Source: Candidatus Omnitrophota bacterium
GTDB taxonomy: Bacteria > Omnitrophota > Gorgyraeia > Gorgyraeales > Gorgyraeaceae
Assembly (NCBI GenBank): GCA_030649895.1
Contig: JAUSEX010000020.1
Location: forward strand, 23,109 to 87,108
Length of the DNA stretch: 64,000 nucleotides
Direction of reading: 5' to 3'
Shown here: positions 1-64,000 of the stretch, piece after piece
Layout: every line of letters starts with the position of its first letter
How positions within the stretch are numbered: position 1 is the stretch's first letter
Program-made: the position numbers and the translations under genes
Notes under the pieces: generated by a model
What the model was told of the DNA's origin: nothing
Databases searched by the model: none
Seen by the model: the letters and a program-made list of their open reading frames with translations, nothing else

Positions 1-512
1 GCGGAATTATTTTTTTGTCATTATGCGCTCTTAAGAATTATTACGCGAACTATTTGCCAGGGGCATTTGAAAAGCATATAGGAGTGTGCATGAAGAAGGA
101 CCAAGAAGGTGCGGCAAACTATGTTGCGAAGAATTTTCAAAAGGGGGACATCATCTTTCATGCCTGCCTCAATACTGTCCCTTCATTTGAATATTATTTT
201 AGTAAAGCAGGCAAAAGCGATTTTTCAATCAGAAAAAATTTGCTATTAAAATTTTCTAAAAAAGATAATAATTTAATGCCTTTCGAGTACAATAGCGCGC
301 TCCATAAATTTATTGATCAATCCGAGTGCATCGATCTTGAAAATAAAGAAAGAATCTGGCTGATTTTTTCAGGATGGGATTTTGAAGAGGCTAAGCAGCC
401 GTATTCTCCTGAATCAAAAATGATTCGATGGATGAATGAACATTATGCCGAGAAGGATAATAAAGAATTTTCAGGCATTATCGTATATTTATATATAAAA
501 GCAGGTCTATAA
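1..512 (+). CDS. Hypothetical protein, 5'-truncated by the window edge. Its frame is open back to position 3; the ORF track starts it at TTG 15.
   Basis: Open frame from the window start with no upstream stop. No recognisable motif. Lies next to O-antigen-ligase and GT2 genes, so it may be envelope related. Confidence 0.35.
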   Translation, partial: GIIFLSLCALKNYYANYLPGAFEKHIGVCMKKDQEGAANYVAKNFQKGDIIFHACLNTVPSFEYYFSKAGKSDFSIRKNLLLKFSKKDNNLMPFEYNSALHKFIDQSECIDLENKERIWLIFSGWDFEEAKQPYSPESKMIRWMNEHYAEKDNKEFSGIIVYLYIKAGL

Positions 513-660
513 AAAAGTAAAACTTTTTTGAGCGCTATTCCAAAATCTTTTGGAATAGCGAAGCGAACCAGATCCTGAACGAAGTGAATTTCGCGTTAAC
601 TTGAATTGAGCGAGGAGGGGCACTCTTAATTAACCCCGAGCTTATCATAACTCAATTTTC

Positions 661-1863
661 TTAAAATGCCAGCCCCATCAATATCCACCAAAATAATCCT
701 GCTTCAGGGATAAAATAGGTATTGTCTATCAGATTGTGCAGCAGGAAAGCTATGATGGCCAGAAGTATAAATTTTTGCCCGTCTTTTTTTAACCCTTTCA
801 GAAACAGGCTGAATAGCAAAAAGGAAATCCCGGTAAATCCCAGGACCCCAGCTTCTGACCATATATGCAGGAATATATTGTGGGCGTACCTGGTGTTGGT
901 GCTCAGGCCTGTCTTGTATTTTAAAAATACTTCCTGAAAATTTCCAGGGCCTACCCCTAAGAAAGAATGATCTTTTATTATACCTATGGCGGCGCGCCAG
1001 TAATTCAGGCGCTGGGTTATGGAATTCTCGGGATTTTCCAGATTCATAAGGTATTCCCGTCGGTTTAATATGATAAAAAGTAGTATTAAAAATATGAGAA
1101 TAGAAGATATGGCGATTAGCCATCTTTGTTTTTCCAGGCGGTTATAAGAAACAGCGATTAACACGATTAGTGTTAATATAACGCTTAACCATGTACCCAT
1201 AGATTTTGTAAGCACCATGGCAGTGGCAATTAAAAAAGAAGAGATAAGCCATTTTTTATCAGATATCTTGTTTTTTACAGTCGCTAATGACAGGAAGAAC
1301 ATCATTATCAAATATCCGCCTAGAATATTCGGCGAAGGAAATGTGCCTATCGCCCGTTTTGAAAGCAGAATATCCCTGCTATAAGATGAAATTGATAAAA
1401 GATCCATGTTTGTCTTTTTTATATAGTTTAAGGTATGCTGATACCCCCAGAAATATTGATATATAGAATACAGGCTTATTATCGACGCGGTTACGACCAT
1501 GGTTTTTATAAGGATTATTTTTTGCCTGCCGTCTATTTGGGAGACTATAAAAAAGACAGAGATGTAACTCAGTAATTTCAGCGTTTCTTTGATGGAATTG
1601 TAAATATTTATGGATGTTACGGTTGAGATTACGTATGAAGCTAAAAGCAGTAAGATCGGAAATATAAGCGTATTAATTTTTAATTCGCGGAACCGTTGAG
1701 CGGAAAGAAGCAATACTGCGAGGGCGATTGATATTATAAAGCTTTCGTAATAGGTTTCGAATGCGGGGTATGCGAGCCCTGAGATAAAAGGCCTGAGAAA
1801 AATAACGGATAATAAAAGATAAAACACCGGGAACGATAAAAGTTTAGGATTTTCTTTTTCCAT
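661..1863 (-). CDS. O-antigen ligase / Wzy_C-family polytopic membrane protein
   Basis: 400-aa protein with about 10 hydrophobic helices. Has the O-antigen-ligase-like loop motif NIFLHIWSEAGVLGF. Diverges from a GT2 gene. Confidence 0.6.
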   Translation of the reverse strand: MEKENPKLLSFPVFYLLLSVIFLRPFISGLAYPAFETYYESFIISIALAVLLLSAQRFRELKINTLIFPILLLLASYVISTVTSINIYNSIKETLKLLSYISVFFIVSQIDGRQKIILIKTMVVTASIISLYSIYQYFWGYQHTLNYIKKTNMDLLSISSYSRDILLSKRAIGTFPSPNILGGYLIMMFFLSLATVKNKISDKKWLISSFLIATAMVLTKSMGTWLSVILTLIVLIAVSYNRLEKQRWLIAISSILIFLILLFIILNRREYLMNLENPENSITQRLNYWRAAIGIIKDHSFLGVGPGNFQEVFLKYKTGLSTNTRYAHNIFLHIWSEAGVLGFTGISFLLFSLFLKGLKKDGQKFILLAIIAFLLHNLIDNTYFIPEAGLFWWILMGLAF

Positions 1864-1877
1864 GATATAATAAAAAC

Positions 1878-2810
1878 ATGATATCAGTAATTATTGTAAA
1901 TTACAACAGGAAAGATCTGTTAAGGCAATGCCTTGACTCTTTAAGAAGCCAGAGTTTTAAGGATATAGAAATTATAGTGGTGGATAATGCGTCAAAAGAC
2001 GGCAGCCTGGATATGCTGAAGGATGTTTATCCCGAGGTTAAATTGATACAAAATACGGATAACCTGCTTTTTTGCAGGGCGCAGAATCAGGGGGTAGAGG
2101 CGTCAACCGGCGATTTTATATTATGTTTGAATAACGACGTTATTCTGGACAGGGATTATTTGAAAGAGATGGTGTTCAGCGCAGGGTTAGAAGACAGGAT
2201 AGGCATGATTAGCGGCAAGATTTTAAGAACCGGCGGAAAGGTAATAGATTCTACAGGTTTATTTTTAGGCAGGAATAGAAAGGCGGTTGAAAGAGGTTAT
2301 GGTGAGATTGATAATGGGCGGTACGATAAGCCGGAATTTGTTTTTGGCGTAAGCGGATCTTGCGCGTTTTTAAGAAAAGGCATGCTGTTGGATCTGAAAG
2401 ACGAAAATGGCTATTTCGACGAAAGATTTGGGATGTATTACGAGGATCTGGATTTATGCTGGAGGGCGCAGAAAAAAGCCTGGAAAGCGTATTATAATCC
2501 GAATGCATTAGCGTATCACATGAGGGGAGGCACTGCAGCCGGCAGCAATCGCAAAACCTGGCCAGTATTTCATTATATAGGCCGGGATTTGAAAAAAAGA
2601 TATATTGTCAATAGATACAGATGCATAAGGAAAAACGATTCATTTTTAGGCTTTTTAATAAACTTGCCGTTCATATTATTTTACGAAATAAAGATGTATG
2701 GTTATTTAGCTCTTTACTTGGCCTTTGGCTTTGCTCGAACAATATTCTTCGAGCGAGCGAAGCGAGCCGAGAAGAAGAAAAATTTACTTGACCGTAATCC
2801 TTATGCATAG
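1878..2810 (+). CDS. Family 2 glycosyltransferase
   Basis: N-terminal VIIVNYNRKDLLRQCLDSL...IIVVDNASKDGS followed by DxD-region NNDVIL, typical of GT-A/GT2. The C-terminal 25 aa and the stop codon are encoded by a REP-like repeat (2714-2775). Confidence 0.8.
   Translation: MISVIIVNYNRKDLLRQCLDSLRSQSFKDIEIIVVDNASKDGSLDMLKDVYPEVKLIQNTDNLLFCRAQNQGVEASTGDFILCLNNDVILDRDYLKEMVFSAGLEDRIGMISGKILRTGGKVIDSTGLFLGRNRKAVERGYGEIDNGRYDKPEFVFGVSGSCAFLRKGMLLDLKDENGYFDERFGMYYEDLDLCWRAQKKAWKAYYNPNALAYHMRGGTAAGSNRKTWPVFHYIGRDLKKRYIVNRYRCIRKNDSFLGFLINLPFILFYEIKMYGYLALYLAFGFARTIFFERAKRAEKKKNLLDRNPYA
2714..2775. repeat. REP-like nested-palindrome element, copy 1 (CTTGACTTGGCCTTTGGCTTTGCTCGAACAATATTCTTCGAGCGAGCGAAGCGAGCCGAG)
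   Basis: Inner stem GCTCGAA/TTCGAGC around CAATATTC. Shares more than 80% identity with copies at 26705, 40507 and 24931. Provides the C-terminus and stop of the GT2 gene. Confidence 0.7.
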
Positions 2811-2835
2811 TATAATTTGAAATCGGAGGTAAAAA

Positions 2836-3102
2836 GTGATAGTAAAGGAAAGAAAAAAAGAGGTAATAAAGAAGTTTGCCGAACACGAAAAAGACACTGG
2901 CTCCTGTAACGTGCAGATAGCCATACTTACGGAGAGGATCAACGGCCTTACAGACCATTTTAAGTCCCATAAAAAGGACTTTAATTCAAGGGTCGGGCTT
3001 TTACGTATGGTTGGCAAGAGAAAAAAGCTTCTAGATTATCTTAAAAAAGAAAACCCGGAAAAATATCGCGAACTCGCTGATAAGTTGAGTTTGAAAAAAT
3101 AA
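2836..3102 (+). CDS. rpsO: 30S ribosomal protein S15
   Basis: 88-aa protein with GTG start. Sequence DTGSCNVQIAILTERINGLTDHFKSHKKDFNSRVGLLRMVGKRKKLLDYL is canonical S15. Followed by pnp, the conserved rpsO-pnp pair. Confidence 0.92.
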   Translation: MIVKERKKEVIKKFAEHEKDTGSCNVQIAILTERINGLTDHFKSHKKDFNSRVGLLRMVGKRKKLLDYLKKENPEKYRELADKLSLKK

Positions 3103-3107
3103 TGGAA

Positions 3108-3176
3108 GGCGGATTTAACGACCTGTTATTTGTTTTTAGATTTCAGGAGTAAAGGTCTTTAATTCCGCTTTTTTCA
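3108..3176 (+). terminator. rpsO terminator / pnp leader hairpin: nested stem-loop ending in a TTTTTTC run
   Basis: GGCGGATTTAA at 3111 pairs with TTAATTCCGC at about 3160. An inner GACCT/AGGTC stem is present, then a T6 tract. Placement matches the rpsO-pnp attenuator/RNase III hairpin region known in other bacteria. Confidence 0.4.
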
Positions 3177-3299
3177 TGATATCTGCGCAGGCTACCCGTT
3201 TCGACGAAGGCGTTGAGGCGAGGCGAAAAATCCGCTACATCAAAGCATAAGGGAATAGCGAATTTTAGTCTGCGTCTAATACAATAAAAAAGGAGACAT

Positions 3300-5381
3300 A
3301 TGATTCATAGAGTCGAAAGAAAAATAGGCAAAGAGACAATTATTATAGAAACAGGAAAGATGGCAAAACAGGCAAATAGCGCCGTGTGCGTCCGGTATGG
3401 GGGCACAGTGGTCCTGGTTACGGCTGTTTGCTCAAATGAACGAAGAGAAGGCATTGATTTCTTTCCTCTCACAGTGGAATATCAGGAAAAAACATACGCA
3501 GCGGGCAGGATCCCCGGAGGATATTTTAAGCGCGAAGGAAAACCCACTGAAAAAGAGATCTTAACCTCAAGGCTTATAGACAGGCCCATAAGGCCTCTTT
3601 TTCCGAAAGGTTTTATTAATGATGTCCAGGTTGTCGCTATGGTTCTTTCAAGCGACGGGCAAAATGATTCCGACATACTTGCGATCATAGGCGCTTCCTG
3701 CGCTTTAGCTATTTCCGATATACCTTTTATGGGGCCTATGGGAGCGGTAAGGATTGGTTTAGTGGCCGGAGAATTTGTGATCAACCCTACTTTCAAAGAA
3801 CTGGAAGAAAGTTCATTAAACATGGTTTCGGCGGGGCTTAAGGACAGGATTATAATGTTAGAGGCAGGAGCGAATCAGGTGTCGGAAGAGAAGATGCTTG
3901 AGGCGATAGAACTAAGCCAGGAATTTATAAAACTAAGCATAGAGCTTCAGGAAGAGCTTCAGAAAAAATGCGGCAAAGAGAAGATAAAGCCGGAATTGAA
4001 GCTTGTGTCCGGAGAACTGCTCGAAAAAGTAAAAAAACTTTCCCTGGAAGAGCTTAAAAAAATAAATTTGCTGCCCGCTAAAGAGCAGAGAGAAGATGCG
4101 TTCAATGTTTTAGCCAAGCAGATTGTGGAGAAAATGACTAAGGATGATGAGAATCTTAGCGAGGCTGACATTAAGAATGCGTTGCATGAAGTGGAAAAGA
4201 CCGAAGTCAGGAAGCATATTCTGGACAAAAAGATAAGGATAGACGCCAGGAAATATGAAGAAATAAGGCCGATAACCTGTGAAGTCGGGATTCTACCCAG
4301 GACTCATGGTTCAGGGCTTTTTACAAGAGGCCAGACCCAGAGTTTATCGATAACTACGCTTGGCACCAGCCAGGATGAGCAGAGGCTGGATACTCTTGAG
4401 GGCGAGAAATTCAAGAATTTTATGCTGCATTATAATTTTCCTCCTTTTAGCGTTGGAGAGGCAAGGCCGATGAGGGGCCCTGGCAGGCGCGAGATCGGGC
4501 ATGGCGCGTTAGCGGAAAGGGCGCTCAGGGCAGTTATGCCTTTAAATGCGGAATTTCCTTATACCGTAAGAATTGTTTCAGAGATACTTGAATCAAACGG
4601 TTCAAGCAGCATGGCAACTGTCTGCGCCAGCACTCTTTCCCTGATGGACGCAGGCGTCCCTATAAAAAAACCTGTTTCAGGTATAGCCATGGGCCTGGTA
4701 AAAGAAGGAAATGACGCGGCTATATTAACCGATATTGCCGGGTTAGAGGATCATTACGGGGATATGGATTTTAAAGTGACGGGAACCGACGCAGGCGTGA
4801 CTGCTTTGCAGATGGATCTTAAGATAGACGGGATAGACATGGACCTGATAAGAAGAATAATGAAACAGGCAACCCCTGCGAGGGCGTTTATTTTAAACAA
4901 GATCCTTGAAACGATAAACGCTCCCAGGACGGAACTCTCAGGGTATGCGCCCAGGATAACTACGCTGATGATAGACAAGGAAAAGATAGGCGCTTTAATA
5001 GGGCCCGGAGGCAAGATAATAAAAAAGATAATACAGGATACCGGCGCTACGATAGAAGTGGATGACGAAGGAAAGGTTTCAGTCGCTTCTGATAATGAAG
5101 AGGCTTCCAAAAAGGCGATCGATATGATAAAAGGTATTACAAGCGAGCCTGAGGTCGGGACGATTTACGAAGCTACTGTAAAAAAGATAATGAACTTCGG
5201 GGCGTTCTGCGAGATACTGCCAGGCAAAGAAGGCCTGGTGCATGTTTCCGAGCTCTCGGACAAGTTTGTTAAAAACGCAGAAGACGTTGTCAAGATCGGA
5301 GATAAAGTAAGAGTCAAGCTTATTAAAATAGATGAAATGGGCAGATTGAACCTGAGCATAAAACAGGCGATGGCCAGTTAG
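3300..5381 (+). CDS. pnp: Polynucleotide phosphorylase
   Basis: 693-aa protein with two RNase PH domains, KH and a C-terminal S1 domain (GKEGLVHVSELSDKFVKNAEDVVKIGDKVRVKLIKIDEMGRLNLS). Conserved position after rpsO. Confidence 0.96.
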   Translation: MIHRVERKIGKETIIIETGKMAKQANSAVCVRYGGTVVLVTAVCSNERREGIDFFPLTVEYQEKTYAAGRIPGGYFKREGKPTEKEILTSRLIDRPIRPLFPKGFINDVQVVAMVLSSDGQNDSDILAIIGASCALAISDIPFMGPMGAVRIGLVAGEFVINPTFKELEESSLNMVSAGLKDRIIMLEAGANQVSEEKMLEAIELSQEFIKLSIELQEELQKKCGKEKIKPELKLVSGELLEKVKKLSLEELKKINLLPAKEQREDAFNVLAKQIVEKMTKDDENLSEADIKNALHEVEKTEVRKHILDKKIRIDARKYEEIRPITCEVGILPRTHGSGLFTRGQTQSLSITTLGTSQDEQRLDTLEGEKFKNFMLHYNFPPFSVGEARPMRGPGRREIGHGALAERALRAVMPLNAEFPYTVRIVSEILESNGSSSMATVCASTLSLMDAGVPIKKPVSGIAMGLVKEGNDAAILTDIAGLEDHYGDMDFKVTGTDAGVTALQMDLKIDGIDMDLIRRIMKQATPARAFILNKILETINAPRTELSGYAPRITTLMIDKEKIGALIGPGGKIIKKIIQDTGATIEVDDEGKVSVASDNEEASKKAIDMIKGITSEPEVGTIYEATVKKIMNFGAFCEILPGKEGLVHVSELSDKFVKNAEDVVKIGDKVRVKLIKIDEMGRLNLSIKQAMAS

Positions 5382-5398
5382 TGGTAAAAATATAAGAT

Positions 5399-6148
5399 AT
5401 GGGGTTATTGCAGGCGATAATTTCAGGGGTAGTGCAGGGCGTAGCTGAGTTTTTGCCGATTTCAAGCTCAGGCCATTTAGTTATTTTACATAAATTAATG
5501 GGCCTTAAAGAGCCTGAAATGCTTTTTGATATATTTTTGCACCTCGGAACCCTGGCGGCTGTATTTATAGTATTCGGCAGGGATATAGTAGAAAGTGTGA
5601 CTACTAAAAAAAGAATAGGTTTTTTGATTTTATTAAGCAGCGCCGTAACGTTTATTATCGCCCTTATTTTTATAAAAAATATAGAAGCGGCTTTCAGCAA
5701 TACTGGAACAGTCGGCGTTATGCTTGTAGTGACAGGCGTATGGCTTATAGCTGGCAATTTTATAAGGCTGGGGACGGAAGGCATGACGGTTTTTAAGGCC
5801 AGCCTGATTGGCCTTGCTCAGGGTATAGCGGCTTTACCAGGCATATCCAGGAGCGGCGCTACTATTTCTACGGGATTATTTTTAGGGCTTGACGGTCAGG
5901 CTGCAGCAAAATTCTCATTTCTATTATCCGTTCCTGCGATAATCGGCGCGTTTTTATTTAAAGTAAAAGAATCAGGGTTTGATCTTGCCGGCATAAATGT
6001 AAATTATTTTATCGGATTCTTTATATCTTGCATTGTAGGGGTTTTGTCATTAAAATTATTGTTAAAAGTTCTTTATAAGAACAAGTTTCACTGGTTCGGG
6101 GCGTATTGCATCTTGTTGGGGATAACAGCGTTATTGTTCATAAAATAA
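5399..6148 (+). CDS. uppP: Undecaprenyl-diphosphatase
   Basis: N-terminal GVVQGVAEFLPISSSGHLVIL and PGISRSGATISTGL are BacA/UppP signature motifs. 8 TM helices. Confidence 0.9.
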   Translation: MGLLQAIISGVVQGVAEFLPISSSGHLVILHKLMGLKEPEMLFDIFLHLGTLAAVFIVFGRDIVESVTTKKRIGFLILLSSAVTFIIALIFIKNIEAAFSNTGTVGVMLVVTGVWLIAGNFIRLGTEGMTVFKASLIGLAQGIAALPGISRSGATISTGLFLGLDGQAAAKFSFLLSVPAIIGAFLFKVKESGFDLAGINVNYFIGFFISCIVGVLSLKLLLKVLYKNKFHWFGAYCILLGITALLFIK

Positions 6149-6202
6149 TAATTTCTTACCCAATTTACACTTCGTAAGTGTAAATTCAGAGGCGACTATA
6201 CA

Positions 6203-8461
6203 TTGAGCAAGGATAGAAAAGATCTCATGGTTTCAATAGGTTTGTTTGTCCTGGCGCTGTTACTATTGGCCGGGATGATTTCCTACTCGTCTTACGATAT
6301 CGGTTTCGAGACATCCACCCCTAATATACATATCCGCAATTATATAGGAATAACAGGCGCATATACTGCGTGGGCTATATTCAAGCTGATAGGCTATGCC
6401 GGATTTTTTATCCCGTTTCTCTTTATTGTATGGGGCATAGGGATTCTGGCAGAGAGGCTGACCGGAAAACTATTATACAGAATCCTTGGAATTTTATTTT
6501 TATTTTCAGCCAGTTCTGCGTTTTTCAGCTTGACGGCAAGGCCTGATTCGGTTTTGATGGTTGCAAGAGGCGGGCTTTTAGGGTATGTATTAGCGGACAG
6601 GTTTTTGCTGGATTATCTTGGGGCTATAGGCGGGTACATAGTTACGGTAAGTTTAACAATACTGGCGCTTTTAGTAGCCACAGAATTTCTAATAGTGCCT
6701 GTAATCTCTATTTTATTAATGAAAACATGGGCTATAGCGGATAAGATAGGCAGGCAAAAAAGAGAAAAAGGCGTTACCGGTCATGCAAAAACTGAAAAAT
6801 TTGTCAGTGGCCCGAGATTGAGGCCTGCTGTGAAGGTGGAAAAAGCAGCTCAAGGCTCAAGGCTCAAGGCTCAAGGGGAAGAGATAGAAGACAAAAAAGA
6901 GACCAATTCTAAGGACAGGCCGAGGATAAATATAATGTCGAAGCCTGCGGCTAAACCTAAACCCGCGCCTGCAAAAGCAGTAAAGCTTGAGCCGAGAGTC
7001 GTAGGCGATTATAAGCTTCCAAGCCTTGATTTATTGGACTCTCCCGTATTTAAGCCGGGAAGTATTTTTGGAGAAAATCTGGAAGAAAGCGCGAGAATAC
7101 TTGAAGATACGTTAAGGGATTTTGGAATAGAGTCAAAGGTCATTGATATAAGCAAGGGACCTGTTATCACAAGGTATGAGTTGCAGCCCGCGCCTGGGGT
7201 GAAAGTGAACAGAATCACTAGCCTTAACGATGACATAGCCCTTACCATGAAGGCAACCACCGTGAGGATAGTGGCGCCTATACCCGGAAAATCATGCGTC
7301 GGCATAGAAGTGCCTAACGCGGATACCTCAATGGTTTTCTTGAGGGAAATATTGGAATCCAGCGAGTTTCAGAAGATGGCGGCTTCTTCAAAGCTTGCAA
7401 TGGCTTTAGGAAAAGATATCTCAGGTAAATCTGTCGTAACGGATCTTGGAGACATGCCTCATCTTTTAATAGCGGGCACTACCGGTTCAGGAAAAACTGT
7501 TTGCGTGAATTCCTTGATAATGAGCATGGTCTATAACGCTACGCCTGAAGAATTGAAATTTTTAATGGTTGACCCTAAGATGGTGGAACTTGCTATATAT
7601 AATGGACTGCCGCATTTATTGTGCCCTGTTGTTACTGACGCTAAAAAAGTCGCAGGCGCGCTTGGGTGGGTTGTAGGCGAAATGGAAGCAAGATATAAAA
7701 TGCTGGCCAAGATAGCCGCGAGGAACATAACTTCATTTAATCAAAAATCAGAAGAAAAGCTCCCTTACATAGTTGTCATAATAGACGAATTGGCGGACCT
7801 TATGATGGTTGCCCAGGAAGATATCGAGAACGCTATTACGAGACTAGCCCAACTTTCAAGGGCGGTTGGCATTCATATGATACTCGCTACGCAAAGGCCG
7901 TCAGTGGATGTGGTAACCGGCGTAATAAAGGCGAATTTTCCTGCAAGGATCTCGTTTAAGGTTGCCTCAAAGGTTGATTCCAGGACAGTTCTTGATATGA
8001 ACGGCGCAGATAAGCTGCTGGGAAAAGGCGATATGTTATTCTTGGAACCGGGAAGCCCCAAGCCTGTAAGGGCTCAAGGCACGTATCTTACGGACCCTGA
8101 GATAGAAAAGGTCGTAAATTTTATAAAAGCCCAGCAGGAACCGGTATATGACAATGAGATACTCGAGCACCAGAAAAAAAGCGTTTCAGGAAGAGGCGGT
8201 TTTGAAAAAGATGATTTTTTTGAAGAAGCAGTGCAGATGGTGCTTGAAACAGGCCAGGCGTCTGTTTCAATGCTTCAGAGAAGATTAAGGCTTGGCTATA
8301 CGAGGGCTGCCAGGATAGTGGACGCGATGGAAGAAGAAGGCATAATAGGCCCTTTCAGAGGCTCTAAGCCCAGAGAGATATTGATACAGGAATACCAGCC
8401 AAAAGAAGAAGAGGCTGTTGCTAAAAAAGAAGAAGAAAACCAGGAACAGATATCTAGCTAA
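6203..8461 (+). CDS. ftsK: DNA translocase FtsK. The start could instead be ATG 6227.
   Basis: N-terminal TM helices and a Pro/Lys/Ala-rich linker. FtsK/SpoIIIE ATPase with GTTGSGKTV Walker A, then a C-terminal gamma domain (QASVSMLQRRLRLGYTRAARIVDAMEEEGIIGP). Contains an in-frame GCTCAAG x4 heptamer repeat at 6848-6875. Confidence 0.92.
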   Translation: MSKDRKDLMVSIGLFVLALLLLAGMISYSSYDIGFETSTPNIHIRNYIGITGAYTAWAIFKLIGYAGFFIPFLFIVWGIGILAERLTGKLLYRILGILFLFSASSAFFSLTARPDSVLMVARGGLLGYVLADRFLLDYLGAIGGYIVTVSLTILALLVATEFLIVPVISILLMKTWAIADKIGRQKREKGVTGHAKTEKFVSGPRLRPAVKVEKAAQGSRLKAQGEEIEDKKETNSKDRPRINIMSKPAAKPKPAPAKAVKLEPRVVGDYKLPSLDLLDSPVFKPGSIFGENLEESARILEDTLRDFGIESKVIDISKGPVITRYELQPAPGVKVNRITSLNDDIALTMKATTVRIVAPIPGKSCVGIEVPNADTSMVFLREILESSEFQKMAASSKLAMALGKDISGKSVVTDLGDMPHLLIAGTTGSGKTVCVNSLIMSMVYNATPEELKFLMVDPKMVELAIYNGLPHLLCPVVTDAKKVAGALGWVVGEMEARYKMLAKIAARNITSFNQKSEEKLPYIVVIIDELADLMMVAQEDIENAITRLAQLSRAVGIHMILATQRPSVDVVTGVIKANFPARISFKVASKVDSRTVLDMNGADKLLGKGDMLFLEPGSPKPVRAQGTYLTDPEIEKVVNFIKAQQEPVYDNEILEHQKKSVSGRGGFEKDDFFEEAVQMVLETGQASVSMLQRRLRLGYTRAARIVDAMEEEGIIGPFRGSKPREILIQEYQPKEEEAVAKKEEENQEQISS
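6848..6875. repeat. Perfect heptanucleotide tandem repeat (GCTCAAG)x4 inside ftsK
   Basis: Read directly. Encodes AQGSRLKAQG in the FtsK linker. Confidence 0.9.
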
Positions 8462-8462
8462 C

Positions 8463-8515
8463 GCTGTTCGAGCGAATCCTTAGGCCTAGCTCAGGACAGG
8501 TTTCGACTTGCTCGA
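8463..8515. repeat. REP-like element, copy 2, diverged, immediately 3' of ftsK
   Basis: GTTCGAGCGAATCCTTAGGCC...GGACAGGTTTCGACTTGCTCGAA shares the TTCGAGCGA / TTGCTCGAA arms and the GGACAGG core. Confidence 0.5.
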
Positions 8516-8527
8516 AAAATATTAATT

Positions 8528-9319
8528 ATGCCAGAGTCCTTAGGTAAGATATTAAAAAGAGCGAGAGAATCAAAACACCTTTCCCTGGAAGATGTATCCG
8601 AAAGAAGCCGCATACCGAAGCATATTGTCTCAACCATAGAGGATGACCGGCTAGGTGAAATTAAGCCTGTTTTTTATGCAAAAAGTTTTGTAAAAACATA
8701 CGCTGTTTTTTTAGGCGCCCTGAATGAACCCGGCGTAAAAGAATATCTAAGTAGAAATACGCAAGAACCGCAAAAAAAGCAGGAGATAGTCTTAAAGCCC
8801 GCCCCTAAAACCCATGGTGAAAAAATAGATTTTTCCGGCATAGCTAAGTATAAAAATCAGATGATAGCCATAATTATAGGGATATTTGCATTATGGGTGC
8901 TGTCTTTAGCTATTGGCCAGGCTGTTAAATTTGTTAAAAACAGGCCTGTAAAAAAACATGAGAAAACAACCAAGGTTAAAAAAGAGGCTTCCAAGAAAAC
9001 AGAGAAAGAGAAACCAGGGGATGCAATCGCGGTAAAAGACGTAAAAAAAGATGCCTCCGGCGGGAAATCTAGTTTTGTGGAATTGGAGATTTTCGCTTCC
9101 GATAATACATGGCTCCAGGTGACAGGCGACGGAGAAATTGTGTTTACGGGGTTGTTTAAAAAAGGCGGTAAAGATATTTGGAAGGCGAAAAAAGAAATTA
9201 AACTGGAAGCGGGCAATTCAGGCGTTGTTAAAATAAATGTAAATGGAAAACCTGCGGATTTTTCTGGTAAAAAAGGCGAAAAAAAAGAAATTATAATTAC
9301 GAAAGATGGAATAAAGTAA
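8528..9319 (+). CDS. rodZ: RodZ-like cytoskeleton protein (HTH-XRE, one TM, C-terminal DUF4115-like domain)
   Basis: N-terminal XRE HTH (LGKILKRARESKHLSLEDVSERSRIPKHIVSTIE), one TM segment (MIAIIIGIFALWVLSLAIG), a Lys-rich linker and a beta-rich C-terminal domain. Confidence 0.65.
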   Translation: MPESLGKILKRARESKHLSLEDVSERSRIPKHIVSTIEDDRLGEIKPVFYAKSFVKTYAVFLGALNEPGVKEYLSRNTQEPQKKQEIVLKPAPKTHGEKIDFSGIAKYKNQMIAIIIGIFALWVLSLAIGQAVKFVKNRPVKKHEKTTKVKKEASKKTEKEKPGDAIAVKDVKKDASGGKSSFVELEIFASDNTWLQVTGDGEIVFTGLFKKGGKDIWKAKKEIKLEAGNSGVVKINVNGKPADFSGKKGEKKEIIITKDGIK

Positions 9320-9335
9320 TGCCCCTCCCGCCCTA

Positions 9336-10601
9336 ATGCAAAAAACAATCAGCGTTATAAGCCTTGGTTGTCCGAGAAATCTCGTAGATTCTGAAAAACT
9401 CGTGTCTAATTTTATAAAAAAGGGTTACAGGTTTCATGAGGGTATATTAAATTCTGATACTGTAATCGTGAATACGTGCGCTTTTATAGAAGACGCCAAG
9501 AGAGAGTCGATAGACAGTATTCTTAAAGTAATAGACGCCAAGAAAGCAGGCCGCGTTAAAAAGGTTATAGTGGCGGGCTGTTTATCGGAGAGATATAGAA
9601 ATGAACTGGCGGATGACTTAAGAGAGGTGGATGAGTTTAGAGGGGTCCTGAATTTCGATGAATGCGGGGGGCGGTCGCGGCCGTCTGCCGTAAGGCTTAC
9701 GCCAAGACACTATGCGTATGTCAAGATTTCAGAAGGGTGCGCCAACAGGTGCGCTTATTGCGTGATACCTTATTTAAAAGGTAACTATAAAAGCAGGGCT
9801 ATAAGGCCTATAGTTAACGAGGTAGCGCAATTAATCGATAAAGGCGCGAGAGAGATTATTTTAGTAGGCCAGGACACTTCTTTATACGGGATAGATTTGT
9901 ATGGAAAAAAGAGACTGGGAGGCCTGTTAAAAGAGTTAGTTAAGATTTCAAAAGATGCGTGGATAAGATTATTGTACCTGCATCCGGCGAATTTAGATGA
10001 AGAAATTATCAAGGTTATAAGGGATAATAAAAATATATGCAGGTATATAGATTTGCCACTTGAGCATATTAATGATAGAATATTAAATAAGATGCGCAGG
10101 AGGATAAATAAAAAGGAGATAGCGTCTCTTGTAGAGCTTATAAGAAAAGAAATACCGGGTGTAGGCATAAGGACTTCATTTATAGTAGGTTTTCCTGGAG
10201 AAACGGAAAAAGAATTCAAAGAGCTGGCGTCTTTCGTGAAAGAGAAAAAATTTGAGAGGCTCGGTGTTTTTAAATATTCAAAGGAAGAAGGCACCCCGGC
10301 CTATTCGTACAAAAACCAGATCTCAGAAAAAGACAAAGAAAGAAGATTTAACAGGTTGATGTTGGAGCAAAAGGGCGTGTCCGTAAAAATAAACGAAGGT
10401 TTGGTGGGCAAGGTGCTGAAAGTGCTTGCAGAGGAAAAAGGTAAGGATTATTATATAGGCAGGACAGAATACGATGCGCCTGAAATAGACGGACTTGTGT
10501 ATATTAAAGGCAAAGATTTGAAGATAGGGAATTTTTATAATATCAGAATAACCGATGCGTATGAATATGACCTTGTAGGTAATTATGAATCTGGCGAATA
10601 A
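9336..10601 (+). CDS. rimO: Ribosomal protein S12 methylthiotransferase RimO (MiaB-family radical SAM)
   Basis: N-terminal ISLGCPRNLVDSE, radical SAM CANRCAYCVIP, a C-terminal TRAM domain. About 420 aa, typical of RimO rather than MiaB. Confidence 0.7.
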   Translation: MQKTISVISLGCPRNLVDSEKLVSNFIKKGYRFHEGILNSDTVIVNTCAFIEDAKRESIDSILKVIDAKKAGRVKKVIVAGCLSERYRNELADDLREVDEFRGVLNFDECGGRSRPSAVRLTPRHYAYVKISEGCANRCAYCVIPYLKGNYKSRAIRPIVNEVAQLIDKGAREIILVGQDTSLYGIDLYGKKRLGGLLKELVKISKDAWIRLLYLHPANLDEEIIKVIRDNKNICRYIDLPLEHINDRILNKMRRRINKKEIASLVELIRKEIPGVGIRTSFIVGFPGETEKEFKELASFVKEKKFERLGVFKYSKEEGTPAYSYKNQISEKDKERRFNRLMLEQKGVSVKINEGLVGKVLKVLAEEKGKDYYIGRTEYDAPEIDGLVYIKGKDLKIGNFYNIRITDAYEYDLVGNYESGE

Positions 10602-11151
10602 ACTTACGATTTCCAGGATAATCCTGGCGGCTTTTTTTATATTATTTTTGTTTATAAAAGGCCCTGGAGCCAAGTGCATGGCAATGGCTATTTTTCTGGC
10701 AGCCTGCATAACGGATTATTACGACGGTTATTTTGCCAGGAAGACAGGCAGTGTTACAGCTTTCGGCAAATTAATGGACCCCATAGCGGATAAGATACTT
10801 ATTTTAGGGGCGTTTCTGGCTTTTGTGGAACTGGAGATAGTGCCGGCATGGATGGCTATGATAATCATAGCCAGGGAGCTGGTTATTACAGGGATAAGGA
10901 TACTGGCGCTTTCGCAGAAAAAAGTCCTTGCTGCGGAAACCGGAGGGAAACATAAGACGGTTTCACAGATGGTGGCAGTTATCTCTATATTGGTATTTTT
11001 GATAATAAGGGATATGGGGTTCGGTTTCAGGCATATGGAAGCCTTTGGGACAGCGGTATATTTACTCATGCTTATAACAGTGGGCATGACTCTGACATCG
11101 GGCGTTTCTTATATGCTTAGAAACAAAGACATCTTTATGGGGGATCAATGA
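10585..11151 (+). CDS. pgsA: CDP-diacylglycerol--glycerol-3-phosphate 3-phosphatidyltransferase
   Basis: CDP-alcohol phosphatidyltransferase motif DYYDGYFARKTGSVTAFGKLMDPIADK. Polytopic membrane protein. Confidence 0.8.
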   Translation: MNLANKLTISRIILAAFFILFLFIKGPGAKCMAMAIFLAACITDYYDGYFARKTGSVTAFGKLMDPIADKILILGAFLAFVELEIVPAWMAMIIIARELVITGIRILALSQKKVLAAETGGKHKTVSQMVAVISILVFLIIRDMGFGFRHMEAFGTAVYLLMLITVGMTLTSGVSYMLRNKDIFMGDQ

Positions 11152-11609
11152 GAGACCGTATATATAAAATGATAGCAAGCATTTTTTATATAGGCTATCT
11201 GCCTGTTGCGCCTGGCACGCTTGGGAGCCTTGCCGCGCTTATCCCGTATTATTTTATAAATCATAATCCTGTCATAAACGGGATAGTCATATTGATAATT
11301 ATATTTCTTGGTTTCCTAACATGCGGTAGAGTAGAGAAGATATTCAAAGAAAAAGATCCCGAAGAAATAATCATAGATGAATTCGCAGGCATGTTAATAA
11401 GCTTATATCGTTTGCCTCCCACTATGGGTTATATAGTGGCGGGATTTTTATTGTTCAGATTTTTTGATATAGTAAAACCAAGGCCTCTGAAAAATCTTGA
11501 AAAATTAAAAGGCGGCGTGGGCATAATGTCTGACGATATAGTAGCCGGCGTATATGCAAATATAATACTGCAGCTTGTTTATATGGCGAGCTTATTGTGC
11601 TGGCGTTAA
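11148..11609 (+). CDS. pgpA: Phosphatidylglycerophosphatase A
   Basis: YIGYLPVAPGTLGSLAAL is the PgpA signature. Coupled to pgsA by a 4-nt overlap. Confidence 0.8.
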   Translation: MRDRIYKMIASIFYIGYLPVAPGTLGSLAALIPYYFINHNPVINGIVILIIIFLGFLTCGRVEKIFKEKDPEEIIIDEFAGMLISLYRLPPTMGYIVAGFLLFRFFDIVKPRPLKNLEKLKGGVGIMSDDIVAGVYANIILQLVYMASLLCWR

Positions 11610-11657
11610 TTGTAAACGGGCTGTTGGCTGCGCTGCATGATACAGGAGATCTATAGT

Positions 11658-12206
11658 TTACAGCTTGGAATAGATAGCGCCTTTTGGAGTGAGGGTGCTT
11701 TGGAAAAGAGCGAGTTCATTAACTATAGCGCCTGTTTCAATGGAAAAAGGAATTTCTTTTAATAGTTTTACGAGATTATGTATGTTTCTGGGTGCGCGGA
11801 TCCTGCCTAAAGTAAGATGAGCTGTAAATTCCCTTGATTTCTTTGCGAATCCAAGTTTTTCCATAGCTGTTTCTATTTTTTCTGCCAATATTTTCAAAGA
11901 AGAGGCCTCTTTGTTTATCCCTATCCATATGACGCGGGGATGGTCAATGTTTGGAAACGCGCCTATCCCTGAAAATCCGATCGTAAAAGGTTTTAGGGCG
12001 CTTGATATGACCGATAATGCATCTGAAATCTTTTTAATATCGTCCTCTGCGATATTCCCCAGAAATTTTAGCGTAAGATGCATCTGATCTTCAGTTATCC
12101 ATTTGACATCAGCGCTGGATTGTTTAAGGCAGGAAATAAGCTTGGATATTTTTTGCTTGACCTGAGGATCGATTTCAACCGCTATAAAGGCGCGTATAGA
12201 TGACAT
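11658..12206 (-). CDS. thpR: RNA 2',3'-cyclic phosphodiesterase (2H family, LigT/ThpR)
   Basis: Two H-x-T-x motifs (HLTLKFLG and HLTLGRI), about 180 aa. Confidence 0.8.
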   Translation of the reverse strand: MSSIRAFIAVEIDPQVKQKISKLISCLKQSSADVKWITEDQMHLTLKFLGNIAEDDIKKISDALSVISSALKPFTIGFSGIGAFPNIDHPRVIWIGINKEASSLKILAEKIETAMEKLGFAKKSREFTAHLTLGRIRAPRNIHNLVKLLKEIPFSIETGAIVNELALFQSTLTPKGAIYSKL

Positions 12207-12237
12207 GTTTAGAGTCGCCTCGATCTTGCAGGATGCC

Positions 12238-13539
12238 TTAAGTCACCCGCGAGATTTCTTTTCTGAGCAGGTTTAAGGCGGCTTGGGTAGATTTGTATTT
12301 TATCAGGCTGCGCGTGCCGGTAAAGCGAAATTTTTTACAGGTAATTTTGGATTTACCGGATAGCGCAATATAAACAAGGCCTACGGGTTTTTGCTTCATA
12401 GCTCCGCCTGGGCCTGCAATACCTGAGACGCTTATTCCGTAATCAGCGCGGGCCAGCACCCTAACGTTTTTTGCCATTAAGCGTACAACTTTTTTTGATA
12501 CCGCGCCGTATTTTTTTATTGTTTTTATGGGAACGCTTAGAAGGTTGCTCTTGGACTCATTGCTATATACCACAAGGCCAAGCTTGAAATAATCCGAGCT
12601 TCCGGGAACATCCGTGATTCTATTCGCCAGAAGCCCGCCTGTGCAGGATTCAGCCGCAGCTAAGGTTTTTTTAGATTTTTGAAGTATCCTGCCTGTAATT
12701 TCTTCGAGTTTTTCATTGTCATATCCGAAGATGTATTTTTTAAGGCGCGATTTGATCTGTTTTTCTATCTTAAATATTATTTTATCAGCTGATTTTTCGT
12801 TTTTTTCAGTAACGGTAATTTTTACATGTATCTCTTCAGGGTGCGGGTATATGCCCATCTGGACATTACCGCTTATTTTTAAAATATCCTCAATTAGTTC
12901 GTTTACCTTTGATTCAGCCAGGCCTGTGATTTTGATGACCCTGGATTTTATGATCAGGCCTGCGGAAAATTTTTTCCTGAGATAAGGAATAGCGGTTTCT
13001 TCGAGCATTGGATACAGTTCAAAAGGTACGCCTGGGAATGCGATCAAAACCCTTGCCCTGGCTTTCTCCTGTTTCTTTGAAATAGCAGAGGCGAGGGGGA
13101 CGATTAAGCCCGGGGCTGTGCCTATATCGTTATCAATCGGTATTCCGCCTTCCGGTACCAGTGCTTGGCGCATATTGTTCGCAGGCATTCCTATATTGCG
13201 CCTCTTAAAATGAGCTTTTATACGGCTGGCTATTCTTTTGCTGAAGACTAATTTTTTATTTAATGCCTTTCCAATGCATTCTAATGTAAGATCGTCAACG
13301 GTAGGGCCGAGCCCGCCGCTTAAGATCACTATCTCTGATTCATCGAGGGATTTTCTTATAGAGGATATGATAACATCTGGATTATCCGGTATGTCCAGGT
13401 GTTTAGAGGTTTTAATGCCTATGGCAGCTAGTTTACTTGAAACAAACCGGGCGTTTGTGTTCGTGATATGGCCTAACATTATTTCATTGCCTATGCAGAT
13501 TACCTGAGCGCTTATTTCCATAGGATTTATTATAAGCAA
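12238..13539 (-). CDS. cinA: CinA (competence/damage-inducible protein, NMN deamidase)
   Basis: N-terminal MoCF-biosynthesis domain (VICIGNEIMLGHITNTNARF) and C-terminal CinA domain (LAAAESCTGGLLANRITDVPGSSDYF). Positioned next to recA, as is common. Confidence 0.85.
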   Translation of the reverse strand: MLIINPMEISAQVICIGNEIMLGHITNTNARFVSSKLAAIGIKTSKHLDIPDNPDVIISSIRKSLDESEIVILSGGLGPTVDDLTLECIGKALNKKLVFSKRIASRIKAHFKRRNIGMPANNMRQALVPEGGIPIDNDIGTAPGLIVPLASAISKKQEKARARVLIAFPGVPFELYPMLEETAIPYLRKKFSAGLIIKSRVIKITGLAESKVNELIEDILKISGNVQMGIYPHPEEIHVKITVTEKNEKSADKIIFKIEKQIKSRLKKYIFGYDNEKLEEITGRILQKSKKTLAAAESCTGGLLANRITDVPGSSDYFKLGLVVYSNESKSNLLSVPIKTIKKYGAVSKKVVRLMAKNVRVLARADYGISVSGIAGPGGAMKQKPVGLVYIALSGKSKITCKKFRFTGTRSLIKYKSTQAALNLLRKEISRVT

Positions 13540-13872
13540 TCTATGTTATATAATCAAGAGTTTTTGGGGACATATCCCGCTTTAGCCCTAGAGCCGTTCA
13601 TCTTTTTTGAGATTTTTTGAAAGAAAATGCTTGCGAAATGTGTCTACTATAGCGAAAGGAGGCGAATACAATTTGTGCTTTACTTTGAGATATGGCGAAG
13701 GTATAATTAAATCTTAAAATAAGAGAGTTTCTTGCCATACAAAGTAAAGTTATGGCGGTTCCGGATTTCTGCCTGGCGGCAGAGGAAGTTTTGTTTTATC
13801 CCGCCTTTTTTGGGCGGGCATCTGAGAATCTTCGTCAAAGGGGCGGGGTTTCGCAAAATTTAGGAGGAGAAA

Positions 13873-14922
13873 ATGGTTAAGAAAGAAGAAAAGAGAGAAG
13901 AAAAAAAGACAGTGGCGGCAAAGACTGACGATAAGCAAAAGGCGATCGAATCAACTGTTTTGCAGATAGAAAAACAGTTTGGTAAGGGGTCTATCATGCG
14001 CCTTGGGCAGGGCACTAAGTTTGACGTGGATGTTATTTCTACGGGAGCGCTGTCTTTGGATCTGGCGTTGGGCGTAGGAGGAGTACCTTACGGAAGGGTT
14101 ATTGAGATATTCGGGCCTGAGGCAGGAGGAAAAACCACGCTTACTTTAAGCATAATTTCGCAGGTTCAGAAGGCAGGGGGCGTAGCTGCTTTCATAGACG
14201 CTGAGCATGCTCTTGACCCTACATACGCAAGGAAGCTGAAAGTAAACCTTGATAATCTTTTAATATCCCAGCCGGATACGGGTGAACAGGCCCTGGACAT
14301 TGCAGATATGCTCGTGAGAAGCAATGCGGTTGATTTAATTGTAATAGATTCTGTGGCAGCCCTGGTTCCAAAAGCAGAAATAGAAGGCGAAATGGGGGAC
14401 AGACATATAGGGCTACAGGCAAGGCTTATGTCCCAGGCATTGAGGAAGCTTACGGCTATAATAGCCAAGACTCATACCTGCGTTATTTTTATCAATCAGA
14501 TAAGAGAAAAAATAGGTGTTATGTTCGGGAACCCTGAGACAACTACAGGTGGAAGGGCGCTGAAATTCTATTCTTCCGTTAGAATTGACATGAGGAACAT
14601 AGGGGCAATAAAGACAGGCGATAAGGTTATAGGTAACAGGGTCAGGGCAAAGGTTGTGAAAAATAAAGTTGCCCCGCCGTTCAGAAACGCTGAATTTGAA
14701 ATAATACACGGCGAAGGTATTTCAAGGGAAGGCAGTATGCTGGAGCTTGGCGTAGAATCCGGAGTTTTGACCAAATCCGGTTCTTCAATAAGTTTTGGAA
14801 ACGAAAAATTAGGCCAGGGCATGGAATCCGCCAGGGGGTTCCTGAAAGGTAACCCAAAATTGTCCAATGAGATAGAAAAGAAGATAAAAGAAACTCTGGC
14901 AAAGGCAGCTGAAGGAAAATAA
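13873..14922 (+). CDS. recA: Recombinase RecA
   Basis: Canonical RecA: ALDxALGVGG.[21 protein letters not shown] Walker A and [22 protein letters not shown]. Confidence 0.98.
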
Positions 14923-14946
14923 ATAGCATTAGCGGAGGCGCGCATA

Positions 14947-16383
14947 ATGAAAAAAAATATAATAGCGGGTTTGATTTTTTCATCGGTTTTAATAGCATCT
15001 TCCGTAAGCGCTGAATCGCCAAAAGAGGCGTTGAATCTACAGGATGCGTTTGTAAAGGTTTCAAAAGATGTCGGCCAGGCAGTTGTAAGCATAAGCACCG
15101 AACATACGGAGCGCTATCAGACAAGATATTATCCTTTTGCGCAATTTCAAGACCAGTTTTTTAATGAGTTTTTTGTAGAAGGCCCTGAGAGGGAATTAAA
15201 AAAGATAGGACTTGGATCAGGCCTTATTATTAATAAAGAGGGATATATAATTACCAACGAACATGTGGTACACGGGGCGGATAAGATCACCGTTACTTTG
15301 CCTGACGCCAGGGAGTTTGACGCAAGGCTTACGGGTTCTGATATTTATTCTGATCTGGCTGTTATCAAGATCGAGCCGATAGGAGAATTGCCCTTCGCGA
15401 GGCTTGGGAATTCAGATGACATCCAGATAGGATACTGGGCGATAGCGATAGGAAATCCTTTCGCTTTTGCGGTAAAAAGCCCGGAGCCTACAGTGACCGT
15501 AGGGGTTATCAGCGCCCTCCACAGGAATCTTCCGATGACGGATAAAAGGGCCAGGGAATATTCAGATCTTATACAGACAGACGCTGCCATAAACCCAGGC
15601 AATAGCGGCGGGCCGCTTGTAAATATTTATGGGGATGTTATAGGTATTAATGTGGCTATATTTACGCTGAGCGGAGGATCGGAAGGCATGGGGTTCGCGA
15701 TCCCTATAAACGCGGCGAAGAAAATAATTGATGACCTGATGCAGGGTAAGAAGATTTTATATGGATGGCTTGGCGTGATTATCCAGGATATAGACGCTGA
15801 TTTGGCTTCTTATTTTGGATTGAAAGACAATAGCGGGGTTCTCGTTTCCAGGATAGTGAATGCGAGCCCTGCTGAAAAAGCAGGGCTGAAACCAGGCGAT
15901 ATAGTTATTTCCCTGGACAATGAAAAAATAAAGAATACAGAAGGTCTCGTAAGGACTGTTTTGAAAAAGGATATAGGAGAAAAAGTTGCCCTGGGTATCG
16001 TAAGGAATAAGAAGCTTTATTCCGCTGTTGTGGAAATAGGAGAGCGGCCTGAAGATAAAACTACGCTGGTTGAGCAAAAAAAGCCGGAACCTGCTCAAGA
16101 GGTTCAAAAAATTGTTAAATCGTGGAGAGGCATAGAGGCATCCGACATTACTTCTGATATAGCCCAGCGTTTTAAAATTGTCGCAGAGAGCGGCGTTATT
16201 GTTTTGTCTGTCCAGCCCCAGAGCCTGGCTGAACAGGCTGGTATCAGGCCGGGAGATGTGATTTATGAAATCGATAGAGTCCCGGTTAAAAACATGAGAG
16301 ATTATTCAGTTGCCGCAGGCAGGGTCTCGGGCGATGCGTTGATAGGGACTTACAGGGGATATGTAGTGCTTAAAGAAAAATAA
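14947..16383 (+). CDS. htrA: Periplasmic serine endoprotease DegP/HtrA with two PDZ domains
   Basis: Signal peptide, trypsin-like catalytic triad with GNSGGPLVN, two C-terminal PDZ domains. Confidence 0.9.
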   Translation: MKKNIIAGLIFSSVLIASSVSAESPKEALNLQDAFVKVSKDVGQAVVSISTEHTERYQTRYYPFAQFQDQFFNEFFVEGPERELKKIGLGSGLIINKEGYIITNEHVVHGADKITVTLPDAREFDARLTGSDIYSDLAVIKIEPIGELPFARLGNSDDIQIGYWAIAIGNPFAFAVKSPEPTVTVGVISALHRNLPMTDKRAREYSDLIQTDAAINPGNSGGPLVNIYGDVIGINVAIFTLSGGSEGMGFAIPINAAKKIIDDLMQGKKILYGWLGVIIQDIDADLASYFGLKDNSGVLVSRIVNASPAEKAGLKPGDIVISLDNEKIKNTEGLVRTVLKKDIGEKVALGIVRNKKLYSAVVEIGERPEDKTTLVEQKKPEPAQEVQKIVKSWRGIEASDITSDIAQRFKIVAESGVIVLSVQPQSLAEQAGIRPGDVIYEIDRVPVKNMRDYSVAAGRVSGDALIGTYRGYVVLKEK

Positions 16384-16396
16384 ACACAGGCTGCGC

Positions 16397-19006
16397 ATGA
16401 ATGTTGACGAGATAAGAGAAAGATATTTAAGTTTTTTTAAGGCAAGAGGCCACAGGATCTATCCGAGCGATTCGCTTGTGCCGGCTAATGATCCGTCGCT
16501 TTTGTTTACAGGCGCTGGCATGAACCAGTTTAAGGAAGAATTCCTGGGCAGGGTTAAGGGGTCGGCTAGGGCGGCTACGTGCCAGAAATGCATCAGGACG
16601 GGAGATTTGAAAAACGTAGGCAGGACAGCTGGGCATCATACATTTTTTGAAATGCTGGGCAATTTTTCTTTCGGGGATTATTTTAAGAAAGACGCTATCT
16701 TATGGGCGTGGGAATTTCTTGTAAAAGAGCTTGGCATTAAAGAAGAAGATTTATGGATTTCTGTCTATAAGGAGGATAAAGAGGCGTATGAGATATGGAG
16801 GGATACGGTAAAAATCCCGGAGCGGAAGATTTTAAAGTTAGGCGAAAAAGATAATTTCTGGCCGTCCAATGCCCCCAGCGACGGGCCTGACGGACCATGC
16901 GGCCCGTGTTCCGAGATATTTTTCGGCGGGCCTGACGGCGCAGAGATATGGAATCTTGTTTTTACGCAATTTGACAGAAAAGACGGAGGCAGATTAGAGC
17001 CGCTGCCCTGCAAGAATATAGATACCGGCATGGGCCTGGAAAGAATTGCCAGGGTAATGCAGGGCAAGAAGACGAATTTTGAGATAGATTCTTTTGTAAC
17101 TATCATAGAAGCTATAATAAACCTATCCCGTTCTCCGAACGGGAACGGAGAAGAAGACCTTTCTGTTCCCGTTCGGAGAACGGGAACCGGTCAAAATGTG
17201 AATGCGATTGCGGACCATATAAGGGCTGTGACTTTTGCAATATCTGACGGGGTCCTGCCTTCAAATGAAGAAAGGGGTTATGTAATACGAAAACTTATAA
17301 GGAAGGCATTTTGGTACGGGAGAAGCCTGGGCATTGACAAGCCCTTTTTATACAAGATAGTCCCTGTGGTGGCGCAAGTTATGAAAAGGCCTTATCCTGA
17401 AGTTGCGGATCACAGGGAGAGTATAAGCCAGATAGTGATGGAAGAGGAAAAAAGATTTAAAAATACAATAGACGAAGGTACCGAAAGATTGAAAACAATG
17501 CTGACCGAATCCAAGGAATCAGGCGTTTTATCTGGAGAGCATATATTTAAATTGTATGACACTTACGGATTTCCATGTGAATTAACGCAGGAGATAGCAG
17601 GCGTTGAAAATATAAAAGTGGATATAGAGGGTTTTAAAGCGCTTATGGAAAACCAGCGCTCTATATCAAAACAAGGGAGTAAGATCGCGGGCAATATATT
17701 TAACGTGGAAGGGAACATCAATATAAAGCTGCCCGATGCCGCTCGTTTTATAGAAGATAAGGAAGACATAAAAACCCAGGTAGTTCAAATAATTTCAGAA
17801 GGTGACTTGAAAAATGAGATAGGCAAAAGGGACAAGGCCAGCATTTTTTTAAAAGAAACTGTTTTTTATGGCGAAAAAGGCGGGCAGGTAGGCGATAAAG
17901 GGGTAATTTTAAAAGACGAAAAGATAATCGCGGACGTGATAAACGTTATTGATATAGCAGGCAGGGCGCAGCATGAAATAGAGATGAAAGAAGGTGTTTT
18001 AAAAACCGGGGACAGCGTTACCGCAAAGGTTGATATCGGCCGCAGGGAAGACATAAAGAAAAACCACACCGCTACGCACCTTCTGCATAATGCACTGAGA
18101 AAGGTTTTGGGCATGCACGTAAAACAGGCAGGGTCCATGGTAGCGCCGGACAGGCTGCGTTTTGATTTTTCGCATTTTAAGGCAGTCACAAAAGAAGAGC
18201 TTTTAAGAATAGAAGAGATAGTAAATGAGAACATAAGGAAAGATTCCGTGGTCAGCATAGATGAGCTGAGCATGGAAGAGGCTAAGAAAAAAGATGTAAT
18301 AGCGCTTTTCGGAGAGAAATACGGGGATGTGGTGAGGATGGTGTCCGCGGGCGATTATTCCAGAGAGTTATGCGGCGGGACTCATGTAAAAAGGACAGGC
18401 GAAATAGGCGTTTTTAAAATTATCTCCGAGTCTTCTATCGCCAGCGGGATGAGAAGGATCGAAGCTGTTACAGGTAGAACAGCTTATGAGCGGATAAAAC
18501 AGGAAGAGGCTGTTATAAAGGATATTGCGCGGGAATTAAATGTAAAACCGGAGGATATAGCTAAGGAAATAGAAAAATTGGCAAACAGATTAAAACAGAT
18601 GGAAAAAACCCTCGAAGTTTTTATCAATAAAAACGCTCAGGATAACGTAAATAGCCTTTTTGGATCGATGAAAAAAATAAAAGGCATCGATGTGATAATC
18701 GGCAGCATTAAAAATGCAGATTCTTCTTTATTGAGAAAAAACGCGGACCTGTTAAGAGACAGGCTTGTAAACGGTATATTTATGCTTGCGGCTGAAGCGG
18801 ACGGAAAGATCGCGATTATAGTAGGCGCTGGAAAATCGCTTCAGCCCGGAAAGATCGATGCGGTGAAAATTTTAAATGATATAGGTGCTGATTTTGGGAT
18901 AAAAGGCGGTGGCAGGCAGGATTTTGCTCAAGCAGGCAGCCGCTCAGGCCCTAGGCTTCAGGATATATTAAAAAAAGCGGAAGGGATTATAGAGGGGTAT
19001 ATATGA
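16397..19006 (+). CDS. alaS: Alanine--tRNA ligase
   Basis: 869-aa canonical AlaRS: catalytic domain, editing-domain HxxxH/CxxxH (HTATHLLH...CGGTHV) and C-Ala domain. Contains an in-frame 58-nt palindromic element at 17127-17184. Confidence 0.97.
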   Translation: MNVDEIRERYLSFFKARGHRIYPSDSLVPANDPSLLFTGAGMNQFKEEFLGRVKGSARAATCQKCIRTGDLKNVGRTAGHHTFFEMLGNFSFGDYFKKDAILWAWEFLVKELGIKEEDLWISVYKEDKEAYEIWRDTVKIPERKILKLGEKDNFWPSNAPSDGPDGPCGPCSEIFFGGPDGAEIWNLVFTQFDRKDGGRLEPLPCKNIDTGMGLERIARVMQGKKTNFEIDSFVTIIEAIINLSRSPNGNGEEDLSVPVRRTGTGQNVNAIADHIRAVTFAISDGVLPSNEERGYVIRKLIRKAFWYGRSLGIDKPFLYKIVPVVAQVMKRPYPEVADHRESISQIVMEEEKRFKNTIDEGTERLKTMLTESKESGVLSGEHIFKLYDTYGFPCELTQEIAGVENIKVDIEGFKALMENQRSISKQGSKIAGNIFNVEGNINIKLPDAARFIEDKEDIKTQVVQIISEGDLKNEIGKRDKASIFLKETVFYGEKGGQVGDKGVILKDEKIIADVINVIDIAGRAQHEIEMKEGVLKTGDSVTAKVDIGRREDIKKNHTATHLLHNALRKVLGMHVKQAGSMVAPDRLRFDFSHFKAVTKEELLRIEEIVNENIRKDSVVSIDELSMEEAKKKDVIALFGEKYGDVVRMVSAGDYSRELCGGTHVKRTGEIGVFKIISESSIASGMRRIEAVTGRTAYERIKQEEAVIKDIARELNVKPEDIAKEIEKLANRLKQMEKTLEVFINKNAQDNVNSLFGSMKKIKGIDVIIGSIKNADSSLLRKNADLLRDRLVNGIFMLAAEADGKIAIIVGAGKSLQPGKIDAVKILNDIGADFGIKGGGRQDFAQAGSRSGPRLQDILKKAEGIIEGYI
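17127..17184. repeat. Double-hairpin palindromic element CCCGTTCTCCGAACGGGAAC-N18-GTTCCCGTTCGGAGAACGGG inserted in frame in alaS
   Basis: The two 20-nt arms are perfect reverse complements, and each arm is itself a hairpin (CCCGTTC/GAACGGG). Encodes SPNGNGEEDLSVPVRRTGT within AlaRS. A relative lies at 21474. Confidence 0.8.
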
Positions 19007-20223
19007 AAATCTTAAAGTTGTCATCCAGGGAAATGCAAAAGCTTTTTGAGCGTTATTATACGAATAAAAGGCATGTCGAGGAAAAGGTCAGGAGGATAGT
19101 CGATGATGTCAGGAATGAAGGGGATAAAGCTGTCCTGAAGTACACGAAGCGTTTTGATAAAGTAAGGCTTACCTCCAAGGATTTAAGGGTTAGCGCGAGT
19201 GAGATTAACGGATCTTTTCAGAATATAGACGCGGCTTTTATAACAAGCCTTAAAAATATCATCGAGAATATACAAAGGTATTACAAAAAAGAACTGCCAA
19301 AGACATGGAAGATAAAATACGATGATGGCGCGGAGCTTGGAGAAATCTTCAGGCCTGTTGAGAACGTAGGGATATATGTCCCTGCAGGCACGGCGCCTCT
19401 TGTCTCGAGCGTTTACATGAGCGTTGTTCCGGCGAAAATGGCCGGGGTTAAAAAGATAATATTGGTCACCCCTCCTAACAAGTACGGGAGCGTGGATTCG
19501 CATATACTGGCTGTCGCGAATCTTTTGAAGGTAGACGAGATTTATAAGATAGGAGGAGCTCAGGCTATAGCAGCATTGGCATTCGGCACAAAGACTATCC
19601 CTAAAGTTGATAAGATAGTCGGCCCGGGGAATGAATATGTTACAGAGGCGAAGAGGCAGGTATTCGGTTTCGTGGATATAGATATGCTGGCAGGCCCGAG
19701 CGAGGTTGTGATACTCGCAAATCATTTTTCAGATAAGAATTATGTCGTGCAGGACCTCAAGGCTCAGGCGGAACATTTTAAGGGGCTGGCGGTGCTGGTG
19801 ACTACATCCAAGAAGTTTGCGAAGGCTATAAAGCAGGAAGACGTAAAAGGATATATAGTCTTGGCGAAAAATATCGACCAGGCGATAGAGGTCATAAACA
19901 GGATTGCGCCGGAGCATCTTGAGATATTGATTAAAAGGCCGAACAGGATACTGAAAAAGATCCAGAATGTCGGGGCGATATTCATAGGGCCGTATTCGCC
20001 TGTGTGCGTAGGCGATTATGTAGCAGGGCCGAGCCATATATTGCCCACAGGCGGGACCGCAAGATTTTTTTCAGGCCTTGGCGCAAGGTCGTTCTTGAAG
20101 AGCATCCACACTATTTCTTATTCCAAAAAAGCGCTTGAAAAAGAGAAGGCTGCTATCGAAAAGATGACAAAAATAGAAGGGCTGCAAAAACATTTAGAAT
20201 CATTCAAAGAAAGGTTTAAATAA
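19003..20223 (+). CDS. hisD: Histidinol dehydrogenase
   Basis: 406-aa protein with HisD-typical [17 protein letters not shown] and AGPSEVV motifs. Start overlaps the alaS stop by 4 nt. Confidence 0.9.
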
Positions 20224-20225
20224 TC

Positions 20226-20852
20226 ATGAAAAAACGTATAGCTAGGATAGCCAGAAAAACTAAAGAAACCAATATAGTCGTTAAACTATCTATTGATGGC
20301 AAAGGTGAGTCGGATATTAAAACAGGCGTGGGTTTCCTGGATCATATGCTTACGCTTTTTGCGAAACATGGCTTCTTTGACCTGGAGATATCCGCTAAAG
20401 GCGACCTGGACGTGGATATTCATCATACCAATGAAGACGTGGGCATCACGCTCGGAAGCGCATTTAAAAAAGCCCTTGGGGATAAAAAAAGCATAACCAG
20501 GTTCGGGGATAGTTTTGTCCCTATGGACGGTTGTCTCGTGAGGGTAGTCGCGGATATAAGCAACAGGCCGTCTTTGCATATACACTATAAAACAAAACGC
20601 GACATAGAGAACCTGTTAACCAATCTTGCGATAGGCGATAGCGTAAAATACTCTTTTGTTAATCTGGAACAATTCAGCCAGGCGTTTGTCGCGAATGCGG
20701 GCATTAATATGCATATAGAAATTCTCGCGTTTGATAAGGACCTGCATCATTTAATAGAGGCTGTTTTTAAGGCAATGGGCCGTTCTCTTGACGAGGCGAC
20801 TCAGATTGATAAGAGGGCAAAAGGCGTTCCGTCTACCAAGGGCAAGCTTTAA
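20226..20852 (+). CDS. hisB: Imidazoleglycerol-phosphate dehydratase
   Basis: RKTKETNIVVKLSIDG...GFLDHMLTLFAKHG...DIHHTNEDVGITLG are IGPD signature motifs. Confidence 0.9.
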   Translation: MKKRIARIARKTKETNIVVKLSIDGKGESDIKTGVGFLDHMLTLFAKHGFFDLEISAKGDLDVDIHHTNEDVGITLGSAFKKALGDKKSITRFGDSFVPMDGCLVRVVADISNRPSLHIHYKTKRDIENLLTNLAIGDSVKYSFVNLEQFSQAFVANAGINMHIEILAFDKDLHHLIEAVFKAMGRSLDEATQIDKRAKGVPSTKGKL

Positions 20853-20853
20853 G

Positions 20854-21468
20854 ATGATAGTTATTATTGATTACGGGATGGGGAATTTAAGGAGCGTTCA
20901 GAAGGCGTTTGAAAGATTCTGTTCAAATGTTATAGTGAGCCGGTCTGCGAAGGATATTCAAAAGGCGGATAAGATAGTATTGCCAGGCGTAGGGGCTTTT
21001 AAGGTGGCAATGGATGAGCTGGAGAAAAGAGATTTAGTGGGGCCGATAAAAGATTCAATAAAAAATGGCAGGCCTTTTTTAGGCATATGCCTTGGGCTGC
21101 AGCTCTTGTTTTCCGAGAGCGAAGAGGGCGGGAAGATAAAAGGCCTGGATATAATAAAGGGCAAGGTTAAGAGATTTAGAGAACAACGCGGATTAAAGAT
21201 ACCGCATATGGGGTGGAATAATATTAAGCTTAATGCTAAATGCTCGAGGCTCAAGGCGATGAATGAAATCAAGAGCGGGAGTTATATGTATTTTGTGCAC
21301 TCGTATTATGCGGCGCCGAAAGACAAAAAAGTGATTTTATGCGAAACAGATTATGGCGGAAACTTTACCTCGGGCATTCATAAAGATAATGTATACGGTT
21401 TTCAATTTCATCCTGAAAAAAGCCAGGGAGCTGGTCTAAAGATAATAGAAAACTTCGTTGATTTGTGA
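20854..21468 (+). CDS. hisH: Imidazole glycerol phosphate synthase glutaminase subunit
   Basis: MIVIIDYGMGNLRSV...LPGVGAF...GICLGLQLLF (Cys nucleophile)...HPEKS are class I glutamine amidotransferase motifs. The ORF track begins earlier at an internal Met; ATG 20854 follows the hisB stop. Confidence 0.9.
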   Translation: MIVIIDYGMGNLRSVQKAFERFCSNVIVSRSAKDIQKADKIVLPGVGAFKVAMDELEKRDLVGPIKDSIKNGRPFLGICLGLQLLFSESEEGGKIKGLDIIKGKVKRFREQRGLKIPHMGWNNIKLNAKCSRLKAMNEIKSGSYMYFVHSYYAAPKDKKVILCETDYGGNFTSGIHKDNVYGFQFHPEKSQGAGLKIIENFVDL

Positions 21469-21473
21469 CCGAA

Positions 21474-21517
21474 TCCCGTTCGTCGATCGGGAACTATTTC
21501 CCGATCGACGAACGGGA
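21474..21517. repeat. Palindromic element of the same CCCGTTCG/CGAACGGG family in the hisH-hisA spacer
   Basis: TCCCGTTCGTCGATCGGGAA-CTATT-TCCCGATCGACGAACGGGA is an 18-bp perfect IR with a 5-nt loop. Confidence 0.75.
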
Positions 21518-21528
21518 TAGGTGTAAAT

Positions 21529-22257
21529 ATGATAATAATACCAGCGATAGACATTATTGGCGGCAAGGTTGTAAGGCTTGAAAAAGGCGATTTTGGCAAA
21601 GAGAAGGTTTACGCTTTAGATCCCGTGGAAACTGCAAGAGTGTGGGAATCCAAAGGCGCAGAATTTTTGCACATAGTTGATCTGGACGGGGCAAAAGAAG
21701 GCAAAATAAAAAACGCCAAGCTGGTGGTTAAAATCATAGAAGCCGTAAAGATACCATGTGAAATAGGCGGCGGCTTAAGGGATATAAGCGACATAGAGTA
21801 TTTTTTGAAAAAAGGGGCGGCTCGCGCAGTGGTCGGCACAAAGGCCTTTGAAGACACCGAATATTTCGAGAAGATTGTGCATAAATTTAATAAAAGAATA
21901 GTCGTTAGCGTGGATTTTTCAGATAACAAGGTTGTAAAAAAAGGCTGGCAGGAAAAGATAGACCTGAAACCGCTGGATGCCATCAGGTCCATGGAAAAGA
22001 TAGGCGTGGCGAGGATCGTGGTTACTGATATTAAGACGGACGGGATGCTGAAAGGCCCGAACTTAAAAAGATTAAGAGAGATTCTTGGCGCGACAAAGAT
22101 TTTAATAATAGCGTCCGGAGGCATTTCGTCTTTGGAAGACATAAAAGAGCTTAAGGAAATAAAAAACAATAGATTAGAGGGCGTTATTATCGGCAAGGCG
22201 CTGTACGAGGGCAGGATGGACCTGCGGAAAGCCATAGAGATCGCGAGACAACGATGA
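21529..22257 (+). CDS. hisA: ProFAR isomerase
   Basis: IIPAIDIIGGKVVRLEKGDF and (beta/alpha)8 HisA motifs. Confidence 0.9.
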   Translation: MIIIPAIDIIGGKVVRLEKGDFGKEKVYALDPVETARVWESKGAEFLHIVDLDGAKEGKIKNAKLVVKIIEAVKIPCEIGGGLRDISDIEYFLKKGAARAVVGTKAFEDTEYFEKIVHKFNKRIVVSVDFSDNKVVKKGWQEKIDLKPLDAIRSMEKIGVARIVVTDIKTDGMLKGPNLKRLREILGATKILIIASGGISSLEDIKELKEIKNNRLEGVIIGKALYEGRMDLRKAIEIARQR

Positions 22258-22304
22258 ACCTCGTTGGTTCTGCGTAACATTCCGCGCAGTTTAGCGGCAC
22301 CAAT

Positions 22305-23063
22305 ATGTTAACTAAGCGTATAATCCCATGTTTAGATGTTAAAAATGGCAGGGTTGTTAAAGGCGTAAAATTCCTGAATCTTAGGGACGCAGGAGACCCT
22401 GTCGAGGTTGCCCAGCTTTATGACAAAGAAGGGGCCGATGAGATAATATTTTTAGATATCACGGCTAGTTTCGAAAAAAGAAATATAATGCTGGATGTTG
22501 TAAAGAGGACCGCGGAGACTGTTTTTATGCCATTGACTGTGGGCGGAGGCATACGGAATTTAGAAGATATAAGGCAGTTGTTAAAGGCAGGGGCTGACAA
22601 GGTTTCTATAAATACGGCTGCTGTAAAAGACGTCAGGCTTGTAAAAAAAGCCAGCGAAAAATTCGGCAGCCAGTGTATAGTAGTTGCAATAGACGCCAAA
22701 AGAAGCGAAAAAGGGAAATGGGAAGTTTACATACACGGGGGCAGGACCTCTACCGGTATAGACGCTATTGAATGGGGCAAGAAAGTGGAAAAGATGGGCG
22801 CAGGAGAAATACTTCTTACAAGCATGGATATGGACGGCACAAAAGATGGTTATGATATAGAGCTTACAAGGAAATTTTCAGAAAGCTTGAATATTCCTAT
22901 AATAGCTTCAGGCGGGGCAGGAAACCTGGAGCACATATACAACGCGTTTACAAAAGGCAAAGCAGACGCAGCTCTTGCAGCGTCTATATTTCATTATAAG
23001 GAATATTCAATCATAGAAGTTAAGGAATATCTAAAAGAGAGAAAGGTGAGAGTGAGGGCATGA
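22305..23063 (+). CDS. hisF: Imidazole glycerol phosphate synthase cyclase subunit
   Basis: [19 protein letters not shown]...VGGGIR...ASGGAG are HisF motifs. Confidence 0.95.
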
Positions 23064-23404
23064 AGAGCTTAGGGTTTAAGGTTGAAGGCTTAAAGTTTGA
23101 CAAGGACGGATTGATCCCTGCGATAGTGCAGGAATATGAGACCGGAGAGGTCTTGATGCTGGCGTATATGAATAAGGATTCCCTGAAGAAGACATTAAGG
23201 CTTAAAAAGACATGTTTCTGGTCAAGGTCCAGGCAAAAATTCTGGATAAAAGGAGAAACCTCTGGAAATTTTCAGGTTGTTAAGGCGGTTTATTATGATT
23301 GCGACATGGATACCCTGCTTATCAAAGTAAGGCAGATGGGAGATTGTGTCGCGTGTCATACGGGAAACAAGAGTTGTTTCTACCGTAAAATAAAAACTGC
23401 ATAG
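23060..23404 (+). CDS. hisI: Phosphoribosyl-AMP cyclohydrolase
   Basis: 114-aa protein with GLIPAIVQ...[17 protein letters not shown]...CDMDTLL...CH is HisI-like. Overlaps hisF by 4 nt. Confidence 0.85.
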
Positions 23405-23411
23405 ATAGCGG

Positions 23412-24929
23412 TTGGAGCGGTTGAAAATGCATTATCCGTCAAAACAAGAATTTGTAAAATTAGCTGAGAAAGCTAATATAATACCTGTCTATAAAGAAAT
23501 ATTGGCAGATACATTGACGCCTGTTTCCGCCTTTCAGAAAATAGGCGGAGGATATTCGTATCTGCTGGAGTCTGTCGAAGGCCAGGAGAAGATAGCAAGA
23601 TTTTCATTTATAGGCATAGAGCCTTCTCTGATATTAAAAAGCAAAGGGAATTCTATCGAGATAAATAAAAACGGCAGGGTTAAAAAATATTTTACAGACG
23701 ATCCGTTAAAAGAAATTGAGAAAGTAATGAGTTCTTTTAAGGCAGCTGAAGTAAAAGGTCTTCCGAGGTTTTCAGGAGGCATGGTGGGGTATATGGGGTA
23801 CGATATGGTGAGGTTTTTTGAAAACCTGCCTGATAAAAATCCAGATAACTTAAAGATCCCGGATTCTGTATTCATGATGGCGGATAGCCTCGTGATATTT
23901 GATCACTCTACGCATAAGGTTAAGATAGTGATAAACGCGTATCTGGCTCAGGGCTTCCCCCGGCTTCGCTCGGGACAGGCAAGGCTCAAGGCTCAAGGGA
24001 TATACGAAAAAGCGGTAGAAAAGATAGAAGAGATTATAAAGAAATTAAACAAGCCTGAGAAAAAGCAAAAGGCAAAAATAAAAAGCAAAAAGCGCAAGAT
24101 GGAATCAAACTTTACAAAAAAAGAATTCGAAGGCTTGGTTAAAAGAGCGAAGGAATACATAAGGGCCGGGGATATAATACAGGTTGTGCCGTCGCAAAGA
24201 TTTCATACAAGGCTGAACTGCGGGCCGTTTGATGTTTACCGCTCTCTCAGGTCTTTAAATCCGTCGCCTTACATGTATTATTTAAATTTCGATGAACTGC
24301 AAATCGTAGGGTCGTCTCCTGAGCTTTTAGTAAGGTGCGAGGATGGTATAGTTGAGACCAGGCCCATAGCAGGCACGAGGCCGAGAGGCAGAAGCGAAGC
24401 TGAGGATAAAAAATTAGAGGAAGAACTTTTAGCTGACGCGAAAGAAAGGGCGGAGCATGTGATGCTGGTGGATCTTGGCAGAAATGATATAGGCAGGGTC
24501 TGCAAGCCTGGCAGCGTCAAGGTAACGGATTTTATGTTTATAGAAAAGTATTCTCATGTTATGCATATTGTTAGTAACTGCAAGGGCGTTTTGGATGAGA
24601 ATAAGAATTCGTTTGATGTTTTACGGGCGTGTTTTCCGGCGGGCACCGTATCAGGCGCGCCAAAGGTCAGGGCAATGGAAATAATAGACGAGCTTGAGAA
24701 TACAAGAAGAGGTTATTACGCCGGAGCAGTGGGGTATTTCAGCTTTTCCGGGAATATGGACACATGTATAACTATAAGGACGATGCTAGTCAAAGGGAAA
24801 GATGCTTTTATCCAATCAGGCGGAGGAATAGTGGCTGACTCTATCCCGTCTAAGGAATATCAGGAGACAGTGAATAAAGCAAAAGCAATGGTTAAGGCAA
24901 TTGAGATAGCCGAGAAAGGATTAGATTAA
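23412..24929 (+). CDS. trpE: Anthranilate synthase component I
   Basis: 505-aa chorismate-binding enzyme (SPELLVR...IAGTRPRG...GAVGYF). Carries an in-frame insert of a roughly 50-nt GC-rich repeat at 23948-23999. Confidence 0.9.
23948..23999. repeat. Roughly 50-nt GC-rich mosaic element with GCTCAAG heptamer repeats, in frame in trpE
   Basis: CAGGGCTTCCCCCGGCTTCGCTCGGGACAGGCAAGGCTCAAGGCTCAAGGG is near-identical to 45481-45534 in nadC. Translates [15 protein letters not shown]. Confidence 0.75.
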
Positions 24930-24930
24930 G

Positions 24931-25000
24931 CTTCTCGACTAAGCCGCTTCGTGGCTTCGCTTGAAGAGTGTTGTTCGAGCGAACGAAGCGAGTCGAGAAC
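24931..25000. repeat. REP-like element, copy 3, in the trpE-trpG spacer
   Basis: CTTCTCGACTAAGCCGCTTCGTGGCTTCGCTTGAAGAGTGTTGTTCGAGCGAACGAAGCGAGTCGAGAAC has outer stem TTCTCGACT/AGTCGAGAA and inner arms. Confidence 0.65.
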
Positions 25001-25013
25001 ATAGGAGCAAAAT

Positions 25014-25577
25014 ATGATTTTAATGATAGATAATTATGATTCATTTACCTATAACCTGGTTCAGTATTTGTCTGAGCTGGGAGAAAAACTGGTTGTGCGT
25101 AGGAATGATAAAATAGGTATCGAAGAAATAAAAAAACTGAAGCCTGATCACATAGTGATCTCTCCTGGGCCTGGGAGGCCGAGCGAGGCTGGTATTTCAG
25201 AAGAGGTCATAGGAGAATTCGGGCCAAGGATTCCGCTTCTGGGAGTTTGCCTGGGGCATCAGGGCATAGGAGAGGTTTTTGGCGGCAAGGTTATTCGCGC
25301 GGAGAACCTTATGCACGGCAAAACATCGATGATATACCACAATAGCGACTCGTTGTTTAAAGATGTCTCCAATCCATTCGAGGCAACCAGGTACCACTCA
25401 TTGATAGTTGAAAAAAAATCACTGCCTGATATTTTTCAGGTCATAGCTTGGACAAAGGCTGATGAGATAATGGGTATTAAACATAAAAAATTTCCGATAT
25501 GGGGAGTGCAGTTTCATCCTGAGTCAATATTAACTAAGGAAGGAAAGCAGCTGTTGAAGAATTTTATTAACATATGA
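25014..25577 (+). CDS. trpG: Anthranilate synthase component II (glutamine amidotransferase)
   Basis: MILMIDNYDSFTYNLVQYL...GVCLGHQ...FHPES is the classic TrpG/PabA triad. Confidence 0.9.
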   Translation: MILMIDNYDSFTYNLVQYLSELGEKLVVRRNDKIGIEEIKKLKPDHIVISPGPGRPSEAGISEEVIGEFGPRIPLLGVCLGHQGIGEVFGGKVIRAENLMHGKTSMIYHNSDSLFKDVSNPFEATRYHSLIVEKKSLPDIFQVIAWTKADEIMGIKHKKFPIWGVQFHPESILTKEGKQLLKNFINI

Positions 25578-25636
25578 TACATTTTTCGTTCGGCGATCGG
25601 AACATTATTCTAATCGCCTAATGGAATTAGATCAAA

Positions 25637-26701
25637 ATGGAGATTGTTATGATTCGTGAAGCTATAGGCAAAATAGTAGATGGGTTGGATCTAACGCGAG
25701 ACGAGATGATTTCCTGCATGAATGAAATCATGACTGGCATTGCAACCCAGGCCCAGATAGGAAGTTTTATTACAGCCCTTAGGCTTAAGGGAGAGACAGT
25801 GGAAGAGATTACAGGCGCTGCTATTGTGATGCGGGAAAAAGCTACCAGGATAAACATTGCCGCTAACCTGATAGGCGCAAGCAAGGATGATATAGCTATA
25901 GACAGGGGGACGATTATAGACACATGCGGGACAGGCGGAAGCGGGGTCAATACCTTTAATATTTCAACAACGGTTGCTTTCGTAGTCAGCGGCGCAGGTT
26001 TGAGAGTGGCTAAACATGGAAATCGGGGCGTTTCAAGTGTATGTGGAAGCGCGGATGTCATCAAGGCACTAGGCGTAAACATAGAAATCCCGGCTGAAAA
26101 GGTAAGAGAATGTATAGAAAAGATAGGCATAGGATTTTTATACGCGCCTTCTTTTCATAATGCAATGAAGTTTGCGATAGGGCCCAGGAGAGAGATAGGC
26201 ATAAGGACGATATTCAATATACTCGGCCCTCTTACGAATCCTGCGAATGCCACGTGCCAGGTCCTGGGAGTATATGAAGAAGAGCTTACGGATAAGCTGG
26301 CAAATGTACTTAATAACCTGGGGACTAAAAGGGCGTTTGTTGTATATGGCATGGATGCGCTCGACGAGATAACTATAACAGGCAAAACTAAAATCAGCGA
26401 GCTAAAAAATAAAAAGGTAAAAGGGTATTACATAAAACCTCAGGACTTTGGCATGAAGAGAGCGGATCTCTTAGACATAAAAGGCGGGACTATAGAAGAG
26501 AACGCCGGTATTGTAAAAAAGGTCCTTGAGGGAGAAAAAGGCCCGAGGCAGGATGTAGTGCTGTTAAACGCGTCTGCCGCGCTTATTGCAGGCGGGATGG
26601 CAAAGGATTTTAAAGACGGGATTGAAATAGCCCGGGATTCGATTAAATTCGGCAGGGCAAAAGAGAAACTGGACAAGCTGGTAGAGCTTACAAATAAATA
26701 G
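25637..26701 (+). CDS. trpD: Anthranilate phosphoribosyltransferase
   Basis: IDTCGTGGSGVNTFNISTTVAFVVSGAG..KHGNRGVSS is the TrpD signature. Confidence 0.9.
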   Translation: MEIVMIREAIGKIVDGLDLTRDEMISCMNEIMTGIATQAQIGSFITALRLKGETVEEITGAAIVMREKATRINIAANLIGASKDDIAIDRGTIIDTCGTGGSGVNTFNISTTVAFVVSGAGLRVAKHGNRGVSSVCGSADVIKALGVNIEIPAEKVRECIEKIGIGFLYAPSFHNAMKFAIGPRREIGIRTIFNILGPLTNPANATCQVLGVYEEELTDKLANVLNNLGTKRAFVVYGMDALDEITITGKTKISELKNKKVKGYYIKPQDFGMKRADLLDIKGGTIEENAGIVKKVLEGEKGPRQDVVLLNASAALIAGGMAKDFKDGIEIARDSIKFGRAKEKLDKLVELTNK

Positions 26702-26704
26702 TTT

Positions 26705-26790
26705 GGTTCTCGACTTGGCCTTTGGCCTTGCTCGAACAATATTTTTCGAGAGGATATTTTCGATTATACATGTAAGCCTAGTCGAAAAGA
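26705..26790. repeat. REP-like element, copy 4, in the trpD-trpC spacer
   Basis: GGTTCTCGACTTGGCCTTTGGCCTTGCTCGAACAATATTTTTCGAG...GCCTAGTCGAAAAG. The track ORF 26703-26903 here is an artefact of the repeat. Confidence 0.7.
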
Positions 26791-26796
26791 CAAGAT

Positions 26797-27594
26797 ATGA
26801 AAAATTTTCTGCAGAATATAATTATATTAAAGAGAAAAGAAATAGAAGCGTTAAAATCCAAAAGGCCTATTACGGAATTCATCGATTCAAAGCGTCTCTC
26901 TAGGGGTATAAGGCCGTTCAAAGAAGCTATCTCCGGAGGGGACGGCCTGAATCTTATCGCAGAGATAAAAAAGAAATCTCCTTCTTTCGGGAGGAATTTT
27001 TTCAGAAAACTGGACATAGCAGGAATAGCCAATACCTATAAAAAAGAAGGCGCCAGCGCCATGTCGGTCTTAACGGATAAGAAGTTTTTCAGCGGGAACA
27101 TCCTGCATATAAACGAAGTGAAGCGCGCCGTAGACCTCCCTGTACTGAGAAAGGATTTTATAATAGATGAATACCAGGTTTACGAGTCCCGTTATTTCGG
27201 CGCGGACGCGATACTTTTGATCGCCAGGATCTTATCAGTGGACCAGATAAAGAGTTTTATGCTTCTCGCGAAAAAGATTAATATGGACGCCATTGTAGAG
27301 ATCCATAATGAGAATGACTTGCAGAAGGCTTTATTGGCCAGTCCGGAGATAATAGGCGTGAACAACAGAGACCTGGACACTATGGAGATATCCATAGAAA
27401 ACACCTTAAGGCTTGTTCCTAAGATTCCTAAAGAGATAGTGACGGTAAGCGAAAGCGGTATATCCAACAATGAAGACATAGAGAAAATAAAGAAAACAGG
27501 GGTAAGCGCGGTATTGATAGGCGCGGCATTTCTTGAATCAGAGGATATAGCGGGCAGGGTGCGAAAGGTGATGGGTAATGAGAGTAAGGGTTAA
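26797..27594 (+). CDS. trpC: Indole-3-glycerol phosphate synthase
   Basis: IAEIKKKSPS...LRKDFIIDEYQVYESR...NNRDL motifs of IGPS. Confidence 0.9.
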   Translation: MKNFLQNIIILKRKEIEALKSKRPITEFIDSKRLSRGIRPFKEAISGGDGLNLIAEIKKKSPSFGRNFFRKLDIAGIANTYKKEGASAMSVLTDKKFFSGNILHINEVKRAVDLPVLRKDFIIDEYQVYESRYFGADAILLIARILSVDQIKSFMLLAKKINMDAIVEIHNENDLQKALLASPEIIGVNNRDLDTMEISIENTLRLVPKIPKEIVTVSESGISNNEDIEKIKKTGVSAVLIGAAFLESEDIAGRVRKVMGNESKG

Positions 27595-28225
27595 ATTTTG
27601 CGGGATAACGTCGGTTGAAGACCGCGACAGCGCAATAAGCGCGGGCGCTGATGCGATAGGGATTGTGTTTTTTAAAGATAGCCCTCGTTTTGTGCCATTG
27701 GAAAGAGCGGAGATAATAGTAAAGGATCTGCCGCCTTTTATAAGCGCGGTAGGCGTTTTTGTTAATGAAGATTTGAGGTTTATAGAAGAATGCGTGGAGA
27801 GGTGCAGCCTGAACGCCGTGCAGATACACGGCGATGAAGACGTTCAATATTGTTTAAAGTTTAAAGGTTTAAAATTGAGAGGCGTAAAACTAATAAAGGC
27901 TATAAGAGTCAAGGATTGGGAAAGCCTGGCAGCTATAGAAGATTGCCCCGCTGACGCTTTTATATTGGACGCATATAAAAAAGGCTTGTATGGCGGCACA
28001 GGAAAAGGCTTTGATCCTTCGCTGGCTACCATAGCAAATGAATACGGGAGAAATATTATCATATCAGGCGGGTTAAACCCTGATAATGTGTATAGTATAA
28101 TAAAGGAAGCAAAGCCTTACGGAGTGGATGTTTCCTCTGGTATTGAATCCTCTCCAGGGAAGAAAAACATAGAATTAATGGAGCGGTTCACAGTAGAAGT
28201 CAGGCTCGCAGAACAAGAAATATAA
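27578..28225 (+). CDS. trpF: Phosphoribosylanthranilate isomerase
   Basis: VKFCGITSVED...VQIHGDE...SGGLNPDNV. Overlaps trpC by 17 nt. Confidence 0.85.
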   Translation: MRVRVKFCGITSVEDRDSAISAGADAIGIVFFKDSPRFVPLERAEIIVKDLPPFISAVGVFVNEDLRFIEECVERCSLNAVQIHGDEDVQYCLKFKGLKLRGVKLIKAIRVKDWESLAAIEDCPADAFILDAYKKGLYGGTGKGFDPSLATIANEYGRNIIISGGLNPDNVYSIIKEAKPYGVDVSSGIESSPGKKNIELMERFTVEVRLAEQEI

Positions 28226-28485
28226 CCTTATCTAACGCAGTATATTAATCATACCCAAAATTGCCGGAATTCCCTCGCCGCAAACATAAATAGTCATAAT
28301 ATGGAAAAACTGGCTCGGTCAGTTCCGCCATTTGCTCGCTGTAATTTCTTGCGGACTTTTGCCGAAATTTTTCTAATGCGCCTCAGACCTGCTTGACAGG
28401 ACGAGTGACCCTTCGACAAGCTCAGGGTTCTTGGTCCCGAGCAAAGCTGGGGCGTCTTTTCGTAGGCCTAGTGGTAGGAAAGACA

Positions 28486-28513
28486 ATAAGCTGACTTGAC
28501 AAACCGCATAAGA
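28486..28513 (+). promoter_or_regulatory. Sigma-70-like promoter for the downstream nine-gene operon: TTGACA, 16 nt, TATACT
   Basis: TTGACA at 28486-28491 and TATACT at 28508-28513. Lies in a 340-nt noncoding gap after trpF and about 50 nt upstream of the GTG of the HTH gene. A second TTGACA lies near 28395. Confidence 0.35.
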
Positions 28514-28563
28514 TCATTATACTTCTTTATACTGCGACTTAAAGAGATATAAAGGGGTTTAAC

Positions 28564-28758
28564 GTGACTAAAGCCAAGCAGGTAATGACGGTTAAGGAAA
28601 TAGCGGAATATCTGGGCGTGCACCCTATGACAATATACAAGTATGTCAAGGACGGCAAGATCCCTGCTTTTAAAATAGGGACGAGCTGGCGTATTAGGAG
28701 AGATTCCATAAAGAAATGGATGGATGAGAATGAATACAAAAACCAGGGAGGTGTTTAA
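28564..28758 (+). CDS. Excisionase-family helix-turn-helix DNA-binding protein (putative transcriptional regulator)
   Basis: 64-aa protein. MTVKEIAEYLGVHPMTIYKYVKDGKIPAFKIGTSWRIRRDSI matches the MerR-superfamily excisionase-type HTH. GTG start with AAGGGG Shine-Dalgarno. The stop abuts the ATG of the next gene. Confidence 0.6.
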   Translation: MTKAKQVMTVKEIAEYLGVHPMTIYKYVKDGKIPAFKIGTSWRIRRDSIKKWMDENEYKNQGGV

Positions 28759-30054
28759 ATGTTTAAGCGGGCTGCGATTGTCGCGTTTTTATCTTTTATC
28801 TTAACGGTTTTATCTTGCAGCGCTGTTTTTGCGAATGGTTTTAAGAATGACGCGCTTTTGGACACAGAAGCTACTGGTATGGCTACTTTATTTGTGGCGC
28901 AGGCAGATTCTCCTGCGGCAGTGCAGTTTAACCCAGCCGGACTTACTCAATTAAAAGGAAATCATGCAAGGGTGGGATATACCAGCGCAATCCCAAGGAA
29001 TTTCCGTACGGATACAAGCGGCAATGATCAAAGCAGCTCGCAAATAGACAATTTTTTCATACCTAGTATTTATCTTGTAAATAACTTGAAATCTGAAAAT
29101 TGGAAATTTGGTTTAGGCGTGACATCGCCTTACGGCCTTGGGACAGACTGGGCAGATGACAGTTTTGCAAGATTTCAGACCACAGAATCCAGTTTACAGG
29201 TTTTGCAGATAAACCCGACAATTGCGTATAAATATAATAATACGATTTCTCTTGGGTTTGGGATAGATTATATAATGTCAGAGACATCGAGTCATAAAAG
29301 AATAGCGGATACTACGGGTTTAGGGGATTTTCACGCAAAAGGTAACGATGATGGTTGGGGTTATAATTTAGGACTTCTTGTTAAGCCTTCGGAAAAATAT
29401 AGCATTGGGGTTGCTTATAGAAGCAGAGTAAAGCTTACCTATAAAGGCACTATTTCTATGACTAACTTGTCTAGCGGCATATACGGGTCCGGTGGTTTAG
29501 GATATTTCCCGAATGATACTTATGTAACAGGCATGGAATCCAGGCTTACCCTGCCTCAGACTCTTGCGTTAGGTTATGCGTTCAAACCGGATCAAAAATT
29601 AACAATAGAAACCGATGCCATATGGACAGATTGGTCTAGCGTACAAGAAGATTTCGCGAAATATACTGAAGAAGGAGATGCAAATCGATTAGCTGTTCTA
29701 AATGACGGTAATCCATTGGCAAAGGACTGGAATGCAACTATGTCATATGGTATAGCTGCTAAGTATCAGGCTACTGATAAATTGGTTTTAAGGTGCGGAT
29801 ATTTATATGCGGAAACACCTGTGCCTGCTGCTAATTTTGAGCCTTCCATGGTTGACATGGATATGCACTGCGTTAGCGTGGGAGCGGGATATGCTCTGAA
29901 AAAAGACCTTACTGTTGATGCTGCGTACTTCGGAGGATTTTATAAGGATAGATATATTACAAATGACATAGCCCTTTCTAGCGGTTCTGATTTAGACGGC
30001 ATGTATGAATCGTATGTAAATGTCTTTTCAGTAAGCTTCACTTATAAATATTGA
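28759..30054 (+). CDS. FadL/OMPP1/TodX-family outer-membrane transporter for hydrophobic compounds
   Basis: Signal peptide, N-terminal hatch with the NPAGL motif, amphipathic beta-strand-rich sequence, C-terminal aromatic residues ...FTYKY typical of an OM beta-barrel. Confidence 0.7.
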   Translation: MFKRAAIVAFLSFILTVLSCSAVFANGFKNDALLDTEATGMATLFVAQADSPAAVQFNPAGLTQLKGNHARVGYTSAIPRNFRTDTSGNDQSSSQIDNFFIPSIYLVNNLKSENWKFGLGVTSPYGLGTDWADDSFARFQTTESSLQVLQINPTIAYKYNNTISLGFGIDYIMSETSSHKRIADTTGLGDFHAKGNDDGWGYNLGLLVKPSEKYSIGVAYRSRVKLTYKGTISMTNLSSGIYGSGGLGYFPNDTYVTGMESRLTLPQTLALGYAFKPDQKLTIETDAIWTDWSSVQEDFAKYTEEGDANRLAVLNDGNPLAKDWNATMSYGIAAKYQATDKLVLRCGYLYAETPVPAANFEPSMVDMDMHCVSVGAGYALKKDLTVDAAYFGGFYKDRYITNDIALSSGSDLDGMYESYVNVFSVSFTYKY

Positions 30055-30064
30055 TAATAGAATA

Positions 30065-30343
30065 ATGAAAAAAGCTAAAGATCTGAAGATAGCTGAATTA
30101 TCAAAGAAGAGGGAGAGCGTCAAGAAGTTAATAGCCGAAATCGCCAGGATGGATGCAGACAAGATAGATGAGAGCGATGGCATCAGGGATGATTTAGGCA
30201 TTGACTCCCTGATGGCAGTTGAGATGCTGGCAGCGATCGAAAAGAGATTGGGCGTTGTTATGGATGAAGCAAAGGCGTTTGACATAGTGACAGTAAAGGA
30301 TCTTATAGATCTTGTAATGGAGTGGTTTAAAAACAAAAGGTAA
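30065..30343 (+). CDS. Dedicated acyl carrier protein
   Basis: 92-aa protein with phosphopantetheine attachment motif LGIDSLMAVEM. Not the housekeeping acpP context. Confidence 0.8.
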   Translation: MKKAKDLKIAELSKKRESVKKLIAEIARMDADKIDESDGIRDDLGIDSLMAVEMLAAIEKRLGVVMDEAKAFDIVTVKDLIDLVMEWFKNKR

Positions 30344-30411
30344 GATATATAAAACCGTAATTAACCGTGTAGGTTGCGCGCGACAAACCTATGCGGTTGG
30401 GGTGGTAAAAG

Positions 30412-31839
30412 ATGAACCTAGGTACCTCGCTTCATTGGGTTTCAACTAAGATGAAGGATAAGGCATGCCTGATTGAAGGCGCCATAGAGGTATCTTATTC
30501 AGAGTTATGGAAAAACATAGAAACGCTGGCAAAAGGTTTCCTGAAAATAGGCATAAAAGAAAATGATAAAGCAGTTATAATCCTTCCTAATTGCAAAGAA
30601 TTTATTTATAGTTTCTACGGTCTTGCCAGGATAAATGCAATAAGCGTACCGCTTAATACTTACTTGACTTCTTATGAATTAGATAAGATCTTCAAGGATT
30701 GCGACCCCAAGGTTATTATCACTACATATCAGCTATATAAAAAGAAGATATCTGCTATATCGAATAAAAATATATTAATAATACTCACTGATGAATCGTT
30801 AGAGCCTGGCAAGGACGGCCTATTTGAGTTAGGGGATTTGCTGGCGAAAGGCGGAACCGGAAGATTGCCGCGCTTCAGCGCGAATAATAATCAAATAGCT
30901 ACTATTAATTACACATACCGCGGTTTAGGAGAGGCTATTGGCGCGGTGCTCACGCACGGCAATTACCATCATGGCGCGATAGGGTATCTGCGGCTTACAA
31001 AACTTGTTACAACTCAACGCGTGTTATTAATAACCCCGATGTCGCATATCTTTACTCTGGTAAGCTGCGTTATTGTGCCTTTGTTGCGCGGCGCAACAGT
31101 CGTAATAATGAAAAGCTTTATTCCAAGCCATATATTCAAGGCAATAGAAGATCATAAGATTGATTTTGTTATAGCTGTGCCTACTATTTACATATCGCTT
31201 CTTAAAAATTACAAAAAGGGCCGTTTTGATATATCCAGTCTTAAATATGGAATAACAGGCGGCAGTTATCTATCCGAAAGCCTTAATAAAGAGATCAAAG
31301 AAGAGATGGGCATAGAATTATTGCAGGGTTACGGCCTCACAGAGACAATGCCTATAATGTGCAATCCTCATTCAAGAAATAAGATGGGCTCTCTTGGCGT
31401 AGCGGGCCATGAGGTAAAAGTTAAGATTGTAGACGGCGAAATATTAATAGGCGGGCCTACAGTCATGAGAGGTTACTATAATAAGAACGGCGAGAACAAA
31501 AAATATTTAAAAGACGGATGGTTTAAGACAGGGGACATGGGCTACATAGATGAAGAAGGGTATGTTTATTTTAAGGGCCTGAAAAAAGATATTATAAAGG
31601 TAGGCGGCAATAATGTTGATTTAACTGAAGTAAAAAACGTTTTAAATTCTTTCCCGGGCGCGCGGAATGTGCGCCTGGATATAGTAGGGGATGAATTATG
31701 GGGTCACAGGATACACGCGGAAATAACGGGCCCTTTCAAAAAAGAAGTCACGGATAAAGATGTAAAGGCGTTTTGCAGCGAGAGAATGGCTTTATATAAA
31801 ATACCAAAAAGGATATTAATAAGGATGAGCCGGGGTTAA
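30412..31839 (+). CDS. Acyl-AMP / acyl-ACP synthetase (ANL adenylate-forming enzyme)
   Basis: 475-aa protein with AMP-binding motifs YTYRGLGEAIGAVLTHGN (A3-like), GYGLTE and GWFKTGDMGYIDEEGYVYFKGLKKDIIKVGG. Sits between an ACP and an alpha-oxoamine synthase. Confidence 0.75.
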   Translation: MNLGTSLHWVSTKMKDKACLIEGAIEVSYSELWKNIETLAKGFLKIGIKENDKAVIILPNCKEFIYSFYGLARINAISVPLNTYLTSYELDKIFKDCDPKVIITTYQLYKKKISAISNKNILIILTDESLEPGKDGLFELGDLLAKGGTGRLPRFSANNNQIATINYTYRGLGEAIGAVLTHGNYHHGAIGYLRLTKLVTTQRVLLITPMSHIFTLVSCVIVPLLRGATVVIMKSFIPSHIFKAIEDHKIDFVIAVPTIYISLLKNYKKGRFDISSLKYGITGGSYLSESLNKEIKEEMGIELLQGYGLTETMPIMCNPHSRNKMGSLGVAGHEVKVKIVDGEILIGGPTVMRGYYNKNGENKKYLKDGWFKTGDMGYIDEEGYVYFKGLKKDIIKVGGNNVDLTEVKNVLNSFPGARNVRLDIVGDELWGHRIHAEITGPFKKEVTDKDVKAFCSERMALYKIPKRILIRMSRG

Positions 31840-31874
31840 CCGCGTTTTATATTTAACAACCAAGAGGCATTAAT

Positions 31875-33074
31875 ATGCAAAAATCTCACGCAAATTTTAA
31901 GAACAGGGTTGATTCAGTAATTAAAAGGGTTAAATGGACAAAAGGTAAAAATTATTATTTTTATATGCGAAACCTTGAATCCCCCTCAGAGTCGCGCGTA
32001 AAGATTAATGGCAGAGAGATGATCATGCTCGGCTCCAATAATTATTTAGGATTAACAACGCATCCTGAAGTAAAAGAGGCTGCGATAAATGCGGTTAAAA
32101 AATATGGCGTAGGTTCGGGCGGAGTGAGAATTCTAAGCGGGACGTATAAACTGCACGAAGAACTGGAAAGAGAAATCGCCAAATTCAAGGGGACGGAATC
32201 AGCTATAGTATTTAATACAGGTTTTATAACAAACCTGGGCACTATCATAGCCCTTGTCAATGAAAATAGCGTGGTGATAAACGATGAGAAAAATCACGCC
32301 AGTATAGTAGACGGTTCTATTTCTTCCAGGGCGCAGATCAGAGTTTTTTTACATAATGATATGAAATATCTGGAAAAGATTTTACGTTCTTATCCTAGGA
32401 CTCAGGATAAGCTGATCATAGTGGATTCTGTTTACAGCATGGATGGCGATATAGCGAACCTGCCGGAGATACAAAAGCTTGCAAAGAAATATAACGCCAG
32501 GACGATGATCGATGAAGCGCATGCGTCAGGCGTATTAGGCAGGACCGGCAAAGGGGCTCCGGAATATTTCAATATGACAGGAAAGATAGATATAGTCATG
32601 GGCACTCTTAGCAAGGCCATGGGCGGCTTAGGAGGATTTATTGCTTCCACGGAGGATATAGTCACATATCTGAAACATGTAAGCAGAGAATTTATCTTTT
32701 CCGCGAGTTTACCGCCTGCGATTATCGCTGGAAATATAGCGGCAATTAAAGTTATCCGGAAAGAGCCGCATTTGCTGAAGCAGCTTTGGAGAAACATAAA
32801 ATATATAAAAAAAGGGCTGGCGGGATTAGGTTACGACATAGGCAATAGCCAGTCAGCTATTATACCGGTTTTAATCAGGGATGAGGTAAAGACATTTAAG
32901 ATGGCGCAGATACTGGATGAGGCGGGTATTTTCGTAAACCCGGTGGTCTTTCCTGCAGTAAAAGAATCAGAATCAAGGATCAGGATTAGCGTAATGGCCT
33001 CGCATAGTTTAGCGGACCTAACCAGGGCATTAGAGGCTTTTAAGAAAGCAGGAAAACAGATAGGGCTGATTTAA
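31875..33074 (+). CDS. PLP-dependent alpha-oxoamine synthase (BioF/KBL/serine-palmitoyltransferase/CqsA family)
   Basis: 399-aa protein: LGSNNYLGL, DEAHASGVLG, GTLSKAMGGLGGF (PLP lysine). The stop TAA is immediately followed by the ATG of the histidine kinase. Confidence 0.8.
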   Translation: MQKSHANFKNRVDSVIKRVKWTKGKNYYFYMRNLESPSESRVKINGREMIMLGSNNYLGLTTHPEVKEAAINAVKKYGVGSGGVRILSGTYKLHEELEREIAKFKGTESAIVFNTGFITNLGTIIALVNENSVVINDEKNHASIVDGSISSRAQIRVFLHNDMKYLEKILRSYPRTQDKLIIVDSVYSMDGDIANLPEIQKLAKKYNARTMIDEAHASGVLGRTGKGAPEYFNMTGKIDIVMGTLSKAMGGLGGFIASTEDIVTYLKHVSREFIFSASLPPAIIAGNIAAIKVIRKEPHLLKQLWRNIKYIKKGLAGLGYDIGNSQSAIIPVLIRDEVKTFKMAQILDEAGIFVNPVVFPAVKESESRIRISVMASHSLADLTRALEAFKKAGKQIGLI

Positions 33075-35279
33075 ATGATACAGCTACAACTAAGCAGCGT
33101 TTCTATCGCGATAATAATCAATATTCTTTTGGGGTTATTCGTCTATTTTAAAAACCCAAAGAAATGGGTCAATCTTTCTTTTGTGCTGATGACCTTTAGC
33201 GTTGCTTTGTGGAATGCAGGGGATGTTTTGATTGCATTTTCAAAAGATTCCTCGATTGCTATTATTTGGAGTAGAATTTCTTATGTAGGCGCGGTTTTTT
33301 TTCCAACATTTTCTATTCATTTCGTAGTTTCTATAATTAGAGACGTAGTGCATAAAAATTGGAAGAAAGTTCTTATTGTAACTTATGCCAGCACGATTTT
33401 TTTACTTTGTTTTATTTTTACGCCTTTCATTATTAAAGGCGTAATGCTTAAACCTTTCAAAGAAATACCCGGGCCTCTTTATTTTCTTTTTATATTATTT
33501 TTTATGTCCTGCTTTGCATACCTGTTTTATATCCTGATCAAAGCCCTTAAAAAATCCACAGGTTTAAAGAGAACGCAATTAGGATATGTATTATTAGGAT
33601 ATTTCACAGGCGCCATCGCCGGATTGATTTATTTTTTAATATTGCAGGGATTTAATATACCGCCTATTCATTACATAGTTGAAATAGGCTATACCCTGGT
33701 AGTGTCCTACGCTATTATAAAATACAGGCTAATGAATATAAGATCAGCAGTTACCCGCGCCGGGGTATTTGCTTTTGTTTATACGGTAGTATTGGCTATT
33801 CCTTTTATAGTGGGGGGTATAATAAAGACGCATATTTCCAGCGTATCTTCTAATTGGTGGATAATACCGCTTTTGACAGGTATTGTCCTGGCCAGCGCAG
33901 GCCCTTTTATTTATATAGGGTTACAGAGAAGATTCGAATCCAGGTTAAGAGCTATGGAGTTCAAGTCGCACGAGGCGTTGAGGCGGCTTTCGCATAATAT
34001 GCTCAGATTCACTAACCTGAATGTTCTTTTAAGGCTGATGGTGCATTATTTAGTTAAAGTTTTGAAACTTAGATTCGCAGCTATATATTTATTTGATAAA
34101 CAGAACGAAAGATATATATTAAGCAGCGTCTGGTATAGCGGTGAAAACGTTGAATTGCCGCAAGAATTTGAGGTAAATAGCTATCTTGTGGAATATATGC
34201 ATTTAAAGAAACTGCCTGTAGTAGCAGAAGAGCTATCGCTTTATGCGCCTGTATCCTTGGCCTCTAAGATAGGGAAGCTTTCTTCTGATTTATCAGCTAT
34301 CAAGATAAATACAGCGATCCCGTCATTTTTAAGAAATAATCTCATAGGTTTCTTGATATTATCTGACAGAAGGAGGAAAAATATACCATTTACCCAGGAG
34401 GACCTCAATTTTTTGATGGTCCTTTCTAACGAGGCGGCGCTTGCTATTGAAAACGCGCAGTTTCATCAAAAGGAGGTTTCAACGCTTGTTGAAAAATCCA
34501 AAAGAGAAGCTCTTGCGGATATGGCTCCCGGGGCGTCCCATCAGTTTAATAACCGCCTTGCTTCCATAAGTTCTTCAGTGGAGCTTTTACTTTTCAAAAT
34601 GGAGAATTTTAATATAGAAGCTCATTATGACGAGAAGACCAGGGCCTTGCTTAAGGATACAAAAGAAACCCTGGAATTAATAGATAACGAGGTCTATAAA
34701 GGCAAGGAAATAACGTCCGCAATCTTAAAAAGGGCTAAGGCAAAAGTGGAGTTTCAGGAGTTTGACCTGCCAACCCTTATTGAAAATACATACAAGCTTG
34801 TCATGATAAGCCGTTCCCGTTCAGGCCTGGATAGAGCAAAAGAGCTGAAATTTAATATAGTCTGTCTTAATAAGATACCTGATATATTCGCAAGCGAAGC
34901 GCTGCTGCAGGATGTTTTTTATAACCTTATAGATAACGCTTATGACGCCATACAGGACAAGGCAAGGCTTATGAGCCAGGGAGGAAACTCTTTTTATCAG
35001 GGCGATATCGAGGTTTCGCTTAGTCAAGAAGGCAATATTATAGTGGCCAAGGTGAAGGACAACGGGATAGGCCTTACAAAAGAAAACCATAGAAAGCTTT
35101 TCACGCCTTATTTTACCACCAAGGCTACGTCTAATAAGGGAAGCGGGCTGGGTTTGTGCGTAATAAGGGATTTTATAGAGATGCACAAAGGCGCGATTGC
35201 CTGCGATTCGGAATACGATAAAGGCGCCACCTTTACCATAAGATTACCGATAAAGAAGGAGAAAATCCATGGAACCTAA
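33075..35279 (+). CDS. Membrane-bound sensor histidine kinase (7-TM N-terminal domain, GAF, HisKA, HATPase_c)
   Basis: About 290 aa of multi-pass TM helices, a GAF-like region, H-box ASHQFNNRLASI, and ATP-binding G-boxes DNGIGL...GSGLGLCV. Confidence 0.8.
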   Translation: MIQLQLSSVSIAIIINILLGLFVYFKNPKKWVNLSFVLMTFSVALWNAGDVLIAFSKDSSIAIIWSRISYVGAVFFPTFSIHFVVSIIRDVVHKNWKKVLIVTYASTIFLLCFIFTPFIIKGVMLKPFKEIPGPLYFLFILFFMSCFAYLFYILIKALKKSTGLKRTQLGYVLLGYFTGAIAGLIYFLILQGFNIPPIHYIVEIGYTLVVSYAIIKYRLMNIRSAVTRAGVFAFVYTVVLAIPFIVGGIIKTHISSVSSNWWIIPLLTGIVLASAGPFIYIGLQRRFESRLRAMEFKSHEALRRLSHNMLRFTNLNVLLRLMVHYLVKVLKLRFAAIYLFDKQNERYILSSVWYSGENVELPQEFEVNSYLVEYMHLKKLPVVAEELSLYAPVSLASKIGKLSSDLSAIKINTAIPSFLRNNLIGFLILSDRRRKNIPFTQEDLNFLMVLSNEAALAIENAQFHQKEVSTLVEKSKREALADMAPGASHQFNNRLASISSSVELLLFKMENFNIEAHYDEKTRALLKDTKETLELIDNEVYKGKEITSAILKRAKAKVEFQEFDLPTLIENTYKLVMISRSRSGLDRAKELKFNIVCLNKIPDIFASEALLQDVFYNLIDNAYDAIQDKARLMSQGGNSFYQGDIEVSLSQEGNIIVAKVKDNGIGLTKENHRKLFTPYFTTKATSNKGSGLGLCVIRDFIEMHKGAIACDSEYDKGATFTIRLPIKKEKIHGT

Positions 35280-35652
35280 TCCGGGCCGCAAGGTCCTGCT
35301 AATCGACGACGAAGAAACTTTATTAAAAAACATAGGGGAATTTTTAAAGGTCGGGGGATATTCTGTTTTTACATCTTCCAATAGTACGGATGGGCTGGAG
35401 TTGCTGAGAAACCATGGCCCTGATTTATTGCTTCTGGACCTGCATCTAAAAGAAGGGCTTACGGGCATGCAGGTCCTGAGGGCCGCAAAGATGCTGAAGC
35501 CTGATTTAAAGGTTGTTATATTGTCAGGATTCGGCGAAGAAGAGGATACGAAAAAGAGCTGTATTTCACTTGGCGCAAGCGCTTTTTTAGGAAAACCCAC
35601 GTCTCTGAGAAGCTTGTCTGAGATTATAAAGAATCTTCTGGAGGTAAAATAA
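35269..35652 (+). CDS. Stand-alone response-regulator receiver (CheY-like)
   Basis: KVLLIDDEETLL...DLLLLDLHLKEGLTGMQVL...KVVILSG with conserved D, D, T and K of REC. Overlaps the HK stop by 11 nt. Confidence 0.85.
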   Translation: MEPNPGRKVLLIDDEETLLKNIGEFLKVGGYSVFTSSNSTDGLELLRNHGPDLLLLDLHLKEGLTGMQVLRAAKMLKPDLKVVILSGFGEEEDTKKSCISLGASAFLGKPTSLRSLSEIIKNLLEVK

Positions 35653-35892
35653 ATGCAAGGAAAATTAAGAGAAGAATTTCATGGTATAAACAATTTACTT
35701 AACAAAATAACTACTCAGGCAGGCATGGCTAAGTATCATCTGGAAGAAAAAGGGTTTGATCTTGCAAAGATCGAAGAGGAGAAAGAGCGGCTCATAAAAG
35801 TCCTGGATAGCATGGAAGAGAACGCCATGAATATAGGGGAGTTGTTAAGGAACCTGCGCAAAGGCATCGAAACAGGGAGATCCTGGGAATGA
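35653..35892 (+). CDS. Small helical protein, possible Hpt-like phosphotransfer protein
   Basis: 79-aa predicted all-helical protein with one His in EEFHGINNLLNKITTQAGMA (HxxxN..L..K...G, Hpt-like). Start abuts the REC stop, and its stop overlaps the next REC gene by 4 nt. Assignment is inferential. Confidence 0.3.
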   Translation: MQGKLREEFHGINNLLNKITTQAGMAKYHLEEKGFDLAKIEEEKERLIKVLDSMEENAMNIGELLRNLRKGIETGRSWE

Positions 35893-37835
35893 GTAAGAAG
35901 ATTTTGATAGTGGATGACGAGATAGACATTACCTTGGTTTTGAAAGAATTTTTTATATCGAAGGGCTATGAGGCGCTTGCTGCGTTTAACGGCAGGGAAG
36001 CGGTAGGCTTTTTAAATCAGCCTGGCATAGATCTTATTTTATTGGATATGCAGATGCCGGATATGAGCGGGTTAGAGGTATTAAAGGAAGCGAGAAAAAT
36101 ACACAAAGACACGAAGATAATAGTATTGACGGGTTTTTCAGAGGAATATAAAGAAGAAGCGGAAAAGATAGGATGTGATGCGTTTCTGACAAAACCATTT
36201 TCCATAAGAACGCTTATAACTGCAGCAGAGTCTGTCCTGACCGGTAAAGAAGAAGGTAGAAGCGATATAGCGACTCTTATGGAAGATGATAATGTATTAG
36301 CGAAGGCGAAACTCCTTTTTATTGAGCCAAACGAAATAACATACGGCTCGAAATTATCGTATTTCCGGGATTTGAAACATTGCAAAGGCAGGTATCGGGT
36401 AGCAGCGGCTTTCACGGAAAACGAGGCTATGAAAAAGCTGGAAGAATTTAAACCTGACATTGTATTGAGCGATATAGGCGTATTCAGGTTATATAAGCTG
36501 AGAGATAAGATTTTAAAGATGCAAAGCCCTGCAAAAGATATAATATTATACGGCCTTTCCCCTGACGCCAAGGATTCGTTGAAAAACGGCTATGCCTCGT
36601 TTGTCGGGGGCCTGTTTGATCCGATAACTGCTATGGTTAGCCCGGAAGAAATGGATAGGCTGGGAAAAATTGTCCGCAGGGCAGCGATGGAACATGGTTT
36701 GTATAAAAGTCAGGAAACAGAAACCGAGCAATTTTACAACTATCATAAAGTCCTCCTGGAAGCCAGTAAAGGCATGGTGCTTATAACTGACACAAGCAAG
36801 TTGTTGTATCTTATTGTATACGTAGTGAAAAAACATATGAAGCTAAAAAGCGCGTGCATATTTTATTATGATGAACAGGACAAGAGTTTTGTCCTAACGT
36901 GTAAGCGCGGAGAAAGCGATGCGCAAAGAGGCTACAGGATAGGCGATTCGCACCCTTTTATAAAATGGTTAAAGGACAGGCAAAGCGGGTTTTCATATAA
37001 TAAAGACGATTTTATGAATCTGCCTGATGTCGGAAACGAACTGGAGAAGCTTGGCTGCGCAGCGTGCGTGCCGAGTTTTAATAAAGACAAGCTTATAGGA
37101 TTTTTGATTTTGGGCAATAAACTGTCGGGTGATTCGTACGCGAGGGAGGAGCTGGAGTTATTGTTAACCATTTCTAACGAAGCCGCTATTGTAATAGAAA
37201 ACGCTAAAAATGTCTTTGAACTGCAGAAATTAAGGGAAAAAGAGAAAGAAAATTATTTTCAGACAATTCTCGCCTTAGCCAGGACAGTGGATGAAAAAGA
37301 CGCTTATACGCGTGGCCATTTGGATGAGGTTACCAGGTATGGGGTGATAGTGGCGGAAGAACTGACGGAATCTTTAAAAATAAATATAGACATGGAAGAA
37401 TTGAAGACAGCGCTTCTTCTTCACGATATAGGAAAGATTGGCGTGCCTGACGCGCTGCTTCATAAAATATCCAGCCTGACGCCCGAAGAGTTTGAAATAA
37501 TGAAACAGCATTCTGCAATAGGCGCAAGGATTATCGAGCCTATAGAGAAACTGAAAAAGATAGGCAGGATCATAAAACATCACCAGGAAAAATATAACGG
37601 CACAGGTTACCCCGACGGACTTAAAGGCGAGGATATCCCCCTTGAGTCCAGGATAGTGGCTGTGGTGGATGCGTATCACGCAATGATATCGGACAGGCCT
37701 TACAGAAAGGCCCTGCCCGAAGATACGGCCTTGAATGAGCTCAGGAGCTGCAGAGGCACGCAATTCGACCCTTTGATAGTAGATGCGTTTCTCAGGGCTT
37801 ATGAAAAAGGTAAAATAGTAAAGCGTAAAATTTAG
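35889..37835 (+). CDS. REC-(REC-like)-GAF-HD-GYP c-di-GMP phosphodiesterase-type response regulator (RpfG-like)
   Basis: N-terminal REC (ILIVDDEIDI...DLILLDMQMPDMSGLEVL), a second degenerate receiver, a GAF-like domain, and a C-terminal HD-GYP domain (LLHDIGKIGVPD ... HHQEKYNGTGYPDGL). Confidence 0.85.
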   Translation: MSKKILIVDDEIDITLVLKEFFISKGYEALAAFNGREAVGFLNQPGIDLILLDMQMPDMSGLEVLKEARKIHKDTKIIVLTGFSEEYKEEAEKIGCDAFLTKPFSIRTLITAAESVLTGKEEGRSDIATLMEDDNVLAKAKLLFIEPNEITYGSKLSYFRDLKHCKGRYRVAAAFTENEAMKKLEEFKPDIVLSDIGVFRLYKLRDKILKMQSPAKDIILYGLSPDAKDSLKNGYASFVGGLFDPITAMVSPEEMDRLGKIVRRAAMEHGLYKSQETETEQFYNYHKVLLEASKGMVLITDTSKLLYLIVYVVKKHMKLKSACIFYYDEQDKSFVLTCKRGESDAQRGYRIGDSHPFIKWLKDRQSGFSYNKDDFMNLPDVGNELEKLGCAACVPSFNKDKLIGFLILGNKLSGDSYAREELELLLTISNEAAIVIENAKNVFELQKLREKEKENYFQTILALARTVDEKDAYTRGHLDEVTRYGVIVAEELTESLKINIDMEELKTALLLHDIGKIGVPDALLHKISSLTPEEFEIMKQHSAIGARIIEPIEKLKKIGRIIKHHQEKYNGTGYPDGLKGEDIPLESRIVAVVDAYHAMISDRPYRKALPEDTALNELRSCRGTQFDPLIVDAFLRAYEKGKIVKRKI

Positions 37836-37844
37836 GAGATACTT

Positions 37845-39053
37845 ATGAAATATATTGTTCTCGTTGGAGACGGAATGGGCGACAGGCCCATTGAAGATCT
37901 TGGCGGCAAGACCGTGCTTGAGGCGGCAAAGATTCCTAATATGAATTTTATAGCTGAGAATGGCAAGGTGGGGCTTACAAACATGATCCCGTCCAGGATG
38001 TTGCCTGCAAGCGACGTGGCGAATCTTTCTATACTCGGATATAACCCTAAAAAATACTACACGGGACGCGGTCCGCTGGAAGCGGCGAATATGGGCATAG
38101 ACCTGAAGGAGGACGAGGTGGCGTTCAGGTGTAACCTTGTGACTATTTCAGGCGAGAGAATGGCGGATTACAGCGCAGGCCACATATCAAATGAGGAAGC
38201 AAAGTCTATAATAAAGGAGCTGAATTTCAAGCTGGGCTCTGATGATATAAAATTTTATCCCGGCGTAAGCTACAGGCATCTTATGATTTTTAAATGCAAA
38301 GATAAAAGTGTCCAGGAAGGGTTTGTGAATGCAAAGTGCACTCCGCCTCACGATATAGCGGGAAAGATAATAAACAGGTTCCTTCCCGCGAGGACTCCTC
38401 AGGCAGAGATACTAAAAAGATTGATGGATGAATCTAAAAAGATTTTAGCAGACCATGATGTGAACAGGGTAAGGCTTGATTTAAAAGAAAATCCCGCTAA
38501 CATGATATGGTTGTGGGGCCAGGGCGTAAGGTCTTTTATGCCGAAATTTTCAAAGCTTTATCACGTGGAAGGTTCTATTATTTCAGCGGTTGACCTTATA
38601 AAAGGCATAGGGAGGATTATCGGGCTGGATGTTATAGACGTGCCAGGGGCTACCGGATATTACGATACGAATTATTTAGGCAAGGCAGAGTATGCCATTG
38701 ATTCTCTGAAACATAAGGATTTTGTGTTTGTTCATGTGGAGGCCCCTGACGAGGCTGGCCATAACGGGGATCTGAGAGAAAAGATTTACAGCGTAGAAAA
38801 ATTTGATAAGTTCGTAGTGGGGACCATACTGAGCCATTTCAAGGCCTCTAAAGAAGAATTCAGGATAATGGTTTTATATGACCACGCTACGCCGGTAGCG
38901 TTAAAAACCCATTCCCGGGACCATGTTTGTTTCGCTATGTACGGTACTGATATTGAACAAGGGGCAATAAAGCATTTCAACGAAAAAGAAGCCCGCCTGA
39001 CAAAATTCCGCATAGATAAGGGCCACGAGTTAATGGAATTCTTCATAAAATAA
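37845..39053 (+). CDS. apgM: Cofactor-independent phosphoglycerate mutase, archaeal type
   Basis: MKYIVLVGDGMGDRP...AKIPNMNF...HVEAPDEAGHNGD metalloenzyme motifs of ApgM/PhosphMutase. Confidence 0.8.
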   Translation: MKYIVLVGDGMGDRPIEDLGGKTVLEAAKIPNMNFIAENGKVGLTNMIPSRMLPASDVANLSILGYNPKKYYTGRGPLEAANMGIDLKEDEVAFRCNLVTISGERMADYSAGHISNEEAKSIIKELNFKLGSDDIKFYPGVSYRHLMIFKCKDKSVQEGFVNAKCTPPHDIAGKIINRFLPARTPQAEILKRLMDESKKILADHDVNRVRLDLKENPANMIWLWGQGVRSFMPKFSKLYHVEGSIISAVDLIKGIGRIIGLDVIDVPGATGYYDTNYLGKAEYAIDSLKHKDFVFVHVEAPDEAGHNGDLREKIYSVEKFDKFVVGTILSHFKASKEEFRIMVLYDHATPVALKTHSRDHVCFAMYGTDIEQGAIKHFNEKEARLTKFRIDKGHELMEFFIK

Positions 39054-39104
39054 CCTGATTTTACAATTTGCGCCAGCGCTGTTCGTAAAGCCAGGATACT
39101 GTCT

Positions 39105-39170
39105 GAAAATTTTGCTGTCCGCTCAAATGCGCCTAAGGCCCAAGCCGGCTTGAGCGAATGAACGTATTTT
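39105..39170. repeat. REP-like element, copy 5, diverged, upstream of lysC
   Basis: GGCTTGAGCGAATGAACGTATTTTCGAAAGCC has inner arms like the other copies. Confidence 0.4.
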
Positions 39171-39280
39171 CGAAAGCCTGCCGGAACTGGCTATTACGTA
39201 ATATGTTATCTGGCTATTCAAATGGCAATTTCAAATATTTTAATAGATTATTTTTGGCATATGTGGTAATATTTATCGAT

Positions 39281-40504
39281 ATGGGAAAACGTTTGATTGT
39301 TCAAAAATATGGCGGCAGTTCTGTAGCGAATACAGACAGGATAAAAAGTGTAGCGAACCGCATCGCAAAATACAAAAAGCAAGGCTATAATGTGGTGGTG
39401 ATAGTTTCCGCTTTAGGCGATACTACCGACGAATTGTTGGAACTTGCGGGACAGATAACGGATAAGCCAAGCGATAGAGAATTAGATATGCTCATATCTA
39501 CTGGCGAACAGGTGTCTGTGGCGCTTCTGGCAATGGCGCTACATAAGATAGGGGTTGATGCAATATCTTTTACAGGCCCTCAGGTAGGCATAATAACGGA
39601 CCGCACTCACACAAAGGCTAAGATCCTGAAGATAAGCGCTGACAGGATCAAGGGGCAGATCAATAAGGGCAGGGTTGTTATAGTGGCGGGCTTTCAGGGT
39701 ATGAACGCTGATCAGGAGATCACTACTCTTGGCAGGGGCGGTTCGGACCTTACCGCTGTCGCTATTGCTACAACGCTAAATGCTGACATGTGCGAGATAT
39801 ATACTGACGTTGAAGGTGTCTATACAGCTGATCCCAGGATCGTAAAAGACGCGAAAAAACTTTCCGTTATCAGTTATGAAGAGATGCTTGAGCTGGCTTC
39901 TCTGGGCGCGCAGGTTATGCAGGCCAGGTCCATGGAGGTCGCGAAAAAATATTCAGTATCGCTGCATATACGGTCAAGTTTTACGAATGAAGAAGGGACG
40001 ATTATTTCAAAGGAGGTTAAGGCGATGGAAGATGTTCTTGTGAGCGGGGTGACTGCAAATAAAGGCGAGGCAAAGGTGACTATCTGCGATGTCCCTGACA
40101 GGCCCGGAATAGCAGCGAAAATATTCACGGATATAGCAAGGCATGATATAAACGTTGATATGATAATTCAGAATATAAGCAGAAAAGGTTACACGGATCT
40201 CTCTTTTACGGTACCCGTGGCTGAGCTTAATAAGGCGAAAGATATGATGTCTAAAATAGTGAGATCCGTGAAGGCGAAAGGCGTGGTGTATAATAATGAG
40301 ATTGCCAAGGTTTCTATAGTCGGCGTAGGCATGAAGACGCATTCCGGGGTCGCGGCGAAGATGTTCGGGGCACTGGCCTCAAAAAAGATAAACATAGACA
40401 TGATTTCAACCTCTGAAATCAAGATATCGTGCGTGATAAATAAAAGATATGCGGATAAAGCGGTGATCGCGCTGCATAAGGCGTTTGGATTGGGGAAGAA
40501 ATAG
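39281..40504 (+). CDS. lysC: Aspartate kinase (monofunctional, two ACT domains)
   Basis: LIVQKYGGSSV...VVVIVSALGDTTDEL and tandem C-terminal ACT domains. The ORF track starts 41 codons earlier in the same frame (39158); I call ATG 39281. Confidence 0.9.
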   Translation: MGKRLIVQKYGGSSVANTDRIKSVANRIAKYKKQGYNVVVIVSALGDTTDELLELAGQITDKPSDRELDMLISTGEQVSVALLAMALHKIGVDAISFTGPQVGIITDRTHTKAKILKISADRIKGQINKGRVVIVAGFQGMNADQEITTLGRGGSDLTAVAIATTLNADMCEIYTDVEGVYTADPRIVKDAKKLSVISYEEMLELASLGAQVMQARSMEVAKKYSVSLHIRSSFTNEEGTIISKEVKAMEDVLVSGVTANKGEAKVTICDVPDRPGIAAKIFTDIARHDINVDMIIQNISRKGYTDLSFTVPVAELNKAKDMMSKIVRSVKAKGVVYNNEIAKVSIVGVGMKTHSGVAAKMFGALASKKINIDMISTSEIKISCVINKRYADKAVIALHKAFGLGKK

Positions 40505-40506
40505 GA

Positions 40507-40600
40507 TTCGCTTCTTGACTTGGCCGATTTGTGGCCTCGCTCGAAGAATAATATTGTTCGAGCGGACACCAATGTTTTGTTTATAAGCCCAGTCGAAAAC
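40507..40600. repeat. REP-like element, copy 6, in the lysC-cimA spacer
   Basis: TTCGCTTCTTGACTTGGCCGATTTGTGGCCTCGCTCGAAGAATAATATTGTTCGAGCGGACACC...GCCCAGTCGAAAAC. Confidence 0.65.
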
Positions 40601-40617
40601 TATTAGAGGAAAATAAG

Positions 40618-42189
40618 ATGCGAGAAATCAAGATTTACGATACTACATTGAGGGATGGGTCGCAGGGAGAAGGCATCTCTTTCTCTGTAATGGACAAGAT
40701 AAAGATCGCTAAGAGATTAGATGATTTCGGGGTTCATTATATAGAAGGAGGATGGCCGGGCTCTAACCCGAAGGATATGGAATTCTTCAGGCAGGCAAAA
40801 AAGCTTAAATTTAAGAATTCCGAGATTGTAGCATTCGGCAGCACTAGGCGCCCAAAGATTAGCCCTCAAGACGACGAAAACCTTCACGCGCTTATAAAGT
40901 CAGGCGCGAGTTCGGTTGCAATTTTTGGCAAGACGTGGGATATGCATGTAATAGACGTCCTCAAGGTTTCTTTGCAGGAAAATCTTAAAATGATCAAGGA
41001 TACCGTAGAATTTCTGAAGTCTAAAAAGCTGTACGTGTTTTACGACGCAGAGCACTTTTTTGACGGGTATCTGAAAAATAAAGATTATAGCCTGGAAACC
41101 CTGCGTTCCGCTGTAAGCGCAGGATGCGATGCAGTGGTTTTGTGCGACACGAACGGCGGGATGCTCACAAACGAATTAGCTGTTATTGTCAGGACGATTT
41201 CCAGCGAATGCCACGATGTCAACCTTGGTATCCACACTCATAATGATGGCGGATTAGCAGTGGCGAATACTATAGTTGCGGTTGAAGCAGGCGCAAATAT
41301 TGTTCAGGGGACTGTAAATGGTTACGGCGAAAGGTGCGGTAATGCAGACCTGTGCGCTATTATTCCAAATCTTCAGCTAAAGCTGGGATATAAATGCGTC
41401 TCTGAATCCAGGCTTAAAGAATTAACCGAGGTGTCCAGGTATGTGAGCGAGATCTCAAACATGAAACCTCAGGATAATCAGCCTTTTACGGGCAGGAGCG
41501 CTTTTGCCCATAAAGGAGGGGTTCATATCAATGCGGTCATGAAAAATCCCGTGTCTTATGAGCATATGGCGCCTGAAAAAATCGGTAACCACAGAAGGAT
41601 CCTGGTTTCTGAATTATCCGGCAAGACCAGTATTATCCTAAGGGCGAAAGAGATGGAGCTGGATCTTACAAAGGATGATCCAAAGACAAAGAAAATATTA
41701 AGGTTGGTCCAATTAATGGAAAACCAGGGCTATCATTTTGAAGCAGCTGACGGGTCTTTTGAGCTCTTGATGAAAAAGGCATTAAAGAAATATAAGCCAT
41801 TTTTTACTCTTGAGGGATTTAAGGTGAGCATTGAAAAAAGAGAGGACGATACTCTCATCTCAGAAGCTATTATAAAGCTTAACGTAAATAAAAAAGAAGA
41901 ACATACTGCGGCTTTGGGCGACGGGCCTGTAAACGCTTTGGATAACGCGTTGCGCAAAGCCCTTGCGAAGTTTTATCCTACGCTTTCCAAGATGCACTTG
42001 TCTGATTTCAAAGTAAGGGTGCTGGATGAAAAGGCAGGCACTGCCGCTAAAGTAAGAGTCCTTATCCAATCCCAGGATGAAAATAGTTCCTGGGGCACTG
42101 TAGGAGTTTCTGAAAATATTATAGAAGCTAGCTGGCAGGCCCTTGTGGATAGCGTGGAATACAAGCTATTAAAAGATAAGGTCAGATAG
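40618..42189 (+). CDS. cimA: (R)-citramalate synthase, CimA-type (LeuA family)
   Basis: IYDTTLRDGSQGEGISFS...IEGGWPGSNPKD, HTHND..G.A.AN, and LeuA-dimer C-terminal domain. The lysC-cimA adjacency recalls Geobacter. Confidence 0.65.
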   Translation: MREIKIYDTTLRDGSQGEGISFSVMDKIKIAKRLDDFGVHYIEGGWPGSNPKDMEFFRQAKKLKFKNSEIVAFGSTRRPKISPQDDENLHALIKSGASSVAIFGKTWDMHVIDVLKVSLQENLKMIKDTVEFLKSKKLYVFYDAEHFFDGYLKNKDYSLETLRSAVSAGCDAVVLCDTNGGMLTNELAVIVRTISSECHDVNLGIHTHNDGGLAVANTIVAVEAGANIVQGTVNGYGERCGNADLCAIIPNLQLKLGYKCVSESRLKELTEVSRYVSEISNMKPQDNQPFTGRSAFAHKGGVHINAVMKNPVSYEHMAPEKIGNHRRILVSELSGKTSIILRAKEMELDLTKDDPKTKKILRLVQLMENQGYHFEAADGSFELLMKKALKKYKPFFTLEGFKVSIEKREDDTLISEAIIKLNVNKKEEHTAALGDGPVNALDNALRKALAKFYPTLSKMHLSDFKVRVLDEKAGTAAKVRVLIQSQDENSSWGTVGVSENIIEASWQALVDSVEYKLLKDKVR

Positions 42190-42196
42190 TCTCTCC

Positions 42197-44971
42197 ATGA
42201 AAGACATACCTCCAAGATATAATCCAAAAGATTACGAAGAATCCATTTATTCTAAATGGGAAAAGAGCGGTTTTTTTCATCAGGAGCCCGACCTTTCGAA
42301 AAAACCTTTTACGATAGTGATTCCTCCTCCCAATGTTACGGGTATTCTTCATATGGGGCACGCGTTAAATAATACAATACAGGATATCCTGGTAAGATGG
42401 AAGAGGATGCAGGGGTTTGCAAGTCTCTGGGTGCCTGGCACTGACCACGCAGGCATAGCCACCCAAAACGTAGTGGAGAAGAGCCTGGCCAGGAAAGGCG
42501 TAACAAGGCAATTGTTAGGCAGAGAAAAGTTCGTAGACGAGGTCTGGAAATGGCGGGAGCAGTATGGCGATACCATTATAATGCAGCTTAAAAGGCTGGG
42601 CGCGTCATGCGATTGGGAAAGAACCCGCTTTACTATGGATAAAGGCCTTTCGGAAGCCGTGCTTGAAGCGTTTGTCCGGCTTTACAATAAAGGGTTGATT
42701 TACAGGGGAAATTATATAATCAACTGGTGCCCCAGATGCCAGACAGCCCTTTCTGATGAAGAAGCGCCGCATCAGGACGTGGAAGGGAAACTGTATTACA
42801 TATTGTATCCATTCAAGGAGGCTCAAGGCGATACCCTTCAGCCTTCAGCCTTCAGCCTTCAGCCCGGTATAGTTGTGGCGACTACAAGGCCCGAGACCAT
42901 GCTTGGCGATGTGGCTGTGGCAGTAAACCCGAAAGACAGGAGATATAAAAAACTGATAGGCGCAAAACTTATGCTGCCTATCGTGGAAAAAGAAATAGAA
43001 ATTATTGCGGATGATTTTGTGGATAAAAAATTTGGCACAGGCGCTGTAAAGGTTACGCCTGCGCACGATCCCAATGATTTTGAAATGGCAAAGCGGCACG
43101 GGCTTGAACCTGTCAGGATTATGAGGCCCGATGGAAAAATGAATGAAAACGCCTCTAGGTTTAACGGAATGGACAGGTTTGAGGCGAGAAAATTAATAGT
43201 AGCTGAACTTGAAGAAAAGAAGCTGTTAATAAAAATAGAAAAGCATGATCACGCAGTAGGGCATTGTTACAGGTGCAACACCGTGATAGAGCCGTATCTG
43301 TCTTTGCAATGGTTTGTTAAGATGAAGCCATTGGCGGAACCTGCGATAGAGGCCGTAAAAAGCGGAAAGATTAAATTTTATCCAAAGAGATGGACAAAGG
43401 TTTATCTTAACTGGATGGAGAATATAAGGGACTGGTGCGTTTCAAGGCAGATATGGTGGGGGCACCGTTTGCCTGTTTACTATTGCATGGATTGCGCGAA
43501 ACAGGCAAGTGAACTCAAGGCTGATAGAGATTCTCTTGAGCCCGCAGCCTGCAGCCTGCAGCCAAATATCGGCGTTATAGTATCTAAGGTTAAACCCGAT
43601 AAATGTCCTGTCTGCGGCGGAATAGATCTGAGGCAGGATGAAGATGTGCTGGATACGTGGTTTTCGTCCTGGCTCTGGCCGTTCTCAACGCTTGGGTGGC
43701 CTGAAGAAACAAAAGACCTGGAATATTTTTATCCGACATCCGCGCTGGTGACAGCGCCTGAGATATTATTTTTTTGGGTAGCCAGAATGATAATGTCCGG
43801 AATAGAATTTAAAAAAGATATACCTTTCAGCGATGTTTATATTCATGGAACAGTGAGAGATGCGGCAGGAAAGAAAATGTCCAAATCTCTGGGGAACATA
43901 ATAGACCCGCTGGAAATAATAGACGGATTTAGCGCAGATGCTTTAAGATTCAGCATTATATCTATAACATCTGCCGGGCAGGATGTATTTTTATCTAAAG
44001 AAAAATTCGAGATAGGCAGAAATTTTGCAAATAAGATATGGAATGCGTCGCGGTTCGTGCTGATGAACGTTGCGGCGGATGACTTCTCGACTCGGCCTGC
44101 GGCCTCGCTTGGAGAATATAGCGCCCCAGGGACGAGTCTGGAGCTATCCATCGCTGATAAGTGGATTTTAAGCAGATTAAGCAGGACAATAGACGCGACG
44201 ACAAAGGCGTTGAAGATTTACAGGTTTAATGAAGCAGAGGGCCTGGTTTATGATTTTTTCTGGCACGATTTTTGCGACTGGTATGTGGAGATGGTTAAGC
44301 CGCAGATTATGACTCAGGGCTCCGGACCAGAGGACGGGGGAGCGAAAGATGTTTTGATACATGTGCTGGAGGATTCGCTGAAGTTGCTACATCCTTTTAT
44401 GCCGTTCGTGACAGAAGCTATCTGGCAGAATATCAAGGAAAGAGAAAGTATAATGGTTTCAAAATGGCCTGAGCCTGAAAAGCGCTACGTAAATAAACAG
44501 ATAGAATCCGATATAGAGGTGATGAAGGAGGCTATTGTGAATATCAGGAATATACGTTCCGATATGAACATACCCTATTCAAAAAAGCTTACAGTGAATA
44601 TTGTCCCGTTGAAGCCTGGGGTTGAAGCTATCCTGTCTGGCAGCGTGAAATATATCAAGAGTTTGGCGCAGCTTGAGAATCTGATAATAGACGCTAAACT
44701 GAAGAAACCAAAAAGTTCCCTGAGCGCAGTTACTGAGAATTTCAATATGTTTGTACCTCTGGAGGGCGTTATAGATATAGAAGCAGAAAAGGCCAGGCTT
44801 TTTAAGAAGCAAGACGCGTTAAAACAGCAGCTTTTATTGACTGGAAAAAGGCTTAAAGATAAGAATTTCATGGGCAATGCGCCTGATAATGTAATAAACG
44901 CGGAGCAGGAGAAGGCTGAAAAAATCAAAGAGCAGATAGGCAGGCTGGGGAAAACAATCAAGGATTTATGA
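42197..44971 (+). CDS. valS: Valine--tRNA ligase
   Basis: PPPNVTGILHMGHA, ATTRPETMLGD, KMSKSLGN, and C-terminal coiled coil. Contains two in-frame heptamer-repeat segments (42834-42861 and 43544-43563). Confidence 0.97.
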   Translation: MKDIPPRYNPKDYEESIYSKWEKSGFFHQEPDLSKKPFTIVIPPPNVTGILHMGHALNNTIQDILVRWKRMQGFASLWVPGTDHAGIATQNVVEKSLARKGVTRQLLGREKFVDEVWKWREQYGDTIIMQLKRLGASCDWERTRFTMDKGLSEAVLEAFVRLYNKGLIYRGNYIINWCPRCQTALSDEEAPHQDVEGKLYYILYPFKEAQGDTLQPSAFSLQPGIVVATTRPETMLGDVAVAVNPKDRRYKKLIGAKLMLPIVEKEIEIIADDFVDKKFGTGAVKVTPAHDPNDFEMAKRHGLEPVRIMRPDGKMNENASRFNGMDRFEARKLIVAELEEKKLLIKIEKHDHAVGHCYRCNTVIEPYLSLQWFVKMKPLAEPAIEAVKSGKIKFYPKRWTKVYLNWMENIRDWCVSRQIWWGHRLPVYYCMDCAKQASELKADRDSLEPAACSLQPNIGVIVSKVKPDKCPVCGGIDLRQDEDVLDTWFSSWLWPFSTLGWPEETKDLEYFYPTSALVTAPEILFFWVARMIMSGIEFKKDIPFSDVYIHGTVRDAAGKKMSKSLGNIIDPLEIIDGFSADALRFSIISITSAGQDVFLSKEKFEIGRNFANKIWNASRFVLMNVAADDFSTRPAASLGEYSAPGTSLELSIADKWILSRLSRTIDATTKALKIYRFNEAEGLVYDFFWHDFCDWYVEMVKPQIMTQGSGPEDGGAKDVLIHVLEDSLKLLHPFMPFVTEAIWQNIKERESIMVSKWPEPEKRYVNKQIESDIEVMKEAIVNIRNIRSDMNIPYSKKLTVNIVPLKPGVEAILSGSVKYIKSLAQLENLIIDAKLKKPKSSLSAVTENFNMFVPLEGVIDIEAEKARLFKKQDALKQQLLLTGKRLKDKNFMGNAPDNVINAEQEKAEKIKEQIGRLGKTIKDL
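42834..42861. repeat. Heptanucleotide tandem repeat (CCTTCAG-type, x4, one imperfect) inside valS. It is the reverse complement of CTGAAGG.
   Basis: CCCTTCA GCCTTCA GCCTTCA GCCTTCA read directly. Preceded by GGCTCAAGG. Confidence 0.9.
43544..43563. repeat. Heptanucleotide tandem repeat (GCAGCCT, about x3) inside valS, preceded by CTCAAGGCTGA
   Basis: CCCGCAGCCT GCAGCCT GCAGCC read directly. Confidence 0.85.
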
Positions 44972-45852
44972 AGCTAACAAAAGAAAAAATATTTCCGATA
45001 ATCATAAGCGCCCTGAAAGAAGATATCGGTTCGGGCGATATTACGAGTTCTGTTGTGTTTGAAAAAGACGTCAGCTTATTAGCGCATATTGTGGCGCAAG
45101 AAAGGTGCGTTTTAGCCGGCATAGATGTTGCCAGATGGACCTTTGACGCAGTGGATGAAAAAATAGCGTTTACAGCTTTATGCAAAGACGGGGACAACGT
45201 TAAAAAAGGCAAAAGGATTATATCGGTAAAAGGTTCCGCCAGGAGCGTATTGACAGCCGAGAGGACGGTTTTAAATTTTCTCAGTCACCTGTCCGGCGTG
45301 GCTACGATTACAAATATATTCGCAAGAGAAGTCAAAGGCACGGATGCAGAAATATATGACACAAGAAAAACTACCCCTGGGCTCAGGGAACTGGAGAAGT
45401 ATGCCGTTGCAATCGGCGGCGGATTTAGTTACAGGATTGGATTATGGGATGGGATTATGATAAAGGATAATCACTTGTCGGGCTTAAGGCTCAAGGCTTC
45501 CCTCGACTTCGCCCGGGACAGGCAAGGCTCGAAGGTAAAAGCCATAAAGGCGGCTGTAGAAGCATTTAAAAATAAAGGATATAAGAATATAGAGGTTGAG
45601 GTAGAAACGTTAGCAGAATTTCAAGAAGCCCTGGAAGCAGGCGCGGATATTATAATGCTGGATAATATGGAGCCGGAAGATATAAAAAAGGCCGAAAAAC
45701 TCAGAAAGGGCTCAAATGTAATTTTAGAAGCTTCCGGCGGAATCAGCACGGAGAACATAAAAAAGATCGCTAAAACAGGGGTAGATAGAATTTCCATAGG
45801 CAGGATTACCCACTCAGCTCCTTCGATAGATTTTTCATTAGAAATAGCATAG
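44968..45852 (+). CDS. nadC: Nicotinate-nucleotide (quinolinate) pyrophosphorylase
   Basis: QRPRT type II motifs: TRKTTPGLR, MIKDNH, LDNM. Carries an in-frame 45-54-nt GC-rich element after IKDNH (45481-45534). Confidence 0.9.
   Translation: MKLTKEKIFPIIISALKEDIGSGDITSSVVFEKDVSLLAHIVAQERCVLAGIDVARWTFDAVDEKIAFTALCKDGDNVKKGKRIISVKGSARSVLTAERTVLNFLSHLSGVATITNIFAREVKGTDAEIYDTRKTTPGLRELEKYAVAIGGGFSYRIGLWDGIMIKDNHLSGLRLKASLDFARDRQGSKVKAIKAAVEAFKNKGYKNIEVEVETLAEFQEALEAGADIIMLDNMEPEDIKKAEKLRKGSNVILEASGGISTENIKKIAKTGVDRISIGRITHSAPSIDFSLEIA
45481..45534. repeat. Same mosaic element, in frame in nadC
   Basis: GGCTTAAGGCTCAAGGCTTCCCTCGACTTCGCCCGGGACAGGCAAGGCTCGAAGG. Inserted between the conserved NadC motifs IKDNH and GS..KA. 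Confidence 0.75.
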
Positions 45853-45997
45853 TAATCGCGAAACTATACGGAAGCGGTTGTCCGTTATGTTTGTAACTGA
45901 CGCGGGAAAACGCGGAAATCCAAGTTTAATTTCAGCGTAATCCCGCGTTGCGTCCTGCGTATTTCTGCGATCAACAAAGGTAGCAAGGTATAGGATT

Positions 45998-48013
45998 ATG
46001 TCCAAATTTGAATTAATCAGTTCATTTAAGCCGTGCGGGGATCAGCAGCAGGCTATAGATAAGCTTATTGACGGTCTGCAAAAACGCCTGAAGCGTCAGA
46101 CGCTTCTTGGGGTCACGGGCAGCGGCAAGACGTTTACTATGGCTAACGTGGTGGCTAATATTCAGAAGCCAACGCTTGTGATCTCGCATAATAAAACTCT
46201 GGCTGCTCAGTTATACAGCGAATTCAAAGAGTTTTTTCCTCATAATGCCGTAGAATATTTTGTCAGCTACTATGATTATTACCAGCCGGAGGCGTATGTG
46301 CCGCAAGCGGATATTTATATAGAAAAAGATGCTTCTATAAATGACAATATAGACAGGCTCAGGCTTTCCGCCACCAGTTCCCTGATGTCGAGGACAGATG
46401 TTATTATAGTTGCGAGCGTTTCGTGCATTTACGGCCTTGGTTCTCCCGGGGATTACGAGGATTTATTGTTATTTTTAAAAAAAGGAGATATTATAAAAAG
46501 AAACGACCTGTTATTCAGGCTTGTAAATATACATTACGCCAGGAATGACATTGATTTTAAGAGAGGTTGTTTCAGGGTCAGGGGAGATACAATAGATATC
46601 TTTCCTGCGTATAAAGAGACCTTTTTCAGGATAATTTTTTTCGGGGATGAGGTAGAAAAGATTTCTGAATTAGATCCTGTCGGCGGAAACACCATGGCAG
46701 ATTTTATCGAAAAGATAGCCGTATATCCCGCCAAACATTTTGTTATCACCCAGGACAGGATAAACTTAGCTATACAATCAATAGAAGCGGAGCTTGGAGA
46801 GAGGCTTAAAGAATTAAGATCTCAGAATAAGTTGCTGGAGGCCCAGAGGCTTGAGTCCAGGACTCATTATGACATTGAGATGCTTCAGGAGGTGGGGTTT
46901 TGTAACGGCATCGAAAACTATTCCAGGCATTTGAGCGCCAGGGCTTCCGGCTCGAGGCCTTACTGTCTTTTGGATTATTTTCCAAAAGATTTTCTGACGA
47001 TAATAGACGAATCGCATGTTACCGTGCCGCAAATAAGGGGCATGTATAATGGAGACCGCGGCCGCAAACAGACCCTGGTTGATTATGGATTCAGGCTTCC
47101 GTCAGCCCTGGATAACAGGCCTTTAAATTTTGAAGAATTTTTAGGTATTGTCAAGGATATGATATTCGCTTCGGCTACGCCGTCGGAATATGAGCTGCAA
47201 AATTCAAACAAGATAGTCGAGCAGGTTATAAGGCCGACGGGATTATTAGACCCCGAAATAATCGTTAAGCCTACTGAAAATCAGATACAGGACCTTGTTG
47301 AAAATATAAAAGAAAGGGTTGCTAAAAAACAGAGGGTCCTGGTGACTACGTTGACAAAGAGGATGTCAGAAGATCTTGCCGGATATTTGAAAGAATTGGG
47401 CTTGAGCGTGCAGTATATACACTCGGAATTAGATACTATTGAGAGGGCGGAGATATTAAGGGATTTAAGGATGCGGAAGTTTGACTGCCTGGTGGGTATA
47501 AATTTATTAAGGGAAGGCCTGGATCTGCCGGAGGTATCTTTGGTGGCTATCCTGGATGCAGATAAAGAAGGTTTCTTGAGGTCAGAGACAGCTTTAATGC
47601 AGGTGGCGGGCAGGGCAGCCAGGAACATAGATGGCTATGTCATAATGTACGCTGATACTGTGACAAATTCAATGAGAAAGGCGATTGACGAGACGGATAG
47701 AAGAAGAAAAAAACAGGCGGAGTTTAATAAGGCGAATAATATTACGCCAAGATCCATCGAAAAGGCTATTAAGGACGGGATAGAATCGTTCAAGAAGGCA
47801 GAAGAGATCGTTATTGAGGCGGCCGGACAGAGCGAAGAAGAGTACGAAAAAGAAATGCTTATCGTTGAGCTTGAGAGAGAGATGGAGCTTTACGCTAGAA
47901 ATTTACAGTTCGAACGCGCAGCAAAATTAAGAGATAAAATAAAAGCATTAAAAGATAGGGACGGTTCTGAAGCTAATCGGAGAAGTGTCCCTGAAAAAAG
48001 GGGACAGGTTTAG
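45998..48013 (+). CDS. uvrB: Excinuclease ABC subunit B
   Basis: GDQQQAI..L..G......[14 protein letters not shown], helicase motifs, C-terminal UvrB/UvrC interaction domain ([25 protein letters not shown]). Confidence 0.97.
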
Positions 48014-48054
48014 CTTTAGCTTCAGAACCGTCCCTGGGTACAGGTATTTACTTT

Positions 48055-49017
48055 ATGCTGGATGATAAGATTTTAGAATATTTAAAAAAACATGAGCAGG
48101 GTTATGTTTCTGGAGAAGAATTGAGCTGCGAGCTTGGGGTATCGCGGGCAGCTGTGTGGAAGCATATCGAAAATCTTAGGCAGGAAGGCTATGATATCGA
48201 GGCGTTTCCGCATCTTGGGTACAGGATGATTTCCATACCTGACCGCCTGACAGAAATAGAGTTGAAGTGGAAGTTGGAAACGGATATAATAGCCAGAAAA
48301 ATTTACTCTTACAAAGAAACGTCTTCCACGAATGACGCGGCTTATCATCTGGCTGTTAGCGGGGAGAAGGAGGGTTCTGTTGTTATAGCTGAATCGCAGA
48401 CTGCAGGGAGAGGCAGGATGGGCAGGATTTGGGTTTCGCCAAAATCCAAAGGCGCTTATTTTTCTGTTATATTAAGGCCTGAGATATTGCCGAAAGAAGT
48501 TTCCAGCATTACGCTCTTTTCTGCCCTGAGCGTTGCGAAGACCATCAGAGAAATGGTTAATCTGGCCGCATTTATAAAATGGCCGAACGATGTTTTGATA
48601 AATAATAAAAAGATATGCGGCATATTGACCGAAATGAATGCCGAGACAGATAAAATTAATTTTGTTATAATAGGCATAGGGATTAATATCAATACGAAAG
48701 AAGAGCTTTTACCAAAAGGCGCTACATCTATAATGGAGGCGCAAGGCGCAGGGGTATCAAGGGTTGAGCTTGTAAAAGGTATTTTTAAAAATCTGGACAA
48801 ATATTACAAGCTTTATAATAGCGGCCGCATAGGCGATATAATAAAGGAGTATAAAGAATTTTCAAATTTTTTAGGCACAAGGGTCCAGGTGGCATATCAT
48901 GGCGCCAATTTGGAAGGTTACGCTATTGATGTTGACAAAGACGGGGCGCTTATTTTAAGAATGGATTCGGGCCTTAACGAAAGGGTTCTTGCCGGCGATG
49001 TAACAATGTTGAGATGA
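48055..49017 (+). CDS. birA: Bifunctional biotin--[acetyl-CoA-carboxylase] ligase / bio operon repressor
   Basis: N-terminal HTH, GRGRMGRIW biotin-binding motif, C-terminal SH3-like domain. Confidence 0.9.
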   Translation: MLDDKILEYLKKHEQGYVSGEELSCELGVSRAAVWKHIENLRQEGYDIEAFPHLGYRMISIPDRLTEIELKWKLETDIIARKIYSYKETSSTNDAAYHLAVSGEKEGSVVIAESQTAGRGRMGRIWVSPKSKGAYFSVILRPEILPKEVSSITLFSALSVAKTIREMVNLAAFIKWPNDVLINNKKICGILTEMNAETDKINFVIIGIGININTKEELLPKGATSIMEAQGAGVSRVELVKGIFKNLDKYYKLYNSGRIGDIIKEYKEFSNFLGTRVQVAYHGANLEGYAIDVDKDGALILRMDSGLNERVLAGDVTMLR

Positions 49018-49060
49018 ATAAAACATCCCGCAGGTGGCCTGCGGGGCGGAGGCGGTTAAG

Positions 49061-49807
49061 ATGTTGTTAGCTATAGATATAGGAAATACGAGTATTCATA
49101 GTGGAATTTTCAATAAGAAGGTTTTAAAGAAAACATTCAGGATATCCGCGCATTCCGTAAGCCTGGCTAAAGATTATAGATTAAAATTAAGGCCTTATGC
49201 CGGAAAAATAGACTCTGTTATTATAACAAGCGTAGTTCCAGGCGCTCTGGAAAGCATAGAGAAGATCATTAAAAAAATAATTAAAAAAGATTGCGTGGTT
49301 GTGGGCAGGGATGCGGACAGCGGGATTAAGAATCTTTATTCAAATCCAAGACAGGTGGGAACTGACAGGCTTGTAAACGCGAGGGCTGCCTATGAATTAT
49401 ACGGAGGAGAATGCGTAATTGTTGACTTTGGGACAGCTATAACAATAGATATAGTGAATAAAAAGAAGCAATATATAGGCGGGGTTATAGCGCCCGGGCC
49501 GGGCATTTCATTGTGGGCATTGTCGGAAAAAACAGCGTTATTGCCTAAGGTCGCTATTAAAAAGCCCAAGGGGATACTGGGCAGGGAGACGAAAGAGAGC
49601 ATGCTTGCAGGTATTGTATATGGATTCAGCAGTTTGTGCGATGGCATAGCGAATAAGCTGAAAAAGAAATATTGCAGGAACGCAAAGGTTGTGATCACGG
49701 GAGGTTTTTCTGAGCTCATAGGCCCTTACTGCGAAAGCGCGGATAAGATAGATGCCGATCTTACCCTTAAGGGCTTAAGATTGATAAGCGAAGGGCTCAA
49801 TGTTTAA
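49061..49807 (+). CDS. coaX: Type III pantothenate kinase
   Basis: MLLAIDIGNTSIHSGIF (ASKHA PHOSPHATE1) and DRLVNA motifs. Conserved birA-coaX pairing. Confidence 0.85.
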   Translation: MLLAIDIGNTSIHSGIFNKKVLKKTFRISAHSVSLAKDYRLKLRPYAGKIDSVIITSVVPGALESIEKIIKKIIKKDCVVVGRDADSGIKNLYSNPRQVGTDRLVNARAAYELYGGECVIVDFGTAITIDIVNKKKQYIGGVIAPGPGISLWALSEKTALLPKVAIKKPKGILGRETKESMLAGIVYGFSSLCDGIANKLKKKYCRNAKVVITGGFSELIGPYCESADKIDADLTLKGLRLISEGLNV

Positions 49808-50066
49808 GGTTTATTTCAACGAAAAAATAGCCGCTGGTATCTTTTGACTATTGTGGATATAGCCTAGAACTATAACTATAGGCCCGCCAGGCCTGTTTAC
49901 TGAAGGCGGTCACGTGATTGCCGAGATGGGCGCTGGAAAGCGCGCAGCACGGGTAATAGATGAATATTTGGTGAAAAATATACAGCCTGCTATTCAGTAG
50001 AGCCTATAGCTGAATTTATTGTTGAAGGCTCCAGGTGAGGGCTCCAGGGATATGGGAATTAATAAT

Positions 50067-51131
50067 ATGCGGGTTTTGGTTGCCATGAGCGGCGGGGTAG
50101 ACAGTTCAGTAGCAGCAGCTGTTTTGAAGGAAGCCGGGTATGAGGTGATAGGAGCTACTATGAAAATCTGGCCTAAAGAATTATGCGGCCAGGAAAAAGA
50201 AAAATCATGCTGCTCTTTAAAAGACATCGACGACGCTAAAAAAGTTTCAGGCGTCCTGGGTATAAAACATTATGTATTAAACCTTGAAGAGGATTTTAGA
50301 AAAGGAGTGATAGATTATTTTATTGATGAATATCTTGCGGGCAGGACGCCGAATCCATGTATTGTATGCAATGAAAAAATAAAATTCGGAAGCCTGCTTA
50401 AAAAAGCGGAAGGCCTTGGATGCAATTTTATCGCAACAGGGCATTATGCCAGAATAGAAACAAAGGGTTCTTGCAGGCTAAGAGAAGCTGCCGATAAAAC
50501 AAAAGATCAGTCATATGTCCTTTTTTGCCTGAAGGCAGGCCAGCTAAAGAAGATATTATTGCCGGTAGGAAGTTTCACGAAAAATGATGTAAGGGGTAAG
50601 GCAAAAGAGCTGGGGCTTAACGTACACGATAAGCCTGATAGCCAGGAGATATGTTTTGTGCCGGATAATAATTATTCTAATTTTATAAAGAAACACAGGG
50701 ATCTGAAACATGAGAAAGGCAATATAACAGATGTATCCGGCAGGGTGCTTGGCCAGCATGCGGGTTTTTGGAATTTTACAATAGGCCAGCGTAGAGGCCT
50801 CGGTATAGCCGCTAAAACCCCGCTCTATGTTACAGAAATAAAACCGGAGGACAATGCGGTCGTTGTAGGGATTGCGAAAGATGTAAGGAAAAGTAAATTT
50901 CTGGTAAAAAAAGTCAACTGGTTAATAAAGCGCGGAGAAAATAAAAAAAACCTGGCTGTGAAAATAAGATATAATCATAAAAAGGCTTCAGCTTCTGTGA
51001 AAGATTTGGGAGGCGGCAGGGCAGAGGTGGAATTTAAAGAAGCGCAGAATGCGATAACGCCTGGCCAGGCAGCTGTTTTTTACGAAGGCGAATACGTGGC
51101 AGGCGGCGGCTGGATTGATAAGGTTCTGTAG
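50067..51131 (+). CDS. mnmA: tRNA-specific 2-thiouridylase
   Basis: [19 protein letters not shown]-loop, catalytic Cys residues, C-terminal beta-barrel. Confidence 0.9.
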
Positions 51132-51195
51132 CGGCAATGATAAATGCTTCCTATCCGACTCATGGAGTCGGATAGGTTAAGAATGGAACGAGAAG

Positions 51196-51996
51196 ATGGG
51201 CGACATAGGTGAGTTAAAAAAGATTTTAAATAGAACGGGAAAGGTGATAGTGGCGTTTTCCGGCGGGGTAGACAGCAGCTTTTTGCTTAAGATGGCAAAG
51301 GATACTTTGCAGGATGGGGATGTTCTGGCCGTGACAGCTGTTTCAGAGACATATACCGGCTCTGAGCTTAAGCAGGCAAAGAGGTTCGCAAAAAAGCTAG
51401 GCGTAAGGCATAAAATAATTCATACAAATGAACTGAAAGATAAAAATTTTACAAAAAATCCTGAAAACAGGTGTTATTACTGCAAAAAAGAATTATTTGA
51501 AGAACTGGACAGGATTAAAAAAGAAAAATGTTTTAACTACGTTTTGGATGCGTCAAATACCGATGACATAAGAGATTACAGGCCCGGAAGCAGGGCAAAA
51601 AAAGAATTTGGAGTCAGGAGCCCTCTCATAGAAGCGGGTTTTTCAAAAGACGAGATACGGAAATTTTCCAGAAGATTAAAGCTGGATACCGCAGATATGC
51701 CTTCAATGGCGTGCCTGGCGTCCAGGTTTCCGTATGGCGAAAAGATAAATAAAAAAGCATTAAGAAAAATAGAGGCAGCCGAAGGTTTCATAAAGAGCCA
51801 GGGCGTGCAGCAGGTAAGGGTACGCTGTCATAGTAATATAGCCAGGATTGAGGTAGAAAAGCAAAGCATAAAAAGGTTTGTGAATAGTAAGTTTTGTGAT
51901 AAAATAACAAAGCGTTTAAAACAGCTCGGGTTTAAATACATAGCTTTAGACTTAGAAGGATACAGGACGGGAAGTCTTAATGAAGTGTTAAAGTAG
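51196..51996 (+). CDS. LarE-family PP-loop ATP pyrophosphatase (TIGR00268 / sulfur-transferase-like)
   Basis: VIVAFSGGVDSSFLL PP-loop, conserved Cys (MACLASRFPYG), about 265 aa. Confidence 0.6.
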   Translation: MGDIGELKKILNRTGKVIVAFSGGVDSSFLLKMAKDTLQDGDVLAVTAVSETYTGSELKQAKRFAKKLGVRHKIIHTNELKDKNFTKNPENRCYYCKKELFEELDRIKKEKCFNYVLDASNTDDIRDYRPGSRAKKEFGVRSPLIEAGFSKDEIRKFSRRLKLDTADMPSMACLASRFPYGEKINKKALRKIEAAEGFIKSQGVQQVRVRCHSNIARIEVEKQSIKRFVNSKFCDKITKRLKQLGFKYIALDLEGYRTGSLNEVLK

Positions 51997-52085
51997 GTTC
52001 TTCGGCTGCTCCTTATTCAGTCGCAGTTTTAGGATCGAAATTTTTTCAAAAATTTCAGAAATTTGAATAAAATTTTGAAGCAAGA

Positions 52086-52145
52086 AGGTCCTTCGGCAGC
52101 TAAAATGTTCGCTTCGCTCACATTTTTGACGCTGCCTCAGGATCA
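52086..52145 (+). repeat. tRNA-leader repeat (GGTCCTTCGGCAGCTAAAATG..GCTTCGCTCACATTTTTGACGCTGCCTCAGGATC), copy B, upstream of tRNA(CAU). A half-copy lies at 52015-52055.
   Basis: Shared with 59111-59170 and 59732-59790. Contains the AGCTAAAATG/CATTTT..GCT hairpin. A TTGACG hexamer lies 33 nt before the tRNA. Confidence 0.7.
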
Positions 52146-52163
52146 AATCTGCTTCGCAGATTT

Positions 52164-52240
52164 GGCGGCGTAGCTCAGCCTGGCAGAGCAGTCGGCTCAT
52201 ACCCGGCGTGTCACTGGTTCAAATCCAGTCGCCGCTACCA
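52164..52240 (+). tRNA. tRNA with CAU anticodon: elongator tRNA-Met or, after lysidinylation, tRNA-Ile2. The CCA end is encoded.
   Basis: Cloverleaf: acceptor GGCGGCG/CGCCGCU, D-arm GCUC-AGCCUGGCAG-AGC, anticodon stem GUCGG/CCGGC with loop CUCAUAC, T-arm GGUUCAAAUCC. Lacks the three consecutive G-C pairs of initiator tRNA. Confidence 0.85.
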
Positions 52241-52383
52241 ATTTTGCCGAAGGCAAAATTGATCCCGAGAAAACGACGAATAGGAATTTTCGAGGGACCT
52301 GCCGAAGGTAAAATTCGTCCCTAGCAAACCTGATTTTTAATTTGGCTGCGAGGGGCAGGTGTTATACAAATTGCAAATATATT

Positions 52384-53391
52384 ATGCCTACCACTTTTCT
52401 GGACAAAATCAAAGCTACCATAAAAAAACATAATATGCTTCAGAAGCACGATAGGATTTTGGTCGGCGTTTCAGGAGGCCCTGATTCGGTTACCCTGCTG
52501 CATATCTTGTGCGAATTAAGAAAAGAATATTCATTAAATATTACTATCGCTCATCTTGATCACAAATTCAGAGGAGATGAATCCGAAGGCGACAGGAGAT
52601 TTTGCGAAGGCCTTGCGAAAAAATATAATATAGAGATTGTCTGGGAAGAAATAGACGTGCCGAAGATTTCAAAAGAAAAAGGCCTTTCTCCGGAAGAAAC
52701 CGCGAGGTTTGAGAGGTATGATTTTTTTAAAAGGATAGCTTTAGAAAAAGGTATAGATAAGATAGCGGTTGGGCATACAAGAGATGACCAGGCCGAGACA
52801 GTGCTCATGAGAATCATGCGAGGTACTGGAATGAAAGGCCTGGGAGGCATGAGCCCGGTAAAAGAAATCTCCGGTAATAAGATAATAAGGCCTTTAATCG
52901 AGGTATCCAGAAAAGATGTGGAAGATTTTATTTCGGAATCCGGGCTTAAATTCAGAACAGACTCCTCGAACGAGAAAGCCATTTTTACAAGAAATAAGAT
53001 CAGGATGGAGCTGATCCCTTTGCTGGAAAAAGATTTTAATCCGAACATCAAGGAGGTTCTCGGCAACATGGCGGAGAACCTGCAGATTGAAAATGATTTT
53101 TTGAGCAGGTACGCAAAGAGAAAATTTAAAAGCGTGTCTAAAATCAGGCAAGGGCAGATCCTGATAGACAGCAAAAAATTTAAAAAACTCCCGGAAGCGC
53201 TAAGAAAAAGAGTTTTAAGGGTTGGCCTGGAAGAACTTAAAGGTGATTTAAGAAGGCTTACATATCAGCACTGGAAGGAGATGGAAGAATTGATCGATGC
53301 CAGGCCCGTAAATTCGATCGTAGATCTTCCGGCTGGAATAAGTATCATAAAAGATAGGGCAAATATTATTTTAAAATTAATAAAAAGTTGA
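52384..53391 (+). CDS. tilS: tRNA(Ile)-lysidine synthetase
   Basis: ILVGVSGGPDSVTLLH PP-loop, DH..RG.ES.GD motif. Conserved tilS-ftsH linkage. The track ORF begins 14 codons upstream; ATG 52384 preferred. Confidence 0.85.
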   Translation: MPTTFLDKIKATIKKHNMLQKHDRILVGVSGGPDSVTLLHILCELRKEYSLNITIAHLDHKFRGDESEGDRRFCEGLAKKYNIEIVWEEIDVPKISKEKGLSPEETARFERYDFFKRIALEKGIDKIAVGHTRDDQAETVLMRIMRGTGMKGLGGMSPVKEISGNKIIRPLIEVSRKDVEDFISESGLKFRTDSSNEKAIFTRNKIRMELIPLLEKDFNPNIKEVLGNMAENLQIENDFLSRYAKRKFKSVSKIRQGQILIDSKKFKKLPEALRKRVLRVGLEELKGDLRRLTYQHWKEMEELIDARPVNSIVDLPAGISIIKDRANIILKLIKS

Positions 53392-53439
53392 TTTATCTTA
53401 GTAAACTGTGCTAATATATTTATCTAATATAGGAGATAT

Positions 53440-55293
53440 ATGAAAATCGAGAAAAAAGGCGGAAATAAAATCAATACAAATATTCTGTTTTGGATAGGGT
53501 TATTTTTACTTCTTATCTATATCTTCAGGCTGGATTCTCTCCCTCCGGCCTCGCTTCCAAAAGAGCTTAGTTACGGCGAGTTTTACAGGCTTCTCGGGGG
53601 AAATAAGCAAACGGCAGCCATCAAGTCTGTTGTAAAAGTGGAAGATGAGCTCAAGGGTGTTCTTTCCAGCGGGGCGCATTTTACCGTGCATATGCCTCAG
53701 GAAGATTCTGAAATTTTAAGTTTGCTTAGAAACAATGTGTCTGATTTTGACGTCAAACCTCCGAAGACTCTTTGGGTAAACATTTTTTATTCTCTCGGGC
53801 CCATGCTTTTATTTATCGGGTTTTTATGGTTTTTTGTATACAGGGGCAGCCAGGGTGGCGGCAAGATACTTTCATTCGGCAAAAGCCGCGCAAAACAGAT
53901 ATCAGGCGATAAATTAAAGATAACGTTTGATAATGTTGCGGGAGTTGACGAGGCAAAGGAAGAACTGAAAGAGATTATAGAATTTTTAAAAGACCCTAAA
54001 AGATTTCAGAAATTAGGCGGCAAGATACCAAAAGGCGTATTGCTCATGGGGCCTCCCGGCACAGGAAAAACGCTTTTAGCAAAGGCAGTGAGCGGCGAGG
54101 CAGGCGTGCCGTTTTTTAGCATAAGCGGCTCGGACTTCGTGGAAATGTTTGTGGGGGTAGGGGCTTCCAGAGTAAGAGATCTTTTTGAGCAGGCCAAGCG
54201 CTCCGCAAAAATGAGCGGCAAAGGATGTATTATTTTTATTGACGAGATAGACGCTGTAGGAAGGCAGAGGTTTGCCGGAATTGGCGGAGGGCACGACGAA
54301 CGGGAACAGACGCTAAACGCGCTTCTTGTAGAGATGGACGGTTTTGATACTCAAGAAGGCGTTATTTTGATAGCGGCGACAAACAGGCCGGATGTTTTGG
54401 ACCCGGCGCTATTGAGGCCTGGGAGATTTGACAGGACGATAGTTATCTCCAGGCCTGACATTATAGGTAGAGAAGCGATATTGAAAGTTCATGCAAAGGG
54501 CATCAAGCTTAGTAAAGACGCTGATCTTAAATATATAGCAAGGCAGACATCAGGCTTTTCAGGAGCGGACCTTGCTAATCTTGTGAACGAGGCCGCTCTT
54601 TTGGCTGCGCGAAGGAACAAAGAGACCGTAGAAATGAAAGAGCTGGGGGAGTCTATTGAAAGAGTTATTGCAGGCCCTGAGAGGAAAACCAGGGTTATAA
54701 ACGCGGAAGAAAAAAAGATAGTTTCATATCATGAATCAGGGCATGCGCTTTTAGCGCTTCTTATACCAGGGGCTGACCCTTTACATAAAGTTTCGATCAT
54801 ACCAAGAGGAATTGCGCTTGGTTATACCATGAGATTGCCTTTGGAAGACAGGTACATTGTTACTAAAAAAGAACTGTTGGGAAGGATAGTAGGGATATTA
54901 GGGGGCAGGGCGAGCGAAGATCTTGTGTTCGGAGAACTTTCAACAGGCGCTCAGGATGACCTGGAAAAGGCGACTGATATCGCAAGGGATATGGTGATGA
55001 GGTGGGGCATGAGCGAGAAAATGGGGCATCTCACATTCGGAAGAAGGGAAGAGCAGATATTTCTCGGGAGAGATATTGCTGAAGAAAGAAATTACAGCGA
55101 GGCAACAGCTGTGGAAATAGATAAAGAGATACGTAAGATTATAGAAGAGTGCTACCAGAGAGCGAGGAATGAATTAAGCAGCAATGCCGATAAACTAAAA
55201 ACCCTTGCTGAGACATTGCTTGAAAAAGAAGTTTTGGATTCAGAGGAAGTGAGAAAGATAGCTTTCCCGGAGAATCCAGAGAATCAGGCATGA
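53440..55293 (+). CDS. ftsH: ATP-dependent zinc metalloprotease FtsH
   Basis: Two N-terminal TM helices, AAA+ ([13 protein letters not shown], second region of homology), HEAGH zinc site written HESGH. Confidence 0.97.
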
Positions 55294-56114
55294 TAGATTT
55301 TAAATTCGGTTCCCGCGTTTATATAATGGGGGTGCTGAATATTACGCCTGATTCTTTCAGCGGAGACGGTGTTTATCAGGATGTAGGCAGGGCAGTTGAA
55401 ACAGCGGAAAGGCTGGTTGAAGACGGGGCTGATATAATTGATATAGGAGGCGAGTCTACCAGGCCTGGAGCAGAGCCCGTTACAATTGAAGAAGAAATAA
55501 GAAGGGTAATCCCTGTTATAAAAAAACTGTCAAAAAGAATAAATACCCCTATTTCAATAGATACGACTAAGTCAGATATTGCCAGACTTGCTTTGGAAAA
55601 CGGGGCGTCGATAGTGAATGATGTAACAGGATTGGGGTCGGATTTTAAAATAATAGAAATTATCAGGGAATTTAATGCAATGGTTGTGCTGATGCATATG
55701 AAAGGCACTCCACAAACAATGCAATATAGCCCAAATTATGGGAATCTGATTCAAGAAATCAAAGATAAATTGAGAGATAGCATTGAAAAAGCTGTAAAAG
55801 GCGGGATAAAAAAAGAAAATATAATAATAGATCCTGGGATTGGGTTTGGAAAAACATTAGAACATAACCTTGAGATCCTAAACAAACTTTCTGAGTTTAA
55901 AGAATTTAAATTGCCAATACTTGTAGGGCCTTCTAGAAAGTCTTTTATAGGTAAGATTACAGGCGCAGGGCCCGATAAAAGAATTTTCGGAACAGCGGCA
56001 TCAGTGGCTATAGCAATTAAAAATGGCGCAGATATAGTCAGGGTGCACGATGTCAAAGAAATGAAAGAGGTTGCTGCGGTTAGCTATGCGATTAGCCGCA
56101 ACGGAGAAAAATAA
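55290..56114 (+). CDS. folP: Dihydropteroate synthase
   Basis: MGVLNITPDSFSGDG...IIDIGGESTRPGA...GIGFGK are DHPS motifs. Conserved ftsH-folP neighbourhood. Confidence 0.9.
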   Translation: MIDFKFGSRVYIMGVLNITPDSFSGDGVYQDVGRAVETAERLVEDGADIIDIGGESTRPGAEPVTIEEEIRRVIPVIKKLSKRINTPISIDTTKSDIARLALENGASIVNDVTGLGSDFKIIEIIREFNAMVVLMHMKGTPQTMQYSPNYGNLIQEIKDKLRDSIEKAVKGGIKKENIIIDPGIGFGKTLEHNLEILNKLSEFKEFKLPILVGPSRKSFIGKITGAGPDKRIFGTAASVAIAIKNGADIVRVHDVKEMKEVAAVSYAISRNGEK

Positions 56115-56872
56115 TGAATGATTATATATTTCTAACCAAGATGCTTATAGAGATAGGCATATTGTGGTTCGTATATTACGGTATTTTGCTATTTGCAAGA
56201 GGCACTAGAGGCGTGTATGTTTTAAGAGGTATTATTTTAATAACGCTGATATTCATTATAACTAAACAATTGGGTTTTGACAGGATAAACTGGATATTTA
56301 CGAAAATATTTGCATTGTCGATATTGGCGTTTCTTATAATATTTCAGCAGGAGATCAGGCGAGGGCTTGCGAATATAGGCCAGCGCAGATGGTCCAGATT
56401 TTTTCTTAAGGAGTCTGAGATAATAAACGAGATAACCACAGCCTGTTTCTTGCTTTCTAAAAGAAAGACAGGCGCGCTGATCGCTATCGAAAGAGAGACA
56501 AGGCTTGAAAACTATATAGAGAGCGGCATAGAAATAGACGCAAAAGTGAATTCAGAACTTTTGATAACAATATTTACGCCGAATACCCCTCTTCATGACG
56601 GCGGTATAGTCGTTGCAGGGGAAAGGGTAGCTGCTTCGGGATGTCTTTTTCCTCTTACCCAGAATCCAAAGGTTTCAACAACCCTTGGCACGAGACACAG
56701 GGCAGCTCTTGGTTTAAGCGAGGAGACTGACGCAATAGTGGTCGTTGTTTCCGAAGAGACAGGCGGGGTTTCCGTAGCGATAGGCGGCAGGCTTACGCAT
56801 GATTTGGATAGAGAGTCTCTTGAAAGGGTTTTGAGTAATCTTTACAGGCCGGACAAGAAAAATAGGAAATAA
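56114..56872 (+). CDS. cdaA: Diadenylate cyclase CdaA (c-di-AMP synthase)
   Basis: Three N-terminal TM helices. DAC domain with GALIAIERE, DGAIVV (written DGGIVV), RHRAALG motifs. Confidence 0.9.
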   Translation: MNDYIFLTKMLIEIGILWFVYYGILLFARGTRGVYVLRGIILITLIFIITKQLGFDRINWIFTKIFALSILAFLIIFQQEIRRGLANIGQRRWSRFFLKESEIINEITTACFLLSKRKTGALIAIERETRLENYIESGIEIDAKVNSELLITIFTPNTPLHDGGIVVAGERVAASGCLFPLTQNPKVSTTLGTRHRAALGLSEETDAIVVVVSEETGGVSVAIGGRLTHDLDRESLERVLSNLYRPDKKNRK

Positions 56873-56873
56873 T

Positions 56874-57056
56874 ATGAACAGCTGGATGATAAATAATTTC
56901 TGGATAAAGATAGTATCGTTGATACTCGCCATAATAACCTGGTTTTATGTTAATGAAGAACTAGTCAAAGAGAAAAGAATGGCTAAGCAGTTATATAAAT
57001 CCTCAGTTGTAAGCCAGAGTCAGAGTCCATCCTATGGTAAAAAGCCAGTGAAATAA
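56874..57056 (+). CDS. 60-aa single-TM protein in the position normally held by CdaR (YbbR)
   Basis: Starts 2 nt after cdaA. One N-terminal TM helix then a short tail. No YbbR repeats. Confidence 0.4.
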   Translation: MNSWMINNFWIKIVSLILAIITWFYVNEELVKEKRMAKQLYKSSVVSQSQSPSYGKKPVK

Positions 57057-57058
57057 AG

Positions 57059-57799
57059 ATGTTTTTAGAGGAGAAAAGCAAAGTGCCTAAGCTTGGCGTC
57101 AATATAGATCATGTCGCAACCTTGAGGCAGGCTAGGGGAGGTTTGGAGCCTGATCCTGTTGAGGCTGCTCTTATGTGCGAAAAGGCAGGCTGCGATAGCA
57201 TAGTCGCTCATTTAAGGGAAGATAGGCGCCATATAAACGATAAAGATGTCGTTGGGCTAAGGAAAGAGGTGGAGACAAAATTTAACCTTGAGATGTCAAT
57301 GAATCCCGGTATAGTGGATATCGCGTTAAAAATCGGGCCTGATCAGGTTACCCTTGTGCCGGAAAAAAGACGAGAGCTTACTACAGAAGGCGGGTTGAGT
57401 GTTATAAAATATGAAAAAAGGCTATCCGGCATAACAGCCTTATTCAATAAGAAAGGCATAGATGTGAGCGTTTTTATTGACCCGGACAGGGATGAGATAC
57501 GCTCCGCTATATATATAGGTATAGGTATTATCGAAATACATACAGGAGGCTATAGCTTGGCCAGGGATAAAAGGTCTCAGGCTAAAGAGTTTAAAAAAAT
57601 AAAAGACTCGGCTGAATACGCTATGTCTAAAGGGATTATCGTAAATGCCGGACATGGACTCAATTATACAAACGTTAAGCAGATAGCCAGTATTAAAGGC
57701 ATAAGCGAGCTGAATATAGGCCACTCTATAATATCCAGGGCTGTTTTTACCGGGCTATACAGGGCAGTAAAAGAGATGAAGTTGATTACATGCGGTTGA
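57059..57799 (+). CDS. pdxJ: Pyridoxine 5'-phosphate synthase
   Basis: LGVNIDHVATLRQARG...AHLREDRRHI...IEIHTG motifs. Confidence 0.9.
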   Translation: MFLEEKSKVPKLGVNIDHVATLRQARGGLEPDPVEAALMCEKAGCDSIVAHLREDRRHINDKDVVGLRKEVETKFNLEMSMNPGIVDIALKIGPDQVTLVPEKRRELTTEGGLSVIKYEKRLSGITALFNKKGIDVSVFIDPDRDEIRSAIYIGIGIIEIHTGGYSLARDKRSQAKEFKKIKDSAEYAMSKGIIVNAGHGLNYTNVKQIASIKGISELNIGHSIISRAVFTGLYRAVKEMKLITCG

Positions 57800-57853
57800 A
57801 GGCTCAGGGTTGAAGGAAATGTCGCGGGGCTTACAGCCAATAGGTGTTTTAAT

Positions 57854-58237
57854 ATGATTGTAGGGACTGGCATAGACATAATAGAGGTGTGCAGGATAAA
57901 AAAAGCCCTGGATATGTGGGGCAAAAAATTCCTGAACAGGGTTTTTACAAAGAGGGAACTTTCTTACGCAAGTAAGAAAAGGTTTTCTCATGAAAATCTG
58001 GCTGCGAGATTTGCCTGTAAAGAGTCTGTATTGAAAGCGTTTGGGGATACAAGGGTAGGTATCCGCTTAAAGAATATAGAAATACTTAACGATTCGAAAG
58101 GCAAGCCTGAAGTGATATTGCACAGGGAAGCTAAAGAGTTTGCTGATAAGAATAAGCTGGATAAGATAATAGTAAGCATGTCGCATACGAATAATTACGC
58201 AGTAAGCAACGCGGTCCTCTGGAGAAACGAGAAATGA
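57854..58237 (+). CDS. acpS: Holo-[acyl-carrier-protein] synthase
   Basis: MIVGTGIDIIEV...FAAKEA (written FACKES)...LSMSHT. pdxJ-acpS linkage as in E. coli. Confidence 0.9.
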   Translation: MIVGTGIDIIEVCRIKKALDMWGKKFLNRVFTKRELSYASKKRFSHENLAARFACKESVLKAFGDTRVGIRLKNIEILNDSKGKPEVILHREAKEFADKNKLDKIIVSMSHTNNYAVSNAVLWRNEK

Positions 58238-59103
58238 GGATAAGTAAAGAATTCAAAAGGCTTCTAAAAAAGCGCCCCAGAAATAGCCATAAAGGCGATT
58301 TTGGGCGCGTTTTTATTATCGCCGGTTCCAGGGGATTGACAGGTGCTGCAGCGTTATGCTCGAATGCAGCTATGCGTTCAGGCGCAGGGCTTGTAACATT
58401 AGGCACGCCTGTTTCGTTGAATTCAACAATGTCCAGAAAGCTTACGGAGGTAATGACTATCAGCTTGCCGGAAACAAATAAAATAACATTGTCTTTAAAA
58501 GCGGAAAAAGAAATATTAAAAAAAGCTAAGGCATCGGATGTAGTGGTTTTAGGCCCGGGGCTTTCACAATATCATGAAACTCAAAAATTAATAAATAGGC
58601 TGGTCCTTAATATTAACAAACCGATGGTATTGGACGCGGATGCGTTGAATGCGATAAGTAAAAATACAGCTACGCTTAAGAAAATAAAAACAGAATATAT
58701 AATCACCCCTCACCAGGGAGAGATGGCGAGGCTTATTAATAAAGGCGTAGGGTATATAAAAAATAATAGATTAATTGTTGCAAAAAAATTTTCGCGTGAT
58801 TATAATGCTGTGGTAGTTTTAAAAGGCGCGGGAACAGTGGTAGCGGCGCCGGGCGGAAAGTATTTTGTAAACAGCACAGGTAATCCTGGTATGGCTACTG
58901 CAGGAAGCGGGGATGTGCTTGCCGGGATCGTAGCGGGATTTTTAGCGCAGGGGTTTAAGGCATTTGAAGCAAGCGTCCTGGGCGTTTACGTGCATGGCCT
59001 CGCAGGAGATATTGCAGCAAAGGATAAAGGGGAAATAGGACTGATAGCAGGGGATATTTTAGAAAACATTCCATATGCTATAAAACAGATACAGCGGAGT
59101 TAA
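58234..59103 (+). CDS. nnrD: ADP-dependent NAD(P)H-hydrate dehydratase (YjeF C-terminal domain)
   Basis: HKGDFGRVFIIAGSRGLTGAAALCSNAAMRSGAGLVT and C-terminal GSGDVLAGI are carbohydrate-kinase-like YjeF_C motifs. Confidence 0.85.
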   Translation: MRISKEFKRLLKKRPRNSHKGDFGRVFIIAGSRGLTGAAALCSNAAMRSGAGLVTLGTPVSLNSTMSRKLTEVMTISLPETNKITLSLKAEKEILKKAKASDVVVLGPGLSQYHETQKLINRLVLNINKPMVLDADALNAISKNTATLKKIKTEYIITPHQGEMARLINKGVGYIKNNRLIVAKKFSRDYNAVVVLKGAGTVVAAPGGKYFVNSTGNPGMATAGSGDVLAGIVAGFLAQGFKAFEASVLGVYVHGLAGDIAAKDKGEIGLIAGDILENIPYAIKQIQRS

Positions 59104-59110
59104 AGAAATA

Positions 59111-59170
59111 GGTTCTTCAGCAGCTAAAATGCTAGTTATTGTCCGCATTTCTTAACGCTGCCTCAGGATC
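59111..59170 (+). repeat. tRNA-leader repeat, copy C, upstream of tRNA-Tyr
   Basis: GGTTCTTCAGCAGCTAAAATGCTAGTTATTGTCCGCATTTCTTAACGCTGCCTCAGGATC. A TAAAAT hexamer lies immediately before the tRNA 5' end. Confidence 0.7.
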
Positions 59171-59190
59171 TAAAGTTATTTTGTAAAATT

Positions 59191-59276
<86 letters not shown>

Positions 59277-59386
59277 CTGTTGTTTTAAATATTTGTGGGA
59301 CATATAAAGGATTCGAAGAGAGTCCTGATAGATGCGACTAACAGGAGCATCTGTTTATCAGGACGAGTGGCCGACCCGAAGCGAAG

Positions 59387-59407
59387 CGGAGGGCGCCGAA
59401 TCCTTCT
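59387..59407 (+). repeat. Direct repeat of the last 21 nt of tRNA-Tyr (GAATCCTTCTCTGCCCACCA plus the preceding GCGCC), an att-like duplication
   Basis: Exact match to 59256-59276, lying 110 bp downstream of the intact tRNA. Confidence 0.7.
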
Positions 59408-59487
59408 CTGCCCACCAAATCCGCTGAAAGCGGATTTGATCTTGAGATTGCGACTGAATAAGGAGCAATCGAAAGACCTTATAAATA

Positions 59488-59732
59488 TGGATTTTTGGCA
59501 TGTCTATATCATAGAATGTAAAGATAAGAAATTTTATGTAGGCATAGCCAAAGATTTAGATAATCGCATTAAATTACATAGCAAAGGGCTGGCTTGTAGG
59601 TTTACAAAATATAGGAAGTTTATTAGATTAGTTTATAAAGAAACTTATAATACCAAGTCAGAAGCAAGAAAAAGAGAATTAGAAATAAAAGGGTATAAGA
59701 GAGAGAAAAAGTTAGAGTTGGCAGGTGGATAG
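59488..59732 (+). CDS. GIY-YIG nuclease superfamily protein (COG2827 / UPF0213-like small endonuclease)
   Basis: 81-aa protein: WHVYIIECKDKKFYVGIAKDLDNRIKLHSKG...EARKRELEIKGYKREKK matches the GIY-YIG fold motifs (YIYxL..G..YVG..D...R...H) and conserved Arg/Glu. The longer track ORF (59295) runs through the tRNA-fragment repeat and is probably not translated. Confidence 0.8.
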
Positions 59733-59790
59733 GTTCTTCGGCAGCTAAAATGCTTGCTTTGCTCGCATTTTTTACGCTGTCTCAGAATCA
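59732..59790 (+). repeat. tRNA-leader repeat, copy D, followed by a pseudo-tRNA fragment instead of an intact tRNA
   Basis: GGTTCTTCGGCAGCTAAAATGCTTGCTTTGCTCGCATTTTTTACGCTGTCTCAGAATC begins at the stop codon of the GIY-YIG gene. Confidence 0.7.
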
Positions 59791-59805
59791 GTTTTGCTTC
59801 GCAAA

Positions 59806-59860
59806 GCTGGCGTAGCTCAACGGTAGAGCAATGGTTTTGTAATGTGATTTGAGCATTTTT
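59806..59860 (+). pseudogene. Degenerate tRNA 5'-half fragment (acceptor plus D-arm) similar to the tRNA(CAU) at 52164
   Basis: GCTGGCGTAGCTCAACGGTAGAGCA aligns with GGCGGCGTAGCTCAGCCTGGCAGAGCA of the upstream tRNA. No anticodon or T arms can be folded. Confidence 0.4.
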
Positions 59861-60227
59861 CATAACTCCTTGAAATTATTGTAACTACATTATATTGCAA
59901 TAAGTTAGAATGGGTTAAGAGCAGGCTTGAGCAGGCCCGAAAAGGCTGGTTATGGGCTGTGCATGGACAGCATTTGGACAGCAGAGTTATATTGAGTGTG
60001 TGGTGTGTTTTAAATGAGAAGAATACGATTCCCCTTGACGCTCAGAGGGAAGTCAGGTAAACTAAGCTATAATGAGTGGACATCATTCTTGCGATAGTAG
60101 GGGCAGCTATTAAAAAATATGGCTGTTATTTTTTTCTCTAAAATTGGGCAATTTTGTGGTATACTTATAGTAGGGGATAGCCGGGGGTTATACCCTAATA
60201 TTTGTCTATAAAAAGGAGGTGATAGAT

Positions 60228-60620
60228 ATGTTTAGAAAAATTTTAGGAATCAAGAAAGGTTTTTCTGGAGGTAAAAAAGTTTCTTCTCAAGTGGAATCCC
60301 TTTTAACCTGCTTAGAATATAAAGACGATGATTATTGTATAGCTCATTGTTTAGAGTTTGATATAGTTGCACAGGGAAAGACATTTGAGCAGGCTAATGA
60401 ATCTTTGGCAGAATTAATTAAAGAGCAGATAACTTTTGCTGTTGAGAAAGATTTAGAGGAGACGGTTTTATTTCATCCTGCTCCATCTAAATATTGGGAT
60501 ATAGTTCGCAACTTAAAAACAAAAATGGCTAGAAAAGAATTATTGAGCAGACCTAATATTACTACAGAGCAAATTTTAGATAGAACAGAATGCATTTCTG
60601 CCCATGCATACTCAAGATAA
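60228..60620 (+). CDS. hicB: HicB-family antitoxin (UPF0150 / RNase-H-like fold)
   Basis: YCIAHCLEFDIVAQGKTFEQANESLAELIKEQITF matches the HicB N-terminal domain. ATG 60228 sits 6 nt after AGGAGGTG; the track uses GTG 60219. Overlaps the downstream hicA by 17 nt. Confidence 0.65.
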   Translation: MFRKILGIKKGFSGGKKVSSQVESLLTCLEYKDDDYCIAHCLEFDIVAQGKTFEQANESLAELIKEQITFAVEKDLEETVLFHPAPSKYWDIVRNLKTKMARKELLSRPNITTEQILDRTECISAHAYSR

Positions 60621-60843
60621 GCCCCTCCCGTATCGTGAGATTCTCTCAAAGTTAAGAGAATTTGGCGTCCAAGAGATTAAAAGAAAAGGTGTTAAAATAA
60701 TATTATTTCATCCTAACGTTAATGGAAAGCCAGCTTCTTATCCTATGGATATTCATAAAGAGAGTCAGGTATTCAGTAGACCTGTTGTAAGGGCCATTAG
60801 AAATAGGTTCAATATTCCATTGGAGCAGTTTTATTCAAGATAG
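60604..60843 (+). CDS. hicA: HicA-family mRNA interferase toxin (YcfA-like)
   Basis: 79-aa protein: ILSKLREFGVQEIKRKGVKIILFHPNVNGKPASYPMDIHKESQVFSRPVVRAIRNRFNI fits the HicA dsRBD-like pattern (G.H..F.HP.....T.P.H....L...T...I..Q). Coupled to hicB. Confidence 0.6.
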   Translation: MHTQDKPLPYREILSKLREFGVQEIKRKGVKIILFHPNVNGKPASYPMDIHKESQVFSRPVVRAIRNRFNIPLEQFYSR

Positions 60844-60999
60844 ACATCGCAAGCCATAGCCATTCCTTCCGACTGAAAGCCAGCCAATAAAATAAGTCCT
60901 TGTGTTCATAAGAGAGAATTGATATAATTTTAGTATGAGCTTCCAGACATCTCAATTTAAATTGTGGCGGAAACGCTACGGAAAGACCCTTGTGCTTTG

Positions 61000-61029
61000 A
61001 GTCTGGATCTCGCACGGGGGTTTTTTATT
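61000..61029 (+). terminator. Candidate intrinsic terminator: GC stem followed by a T6 run
   Basis: CCCTTGTGC...GCACGGGGG TTTTTT ATT lies downstream of hicA. The stem is imperfect. Confidence 0.35.
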
Positions 61030-61039
61030 CAGAATAGGT

Positions 61040-61960
61040 TTCAGAAACTAATAGTGATATACCTTCCGACTGCGCACAGTCGGCCGAATGAGAAGATAGC
61101 TCGTCTACGGCTCGCAAGCCGTAGTTTACATAACGAAAGTTATGTAAAAGAGCTAAGCCAGTAATCACCGACCGTTATAGAGGTAATAAAGCTAAAGGGC
61201 ATACAGGCATTAAGCACGAACCCGCCTACATAGTAGACGGGACACAGTCATCACGCCGCGCGTGATGTCTGTGGGTGATTAAAGGTAAATAGTGGCATAT
61301 TCTTGAGGCAAACCACAAGAATGTGCCTCTATTTACCGCTGCCTGTATGCGTTCCTTAAATTCTTTATTACCTCTGTAACGGGAACCGACTATAGTGGAC
61401 ACTATAGGCGGTTAGGTGATGTATGGCGGTTCTTCGAATGGGCTTGTGATGTTGATGTGTTGAAGAGTTTCTATGCGTATTAACGTATGCCAGGGACACT
61501 GAGACGCTTGGAATATCGAAGACAAACGGATACACAATGGCGATGATAGTTTTTAGTAGTCGCAGCGAACCTGAACAATCGAAGCGTTCGCATTGGACAC
61601 ATTGATGGATTTGACATATCGCAGCGAACCTAAATAGTCGAAGATGTTGCCTAAGACGGCGGGCAGTTTAATTTGTTGAAGCGTTCGCATTGGACGCATG
61701 TTGGAGTTGAATATCACGCGAAACGTACTCACATAGAGTGTGGCTCGGATGAAGATGTAGCGCAGCGAAGCGCGCCTCCGAAGGACGACTCGCCGAATAG
61801 GCGAGACGGCGCGCGGAGCGGAGCGGGTCAACGCTGAAGATGTAGCGACACGACGAATAGGAGTGTCGCGGGCATAGGAAAGGAGAAGCTCGTTCTCGCG
61901 AGAAGCGAGAACGAGCGGACGACTGGCAGTTTAATTTGAAGTAATGAGCGCGAAGCGGCC
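61040..61960 (+). other. GC-rich, hairpin-dense noncoding block: three perfect tetraloop hairpins, a roughly 220-nt nested inverted repeat, then degenerate tandem hairpin repeats
   Basis: Hairpins CCGACTG-CGCA-CAGTCGG (61066-61083), CTACGGCT-CGCA-AGCCGTAG (61105-61124), TACATAAC-GAAA-GTTATGTA (61128-61147). Outer IR 61165-61208 pairs with 61329-61384. Repeated modules CGCAGCGAACCT..TCGAAG / GAAGCGTTCGCATTGGAC occur twice, and GGCAGTTTAATTTG twice. 12-bp perfect hairpin GCTCGTTCTCGC-GAGAA-GCGAGAACGAGC at 61888-61916. Confidence 0.6.
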
Positions 61961-62219
61961 GTAAAGTTTCATTGATTTTTCTTTCTTTTTAAGAACAATT
62001 TTTTAGTTTAACTTTAACACAATAAAACCGTGAAAAAAATAGAACTTTCAAGATTAAACATAGGTATGGTTCCAGCTCATACTCGGGGCAAAAACAATTT
62101 TGGGGGGAGAAAAAACAATGAATAGTTACTTGGTAACCTTGATACAAGCGAAGTAAAAAGTTTTGTTAGATGTCCAGAGAAAATAGCCTTTCATGAATAT
62201 ATAAGAGTAAGGAGCATAA

Positions 62220-62603
62220 ATGAGAAAGATCTTAGCGTTGTTATTGTGTTTGGGGTTGTGTGGATGTGCTTCTCTGAGTGGAGTTAGGACAATGAATAGG
62301 GAAAACTTATTGAAGTTATCTATTGGAATGACCAAACAAGAGGCGTTGAATGTTATGGGGACTAAGTCATTTGGAACATATACCGATGGTAGAATAAATA
62401 ATCCATATCGGAACGAAATTTTATCTAATAAAGAAGGCAAGGTCTTTGAAGTTTTATACTATTATACAGACGCAAAAAGGATAGACGGTGCTATTACCGA
62501 TGACGAACTTACTCCACTTATATTTGATAATGGAAAACTCACAGGTTGGGGTTGGAGTTTTCTACAGGATAATGTCCAGAAGTATGAATTGAGGATGAGA
62601 TAA
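62220..62603 (+). CDS. SmpA/OmlA (BamE-like) domain lipoprotein
   Basis: Lipoprotein signal with lipobox LGLCGC-A, then LKLSIGMTKQEALNVMGTK resembling the BamE motif. AT-rich codon usage. Confidence 0.55.
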   Translation: MRKILALLLCLGLCGCASLSGVRTMNRENLLKLSIGMTKQEALNVMGTKSFGTYTDGRINNPYRNEILSNKEGKVFEVLYYYTDAKRIDGAITDDELTPLIFDNGKLTGWGWSFLQDNVQKYELRMR

Positions 62604-62744
62604 ACTCCACTTTAGATACATAAAGCGAAGTTGAGAGAGGGAAAGATGCGTCAGAGATGCTGGCGAAAAGGTAATTTAATCCCTACAAGGAAATTTCAGA
62701 GAAAAGAAATTCGTATTAATTGTTAGAGTTAATTAAAAATATCT

Positions 62745-63467
62745 ATGCGAGAATCTAATAAATGTGTTATTTGTTTAAAGAATTTTAATAATTCTATTAA
62801 AGATGATTCCAAGACAGAGGAACACGTTTTTCCAAAATCATGGTATCCTGAAAGTACGCCCAATGACCTTGAAAAGTGGAAAGTTCCTTCATGCAGAAAA
62901 TGCAATAATGACTATAGCCTCTACGAGCAAAATTTATTAATTAGATTAGGTCTAGGTCTTTTTAAAAAAAATGAAAAATGTTCTGGAATAATAGAAAAAG
63001 CAAGGAGATCGATTGACCCAACATACGCAAAAAATGAGAGAGATAGGCAAAAAAGGTTAAAATGTAGAGAAGAAGTAATAAGAGATTTAAGTAGCTCAGA
63101 TAAGATATCTTCAAAAGGTATCTTGCCAAATTTTGGTGCTGATGAAAAAATCAAATATAAAGAATATCCTATTTTACTAATCAGAGCCGATTATTTAAAA
63201 AAGTTCGCCATTAAAATTGTCAGAGGGATGACATTCCTTTTTGATGGATTTTTGATAGAAGATGATTACGAGATCAATCATTTCTTTATAAAGGATGAAG
63301 AGCAAAAGCCTTTCATGGAAATTATAGATAAATTTGGAAGTACCGAACATAGAGGTCCTGGGATTGTTGTGGGACGAGCAGTAGTATTTGATGATCATAA
63401 ATCTTCTTTTTATAGAATTGATATTTGGGGGAAATTAAAAATTTTCGCAACTGTTAGAAGAAGGTGA
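62745..63467 (+). CDS. HNH-endonuclease-domain protein with about 180-aa uncharacterised C-terminal domain
   Basis: N-terminal CVIC..(22)..EEHVFPKS..(10)..NDL..(9)..CRKCNN fits the HNH pattern: CxxC, catalytic H, structural N, CxxC-N. The C-terminal region has no recognisable motif. Confidence 0.6.
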   Translation: MRESNKCVICLKNFNNSIKDDSKTEEHVFPKSWYPESTPNDLEKWKVPSCRKCNNDYSLYEQNLLIRLGLGLFKKNEKCSGIIEKARRSIDPTYAKNERDRQKRLKCREEVIRDLSSSDKISSKGILPNFGADEKIKYKEYPILLIRADYLKKFAIKIVRGMTFLFDGFLIEDDYEINHFFIKDEEQKPFMEIIDKFGSTEHRGPGIVVGRAVVFDDHKSSFYRIDIWGKLKIFATVRRR

Positions 63468-63523
63468 ATGATTTAAAATACTCTAATAAAGCGCTCATCT
63501 TTGTGTTAGACAGAAATAAAGAA

Positions 63524-64000
63524 TGATGATAAATATTACAATTACAGATATCAATGCTGTTTTAGGTATTTTATTTGGTCTCTCGGGTTTAACCCTTGCT
63601 ATTATAAATTATCATCGTGATAATCCGAAGATAGTTGTAGATTTGAGCTGGGATATGAGGATGATTGAAGTTGGTGGAGGGCCACAAAATACGGATAAGT
63701 TGCATGGTGTGATAACTGTAACAAATATTGGAAGAAGACCCATCTATATTAGTCACGTATCGTTAAAACTACCCTCAAAAGGTTATCTTCTCTTAATAGA
63801 AGGGGTATCAGGGCAGAAGCTTACTGAAGGAGATACACCAAGGACATTTACGGTTAGCCATGATCAAATAATTCAAAAAATTGGTGGGCGTTTACAAAAA
63901 CAACCGAATATGTGGAGACTAATAAGAGCTCAAGTTAGTGACTCAGCAGGTAAAGTATATTTATCAAAGAAAATAAAGAATTGCCCTGATTGGGCTAAAA
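63524..64000 (+). CDS. Single-pass membrane protein of unknown function, 3'-truncated by the window
   Basis: ATG 63524. One N-terminal TM helix (AVLGILFGLSGLTLAII) then a soluble beta-rich domain. The frame is open to the window end, so it is absent from the ORF track. Confidence 0.4.

Follow-up and report, generated by a model that had tools for sequence, protein, structure and literature searches.

A mosaic palindromic repeat at gene ends and within genes of Omnitrophota

Introduction

Among small palindromic repeats of bacteria, the closest described systems are the REP, REPIN and BIME sequences of Proteobacteria, which are linked to RAYT proteins, transposases of the Y1/HUH type. Most REPs carry a GTAG/CGTC tag next to the stem (PMC3733652). 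Other families include the MITEs Correia/NEMIS, ERIC, RUP and BOX, and the attC sites of integrons. The R″/R′ consensus of attC is RYYYAAC / GTTRRRY. In Rickettsia, the palindromic repeat RPE, attributed to Ogata et al. 2000, is said to lie in frame within protein-coding genes, including housekeeping genes, and to be translated.

Here we analyze a 64,000-nt stretch of DNA from a Candidatus Omnitrophota bacterium (hereafter the window), in which a preliminary description had proposed a dispersed family of REP-like nested palindromes at gene ends. We conclude, with a probability of roughly 0.7, that these sites represent a non-autonomous mosaic palindromic repeat which has spread through the Omnitrophota and sporadically into Patescibacteria. 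In our best reading, the family behaves like selfish DNA of the REP/BIME and RPE type and not like a conserved regulator of the trp operon.

Results

Copies in the window

Six copies had originally been listed in the window. Four of them are canonical and robust (nhmmer, E 1e-18 to 1e-23), one is decayed and permuted and one is not a member of the family; a further decayed copy had been overlooked. The sites are as follows:

2709..2774, plus strand: canonical copy in the G..C/C..G orientation with mini-hairpin modules and a decayed outer left arm (nhmmer E 1.5e-23)
8467..8522, plus strand: decayed copy of the permuted ('inside-out') form, in the gap from the ftsK stop (8461) to the start of the following gene (8528) (nhmmer)
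24931..25000, plus strand: canonical copy in the C..G/G..C orientation with a fold of -36 kcal/mol (nhmmer E 1.2e-20)
26706..26789, plus strand: canonical copy in the G..C/C..G orientation; the left hairpin measures 13 nt and the right module 27 nt (nhmmer E 1.9e-22)
39105..39160, plus strand: hairpin named in the preliminary description, not a family member (no nhmmer match, shuffle z +0.09)
40511..40600, plus strand: canonical copy in the C..G/G..C orientation; the loop is enlarged and the right module is 26 nt long (nhmmer E 2e-18)
44083..44144, plus strand: decayed copy in frame inside valS, the one overlooked (nhmmer E 3.5e-6)

A profile of the window copies recovered the segments 2701-2783, 24922-25003, 26698-26799 and 40502-40600 (nhmmer, E 1.5e-23 to 2e-18), and pairwise identity between 2705-2753 and 26702-26750 reached 88%. 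As had been noted, inner arms (T)CGCTCGAA / TTCGAGCG(A) flanking an AATATT loop are common to all four canonical copies; these also share the outer arms TTCTCGACT / AGTCGAGAA, decayed in the copy at 2714 (CTCTTTACT). In the permuted copy, first placed at 8463, the boxes occur in reversed order, TTCGAGCGA ... TCGACT-TGCTCGAA-AAATATT, with nhmmer E values of 0.014 and 0.22. The site at 39105 was rejected as it contains only a generic CGCTCAA/TTGAGCG hairpin; lysC, reported to be flanked on both sides, thus retains the downstream copy only. A relaxed box-pair scan of the window gave no further copies. Short arm words did not exceed chance (TTGCTCGAA with one mismatch allowed, 17 matches versus 19.9 expected); the signal resides in the full architecture.

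Architecture of the element

The scaffold can be written X-TTCTCGACT-[module]-CGCTCGAA-S-AATATT-S-TTCGAGCG-[module]-AGTCGAGAA-X, and its 44-nt core folds into a 17-bp stem. Two symmetric junctions hold interchangeable hairpin modules of about 9, 13, 17, 22, 26, 33 or 36 nt. The conserved half-unit is TTCTCGACT-[optional module]-CGCTCGAA, and the usual element consists of two half-units in inverted orientation: head-to-head via S-AATATT-S in the canonical form, or tail-to-tail via 0-13 nt in the permuted form, which is common in other genomes. Tandem arrays were also observed. Asymmetry marks read G,C,C,G in 46 copies and the reverse complement in 41, which indicates one single oriented element. 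Modules differ between orthologous copies and were probably swapped by recombination.

Distribution across genomes

A scan of the collection revealed at least 109 further stretches, mostly in at least 13 Omnitrophota species genomes, one of them a single-cell genome; among the matches listed, about nine Patescibacteria genomes contained copies. In total, nhmmer returned 167 matches and the strict scaffold pattern 110 (0.8 Mb of loci), while a scan of viral contigs gave 0 matches. With more than 100 further copies elsewhere, the family is clearly not confined to the window, and the proposal of a dispersed nested-palindrome family at gene ends was borne out. The cross-phylum range may be inflated by binning errors in MAGs. 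Many copies lie at contig ends, from which it follows that assemblies are broken by the family.

Insertion sites and the trp junctions

Copies occupy very short co-directional gene spacers, gene 3′ ends and permissive linkers within genes, although some 'inside gene' cases may be artefacts of the crude longest-ORF rule used for gene calls in the loci. Fifty-eight copies were found between tandem genes, three between convergent and three between divergent genes, often 0-20 nt from the stop codon and 5-40 nt from the next start. Their orientation relative to flanking genes is biased 43:15 (p = 3e-4), and both orientations are present in the window. Flanks are AT-rich, with an A-rich 3′ flank (GAAT, GTAA).

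Three canonical copies of the window illustrate this placement: the first separates trpE (stop at 24927-24929) from trpG (start at 25014); the second, also found in the relatives L123 and L131, separates trpD (stop at 26699-26701) from trpC (start at 26797); and the third follows the lysC stop (40502-40504) and precedes the gene that starts at 40618. Such a tight fit between stop codon and next ribosome-binding site of tandem genes is what would be expected of a functional cis-acting RNA element, that is, an intercistronic stem-loop serving as stabilizer, RNase III or processing site or partial terminator and selected for operon stoichiometry. The same explanation could account for the orientation bias relative to transcription, for the conservation of the scaffold across distant genomes and for the high stability of the folds (-29 and -36 kcal/mol, at z -3.3 and -4.3; stem-loops ranging from -20 to -36 kcal/mol).

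Comparison of relatives argues otherwise. Their trp junctions are either empty or occupied, in some cases by this element with swapped modules and in others by unrelated palindromes. In close relatives (TrpD 83-89% identical), trpE and trpG overlap at TTATGA or are separated by an unrelated palindrome, and trpD-trpC is a 7-nt spacer or holds other elements. Filled trp sites are not monophyletic on the TrpD tree. That orthologous junctions are empty or occupied by unrelated palindromes points to inserted DNA and not to a conserved regulator; old insertions that were later lost, instead of active transposition, could explain the patchy pattern.

The sequences themselves also bear on an RNA role. 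The sense strand shows no preference for G-U over A-C, stem mismatches being symmetric (G.T 10 versus A.C 11), so that no RNA-strand selection was detected, and sense and antisense folding energies do not differ. Whole elements lack a T-tract and were not called as intrinsic terminators. An Rfam 15 scan of the window matched two tRNAs only, and a permissive Rfam scan of copy-rich loci yielded only sub-threshold matches to generic hairpins. The presence of both orientations in the window and the many in-frame copies within coding sequences likewise speak against this explanation, which we consider improbable. The suggestion that the trp copies adjust stoichiometry as stabilizers or partial terminators finds no comparative support. 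For inserted DNA, the stem-loop may happen to impede 3′ exonucleases on polycistronic RNA or to recruit RNase III to it; an effect on mRNA decay would then be a side effect, not a conserved function.

Copies read as protein

The copy at 2709-2774 overlaps the end of a glycosyltransferase gene next to the rpsO promoter:

1878..2810, plus strand: ORF of the GT2 glycosyltransferase (orthologue comparison)
2788..2816, plus strand: rpsO promoter-like site (TTGACC-17-TATAAT) that lies 13 nt beyond the repeat and contains the GT2 stop (sequence)

Comparison of orthologue C-termini, among them those of proteins of 287-290 aa, showed that GT2 conservation stops at Y276. In the window protein, residues 278-299 (ALYLAFGFARTIFFERAKRAEK) are encoded by the repeat and residues 300-310 by rpsO promoter DNA. 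The repeat has thus extended the GT2 C-terminus, and the remodelled C-terminus proposed earlier was confirmed. The stop codon, also ascribed to the repeat, lies 34 nt downstream of it (2808-2810), within the rpsO promoter; the promoter-like site is conserved in L001, L003 and L004. The repeat peptide of the GT2 tail is also present in the orthologues P0017, P0019, P0026 and P0034, and the site appears empty in the closest GT2 relative (P0002) as judged by gene coordinates only. Similarly, the ORF at 26703-26903 proved spurious, reading VLDLAFGLARTIFFER, in agreement with the initial remark that the repeat fools ORF finders.

The valS copy (44083-44144) is translated in frame in a hypervariable linker of ValRS (DDFSTRPAASLGEYSAPGTSLE). 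This in-frame insert is absent from the orthologues P0123, P0124 and P0129, and P0126 carries an intact copy at the same position as the decayed one of the window: the ValRS linker segment is a relic of the repeat. Elsewhere, SpoU and P-type ATPase domains are split by in-frame copies. Open frames per copy average 4.25 versus 2.0-2.4 in controls, and the core has a stop codon in none of its six reading frames, as achieved by 1% of palindrome-preserving shuffles. Being nearly free of stop codons, the element is read through and becomes protein.

Origin and mobility

No excess of direct repeats indicative of target-site duplication was detected for any of 64 boundary offsets at lengths of 2-7 nt. 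This result weighs against a classical MITE, namely an internally deleted derivative of a DDE insertion sequence moved by cut-and-paste through its terminal inverted repeats. Long terminal inverted repeats are indeed present, and small size, lack of coding capacity, high copy number and AT-rich flanks would all suit such an origin. Nevertheless, 1.25 Mb of loci contained neither a full-length parent, with element ends flanking a gene, nor orphan half-sites flanking a gene, and permuted and half-unit arrays fit poorly with a fixed-end element. We regard a MITE origin as very improbable.

As selfish DNA, the repeat would be copied or moved in trans by an enzyme recognizing the conserved boxes in hairpin or cruciform DNA. 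An HUH/Y1 transposase, RAYT or IS200-like, would be the most likely type because of the missing target-site duplication, the hairpin-based structure and the strand bias. No protein family recurs as a transposase candidate within 8 kb of copies, and all-against-all clustering of 861 neighbouring ORFs produced housekeeping families only. A scan of 3175 ORFs for HUH/Y motifs revealed one Y1_Tnp (L015). It lies 4.4 kb from a copy, is not flanked by elements and belongs to a conserved Daviesbacteria family.

For selfish REP-like DNA, near-identity of a 44-nt scaffold in different phyla is unusual and could point to a host function. The repeat might, for example, be a duplex-DNA site for a conserved host protein (nucleoid, gyrase or IHF-like, as at the BIMEs of E. 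coli) or an uptake or recombination signal, in which case the protein, instead of transposition, would maintain it. The dyad symmetry, in which each half-site has two strongly conserved boxes, the symmetric mismatch pattern and the alternating-orientation arrays resembling BIMEs are all compatible with this. Copy multiplication, the patchy occupation of orthologous sites and the in-frame copies in essential genes would nonetheless be left unexplained, and no candidate protein was identified. A protein-binding role of this kind is, in our view, quite improbable.

A bolder version of the mobile-repeat reading combines several proposals: that the boxes are the recognition site of a candidate structure-specific enzyme common to Omnitrophota and Patescibacteria; that the element forms a branched cruciform, a three- or four-way junction, with exchangeable cassette arms; that scaffold near-identity in two phyla of ultra-small groundwater bacteria reflects recent horizontal traffic; and that the stop-free design was selected for colonizing coding DNA in highly compact genomes. 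Taken jointly, these proposals are unlikely to hold.

Discussion

In proteins of Omnitrophota and CPR bacteria, the family gives rise to false C-terminal extensions and odd inserts, and it also produces spurious ORFs; a model of it would clean gene calls and MAG-based protein families. More generally, uncultivated ultra-small bacteria tolerate several families of palindromic DNA in spite of their very compact genomes and may exchange them; such DNA lands in operon spacers and essential genes. The combination of conserved boxes, swappable hairpins and permuted doublets without the hallmarks of REPs or MITEs points to a mobilizing enzyme not yet matched to its substrate.

Comparison with known systems

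Like REP, REPIN and BIME sequences, the members of this family are short, extragenic, high-copy palindromes without target-site duplication that occupy post-gene positions inside operons. As in REPINs, units form inverted doublets folding into long hairpins and, as in BIMEs, they build mosaic arrays of alternating orientation with defined linkers. The label 'REP-like' is therefore apt for behaviour only. Among 104 oriented copies, the defining GTAG/CGTC tag is absent and the flank reads TAG in about 30%; no RAYT association was found near copies. In this flank logo, position 0 is G in 99 of the 104; position -1 is A in 55 and T in 29, and position -2 is T in 47 and A in 28, whereas position -3 (G in 21) shows no preference for G. 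Moreover, the half-unit is not a conserved hairpin, conserved boxes instead flanking a variable one; in-frame coding copies are frequent; and, unlike the lineage-specific REPs, the family keeps its scaffold across phyla.

Correia/NEMIS, ERIC, RUP and BOX resemble the family as small non-coding inverted repeats co-transcribed with their neighbours, and BOX elements are likewise modular. In contrast to MITEs, the family has no target-site duplication, no parent IS identified in the 1.25 Mb of loci, and permuted forms. Integron attC sites, too, are imperfect palindromes whose outer boxes are conserved and whose centre varies, and they are located directly after ORFs in co-directional arrays. They differ in that neighbours of our copies are genes of syntenic housekeeping operons and not cassettes, that the boxes mismatch the R″/R′ consensus, and that both orientations occur.

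The behaviour of RPE is recovered here: copies lie in frame inside conserved protein genes (GT2, ValRS, SpoU and P-type ATPase) and are absent from GT2 orthologues of 287-290 aa and from the ValRS orthologues P0123, P0124 and P0129. Depletion in stop codons and altered protein termini and linkers, reported for RPE, are shared by the Omnitrophota family. The two differ in sequence and host; RPEs reportedly measure about 100-150 nt, and the Omnitrophota family is shorter (44-100 nt), modular and mainly intergenic.

Copies of the element in the window

In the window, which comes from a Candidatus Omnitrophota MAG (G+C 42%), we searched with a profile built from four of the six sites of the preliminary description, and read all six directly in the sequence.

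Profile matches to the element in the window
2701-2783: element copy (E between 1.5e-23 and 2e-18, as for the next three)
24922-25003: element copy
26698-26799: element copy
40502-40600: element copy
44082-44119: additional partial copy within valS (E 3.5e-6)
8460-8524: weak matches (E 0.014 and 0.22)

The original observation was largely right: four of the six claimed copies are robust by profile, while the weakly matching site at 8467-8522 is a decayed copy of a permuted form of the element. The hairpin at 39105 was rejected as a family member, as it folds no better than shuffles and the profile found no match there. The two best copies have folding energies of -29 and -36 kcal/mol (z -3.3 and -4.3). 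Since nine-letter arm words taken alone occur at chance level, the evidence rests on the whole arrangement; a relaxed box-pair scan of the window gave no copies beyond those known. The gene order GT2-rpsO-pnp-bacA-ftsK is also kept in related contigs.

The rejected hairpin (39105-39160) lies in region 39054-39290, where the start of the lysC ORF at 39158 is probably placed too early because the AA_kinase domain starts only at residue 46. This would leave a leader of about 200 nt without Rfam matches.

Anatomy of the element

The scaffold reads X-TTCTCGACT-[P2]-CGCTCGAA-S-AATATT-S-TTCGAGCG-[P4]-AGTCGAGAA-X, where P2 and P4 are exchangeable hairpin modules inserted at mirror-image points. Its minimal form is 44 nt including the flanking X bases, with a 17-bp stem and an 8-nt loop. 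At four asymmetric positions 46 copies have G,C,C,G, and 41 have C,G,G,C, its reverse complement; the copies are therefore a single oriented element lying on one strand or the other. The module repertoire is limited, and the mini-hairpins also occur within another palindrome family.

Modules at P2 and P4
9 nt: GCGAAGC-type mini-hairpins
13 nt: GGCC-TTCG-GGCC
17-19 nt: GTCCGCC-N4-GGCGGAC
22 nt: GTCCCG...CGGGAC
26 nt: mutually pairing modules, forming a long palindrome of 96 nt
33 nt and 36 nt: further modules

A permuted form, ATATT-S-TTCGAGCG-[P4]-AGTCGAGAA-(0-13 nt)-TTCTCGACT-[P2]-CGCTCGAA-S-AATAT, is common, and tandem arrays were seen, built of half-units or of whole units at a constant spacing of 11-12 nt. 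What repeats is therefore the half-site, which forms inverted doublets or arrays.

Spread of the family

Copies beyond the window were indeed found: scanning species-representative genomes once for the inner hairpin GCTCGAANAATATTNTTCGAG gave at least 109 stretches with the element. Among the matches listed, the majority lay in at least 13 Omnitrophota genomes (one a single-cell genome), a single MAG supplying more than 25 contigs; others came from about nine Patescibacteria genomes and from a few MAGs with odd labels. In 0.8 Mb of element-bearing loci we counted 167 non-overlapping nhmmer matches, and 110 by the strict scaffold pattern. The viral contigs scanned held no copies, no Rfam family matches the element, and literature searches returned REP/RAYT work and nothing on this family.

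In loci from two Patescibacteria classes (L062, ~4150-4185; L114, ~3665-3700) the same palindrome TACCGACCTGCWWGCAGGTCGGAGGT trails the element by about 15 nt, which suggests a larger composite unit.

Genomic context and strand

Genes in the loci were called by a crude longest-ORF rule (coding fraction 0.92). Of 106 oriented copies, 30 were within ORFs, and 58 had co-directional, 3 convergent and 3 divergent genes on their two sides; background gene pairs numbered 630, 73 and 60 for these three arrangements. Intergenic copies fill nearly the whole spacer, typically 0-20 nt past the stop and 5-40 nt ahead of the next start. The G..C/C..G form was on the sense strand in 43 cases and antisense in 15 (p = 3e-4). 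Stem mismatches relative to the transcribed strand were symmetric (G.T 10, A.C 11) and folding energies were no different for the sense and the antisense strand, which argues against selection acting on a single RNA strand. The element has no T-tract 3' to it. Flanks are rich in A/T, about 30% of copies, regardless of context, have a TAG whose last base is the element's first, and no target-site duplication was found at the copies.

Copies read as protein

GT2 orthologues are mostly 282-297 aa long and their conservation stops at Y276. The repeat was said to supply the C-terminus and stop codon of the window GT2: it does form codons 278-299, but codons 300-310 reach into the rpsO promoter, which contains the stop codon. 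The peptide ..LARTIFFER.KRVEKKK..LDRN also terminates orthologues P0019 and P0026, and a truncated form ends P0017 and P0034 (~63-65% identical to the window GT2); P0064 and P0011 carry decayed versions. In the DNA of related loci L004, L001 and L003 the element, intact or decayed, takes the same position and orientation as in the window, with 13-14 nt between it and a conserved TTGACC-17-TATAAT downstream. P0002, the closest relative at 84% identity, has 287 aa, and by gene coordinates it ends 29 nt ahead of rpsO, leaving no room for the element.

This rpsO promoter and its leader (window 2788-2836) are conserved in L001, L003 and L004, across species whose GT2 is ~63-67% identical to the window's, and in several of them the GT2 3' end overlaps the promoter. 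The GT2 orthologues P0016, P0017, P0019, P0026, P0052, P0064 and P0068 (alignment A2, columns 255-285) contain in-frame insertions of a second palindrome family (GATTGCTTCG...CTCGCAATGAC), read as peptides like CHCEGAKRPKQS...LLRFARND.

Similarly, the hypervariable linker of the window ValRS, DDFSTRPAASLGEYSAPGTSLE, is a decayed copy; at the same site P0126 has an intact one in another reading frame (DDSSRLRSKNNIVRASGASRE), and P0123, P0124 and P0129 have no insert. In Patescibacteria loci, copies interrupt a SpoU methylase domain and lie within a P-type ATPase. All six reading frames of the element core are free of stop codons, as is the case for 1% of palindrome-preserving shuffles, and copies have on average 4.25 open frames versus 2.0-2.4 in controls. 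The mechanical ORF 26703-26903 (VLDLAFGLARTIFFER...) is spurious, as first proposed.

Linkers of genuine genes also carry in-frame copies of other repeat families, which are translated with them.

Other repeats in the window
6847-6882: ftsK linker, GCTCAAGG x4, in frame
17118-17185: ORF 16397-19006, palindrome with 24-nt arms, 96% complementary, in frame
23945-24004: trpE inter-domain linker, in frame
45488-45539: ORF 44968-45852, in frame
47957-48035: palindrome of a different family (35-nt arms, 80% complementary, 9-nt loop) spanning the stop of ORF 45998-48013; next gene at 48055
52086-52167, 59108-59173, 59731-59812: partly conserved leaders (at most 82 nt) directly preceding three tRNA genes
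51995-52039 / 59435-59479: second shared segment close to the tRNA leaders, inverted

The first and third leaders are 83% identical over 82 nt and the second shares two ~25-nt blocks; the repeat may be a tRNA promoter or leader.

The trp-operon junctions

Both trp junctions were compared across 80 loci with TrpD relatives. At trpD-trpC, L120, L121 and L124 have TAA-CGAT-ATG and nothing more, L118, L122, L128, L125, L129 and L138 have unrelated palindromes, and the window, L123 and L131 have the element with a shared distinctive right module (TTCGATTATACATG[T/A]AAGCC) and left modules of three kinds. Such differences at an orthologous copy suggest that modules were swapped by recombination between copies via the conserved boxes. 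At trpE-trpG, stop and start codons overlap in four relatives (TTATGA), others carry a TTGACAC...GTGTCAA palindrome, and the element is present only in the window. Because filled sites are not monophyletic on the TrpD tree, the history of these junctions includes loss, recombination or more than one insertion. The regulatory role first considered, mRNA stabilisation or partial termination within the operon, is without support, relatives' junctions being empty or holding unrelated palindromes; the element is here inserted DNA, not a conserved regulator.

Across L116-L139, no fewer than five unrelated elements, palindromic or tandem (e.g. TTGACACTCTGACATTGTCAGAGTGTCAA, GTTTACAAAACGAG..., GGGACAAGG arrays, (GTTTTGA)n), occupy the two junctions, which in some relatives have none; these spacers are insertion hot spots. 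The second palindrome family of the GT2 orthologues fills the L118 trpD-trpC junction (4056-4154).

Proposed mobilisation and relation to known repeats

In the loci covered, neither a mobilising enzyme nor a protein family recurrent near the copies was found; the driver would most likely be a HUH-type enzyme recognising hairpins. One Y1 transposase, in locus L015, is unlinked to the element and is a member of a conserved Daviesbacteria family. This protein (Y1_Tnp, 2829-3479), from a MAG labelled Gammaproteobacteria, is 86% identical to Daviesbacteria proteins and has more than 7800 homologues, most of those with a named source coming from Daviesbacteria or elsewhere in Patescibacteria. Patescibacteria are the probable origin of the contig, and the transposase gene seems to be conserved and domesticated.

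We consider it probable (roughly 0.7) that the element is a non-autonomous mosaic palindromic repeat working like REP/BIME and RPE elements. The initial REP-like label holds for behaviour and not for membership. Unusual are the conservation of the scaffold across phyla and the swappable hairpin modules; as in BIMEs, the units are arranged as inverted doublets or arrays.

Follow-up and report, generated by a model that had tools for sequence, protein, structure and literature searches.

The heptanucleotide arrays that interrupt several genes of this Candidatus Omnitrophota bacterium are best explained as very small repeat modules that entered coding genes in frame and have been tolerated there, as selfish or neutral passengers and not as switches—a reading to which we assign a probability of about 0.6. 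In what follows, the window is the whole stretch of DNA analysed (64,000 nt), with positions counted from its first nucleotide.

Heptamer arrays and related inserts in the window

Four perfect period-7 arrays of at least 2.7 copies were detected in the window by inspection of the sequence, with TRF and with an exact scan, against 0.03 expected (at most 1 per shuffle) from 200 triplet-block shuffles of the same DNA. None of the periods from 5 to 11 compared in the window, other than 7, was enriched in this way. The arrays reported in an earlier note on this DNA are thus real, and their placement inside essential or housekeeping genes was confirmed by NCBIfam, which identifies the host ORFs as FtsK (6203-8461), TrpE (23412-24929) and ValS (42197-44971). 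The arrays and the inserts to which they belong are the following:

6848-6876, + strand: perfect ftsK array (GCTCAAG)x4.1, equivalent to GG(CTCAAGG)4
21241-21257, + strand: degenerate 2.4-unit array GCTCGAG GCTCAAG GC in hisH (family D16)
23945-23998, + strand: TrpE composite, GGCTCAG, GGCT/24-nt core/CAA, GGCTCAA GGCTCAA GG
23956-23979, + strand: 24-nt core in trpE, TCCCCCGGCTTCGCTCGGGACAGG
23980-23998, + strand: perfect trpE array CAAGGCT x2.7
42820-42864, + strand: ValS site 1, left arm GGCTCAAGG, spacer CGATAC, (CCTTCAG)x4.3
42820-42828, + strand: left arm GGCTCAAGG of ValS site 1, facing the CCTTCAG array
42835-42864, + strand: perfect valS array CCTTCAG x4.3
43499-43570, + strand: ValS site 2, 72-nt insert lying between the Cys pairs C430/C433 and C470/C473
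43544-43563, + strand: perfect valS array GCAGCCT x2.9 (43539-43563, x3.6 with one mismatch, in TRF)
44072-44110, + strand: ValS site 3, a 39-nt in-frame insert encoding AADDFSTRPAASL
45481-45535, + strand: NadC composite, GGCTTAA GGCTCAA, GGCT/24-nt core/CAA, GGCTCGA AGG (family D6)
45499-45522, + strand: 24-nt core in nadC

The array units are related by sequence variation or reverse complementarity, as the earlier note had proposed, and form a single family (GGCTCAA on the + strand, GGCTGAA and GGCTGCA on the - strand) whose units occur at six loci within the 64-kb window. One unit more or less would shift the reading frame of the host gene, which follows directly from the sequence and had been pointed out in that note. 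All window arrays are intragenic and in frame, every host ORF is intact, and the hosts of the repeat modules (FtsK, ValS, TrpE and NadC) are single-copy housekeeping genes. The degenerate array in hisH may, judged by its units, be a decayed or incipient member of the heptamer family. Beyond the arrays described earlier, we found that the trpE array belongs to a larger composite with a second copy in nadC, that ValS site 1 possesses a left arm, and that ValS carries a third insert, unrelated to the other two.

Three inserts reside in ValS. Together the two arms of site 1 make up an inverted repeat, imperfect in that each unit has one C.C mismatch, and the encoded AQGDTLQPSAFSLQP falls at the start of the editing (CP1) domain; the array is also present in an orthologue, L001. 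Site 2 contains CTCAAGG...CTCTTGAGCC in addition to its GCAGCCT array and encodes KQASELKADRDSLEPAACSLQPNI, and different heptamer units occupy this position in L001, L003 and other orthologues. The repeat family of site 3, located between the catalytic and anticodon-binding domains (Pfam), is non-heptameric and unrelated to the arrays, yet it represents the same phenomenon of in-frame insertion; two orthologues, P0011 and P0024, carry FSTRPAASLEEY... at the same position. All three sites align to gaps in the solved structure of Thermus thermophilus ValRS (1GAX). An AlphaFold model of ValS built from 30 close homologues was of poor quality (mean pLDDT of 58.7), and dips of predicted confidence at the four insert sites agree, weakly, with permissive positions.

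The ftsK array encodes AAQGSRLKAQG (aa 216-225) in the linker between the 4TM (aa 9-167) and alpha (aa 272-372) domains defined by Pfam—a linker that is hypervariable among 34 Omnitrophota FtsK sequences. The TrpE composite, which encodes 18 residues between Anth_synt_I_N (aa 28-166) and Chorismate_bind (aa 231-484; Pfam), is a 4-unit array with the 24-nt core nested in unit 2. In two related loci, L153 and L120, trpE has a plain (GGCTCAA)4 at this site within a 36-nt loop, and the loop of 60 nt in the window is longer by exactly 24 nt. With 85% identity over 52 nt, the NadC composite duplicates that of TrpE and, being in a different reading frame, encodes 17 other residues.

The nature of these segments as insertions became evident upon comparison with L002, a relative with about 90% protein identity over 11 syntenic genes. 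The sole internal indels of at least 4 aa were four repeat-type inserts, all of them present in the window sequence and with lengths of 39, 72, 39 and 45 nt, i.e., every one a multiple of three; ValS site 1 accounts for 39 nt (42827-42865), and the NadC of L002, which has no composite, is 45 nt shorter at that position. Moreover, the insert sites are indel hot spots among the 30-40 orthologues aligned per gene, and the units differ by lineage, e.g., (GCGGAYA)5 at the trpE site of L152 and GGGTCAA in the valS of L001.

Proposed origin and spread of the modules

Beyond trpE and nadC, the 24-nt core occurs in seven other genes of related metagenomic contigs. Near-identical copies (12 in total) were retrieved at 10 insertion loci in different genes and contigs, two tandem cores being present in each of L148 and L150. 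At these 10 loci the core always lies in a long ORF and on the same strand, and in 10/10 cases it is flanked on both sides by GGCTCAA-type units and nested at GGCT^CAA. The array totals 4 units at 7 of the 8 single-core loci, and the two tandem-core loci deviate from that count. The core, which is read in all three frames, is a DNA-level unit.

Heptamer arrays within ORFs are a general phenomenon in several phyla. Period 7 is dominant among the tandem repeats of related loci (280 of 586 TRF rows, about 1 Mb) and likewise in 17 Omnitrophota loci (55 TRF rows), and array-bearing ORFs in other phyla include MurG, MurD, LigA, PyrD and AsnB, among others. Wenzhouxiangella and the PowLak16 Porphyromonadaceae MAG are examples of genomes in which arrays abound. 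GGCTCAA arrays were found at no fewer than 119 loci in many phyla, and array size peaks sharply near 4 units (~30 nt) for many unrelated units. Among loci with a GC content below 50%, the median array comprises 4.3 units inside ORFs vs 6.1 outside (p = 2.5e-4). Where (GGCTCAA)n is paired with an inverted arm, this right arm reads CCTTCAG in 5 and CCTTGTG in 3 of the pairs that lie in long ORFs; the versions seen outside ORFs (CCTTGAG, CCCTGAG and ACTTGAG) all contain TGA. That the right arm is CCTTCAG and not the perfect complement CCTTGAG would be due to this stop codon in the latter.

On this basis, the basic module would consist of about four tandem heptamers spanning ~30 nt, here (GGCTCAA)4GG, with two variations: an additional arm of (CCTTCAG)n or (GCCTGCA)n, inverted and almost complementary to the first, or a 24-nt core nested at GGCT^CAA. 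We infer that modules arrive complete in one step and not by stepwise slippage, because growth from one to two, three and four units would require frameshifted intermediates of an essential gene; other copies in the genome could be the source, through copy-and-paste, recombination or transposition. Survival would then be favoured by module lengths (30, 24, 39 and 72 nt) that are multiples of three, by units and orientations free of stop codons in any frame—the only ones expected to persist—by positions in surface loops or inter-domain linkers already variable in length between orthologues, and by an encoded peptide that would form a short, mostly polar loop. Once established, a module would lengthen a loop of the protein upon translation, accumulate point mutations and be gained, lost or replaced as a whole. 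The idea that present copy numbers merely happen to preserve the frame gives way, under this mechanism, to survivorship: the modules measure multiples of three nucleotides, and those whose unit or orientation brings in a stop codon are lost from genes.

The alternative that a mobile element family deposited the arrays recently finds broad support in the absence of the inserts from the relative with ~90% identity and in the dispersed, nested 24-nt core. No transposase was recognised among the nine window ORFs lacking an obvious housekeeping identity, where only a GIY-YIG protein turned up, and among the ten ORFs scanned for Y1_Tnp (these nine plus one from a relative) the domain was present only in that relative's ORF (L124:1895-2515). 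At the inspected junctions, blurred by the repeat itself, there was no consistent target-site duplication (TSD) or terminal inverted repeat (TIR). We infer mobility only from the distribution of the modules. Furthermore, a single mobile family leaves unexplained the different units found at one site depending on the lineage. The notion of GGCTCAA arrays as one sequence-specific, horizontally spreading element was also weakened by viral contigs, with 6 hits for these arrays compared with 8, 2 and 2 for three control heptamer arrays of matched composition; arrays of any unit would accordingly form with ease, a point for de novo local origin and against one spreading element.

Under such a local origin, heptamers would be the favoured unit of replication slippage, with selection keeping short, in-frame and stop-free arrays in loops, and the shared GGCTCAA unit would reflect tolerance of the peptide AQGSRLK and not common descent. 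Besides the viral contigs, the many different units within the same genomes and at the same sites fit this scenario, as do the expansion of arrays outside ORFs and the fact that an array of at least 3 units gives one cyclic 7-residue peptide in any reading frame. In addition, heptanucleotides outnumber every other class of long SSR in most bacterial genomes according to Mrazek 2007, as relayed in PMC4679880 and PMC4692102. Stepwise growth within an essential gene, however, would have to pass through the frameshifted intermediates mentioned above, and all four window arrays and both composites draw on one unit family. The pairing of GGCTCAA with CCTTCAG or GCCTGCA also recurs in Omnitrophota and Planctomycetes, and slippage cannot yield a near-identical 24-nt core at ten loci with a fixed nesting position. 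We consider local slippage a possible but doubtful origin.

Tolerated modules as such also leave one observation unaccounted for. The (GGCTCAA)4 arrays of L153 and L120 agree at 30/30 nt although identity at synonymous third positions is only 60% in this pair; a passenger that was purely neutral and descended from a shared ancestor would be expected to look different. A homogenising, re-seeding or selective process is missing from the passenger explanation, with the proviso that such pairs were noticed for their likeness, so that ascertainment bias applies. It is conceivable, though we hold it to be rather unlikely, that an as yet undescribed process other than plain slippage writes or copies 4-unit modules and the 24-nt core into DNA, essential genes included, and keeps them homogeneous across species. 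Candidates would be templated synthesis, site-directed copy-and-paste or ectopic gene conversion among hundreds of copies. If true, it would explain the sharp 30-nt mode of unrelated units, the fixed GGCT^CAA nesting point and perfect (GGCTCAA)4 arrays in lineages with synonymous sites 40% diverged—and it would constitute a previously unrecognised route to protein loop insertions in several bacterial phyla.

Conservation, copy number and strain-level change

The same perfect (GGCTCAA)4 arrays in lineages with 40% divergence at synonymous sites could also be taken as a mark of selection on the DNA or RNA, for instance on a protein-binding array or on an mRNA structure that slows translation at domain boundaries. 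In array-bearing orthologue pairs, identity amounts to 91-93% inside the arrays vs 77-79% gene-wide, and third-position identity reaches about 80-91% in arrays vs 53-58% in the rest of the gene. Additionally, the sites are often domain boundaries, the size peak near 4 units echoes the four-unit preference of GGGAATC repeats (PMC4692102), and ValS site 1 has a strong predicted hairpin (-22 kcal/mol, z -3.7). We did not accept this conservation as a sign of function, however, since the pairs had been chosen for a recognisable, shared array and substitution at the strain level is faster within the inserts. In two strain-level contigs from independent Logan assemblies, L126 (99.1% identical) and L154 (98.5%), 7 substitutions were counted in 224 nt of inserts vs 49 in 4091 nt elsewhere, i.e., a rate ~2.6 times that of the remaining sequence.

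The distribution of the arrays is also patchy: the closest relatives, L002 and L124, have none, and at the trpE site L151 and L152 contain other units or unrecognisable sequence of equal length. Site 1 of ValS is the sole insert of six with a significant hairpin; ValS sites 2 and 3 and the trpE, nadC and ftsK inserts fold no better than shuffled controls (z of +0.6 for the trpE composite and +1.2 for that of nadC), and we rejected a hairpin as a property common to the inserts. An Rfam scan for RNA families matched only two tRNAs and nothing at the arrays. Taken with these results, a selected nucleic-acid signal appears improbable.

The copy number of the tolerated modules is stable wherever it could be compared. 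Among ftsK orthologues, L123 and L125 have a 4-unit array and L124 has none; the arrays of L123 and L125 are equal in unit number and differ by substitutions. In relatives whose proteins are 83-89% identical, equal 4-unit arrays were found at matching positions of ftsK and trpE. L126 and L154 cover four inserts (the ftsK array and ValS site 1 being outside their coverage), and no length change was seen across the trpE composite, ValS sites 2 and 3 and the nadC composite: the trpE composite is of equal length in L126, and ValS site 2 and the nadC composite are colinear in L154. The earlier note had named such an outcome, identical counts free of any sign of slippage, as a refutation. Finally, JGI metagenomes searched with the flanks of the ftsK array for other copy numbers gave 0 hits.

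These results bear on the possibility that the arrays are contingency loci, in which slipped-strand mispairing of heptamers would toggle the frame of ftsK, valS and trpE as a population switch. A 7-nt unit, not being a multiple of three, frameshifts the gene upon any one-unit change, heptanucleotide SSR switches do exist (e.g., in the Haemophilus influenzae hmwA promoters; PMC8262952), and the arrays outside ORFs are longer and more variable, such that this class appears to slip when unconstrained. Yet the window arrays comprise only 2.7-4.3 units vs 13-24 in hmwA (PMC8262952), their hosts are single-copy housekeeping genes, all instances were found in frame, orthologous sites of relatives have equal unit counts, and array length is unaltered in both strain-level contigs at the four inserts they cover. 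The phase-variation reading raised in the earlier note is thus not borne out: with about 4 units per array, in loops of variable length, a switch is very improbable and the arrays appear to have no switching function. This removes the apparent paradox of a phase-variation device in a tRNA synthetase.

Assembly or sequencing artefacts, suggested by the source being a metagenome-assembled genome (MAG; P0001) in which tandem repeats can be mis-assembled and by long arrays at contig ends in several other MAGs, have a negligible probability, as the arrays (19-30 nt) are far below read length, all host ORFs are intact, the trpE, ValS site 2 and nadC structures are reproduced, substitutions aside, in independent assemblies of another run, and orthologous arrays occur in unrelated JGI, ENA and NCBI projects.

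Interpreted as tolerated in-frame insertions, the modules give the lineage-specific loop insertions of conserved proteins a concrete source, together with a tractable system for studying the origin and spread of very small repeats without a transposase. Annotators and phylogenomicists should also beware: where low-complexity strings such as 'AQGSRLKAQG' or 'RLRSGQA' appear in alignments, they would be repeat-derived and not homologous residues.

Relation to known repeat systems

Several described systems share individual features with these modules. The promoter switch of H. influenzae hmw1A/hmw2A, with 13-24 heptamers in a strain-variable count controlling a dispensable adhesin (PMC8262952), likewise has a tandem 7-nt unit that is slippage-prone in principle, but here about 4 units lie inside essential genes and no count variation was found. 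REP/REPIN elements, mobilised by RAYT (Y1) transposases (PMC3116915), resemble the modules in being short, non-autonomous and dispersed, and a Y1_Tnp gene exists in a close relative (L124 1895-2515). They differ in being extragenic palindrome doublets, whereas the present repeats are intragenic, tandem and mostly non-palindromic, and, unlike in REP/REPIN systems, no RAYT gene was seen in the window. REP-like palindromes are found in the window at 21473-21518 and 17126-17185.

A closer parallel is provided by the short tandemly repeated repetitive (STRR) heptanucleotides that Mazel et al. are said to have described in 1990 from heterocystous cyanobacteria. Canonical STRR units are CCCCAGT, TTGGTCA and CAACAGT—units and a cyanobacterial host that set them apart from the Omnitrophota repeats. 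In Nostoc punctiforme, Elhai et al. reportedly described small dispersed repeats (SDR) of 21-27 nt in 2008 (Genome Res 18:1484, as cited in PMC3116915), which are said to be embedded in tandem heptamer repeats, to encode no transposase and to keep the frame when inserted in genes, a hairpin being reportedly typical of SDR4-6. By this description, the 24-nt core is similar to an SDR in that it is very small, conserved, dispersed in unrelated loci and located within heptamers, encodes no transposase and keeps the frame of the genes it enters; it differs in its host phylum. As to a hairpin, the trpE and nadC composites fold no better than shuffled controls. A further trait of the core is that it is always nested at GGCT^CAA, mostly in a four-unit array.

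Other heptamer SSR families broaden this comparison. The GGGAATC family of Xanthomonas and Nostoc prefers about four units and includes inverted pairs of arrays (PMC4692102), and the in-ORF orientation of the TAACTGA family of Beggiatoaceae and cyanobacteria is limited by stop codons (PMC4679880). The modules share with STRR and heptamer SSR repeats the dispersed tandem 7-nt units, several related units per genome, the preference for about four units, the inverted array pairs and the stop-limited orientation in ORFs. An explanation of the four-unit preference through G-quadruplexes is inapplicable here, the units not being G-rich. The main difference concerns location: heptamer SSR families are mainly intergenic and under-represented in coding regions (PMC4692102), and here every window array lies in frame in a housekeeping gene. 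Heptanucleotide SSRs, thought to be essentially intergenic, would thus also occupy the coding sequence of core genes as quantised in-frame modules.

In this last respect, the modules recall the Rickettsia palindromic elements (RPE; Ogata et al. 2000), palindromes of ~100-150 bp in Rickettsia genes that encode a conserved peptide in one frame (PMC10969869). Both are in-frame repeats in unrelated metabolic and housekeeping genes, placed in surface segments compatible with fold and function; the modules described here are smaller (24-72 nt) and heptamer-built, with a core read in three frames and one convincing palindrome only. The closest known kinds are, all in all, the cyanobacterial STRR/SDR repeats and the Rickettsia palindromic elements.

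Heptamer arrays and the sites that hold them

Four perfect period-7 arrays are present in the window:

6848-6876, GCTCAAG x4.1, FtsK ORF
23980-23998, CAAGGCT x2.7, TrpE ORF
42835-42864, CCTTCAG x4.3, ValS ORF
43544-43563, GCAGCCT x2.9, ValS ORF

This number compares with 0.03 period-7 arrays of at least 2.7 copies expected from 200 triplet-block shuffles of the window, a test in which period 7 alone stands out among periods 5 to 11. The earlier note had placed heptamer arrays in ftsK, trpE and valS and regarded their units as mutually related, and both points hold: the units belong to a single family, which reads GGCTCAA along the coding strand and GGCTGAA or GGCTGCA along the opposite one. 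All three host ORFs, identified with NCBIfam as FtsK, TrpE and ValS, are intact. The window derives from a Candidatus Omnitrophota MAG. The protein search gave 100% matches for ValS (an NCBI protein) and TrpE, and NadC was matched via exact cluster look-up, while the best protein-search match for ftsK (6203-8461) was 91%. The window ftsK may be annotated differently, or left unannotated, in the source record.

Among 30 Omnitrophota orthologues, ValS length ranges from 872 to 969 aa, with differences concentrated in four indel hot spots. The window arrays occupy two of these; at the sites concerned, other lineages have different low-complexity, 7-residue-periodic peptides, and the closest relatives (85-89% identity) have nothing at the sites in question. 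Against the syntenic locus L002 (~90% protein identity, 11 genes), internal indels of at least 4 residues are confined to four window inserts, each repeat-like and each a multiple of three: +39, +72 and +39 nt in ValS and +45 nt in NadC. The third ValS insert is not of the heptamer family:

44072-44110, ValS site 3 insert, 39 nt, in frame, AADDFSTRPAASL

In two further Omnitrophota ValS proteins (P0011 and P0024) this position is taken by a longer form, FSTRPAASLEEYLKNNIVRARGE.... All three ValS sites (42820-42864, 43499-43570 and 44072-44110) coincide with gaps in the T. thermophilus enzyme of solved structure (1GAX); in FtsK, the array occupies the 4TM-alpha inter-domain linker, hypervariable among 34 orthologues, and the TrpE composite sits between the protein's two Pfam domains. 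In the AlphaFold model of ValS, poor overall (mean pLDDT 58.7), values fall below 50 exactly at the four hot spots, and these predicted dips may lend slight backing to the permissiveness of the insert sites.

Every 21 nt, a heptamer array has run through each of the three frames, and a stop in any one of them therefore closes it. Every frame is open in GGCTCAA, CCTTCAG and GCCTGCA, whereas the perfect complement TTGAGCC contains TGA. Where (GGCTCAA)n is paired with an inverted arm in the fetched loci, the right arm is CCTTCAG (5 cases) or CCTTGTG (3) inside long ORFs and a TGA-carrying variant outside them. Stop-freeness of an in-ORF arm is a tautology; the informative part is that, among stop-free relatives of the complement, the arm is the nearest one, and an equivalent argument has been made for TAACTGA repeats (PMC4679880). 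Arrays of at least 3 units encode an identical cyclic peptide whatever the frame, here AQGSRLK (small, polar, basic).

Composites, the 24-nt core and other repeats

In trpE the array belongs to a composite, GGCTCAG, GGCT / 24-nt core / CAA, GGCTCAA GGCTCAA GG, with a second copy in nadC (45481-45535; 85% identity over 52 nt). ValS site 1 consists of a short left arm, GGCTCAAGG, and a 6-nt spacer opposite the CCTTCAG array, the arms forming an inverted repeat interrupted in each unit by a single C.C mismatch; in site 2, CTCAAGG...CTCTTGAGCC precedes the GCAGCCT array. A metagenome scan with the core's right half as query retrieved six further contigs (GC 38-44%), which with the two window copies and locus L003 give 10 insertion loci and 12 copies, including tandem pairs at L148 and L150. 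At 10/10 loci the core sits within, and on the strand of, a long ORF, with GGCTCAA-type units on both sides and the nesting GGCT / core / CAA. The array total is four units at 7 of the 8 single-core loci, and both tandem-core loci deviate from that count. Because the core is translated in three frames across loci (LPSTSLGTGKA is among the products), it is an entity at the nucleic-acid level rather than a selected peptide. Relatives L153 and L120 carry plain (GGCTCAA)4 in a 36-nt loop at the position of the trpE composite, and the window the same plus exactly 24 nt, which indicates that the core was inserted into a pre-existing array. A Lys-rich stretch of trpE (24060-24093, AAAAAGC x5, 78% matches) coincides with a second hot spot, where the orthologues P0260, P0264, P0269, P0283 and P0285 have extra 'SLDFARDK...' inserts belonging to the core family, in the NadC reading frame.

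In species-representative genomes, the 23-mer (GGCTCAA)3.3 is present at no fewer than 119 loci, in Acidobacteriota, Planctomycetota, Omnitrophota, Armatimonadota, Bacteroidota, Gammaproteobacteria, Cyanobacteria and others. The window pairings are found again: CCTTCAG accompanies GGCTCAA in Omnitrophota and Planctomycetales, and GCCTGCA does so in Omnitrophota. GGCTCAA itself is not special, since viral contigs contain control arrays of matched composition just as often. Of 586 TRF rows from ~1 Mb of GGCTCAA-bearing loci, 280 have period 7, and arrays unrelated to GGCTCAA show a size peak at 30-34 nt. At loci with GC below 50%, the median is 4.3 units inside stop-free stretches of at least 150 aa (n=26) vs 6.1 outside (n=33; Mann-Whitney p = 2.5e-4). 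Array-hosting ORFs include ten bona fide enzymes: AsnB, a GT4 glycosyltransferase, a polyprenyl synthetase, PyrD, an M20 peptidase, a radical SAM protein, MurG, MurD, LigA and a GltD-like oxidoreductase. From these hosts and unit medians it follows that in-frame arrays of about four units are widespread in core genes, with expansion where unconstrained. One 6.7-kb Omnitrophota locus (L087) holds ten heptamer arrays with nine different units, part intergenic and part within a 582-aa ORF, including several inverted 4+4 pairs (e.g., GTTCGTT x4.3, 13-nt spacer, CAAYGAA x4.1).

Other repeats in the window are:

51995-52167, 59108-59173, 59435-59479 and 59731-59812, ~80-nt family, copies 83% identical plus inverted partial copies
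17126-17185, 60-nt palindrome, in frame in alaS, 24-nt arms (96% complementary)
21473-21518, intergenic palindrome downstream of hisH, perfect 21-nt arms, TCCCGTTCG...CGAACGGGA

The ~80-nt family, probably the 'mobile element family' alluded to in the earlier note, flanks tRNA-Met (52164-52240) and tRNA-Tyr (59191-59276). The last 21 nt of the latter (59256-59276) recur exactly 141 nt downstream (59397-59417), just before or inside a GIY-YIG nuclease-domain ORF (59295-59732; Pfam E = 2e-14), in what looks like an att-type duplication from an element integrated at the tRNA. The two palindromes, 86% related, are a second, REP-like family also entering an essential gene; parts of the alaS palindrome are missing from relatives' AlaS. 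An inverted repeat across the uvrB stop codon (47957-48035; 35-nt arms, 80% complementary, 9-nt loop) looks like a terminator or REP element. A 49-nt repeat lies at two gene ends (2705-2753 and 26702-26750; 88% identical) and includes TTGGCCT x2.1 and a CTCGAA...TTCGAG hairpin. L124, the closest ftsK relative (features at 814-2515, 5818-5877 and 8822-9130), carries IS110 and Y1_Tnp (IS200/RAYT-like) genes upstream of rpsO, a 60-nt in-frame BacA insert common to L125, and, in RodZ, three in-frame inserts of up to 171 nt, the longest with the widespread CTTCGACAAGCTCAGGA ('FDKLR') palindromic element.

Interpretation and competing explanations

The best-supported reading is that the window arrays are tolerated in-frame inserts of a family of heptamer-repeat modules with a nested SDR-like core. 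Inserts would be filtered by reading frame, stop codons and structural permissiveness, and they would have arrived as whole modules, because unit-by-unit growth in an essential gene needs frameshifted intermediates. The earlier suggestion of deposits, here from a small repeat family, is supported. The main rival, judged improbable though worth weighing, is that the arrays arose locally de novo and were then selected, which accounts for the diversity of units but explains neither the identical nested core nor the repeated use of a single unit family across the window.

Less probable still, at about the level of an outside chance, is that the arrays act as a functional signal: L153 and L120, with 60% identity at synonymous third positions, match at 30/30 nt of (GGCTCAA)4. 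The comparison suffers from ascertainment bias, however, and a signal is at odds with the patchy array distribution and with the faster strain-level drift. Two contigs of an independent Logan assembly (SRR22388083) match the window at 99.1% and 98.5% identity. They are gap-free over the four inserts they cover (trpE composite, ValS sites 2 and 3, nadC composite) and differ at 7 positions in 224 nt of insert (3.1%) vs 49 positions in the other 4091 nt (1.2%). Substitution thus proceeds faster within the inserts than around them, and no slippage is detectable.

The earlier note had also raised phase variation and proposed comparing copy numbers among strains and relatives; ftsK orthologues L123 (87% identity) and L125 (84%) keep four units at the same position and differ by point changes (GCTCAAG to GCTGAAG), the array is absent from L124 (91%), and a flank-anchored search of JGI metagenomes for strain variants around the ftsK array returned no matches. 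Phase variation was rejected on the retained counts, the gap-free strain contigs and the few units relative to the 13-24 of hmwA promoters, a classic heptanucleotide switch (PMC8262952).

Relation to known systems

The literature searched, of incomplete coverage, yielded no account of essential genes carrying quantised in-frame heptamer modules, nor of such elements in Omnitrophota. A study by Elhai, cited in PMC3116915, reportedly described SDRs of 21-27 nt embedded in heptamer repeats, and the 24-nt core would resemble these. The window arrays share a four-unit preference and inverted pairs with cyanobacterial STRR and further heptamer SSR families (PMC4692102), and their in-frame colonisation of housekeeping genes parallels that of Rickettsia palindromic elements (PMC10969869). 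By sequence, host or size, the window elements are nonetheless outside the STRR and heptamer SSR families and the Rickettsia palindromic elements, and by host phylum they are outside the SDRs.

Follow-up and report, generated by a model that had tools for sequence, protein, structure and literature searches.

Why should a perfect palindrome lie, in frame, inside the gene for an aminoacyl-tRNA synthetase? The question is raised by alaS in the window, by which we mean the whole 64,000-nucleotide stretch of Candidatus Omnitrophota DNA analyzed here. By definition REP and REPIN repeats lie outside genes, and Proteobacteria are their best-known hosts; palindromic repeats lodged in frame are a textbook curiosity from Rickettsia. 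The alaS palindrome looks like a known kind of repeat in a new place: an uncultured phylum combines REPIN-type architecture with an in-frame palindrome in an essential aminoacyl-tRNA synthetase.

Anatomy and Stability of the Element

The element (Table 1) has two 20-nt arms, CCCGTTCTCCGAACGGGAAC and GTTCCCGTTCGGAGAACGGG, that are exact reverse complements of each other and stand 18 nt apart. Each arm is itself a 7-bp hairpin of the form CCCGTTC-NNN-GAACGGG, with TCC in the loop of arm 1 and GGA in that of arm 2, just as the preliminary description of a perfect double-hairpin palindrome had stated. Repeat finding lengthens the arms to 24 nt (17126-17149 and 17162-17185) at 96% complementarity. 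RNAfold runs the stem on into the spacer through G-U pairs, two of which extend it in the sense RNA only. Among relatives, the spacer differs in length always by multiples of 3 (9 and 15 nt in alignment A2). The consensus of the REP-like unit is CCG[A/T]TC-N3-GA[A/T]CGG with flanks T/GGGAA.

Table 1. Coordinates in the window of the alaS palindrome, its parts, its host gene, and the related copy between hisH and hisA
Feature	Position	Strand	Basis and remarks
alaS, alanine--tRNA ligase, 869 aa; host of the palindrome	16397..19006	+	ORF list; solved AlaRS structures match, E = 5e-128
Entire palindromic element, REPIN-like doublet; residues 244-263 = SRSPNGNGEEDLSVPVRRTG	17126..17185	+	Arms, MFE, AlphaFold coil
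Arm 1, first REP-like unit: hairpin CCCGTTC-TCC-GAACGGG, then AAC	17127..17146	+	Direct reading
Spacer between the arms, 18 nt, GGAGAAGAAGACCTTTCT, partly self-complementary	17147..17164	+	Direct reading; RNAfold
Arm 2, second REP-like unit, inverted: GTT, then hairpin CCCGTTC-GGA-GAACGGG	17165..17184	+	Reverse complement of arm 1
hisH, upstream of the intergenic copy	20788..21468	+	Synteny with L001/L002 (Pfam GATase there); ORF list
Intergenic copy of the same family, hisH-hisA spacer: ATCCCGTTCGTCGATCGGGAA / CTAT / TTCCCGATCGACGAACGGGAT	21473..21518		21-nt arms, 100% complementary; MFE -44.5
hisA, downstream of the intergenic copy	21529..22257	+	Synteny with L001/L002 (Pfam His_biosynth there); ORF list

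As RNA, the element has a minimum free energy (MFE) of -52.3 kcal/mol (z = -9.2), and as DNA of -31.4 (z = -8.9). The long hairpin accounts for the RNA value; the alternative two-hairpin form reaches -27.2 kcal/mol, and the single arms fold at -11.0 (arm 1) and -14.6 kcal/mol (arm 2). A 60-nt scan slid along the whole 64-kb window (mean -9.9, sd 4.5) gave two extreme outliers: the alaS element, at -49.4 the strongest structure of the window, and the copy in the hisH-hisA spacer, second at -44.5. Chance accounts poorly for such structures, since about 2e-6 perfect 20-nt inverted repeats with a loop of at most 30 nt are expected in the window; the family motif, with up to 2 mismatches allowed, occurs 4 times against 0.06 expected.

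Two familiar roles for a hairpin were considered and rejected. An intrinsic terminator is contradicted by the sense strand of the element, which has no terminator-like site. A mimic of the tRNA-Ala acceptor stem, of the kind that might serve AlaRS autoregulation, was dismissed on inspection: the stem is Watson-Crick throughout and lacks anything like G3:U70. Neither gathering nor permissive thresholds yield an Rfam match at the element, and the only Rfam matches in the window are two tRNAs. A structured region at 61 kb of the window is likewise without an Rfam match at either threshold.

The Insert Lengthens a Linker of AlaRS

The AlaRS of the window matches NCBI MDO8602546.1, a protein of a Candidatus Omnitrophota MAG, at 100% identity. 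Codon 244 (TCC, 17126-17128) is the first of the 20 codons that the element covers in frame, which confirms the location in alaS originally reported. In the AlphaFold model, it falls between helices 231-245 and 264-283; residues 246-263 are coil, and pLDDT is below 50 at 250-262. As far as can be told from this model, the insert would thus form a predicted disordered linker outside the catalytic and tRNA-contacting elements of AlaRS, and not part of the catalytic or tRNA-recognition region to which it had first been assigned.

An alignment of AlaRS orthologues reveals the indel that the preliminary description had proposed to look for. The loop has 26 residues in P0004 versus 41 in the window, and P0002, which is 85% identical to the window AlaRS, is 14 residues shorter at this point. 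Overall, the window loop exceeds those of the nearest orthologues by 14-15 residues and that of Aquifex AlaRS, where the alignment has a 10-residue gap, by about 10; measured from anchor to anchor it has 64 residues, and the modes among 120 homologues are 49-51. The alignment therefore bears out that there are extra residues, initially put at about 19, but the 20 codons spanned bring a net gain of 14-15. The idea that a 58-nt element was inserted whole needs a similar adjustment: the extra loop length agrees with it, but the left hairpin overlaps ancestral-like codons. Because these codons, RSPN.N, resemble the ancestral AG.SPN.N, the boundary of the insertion does not take in all 58 nt. In distant AlaRS sequences, the aligned residues vary, without the conservation that would have spoken against a repeat.

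Many Palindromes at One Site

At least eight different families of long palindromes are found at this alaS loop site among related Omnitrophota. Long palindromes with MFEs of -44 to -65 kcal/mol occupy it in L007, L008, L009, L012, L014, L020, L021, L022, L204 and L205. A decayed half stands alone in L004, L010, L011, L015, L017 and L023, and the relatives without a stem (L005/L206, L016, L018, L019, L042 and L081) have values of -3 to -16 kcal/mol; for relatives lacking an insert the range at this site is -4 to -15. The nearest relative, L004/P0002, retains only the arm 2 unit, and the arm 1 motif is kept in alaS of L202, L203, L006, L009, L010, L011, L015, L017 and L023.

Alleles with palindromes of different families have common flanks, (N/D)LS...GQKVN. 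These shared flanks fit in-place turnover better than independent insertion. In a neighbor-joining tree, P0004, an allele without insert, nests among insert alleles; recombination might be the source of this nesting, but identities in sliding windows reveal no tract outside the loop itself. The element is old and conserved in the clade rather than a recent arrival.

How the arms have changed is informative in itself. Silent sites are near saturation between the window and its relatives, with four-fold-site identities of 0.44-0.59. Nevertheless, across five alaS doublets, 91% of the long-hairpin cells are paired, and 7 pairs have changed on both sides, a number reached by 0 of 500 shuffles. Comparison of the sequences thus indicates that it is nucleotide symmetry, not amino acids, that is conserved in the element. 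Because the arms are complementary despite near-saturated silent sites, we infer that both symmetry and sequence are kept by copying. The conservation of the hairpin of the window's family (F1) and of its sequence in alaS is far above the silent-site expectation, and this could equally reflect selection for function.

Copies between Genes

The preliminary description had noticed a relative of the palindrome in the hisH-hisA spacer, at 21474-21517. This copy is real and marginally longer (Table 1), with a 4-nt loop and an arm about 85% identical to the alaS arm. In L004, L013, L017 and L023, hisH and hisA overlap and the spacer is absent; the junction in L009 retains a remnant, CCGAACGG. The palindrome belongs to a repeat family that is not confined to coding DNA. 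Besides the window copy, members of F1 lie between genes at L012:840-879 and L159:956-994, and other families do the same: F2 in the hisH-hisA spacer of L015, F4 in that of L014, F5 at L081:293-340, and F7 at L009:4747 and L012:13859. Over 22 nt, the F4 copy matches the arm in L014's own alaS at 100% identity. In all, five of the seven alaS-site families of the close clade are also intergenic, and L049, a more distant genome, has its own family in the alaS loop plus four intergenic copies. Palindrome families also occur at the uvrB-birA junction, and related loci have in-frame palindromes in a miaB-like gene and in the uvrB tail.

The F1 motif was found 20 times in 391 kb of close-clade loci, and 812 kb of loci of distant organisms gave 0 matches. 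Fifteen of the 20 matches are the alaS site itself and five lie elsewhere; with two loci in the 64 kb of the window, the copy number in the DNA covered is low for a REP, of which high abundance is the hallmark. When genome contigs were scanned with the pattern TCCCGTTCNNNGAWCGGGAA, the matches listed were mostly single, chance-like ones in high-GC genomes, L159 alone being relevant, and six single motif matches in viral contigs were taken as chance.

Traces of mobility were sought as well. Pfam scans of 28.7-64 kb of the window detected neither a transposase nor a RAYT, the first 28 kb being housekeeping by synteny, and the neighbors in related loci have no Y1/HUH transposase domain. Since a RAYT gene is present in a single copy, a window that lacks it is little evidence against one in the genome. 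No target-site duplication is evident at 17126/17185. The alaS insert of L049 has possible flanking direct repeats, TATCCGCTA; an apparent duplication in L059 was excluded as evidence, its 11-nt repeat being largely present already in the relative L047. The intergenic copies and the unconserved extra residues make a repeat or MITE-like nature, as initially suggested, the best reading, and its mobility is putative.

What Maintains the Palindrome?

Because relatives have different palindromes at the identical spot, the element looks like selfish repeat DNA tolerated in a gene. We assign a probability of roughly 0.6 to the reading that it is a selfish repeat of REP/REPIN-like type which a disordered linker tolerates and which copying or conversion keeps symmetric. 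Its anatomy, frame, extra length, family membership, recurrent site and compensated arm changes are seen in the data, and the disorder of the loop is predicted; its selfishness or neutrality, like the mechanism of its spread and homogenization, is what we infer. The element consists of a short unit able to form a hairpin, present in two inverted copies with a short spacer between them. Its insertion site would be a permissive surface linker leading from the last helix of the aminoacylation domain to the first helix of the next domain, and it would be transcribed and translated with alaS, as a passenger of about 15 additional residues that the enzyme tolerates in its loop. Its family and several sister families are also found at intergenic junctions, both here and in related Omnitrophota, and palindromes of this type have occupied the alaS loop either repeatedly or persistently. 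Homogenization might proceed by template switching within the element or repair templated by the hairpin, by gene conversion with other copies in the genome as donors, or by renewed insertion through a structure-specific (RAYT/IS200-like) enzyme whose gene lies elsewhere.

It is also conceivable, though we think it unlikely, that the palindrome is a selected nucleic-acid structure in which one occupant sequence can replace another provided that a long stem is kept: an mRNA hairpin (a translational pause at the domain boundary, an RNase III or other processing site, or a stabilizer) or a DNA hairpin or cruciform bound by protein. A long stem does stand at the same codon position in many lineages with differing sequences, F1 arms and their pairing persist despite near-saturated four-fold sites, stems often reach into the common flanks AACCT...AGGTT, and the two additional G-U pairs lengthen the stem in sense RNA only. 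In addition, intercistronic REPs are known to affect mRNA stability (cited in PMC3337134). However, several close relatives are stemless and six have only a decayed half, so the structure is dispensable. The lack of a terminator-like tail on the sense strand and of an Rfam match also tells against it, as does the presence of the families at unrelated junctions (hisH-hisA, uvrB-birA), where dispersed repeats would be found. A further and rather improbable reading makes the alaS loop a maintained "hairpin slot," a clade-wide long palindrome at the AlaRS domain boundary that is kept by selection or by a dedicated enzyme. If this were true, the same would apply at a few fixed operon junctions (again hisH-hisA and uvrB-birA), cores would be swapped between families while the outer ends ACCT.TCC...GGA.AGGT were preserved, and the arrangement would be a coding-region counterpart of the partnership between REPINs and RAYTs that serves mRNA or DNA metabolism in some way.

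We are similarly doubtful that the palindrome was born in place. Template switching is an established mutational mechanism, and it could have extended an ancestral quasi-palindrome, CGTTC...GAACG, within the ancestral codons (G)RSPN.N, first to a hairpin and later to a doublet of inverted units; the copies between genes would then be secondary or convergent. Perfect symmetry is what template switching would be expected to yield. Ancestral-type loops (AG.SPN.NTVN) can be set beside F1 (LSRSPNGN...), with hairpin 1 overlapping homologous-looking residues; 11 of 15 nt match between L206 (ACT CCA AAC ATG AAC) and the window (TCT CCG AAC GGG AAC), and alaS itself holds most of the F1 motif matches. 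Yet F1, four other families of the clade and the L049 family are at unrelated intergenic sites, and one intergenic copy shares its 22 nt perfectly with the alaS arm of its own genome, which requires transfer between loci; nor can at least eight unrelated palindromes all derive from the same ancestral codons. That the peptide is what matters, as an adaptive feature of AlaRS such as a new interaction loop with the DNA palindrome incidental, is very improbable. The loop is expressed within an essential enzyme and the frame is kept in all lineages, but its sequence is wholly different between close relatives, missing in some and predicted to be disordered, and conservation bears on nucleotide symmetry rather than on amino acids. 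Finally, the source is a MAG, and chimeric reads can create perfect palindromes, so an assembly or amplification artifact, for example a fold-back chimera, was considered; it is scarcely credible for an element that lies mid-contig, in frame and free of stops, and that has homologous doublets at this very codon in assemblies made independently from other samples (L202, L203, L006 and L009).

Relation to Known Repeats

REPINs consist of two inverted REPs and a spacer, and form a hairpin with compensatory changes or an alternative "clover" (PMC3116915, PMC3337134). The alaS element resembles them in being two short inverted palindromic units with a short spacer that make a long, near-perfect hairpin; in having a less stable two-hairpin alternative; in the palindromic core of each unit, stable by itself; and in the compensatory changes that keep the hairpin among alaS doublets. 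As with REPs, there are several sequence families per lineage, intercistronic junctions are occupied, and orthologous sites hold lineage-specific sequences. There are differences as well. The alaS copy is intragenic and translated, whereas REPs are extragenic by definition; the sister copy in the his spacer is extragenic. The element has 60 nt versus about 89-110 nt for a REPIN, and its family lacks a GTAG-type head. REPs number tens to hundreds of copies per genome, compared with two loci in 64 kb here; REPIN genomes have a cognate RAYT, typically REP-flanked, and none was seen in the window at 28.7-64 kb; and the host phylum is Omnitrophota instead of Proteobacteria.

According to PMC10969869, which cites Ogata et al. 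2000, Rickettsia palindromic elements (RPEs) lie in frame in unrelated housekeeping genes as well as between genes, with a peptide that fits the host fold. The palindromic repeat in alaS, with further copies elsewhere, is like them in this respect. However, RPEs have ~100-150 bp and a conserved peptide per family, as against ~45-63 nt and an unconserved peptide here; in our case families replace one another at one site, and symmetry stays perfect rather than decaying. The two are probably unrelated in sequence. Bacterial MITEs are small, non-autonomous, hairpin-forming repeats, for which in-frame fusions with host ORFs are possible (PMC10969869). A small hairpin-forming repeat inside a gene recalls the intragenic ones (ERIC, Correia/NEMIS, cyanobacterial MITEs), but in MITEs an unrelated core is enclosed by terminal inverted repeats, usually with a target-site duplication, whereas the alaS element is inverted repeat throughout.

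Mitochondria of Allomyces, sponges and fungi have double-hairpin elements, reportedly described by Paquin et al. in 2000 as short, GC-rich and made of two hairpins, and repetitive hairpin-forming elements; the context of the latter is given in PMC2800124. They are similar in being dispersed in intergenic DNA and occasionally within coding or rRNA genes of an AT-rich genome; they are, however, organellar, differ in their sequence families and are not known to be linked to bacterial REPs, and the likeness is one of resemblance only.

With at least eight families at one codon position, the alaS loop offers a natural series for the study of palindrome survival in coding DNA, arm homogenization and reuse of a site. 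There is also a practical warning: in proteomes derived from MAGs, palindromic inserts make protein loops longer and more diverse, and may mislead alignments and phylogenies.

A Perfect Palindrome Lies in Frame within alaS

Read directly, the alaS element consists of two 20-nt arms, CCCGTTCTCCGAACGGGAAC and GTTCCCGTTCGGAGAACGGG, that are exact reverse complements separated by 18 nt; a repeat search lengthens them to 24 nt, at the cost of one mismatch. Each arm is itself a hairpin with a 7-bp stem, CCCGTTC-NNN-GAACGGG, and because the loop is TCC in one and GGA in the other, the two units are truly inverted relative to each other. Codon 244 begins at 17126, so the element is in frame and occupies residues 244-263 of alanine--tRNA ligase (AlaRS). 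Both the double hairpin and its in-frame position were therefore described correctly in the preliminary description. The host ORF (869 codons) matches solved AlaRS structures (E = 5e-128), and the protein it encodes has an identical NCBI entry, MDO8602546.1, which comes from a Candidatus Omnitrophota MAG.

Such a structure is far stronger than chance would produce. The region has a predicted minimum free energy (MFE) of -52.3 kcal/mol as RNA (z = -9.2) and -31.4 as DNA (z = -8.9), in line with the stable structure that had been proposed; the alternative two-hairpin fold reaches -27.2. A 60-nt fold slid along the full 64 kb has a mean of -9.9 (sd 4.5); furthest from it are the alaS element (-49.4) and a palindrome in the hisH-hisA spacer (-44.5), both extreme outliers. 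At up to two mismatches, the motif has four matches in the window, with 0.06 expected. The feature is real, and an artefact is unlikely.

As a measure of loop length across 120 Omnitrophota AlaRS homologues, we took the span between GMGLER and (A)DH: it is 64 residues in the window, against modes of 49-51. P0002, the closest relative (85% identity), has 14 residues fewer and retains only the second hairpin (TCC GTT CGG CGA ACG GGA). The loop of P0004 (83-84% identity), KHAGTTPNMNIVN, is 15 residues shorter and looks like the loops (AG.SPN.NTVN) that more distant Omnitrophota have, and alignment with Aquifex AlaRS leaves a 10-residue gap at this position, so orthologues do show the indel that had been anticipated. 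In an AlphaFold model (100 homologues as input, mean pLDDT 85.8), residues 246-263 form a coil flanked by helices 231-245 and 264-283; pLDDT is <50 at residues 250-262. From these lengths and the predicted coil, we read the insert as a probable disordered linker extension, outside the conserved catalytic and tRNA-binding elements. Extra residues are indeed present, but they number 14-15 relative to the nearest homologues rather than roughly 19, and they are predicted to lie in a linker rather than in the catalytic/tRNA-recognition region; an adaptive peptide of AlaRS is unlikely. The left hairpin encodes RSPNGN, similar to the ancestral (R)SPN.N, and has 11 of 15 nt in common with the no-insert allele L206, leaving the left boundary of the "insertion" uncertain.

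Unrelated Palindromes Occupy the Same Codon Position

Loop DNA was taken from 80 alaS loci and six further contigs (L-handles denote loci or contigs of other genomes). Throughout the clade with AlaRS identity of at least 60%, the same codon position is occupied by long palindromes, most of them perfect, whose sequences are unrelated; F1 is the window's own family. A decayed half only is found in L004, L010, L011, L015, L017 and L023, and no palindrome in L005/L206, L016, L018, L019, L042 and L081 (folds -3 to -16). Distant AlaRS loci are without such structures, except for a few independent inserts (L049, L059).

Palindrome families at the alaS loop site and their occurrence elsewhere
Family	alaS loci	Sequence	MFE (kcal/mol)	Outside alaS
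F1	window, L202, L203, L006, L009	CCG[AT]TC-N3-GA[AT]CGG doublets	-52.3 (window)	window hisH-hisA spacer; L012; L159
F2	L012, L021; diverged form L008	arms CCACCTGCCAGGTGAGCCAG...; CCACCCCTGGGGTGGACCAG...	-44 to -59	L015 hisH-hisA spacer
F3	L007	arms CCAGCTGCGCTATCCGGAT...	-44	
F4	L014	arms CCTGTCCCGCCGACGCAGCGGGACAGG..., also hairpin doublet, loops inverted	-65	L014 hisH-hisA spacer
F5	L020	arms CCCCTCACCCTGACCCTCTCCCC...	-47	L081
F6	L022, L204	arms AACCTCGGAGGTTGCC...	-55 / -48	
F7	L205	arms CACCGCGTAGGTGGGGCAGG...	-48	intergenic DNA, L009 and L012

At four-fold degenerate sites, alaS of the window and its relatives is near saturation (44-59% identity); the F1 arms of the window and L202 are still nearly identical, and arm-to-arm complementarity is kept. 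In an alignment of five doublets, from one of which the structure was derived, 91% of cells are paired in the long hairpin (30-58% in slid controls), with 7 pairs changed on both sides, a number reached by 0 of 500 shuffles. The two-hairpin reading is kept equally well (92%). Two cases are informative: the loops of the small hairpins are TCC/GGA in the window but GCC/GGC in L202, and in L009 T-A has become A-T in all four half-stems.

The loops of AlaRS homologues P0010, P0035, P0042, P0056 and P0083 read PLTLTLSPEGRGEGEG or similar, which is what a C-rich/G-rich hairpin (CCCCTCACCC...GGGTGAGGGG) encodes; this hairpin also lies outside alaS in L081. Where database proteins contain such peptides, the likely source is a repeat, not a genuine protein motif.

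The alaS Palindromes Are Dispersed Repeats

We scanned the flanks of alaS loci by BLAST and hairpin search. The suspected relative in the hisH-hisA spacer is real, with perfect 21-nt arms (ATCCCGTTCGTCGATCGGGAA, ~85% identical to the alaS arm) and a 4-nt loop. The F4 copy shares 22 nt of arm, 100% identical, with the alaS arm of the same genome. The alaS palindromes are thus dispersed repeats, and the absence from intergenic DNA that would have counted against the preliminary description does not hold. Clade loci, 391 kb in total, contain 20 matches to the F1 motif, and distant loci (812 kb) contain none. The alaS site itself accounts for 15 of the matches and five lie elsewhere, so that copy number in this DNA is low. 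The distant, Omnitrophota-like L049 (AlaRS 43% identical) carries a family of its own, CCCTGCCTGCCGGCAGGCAGGG, with one copy in the alaS loop, possibly between direct repeats (TATCCGCTA), and four intergenic.

Coordinates of the features
Feature	Locus	Position
alaS ORF (+)	window	16397-19006
Element, 20-nt arms	window	17127-17184
Element, 24-nt arms	window	17126-17149 / 17162-17185
hisH-hisA spacer palindrome	window	21473-21518
F1 copy (upstream)	L012	840-879
F1-type palindrome, uvrB-birA junction	L159	956-994
F5 copy; C-rich/G-rich hairpin	L081	293-340
CCCTGCCTGCCGGCAGGCAGGG copies	L049	1291-1313, 2186-2245, 5277-5300, 5949-5970, 8707-8730
MiaB-like gene palindromes	L012; L013	4589-4618; 3439-3467
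Decayed palindrome (miaB/rimO-like ORF 9336-10601)	window	9664-9692
uvrB-end palindrome	window	47957-48035
tRNA-Tyr	window	59191-59276
GIY-YIG ORF	window	59295-59732
12-bp hairpin in its 5' part	window	59414-59440
Hairpin-dense region	window	~60950-61950
Sole ORF therein (minus)	window	61553-61831

The hisH-hisA junction is a recurrent site: the window, L014 and L015 each carry a palindrome of a different family there. Among the junctions compared (L004, L009, L013, L014, L015, L017, L021, L023), a 7-nt gene overlap (L004, L013, L017, L023) alternates with 21-65-nt spacers filled by palindromes of several families; L009 has only a half-unit, CCGAACGG, that looks like what a deletion of the window's element would leave behind. 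A second in-frame site lies at about codon 110 of a radical-SAM MiaB-like gene, where relatives have perfect GTAG...CTAC palindromes (for example AGTAGGGGGCGGTCGCGACCGTCCCCTACT) and the window a decayed one, GCGGGGGGCGGTCGCGGCCGTCTGCCGTA, encoding ECGGRSRPSAV. The uvrB-birA junction is a third recurrent site (window and L159). In the window, a 79-nt imperfect palindrome with an outer 18-bp stem (AGGGACGGTTCTGAAGCT / AGCTTCAGAACCGTCCCT) spans the last ~19 uvrB codons and the stop codon, into the birA spacer; in L159 the F1-type palindrome produces another UvrB tail, NSDRRTK*.

Origin and Upkeep of the Element

In published REPINs, two short palindromic REPs, inverted around a spacer, fold into a near-perfect hairpin in which changes are compensatory; a "clover" form is the less stable alternative (PMC3116915, PMC3337134). 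The alaS element has this architecture in common with them, and its in-frame lodging in a housekeeping gene parallels that of Rickettsia palindromic elements (PMC10969869). By this analogy, we read it as a putative REP/REPIN-like repeat, selfish or neutral. It is set apart by being intragenic, in an essential synthetase, in Omnitrophota, and by the turnover of families at one codon site. It would have survived in alaS because it landed in a disordered linker and preserved the frame. Copying may uphold its symmetry, whether by template switching, by re-insertion or by conversion from its other copies; for spread and upkeep alike, we infer the enzyme and mechanism. Of the earlier suggestion of a MITE-like element, the dispersed repeat family stands, but no target-site duplication is visible at the element, and neither the ORFs at 28.7-64 kb of the window nor the annotated neighbourhoods of related loci contain a transposase domain.

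Two alternatives are less probable. Conservation and reuse of the site would favour selection for an RNA or DNA structure at this alaS position, yet some relatives have no stem at all, and the element has neither a terminator nor an Rfam match. Birth in place from the ancestral RSPN codons via template switching fits the overlap of the left hairpin with the ancestral motif, but not the intergenic copies or the many unrelated occupants of the site. As to the history of the putative repeat, one ancient event followed by turnover is favoured by the flanks (N/D)LS...GQKVN, which the insert alleles share, and by the AACCT/AGGTT outer pairing; the nesting of the no-insert P0004, in which no recombination tract is visible, among insert alleles in an NJ tree argues for repeated hits.

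Among the matches listed, the pattern TCCCGTTCNNNGAWCGGGAA has at least four in one Haliscomenobacter genome and at least one in a second (MAG contigs L111, L132, L140, L163, L144), with a single match in almost all other genomes; these may be an unrelated hairpin repeat family of that genus. About 1 kb between ORFs of the window is dense with strong hairpins (MFE to -33 per 60 nt), and its GC peaks at 0.73, against 42% for the genome. Its sole ORF has no Pfam match, and even permissive thresholds give no Rfam match in the region, which may hold a structured RNA not yet described or a repeat-element cluster. Finally, a small GIY-YIG domain ORF, which contains a hairpin, directly follows tRNA-Tyr and may be what is left of a mobile endonuclease.
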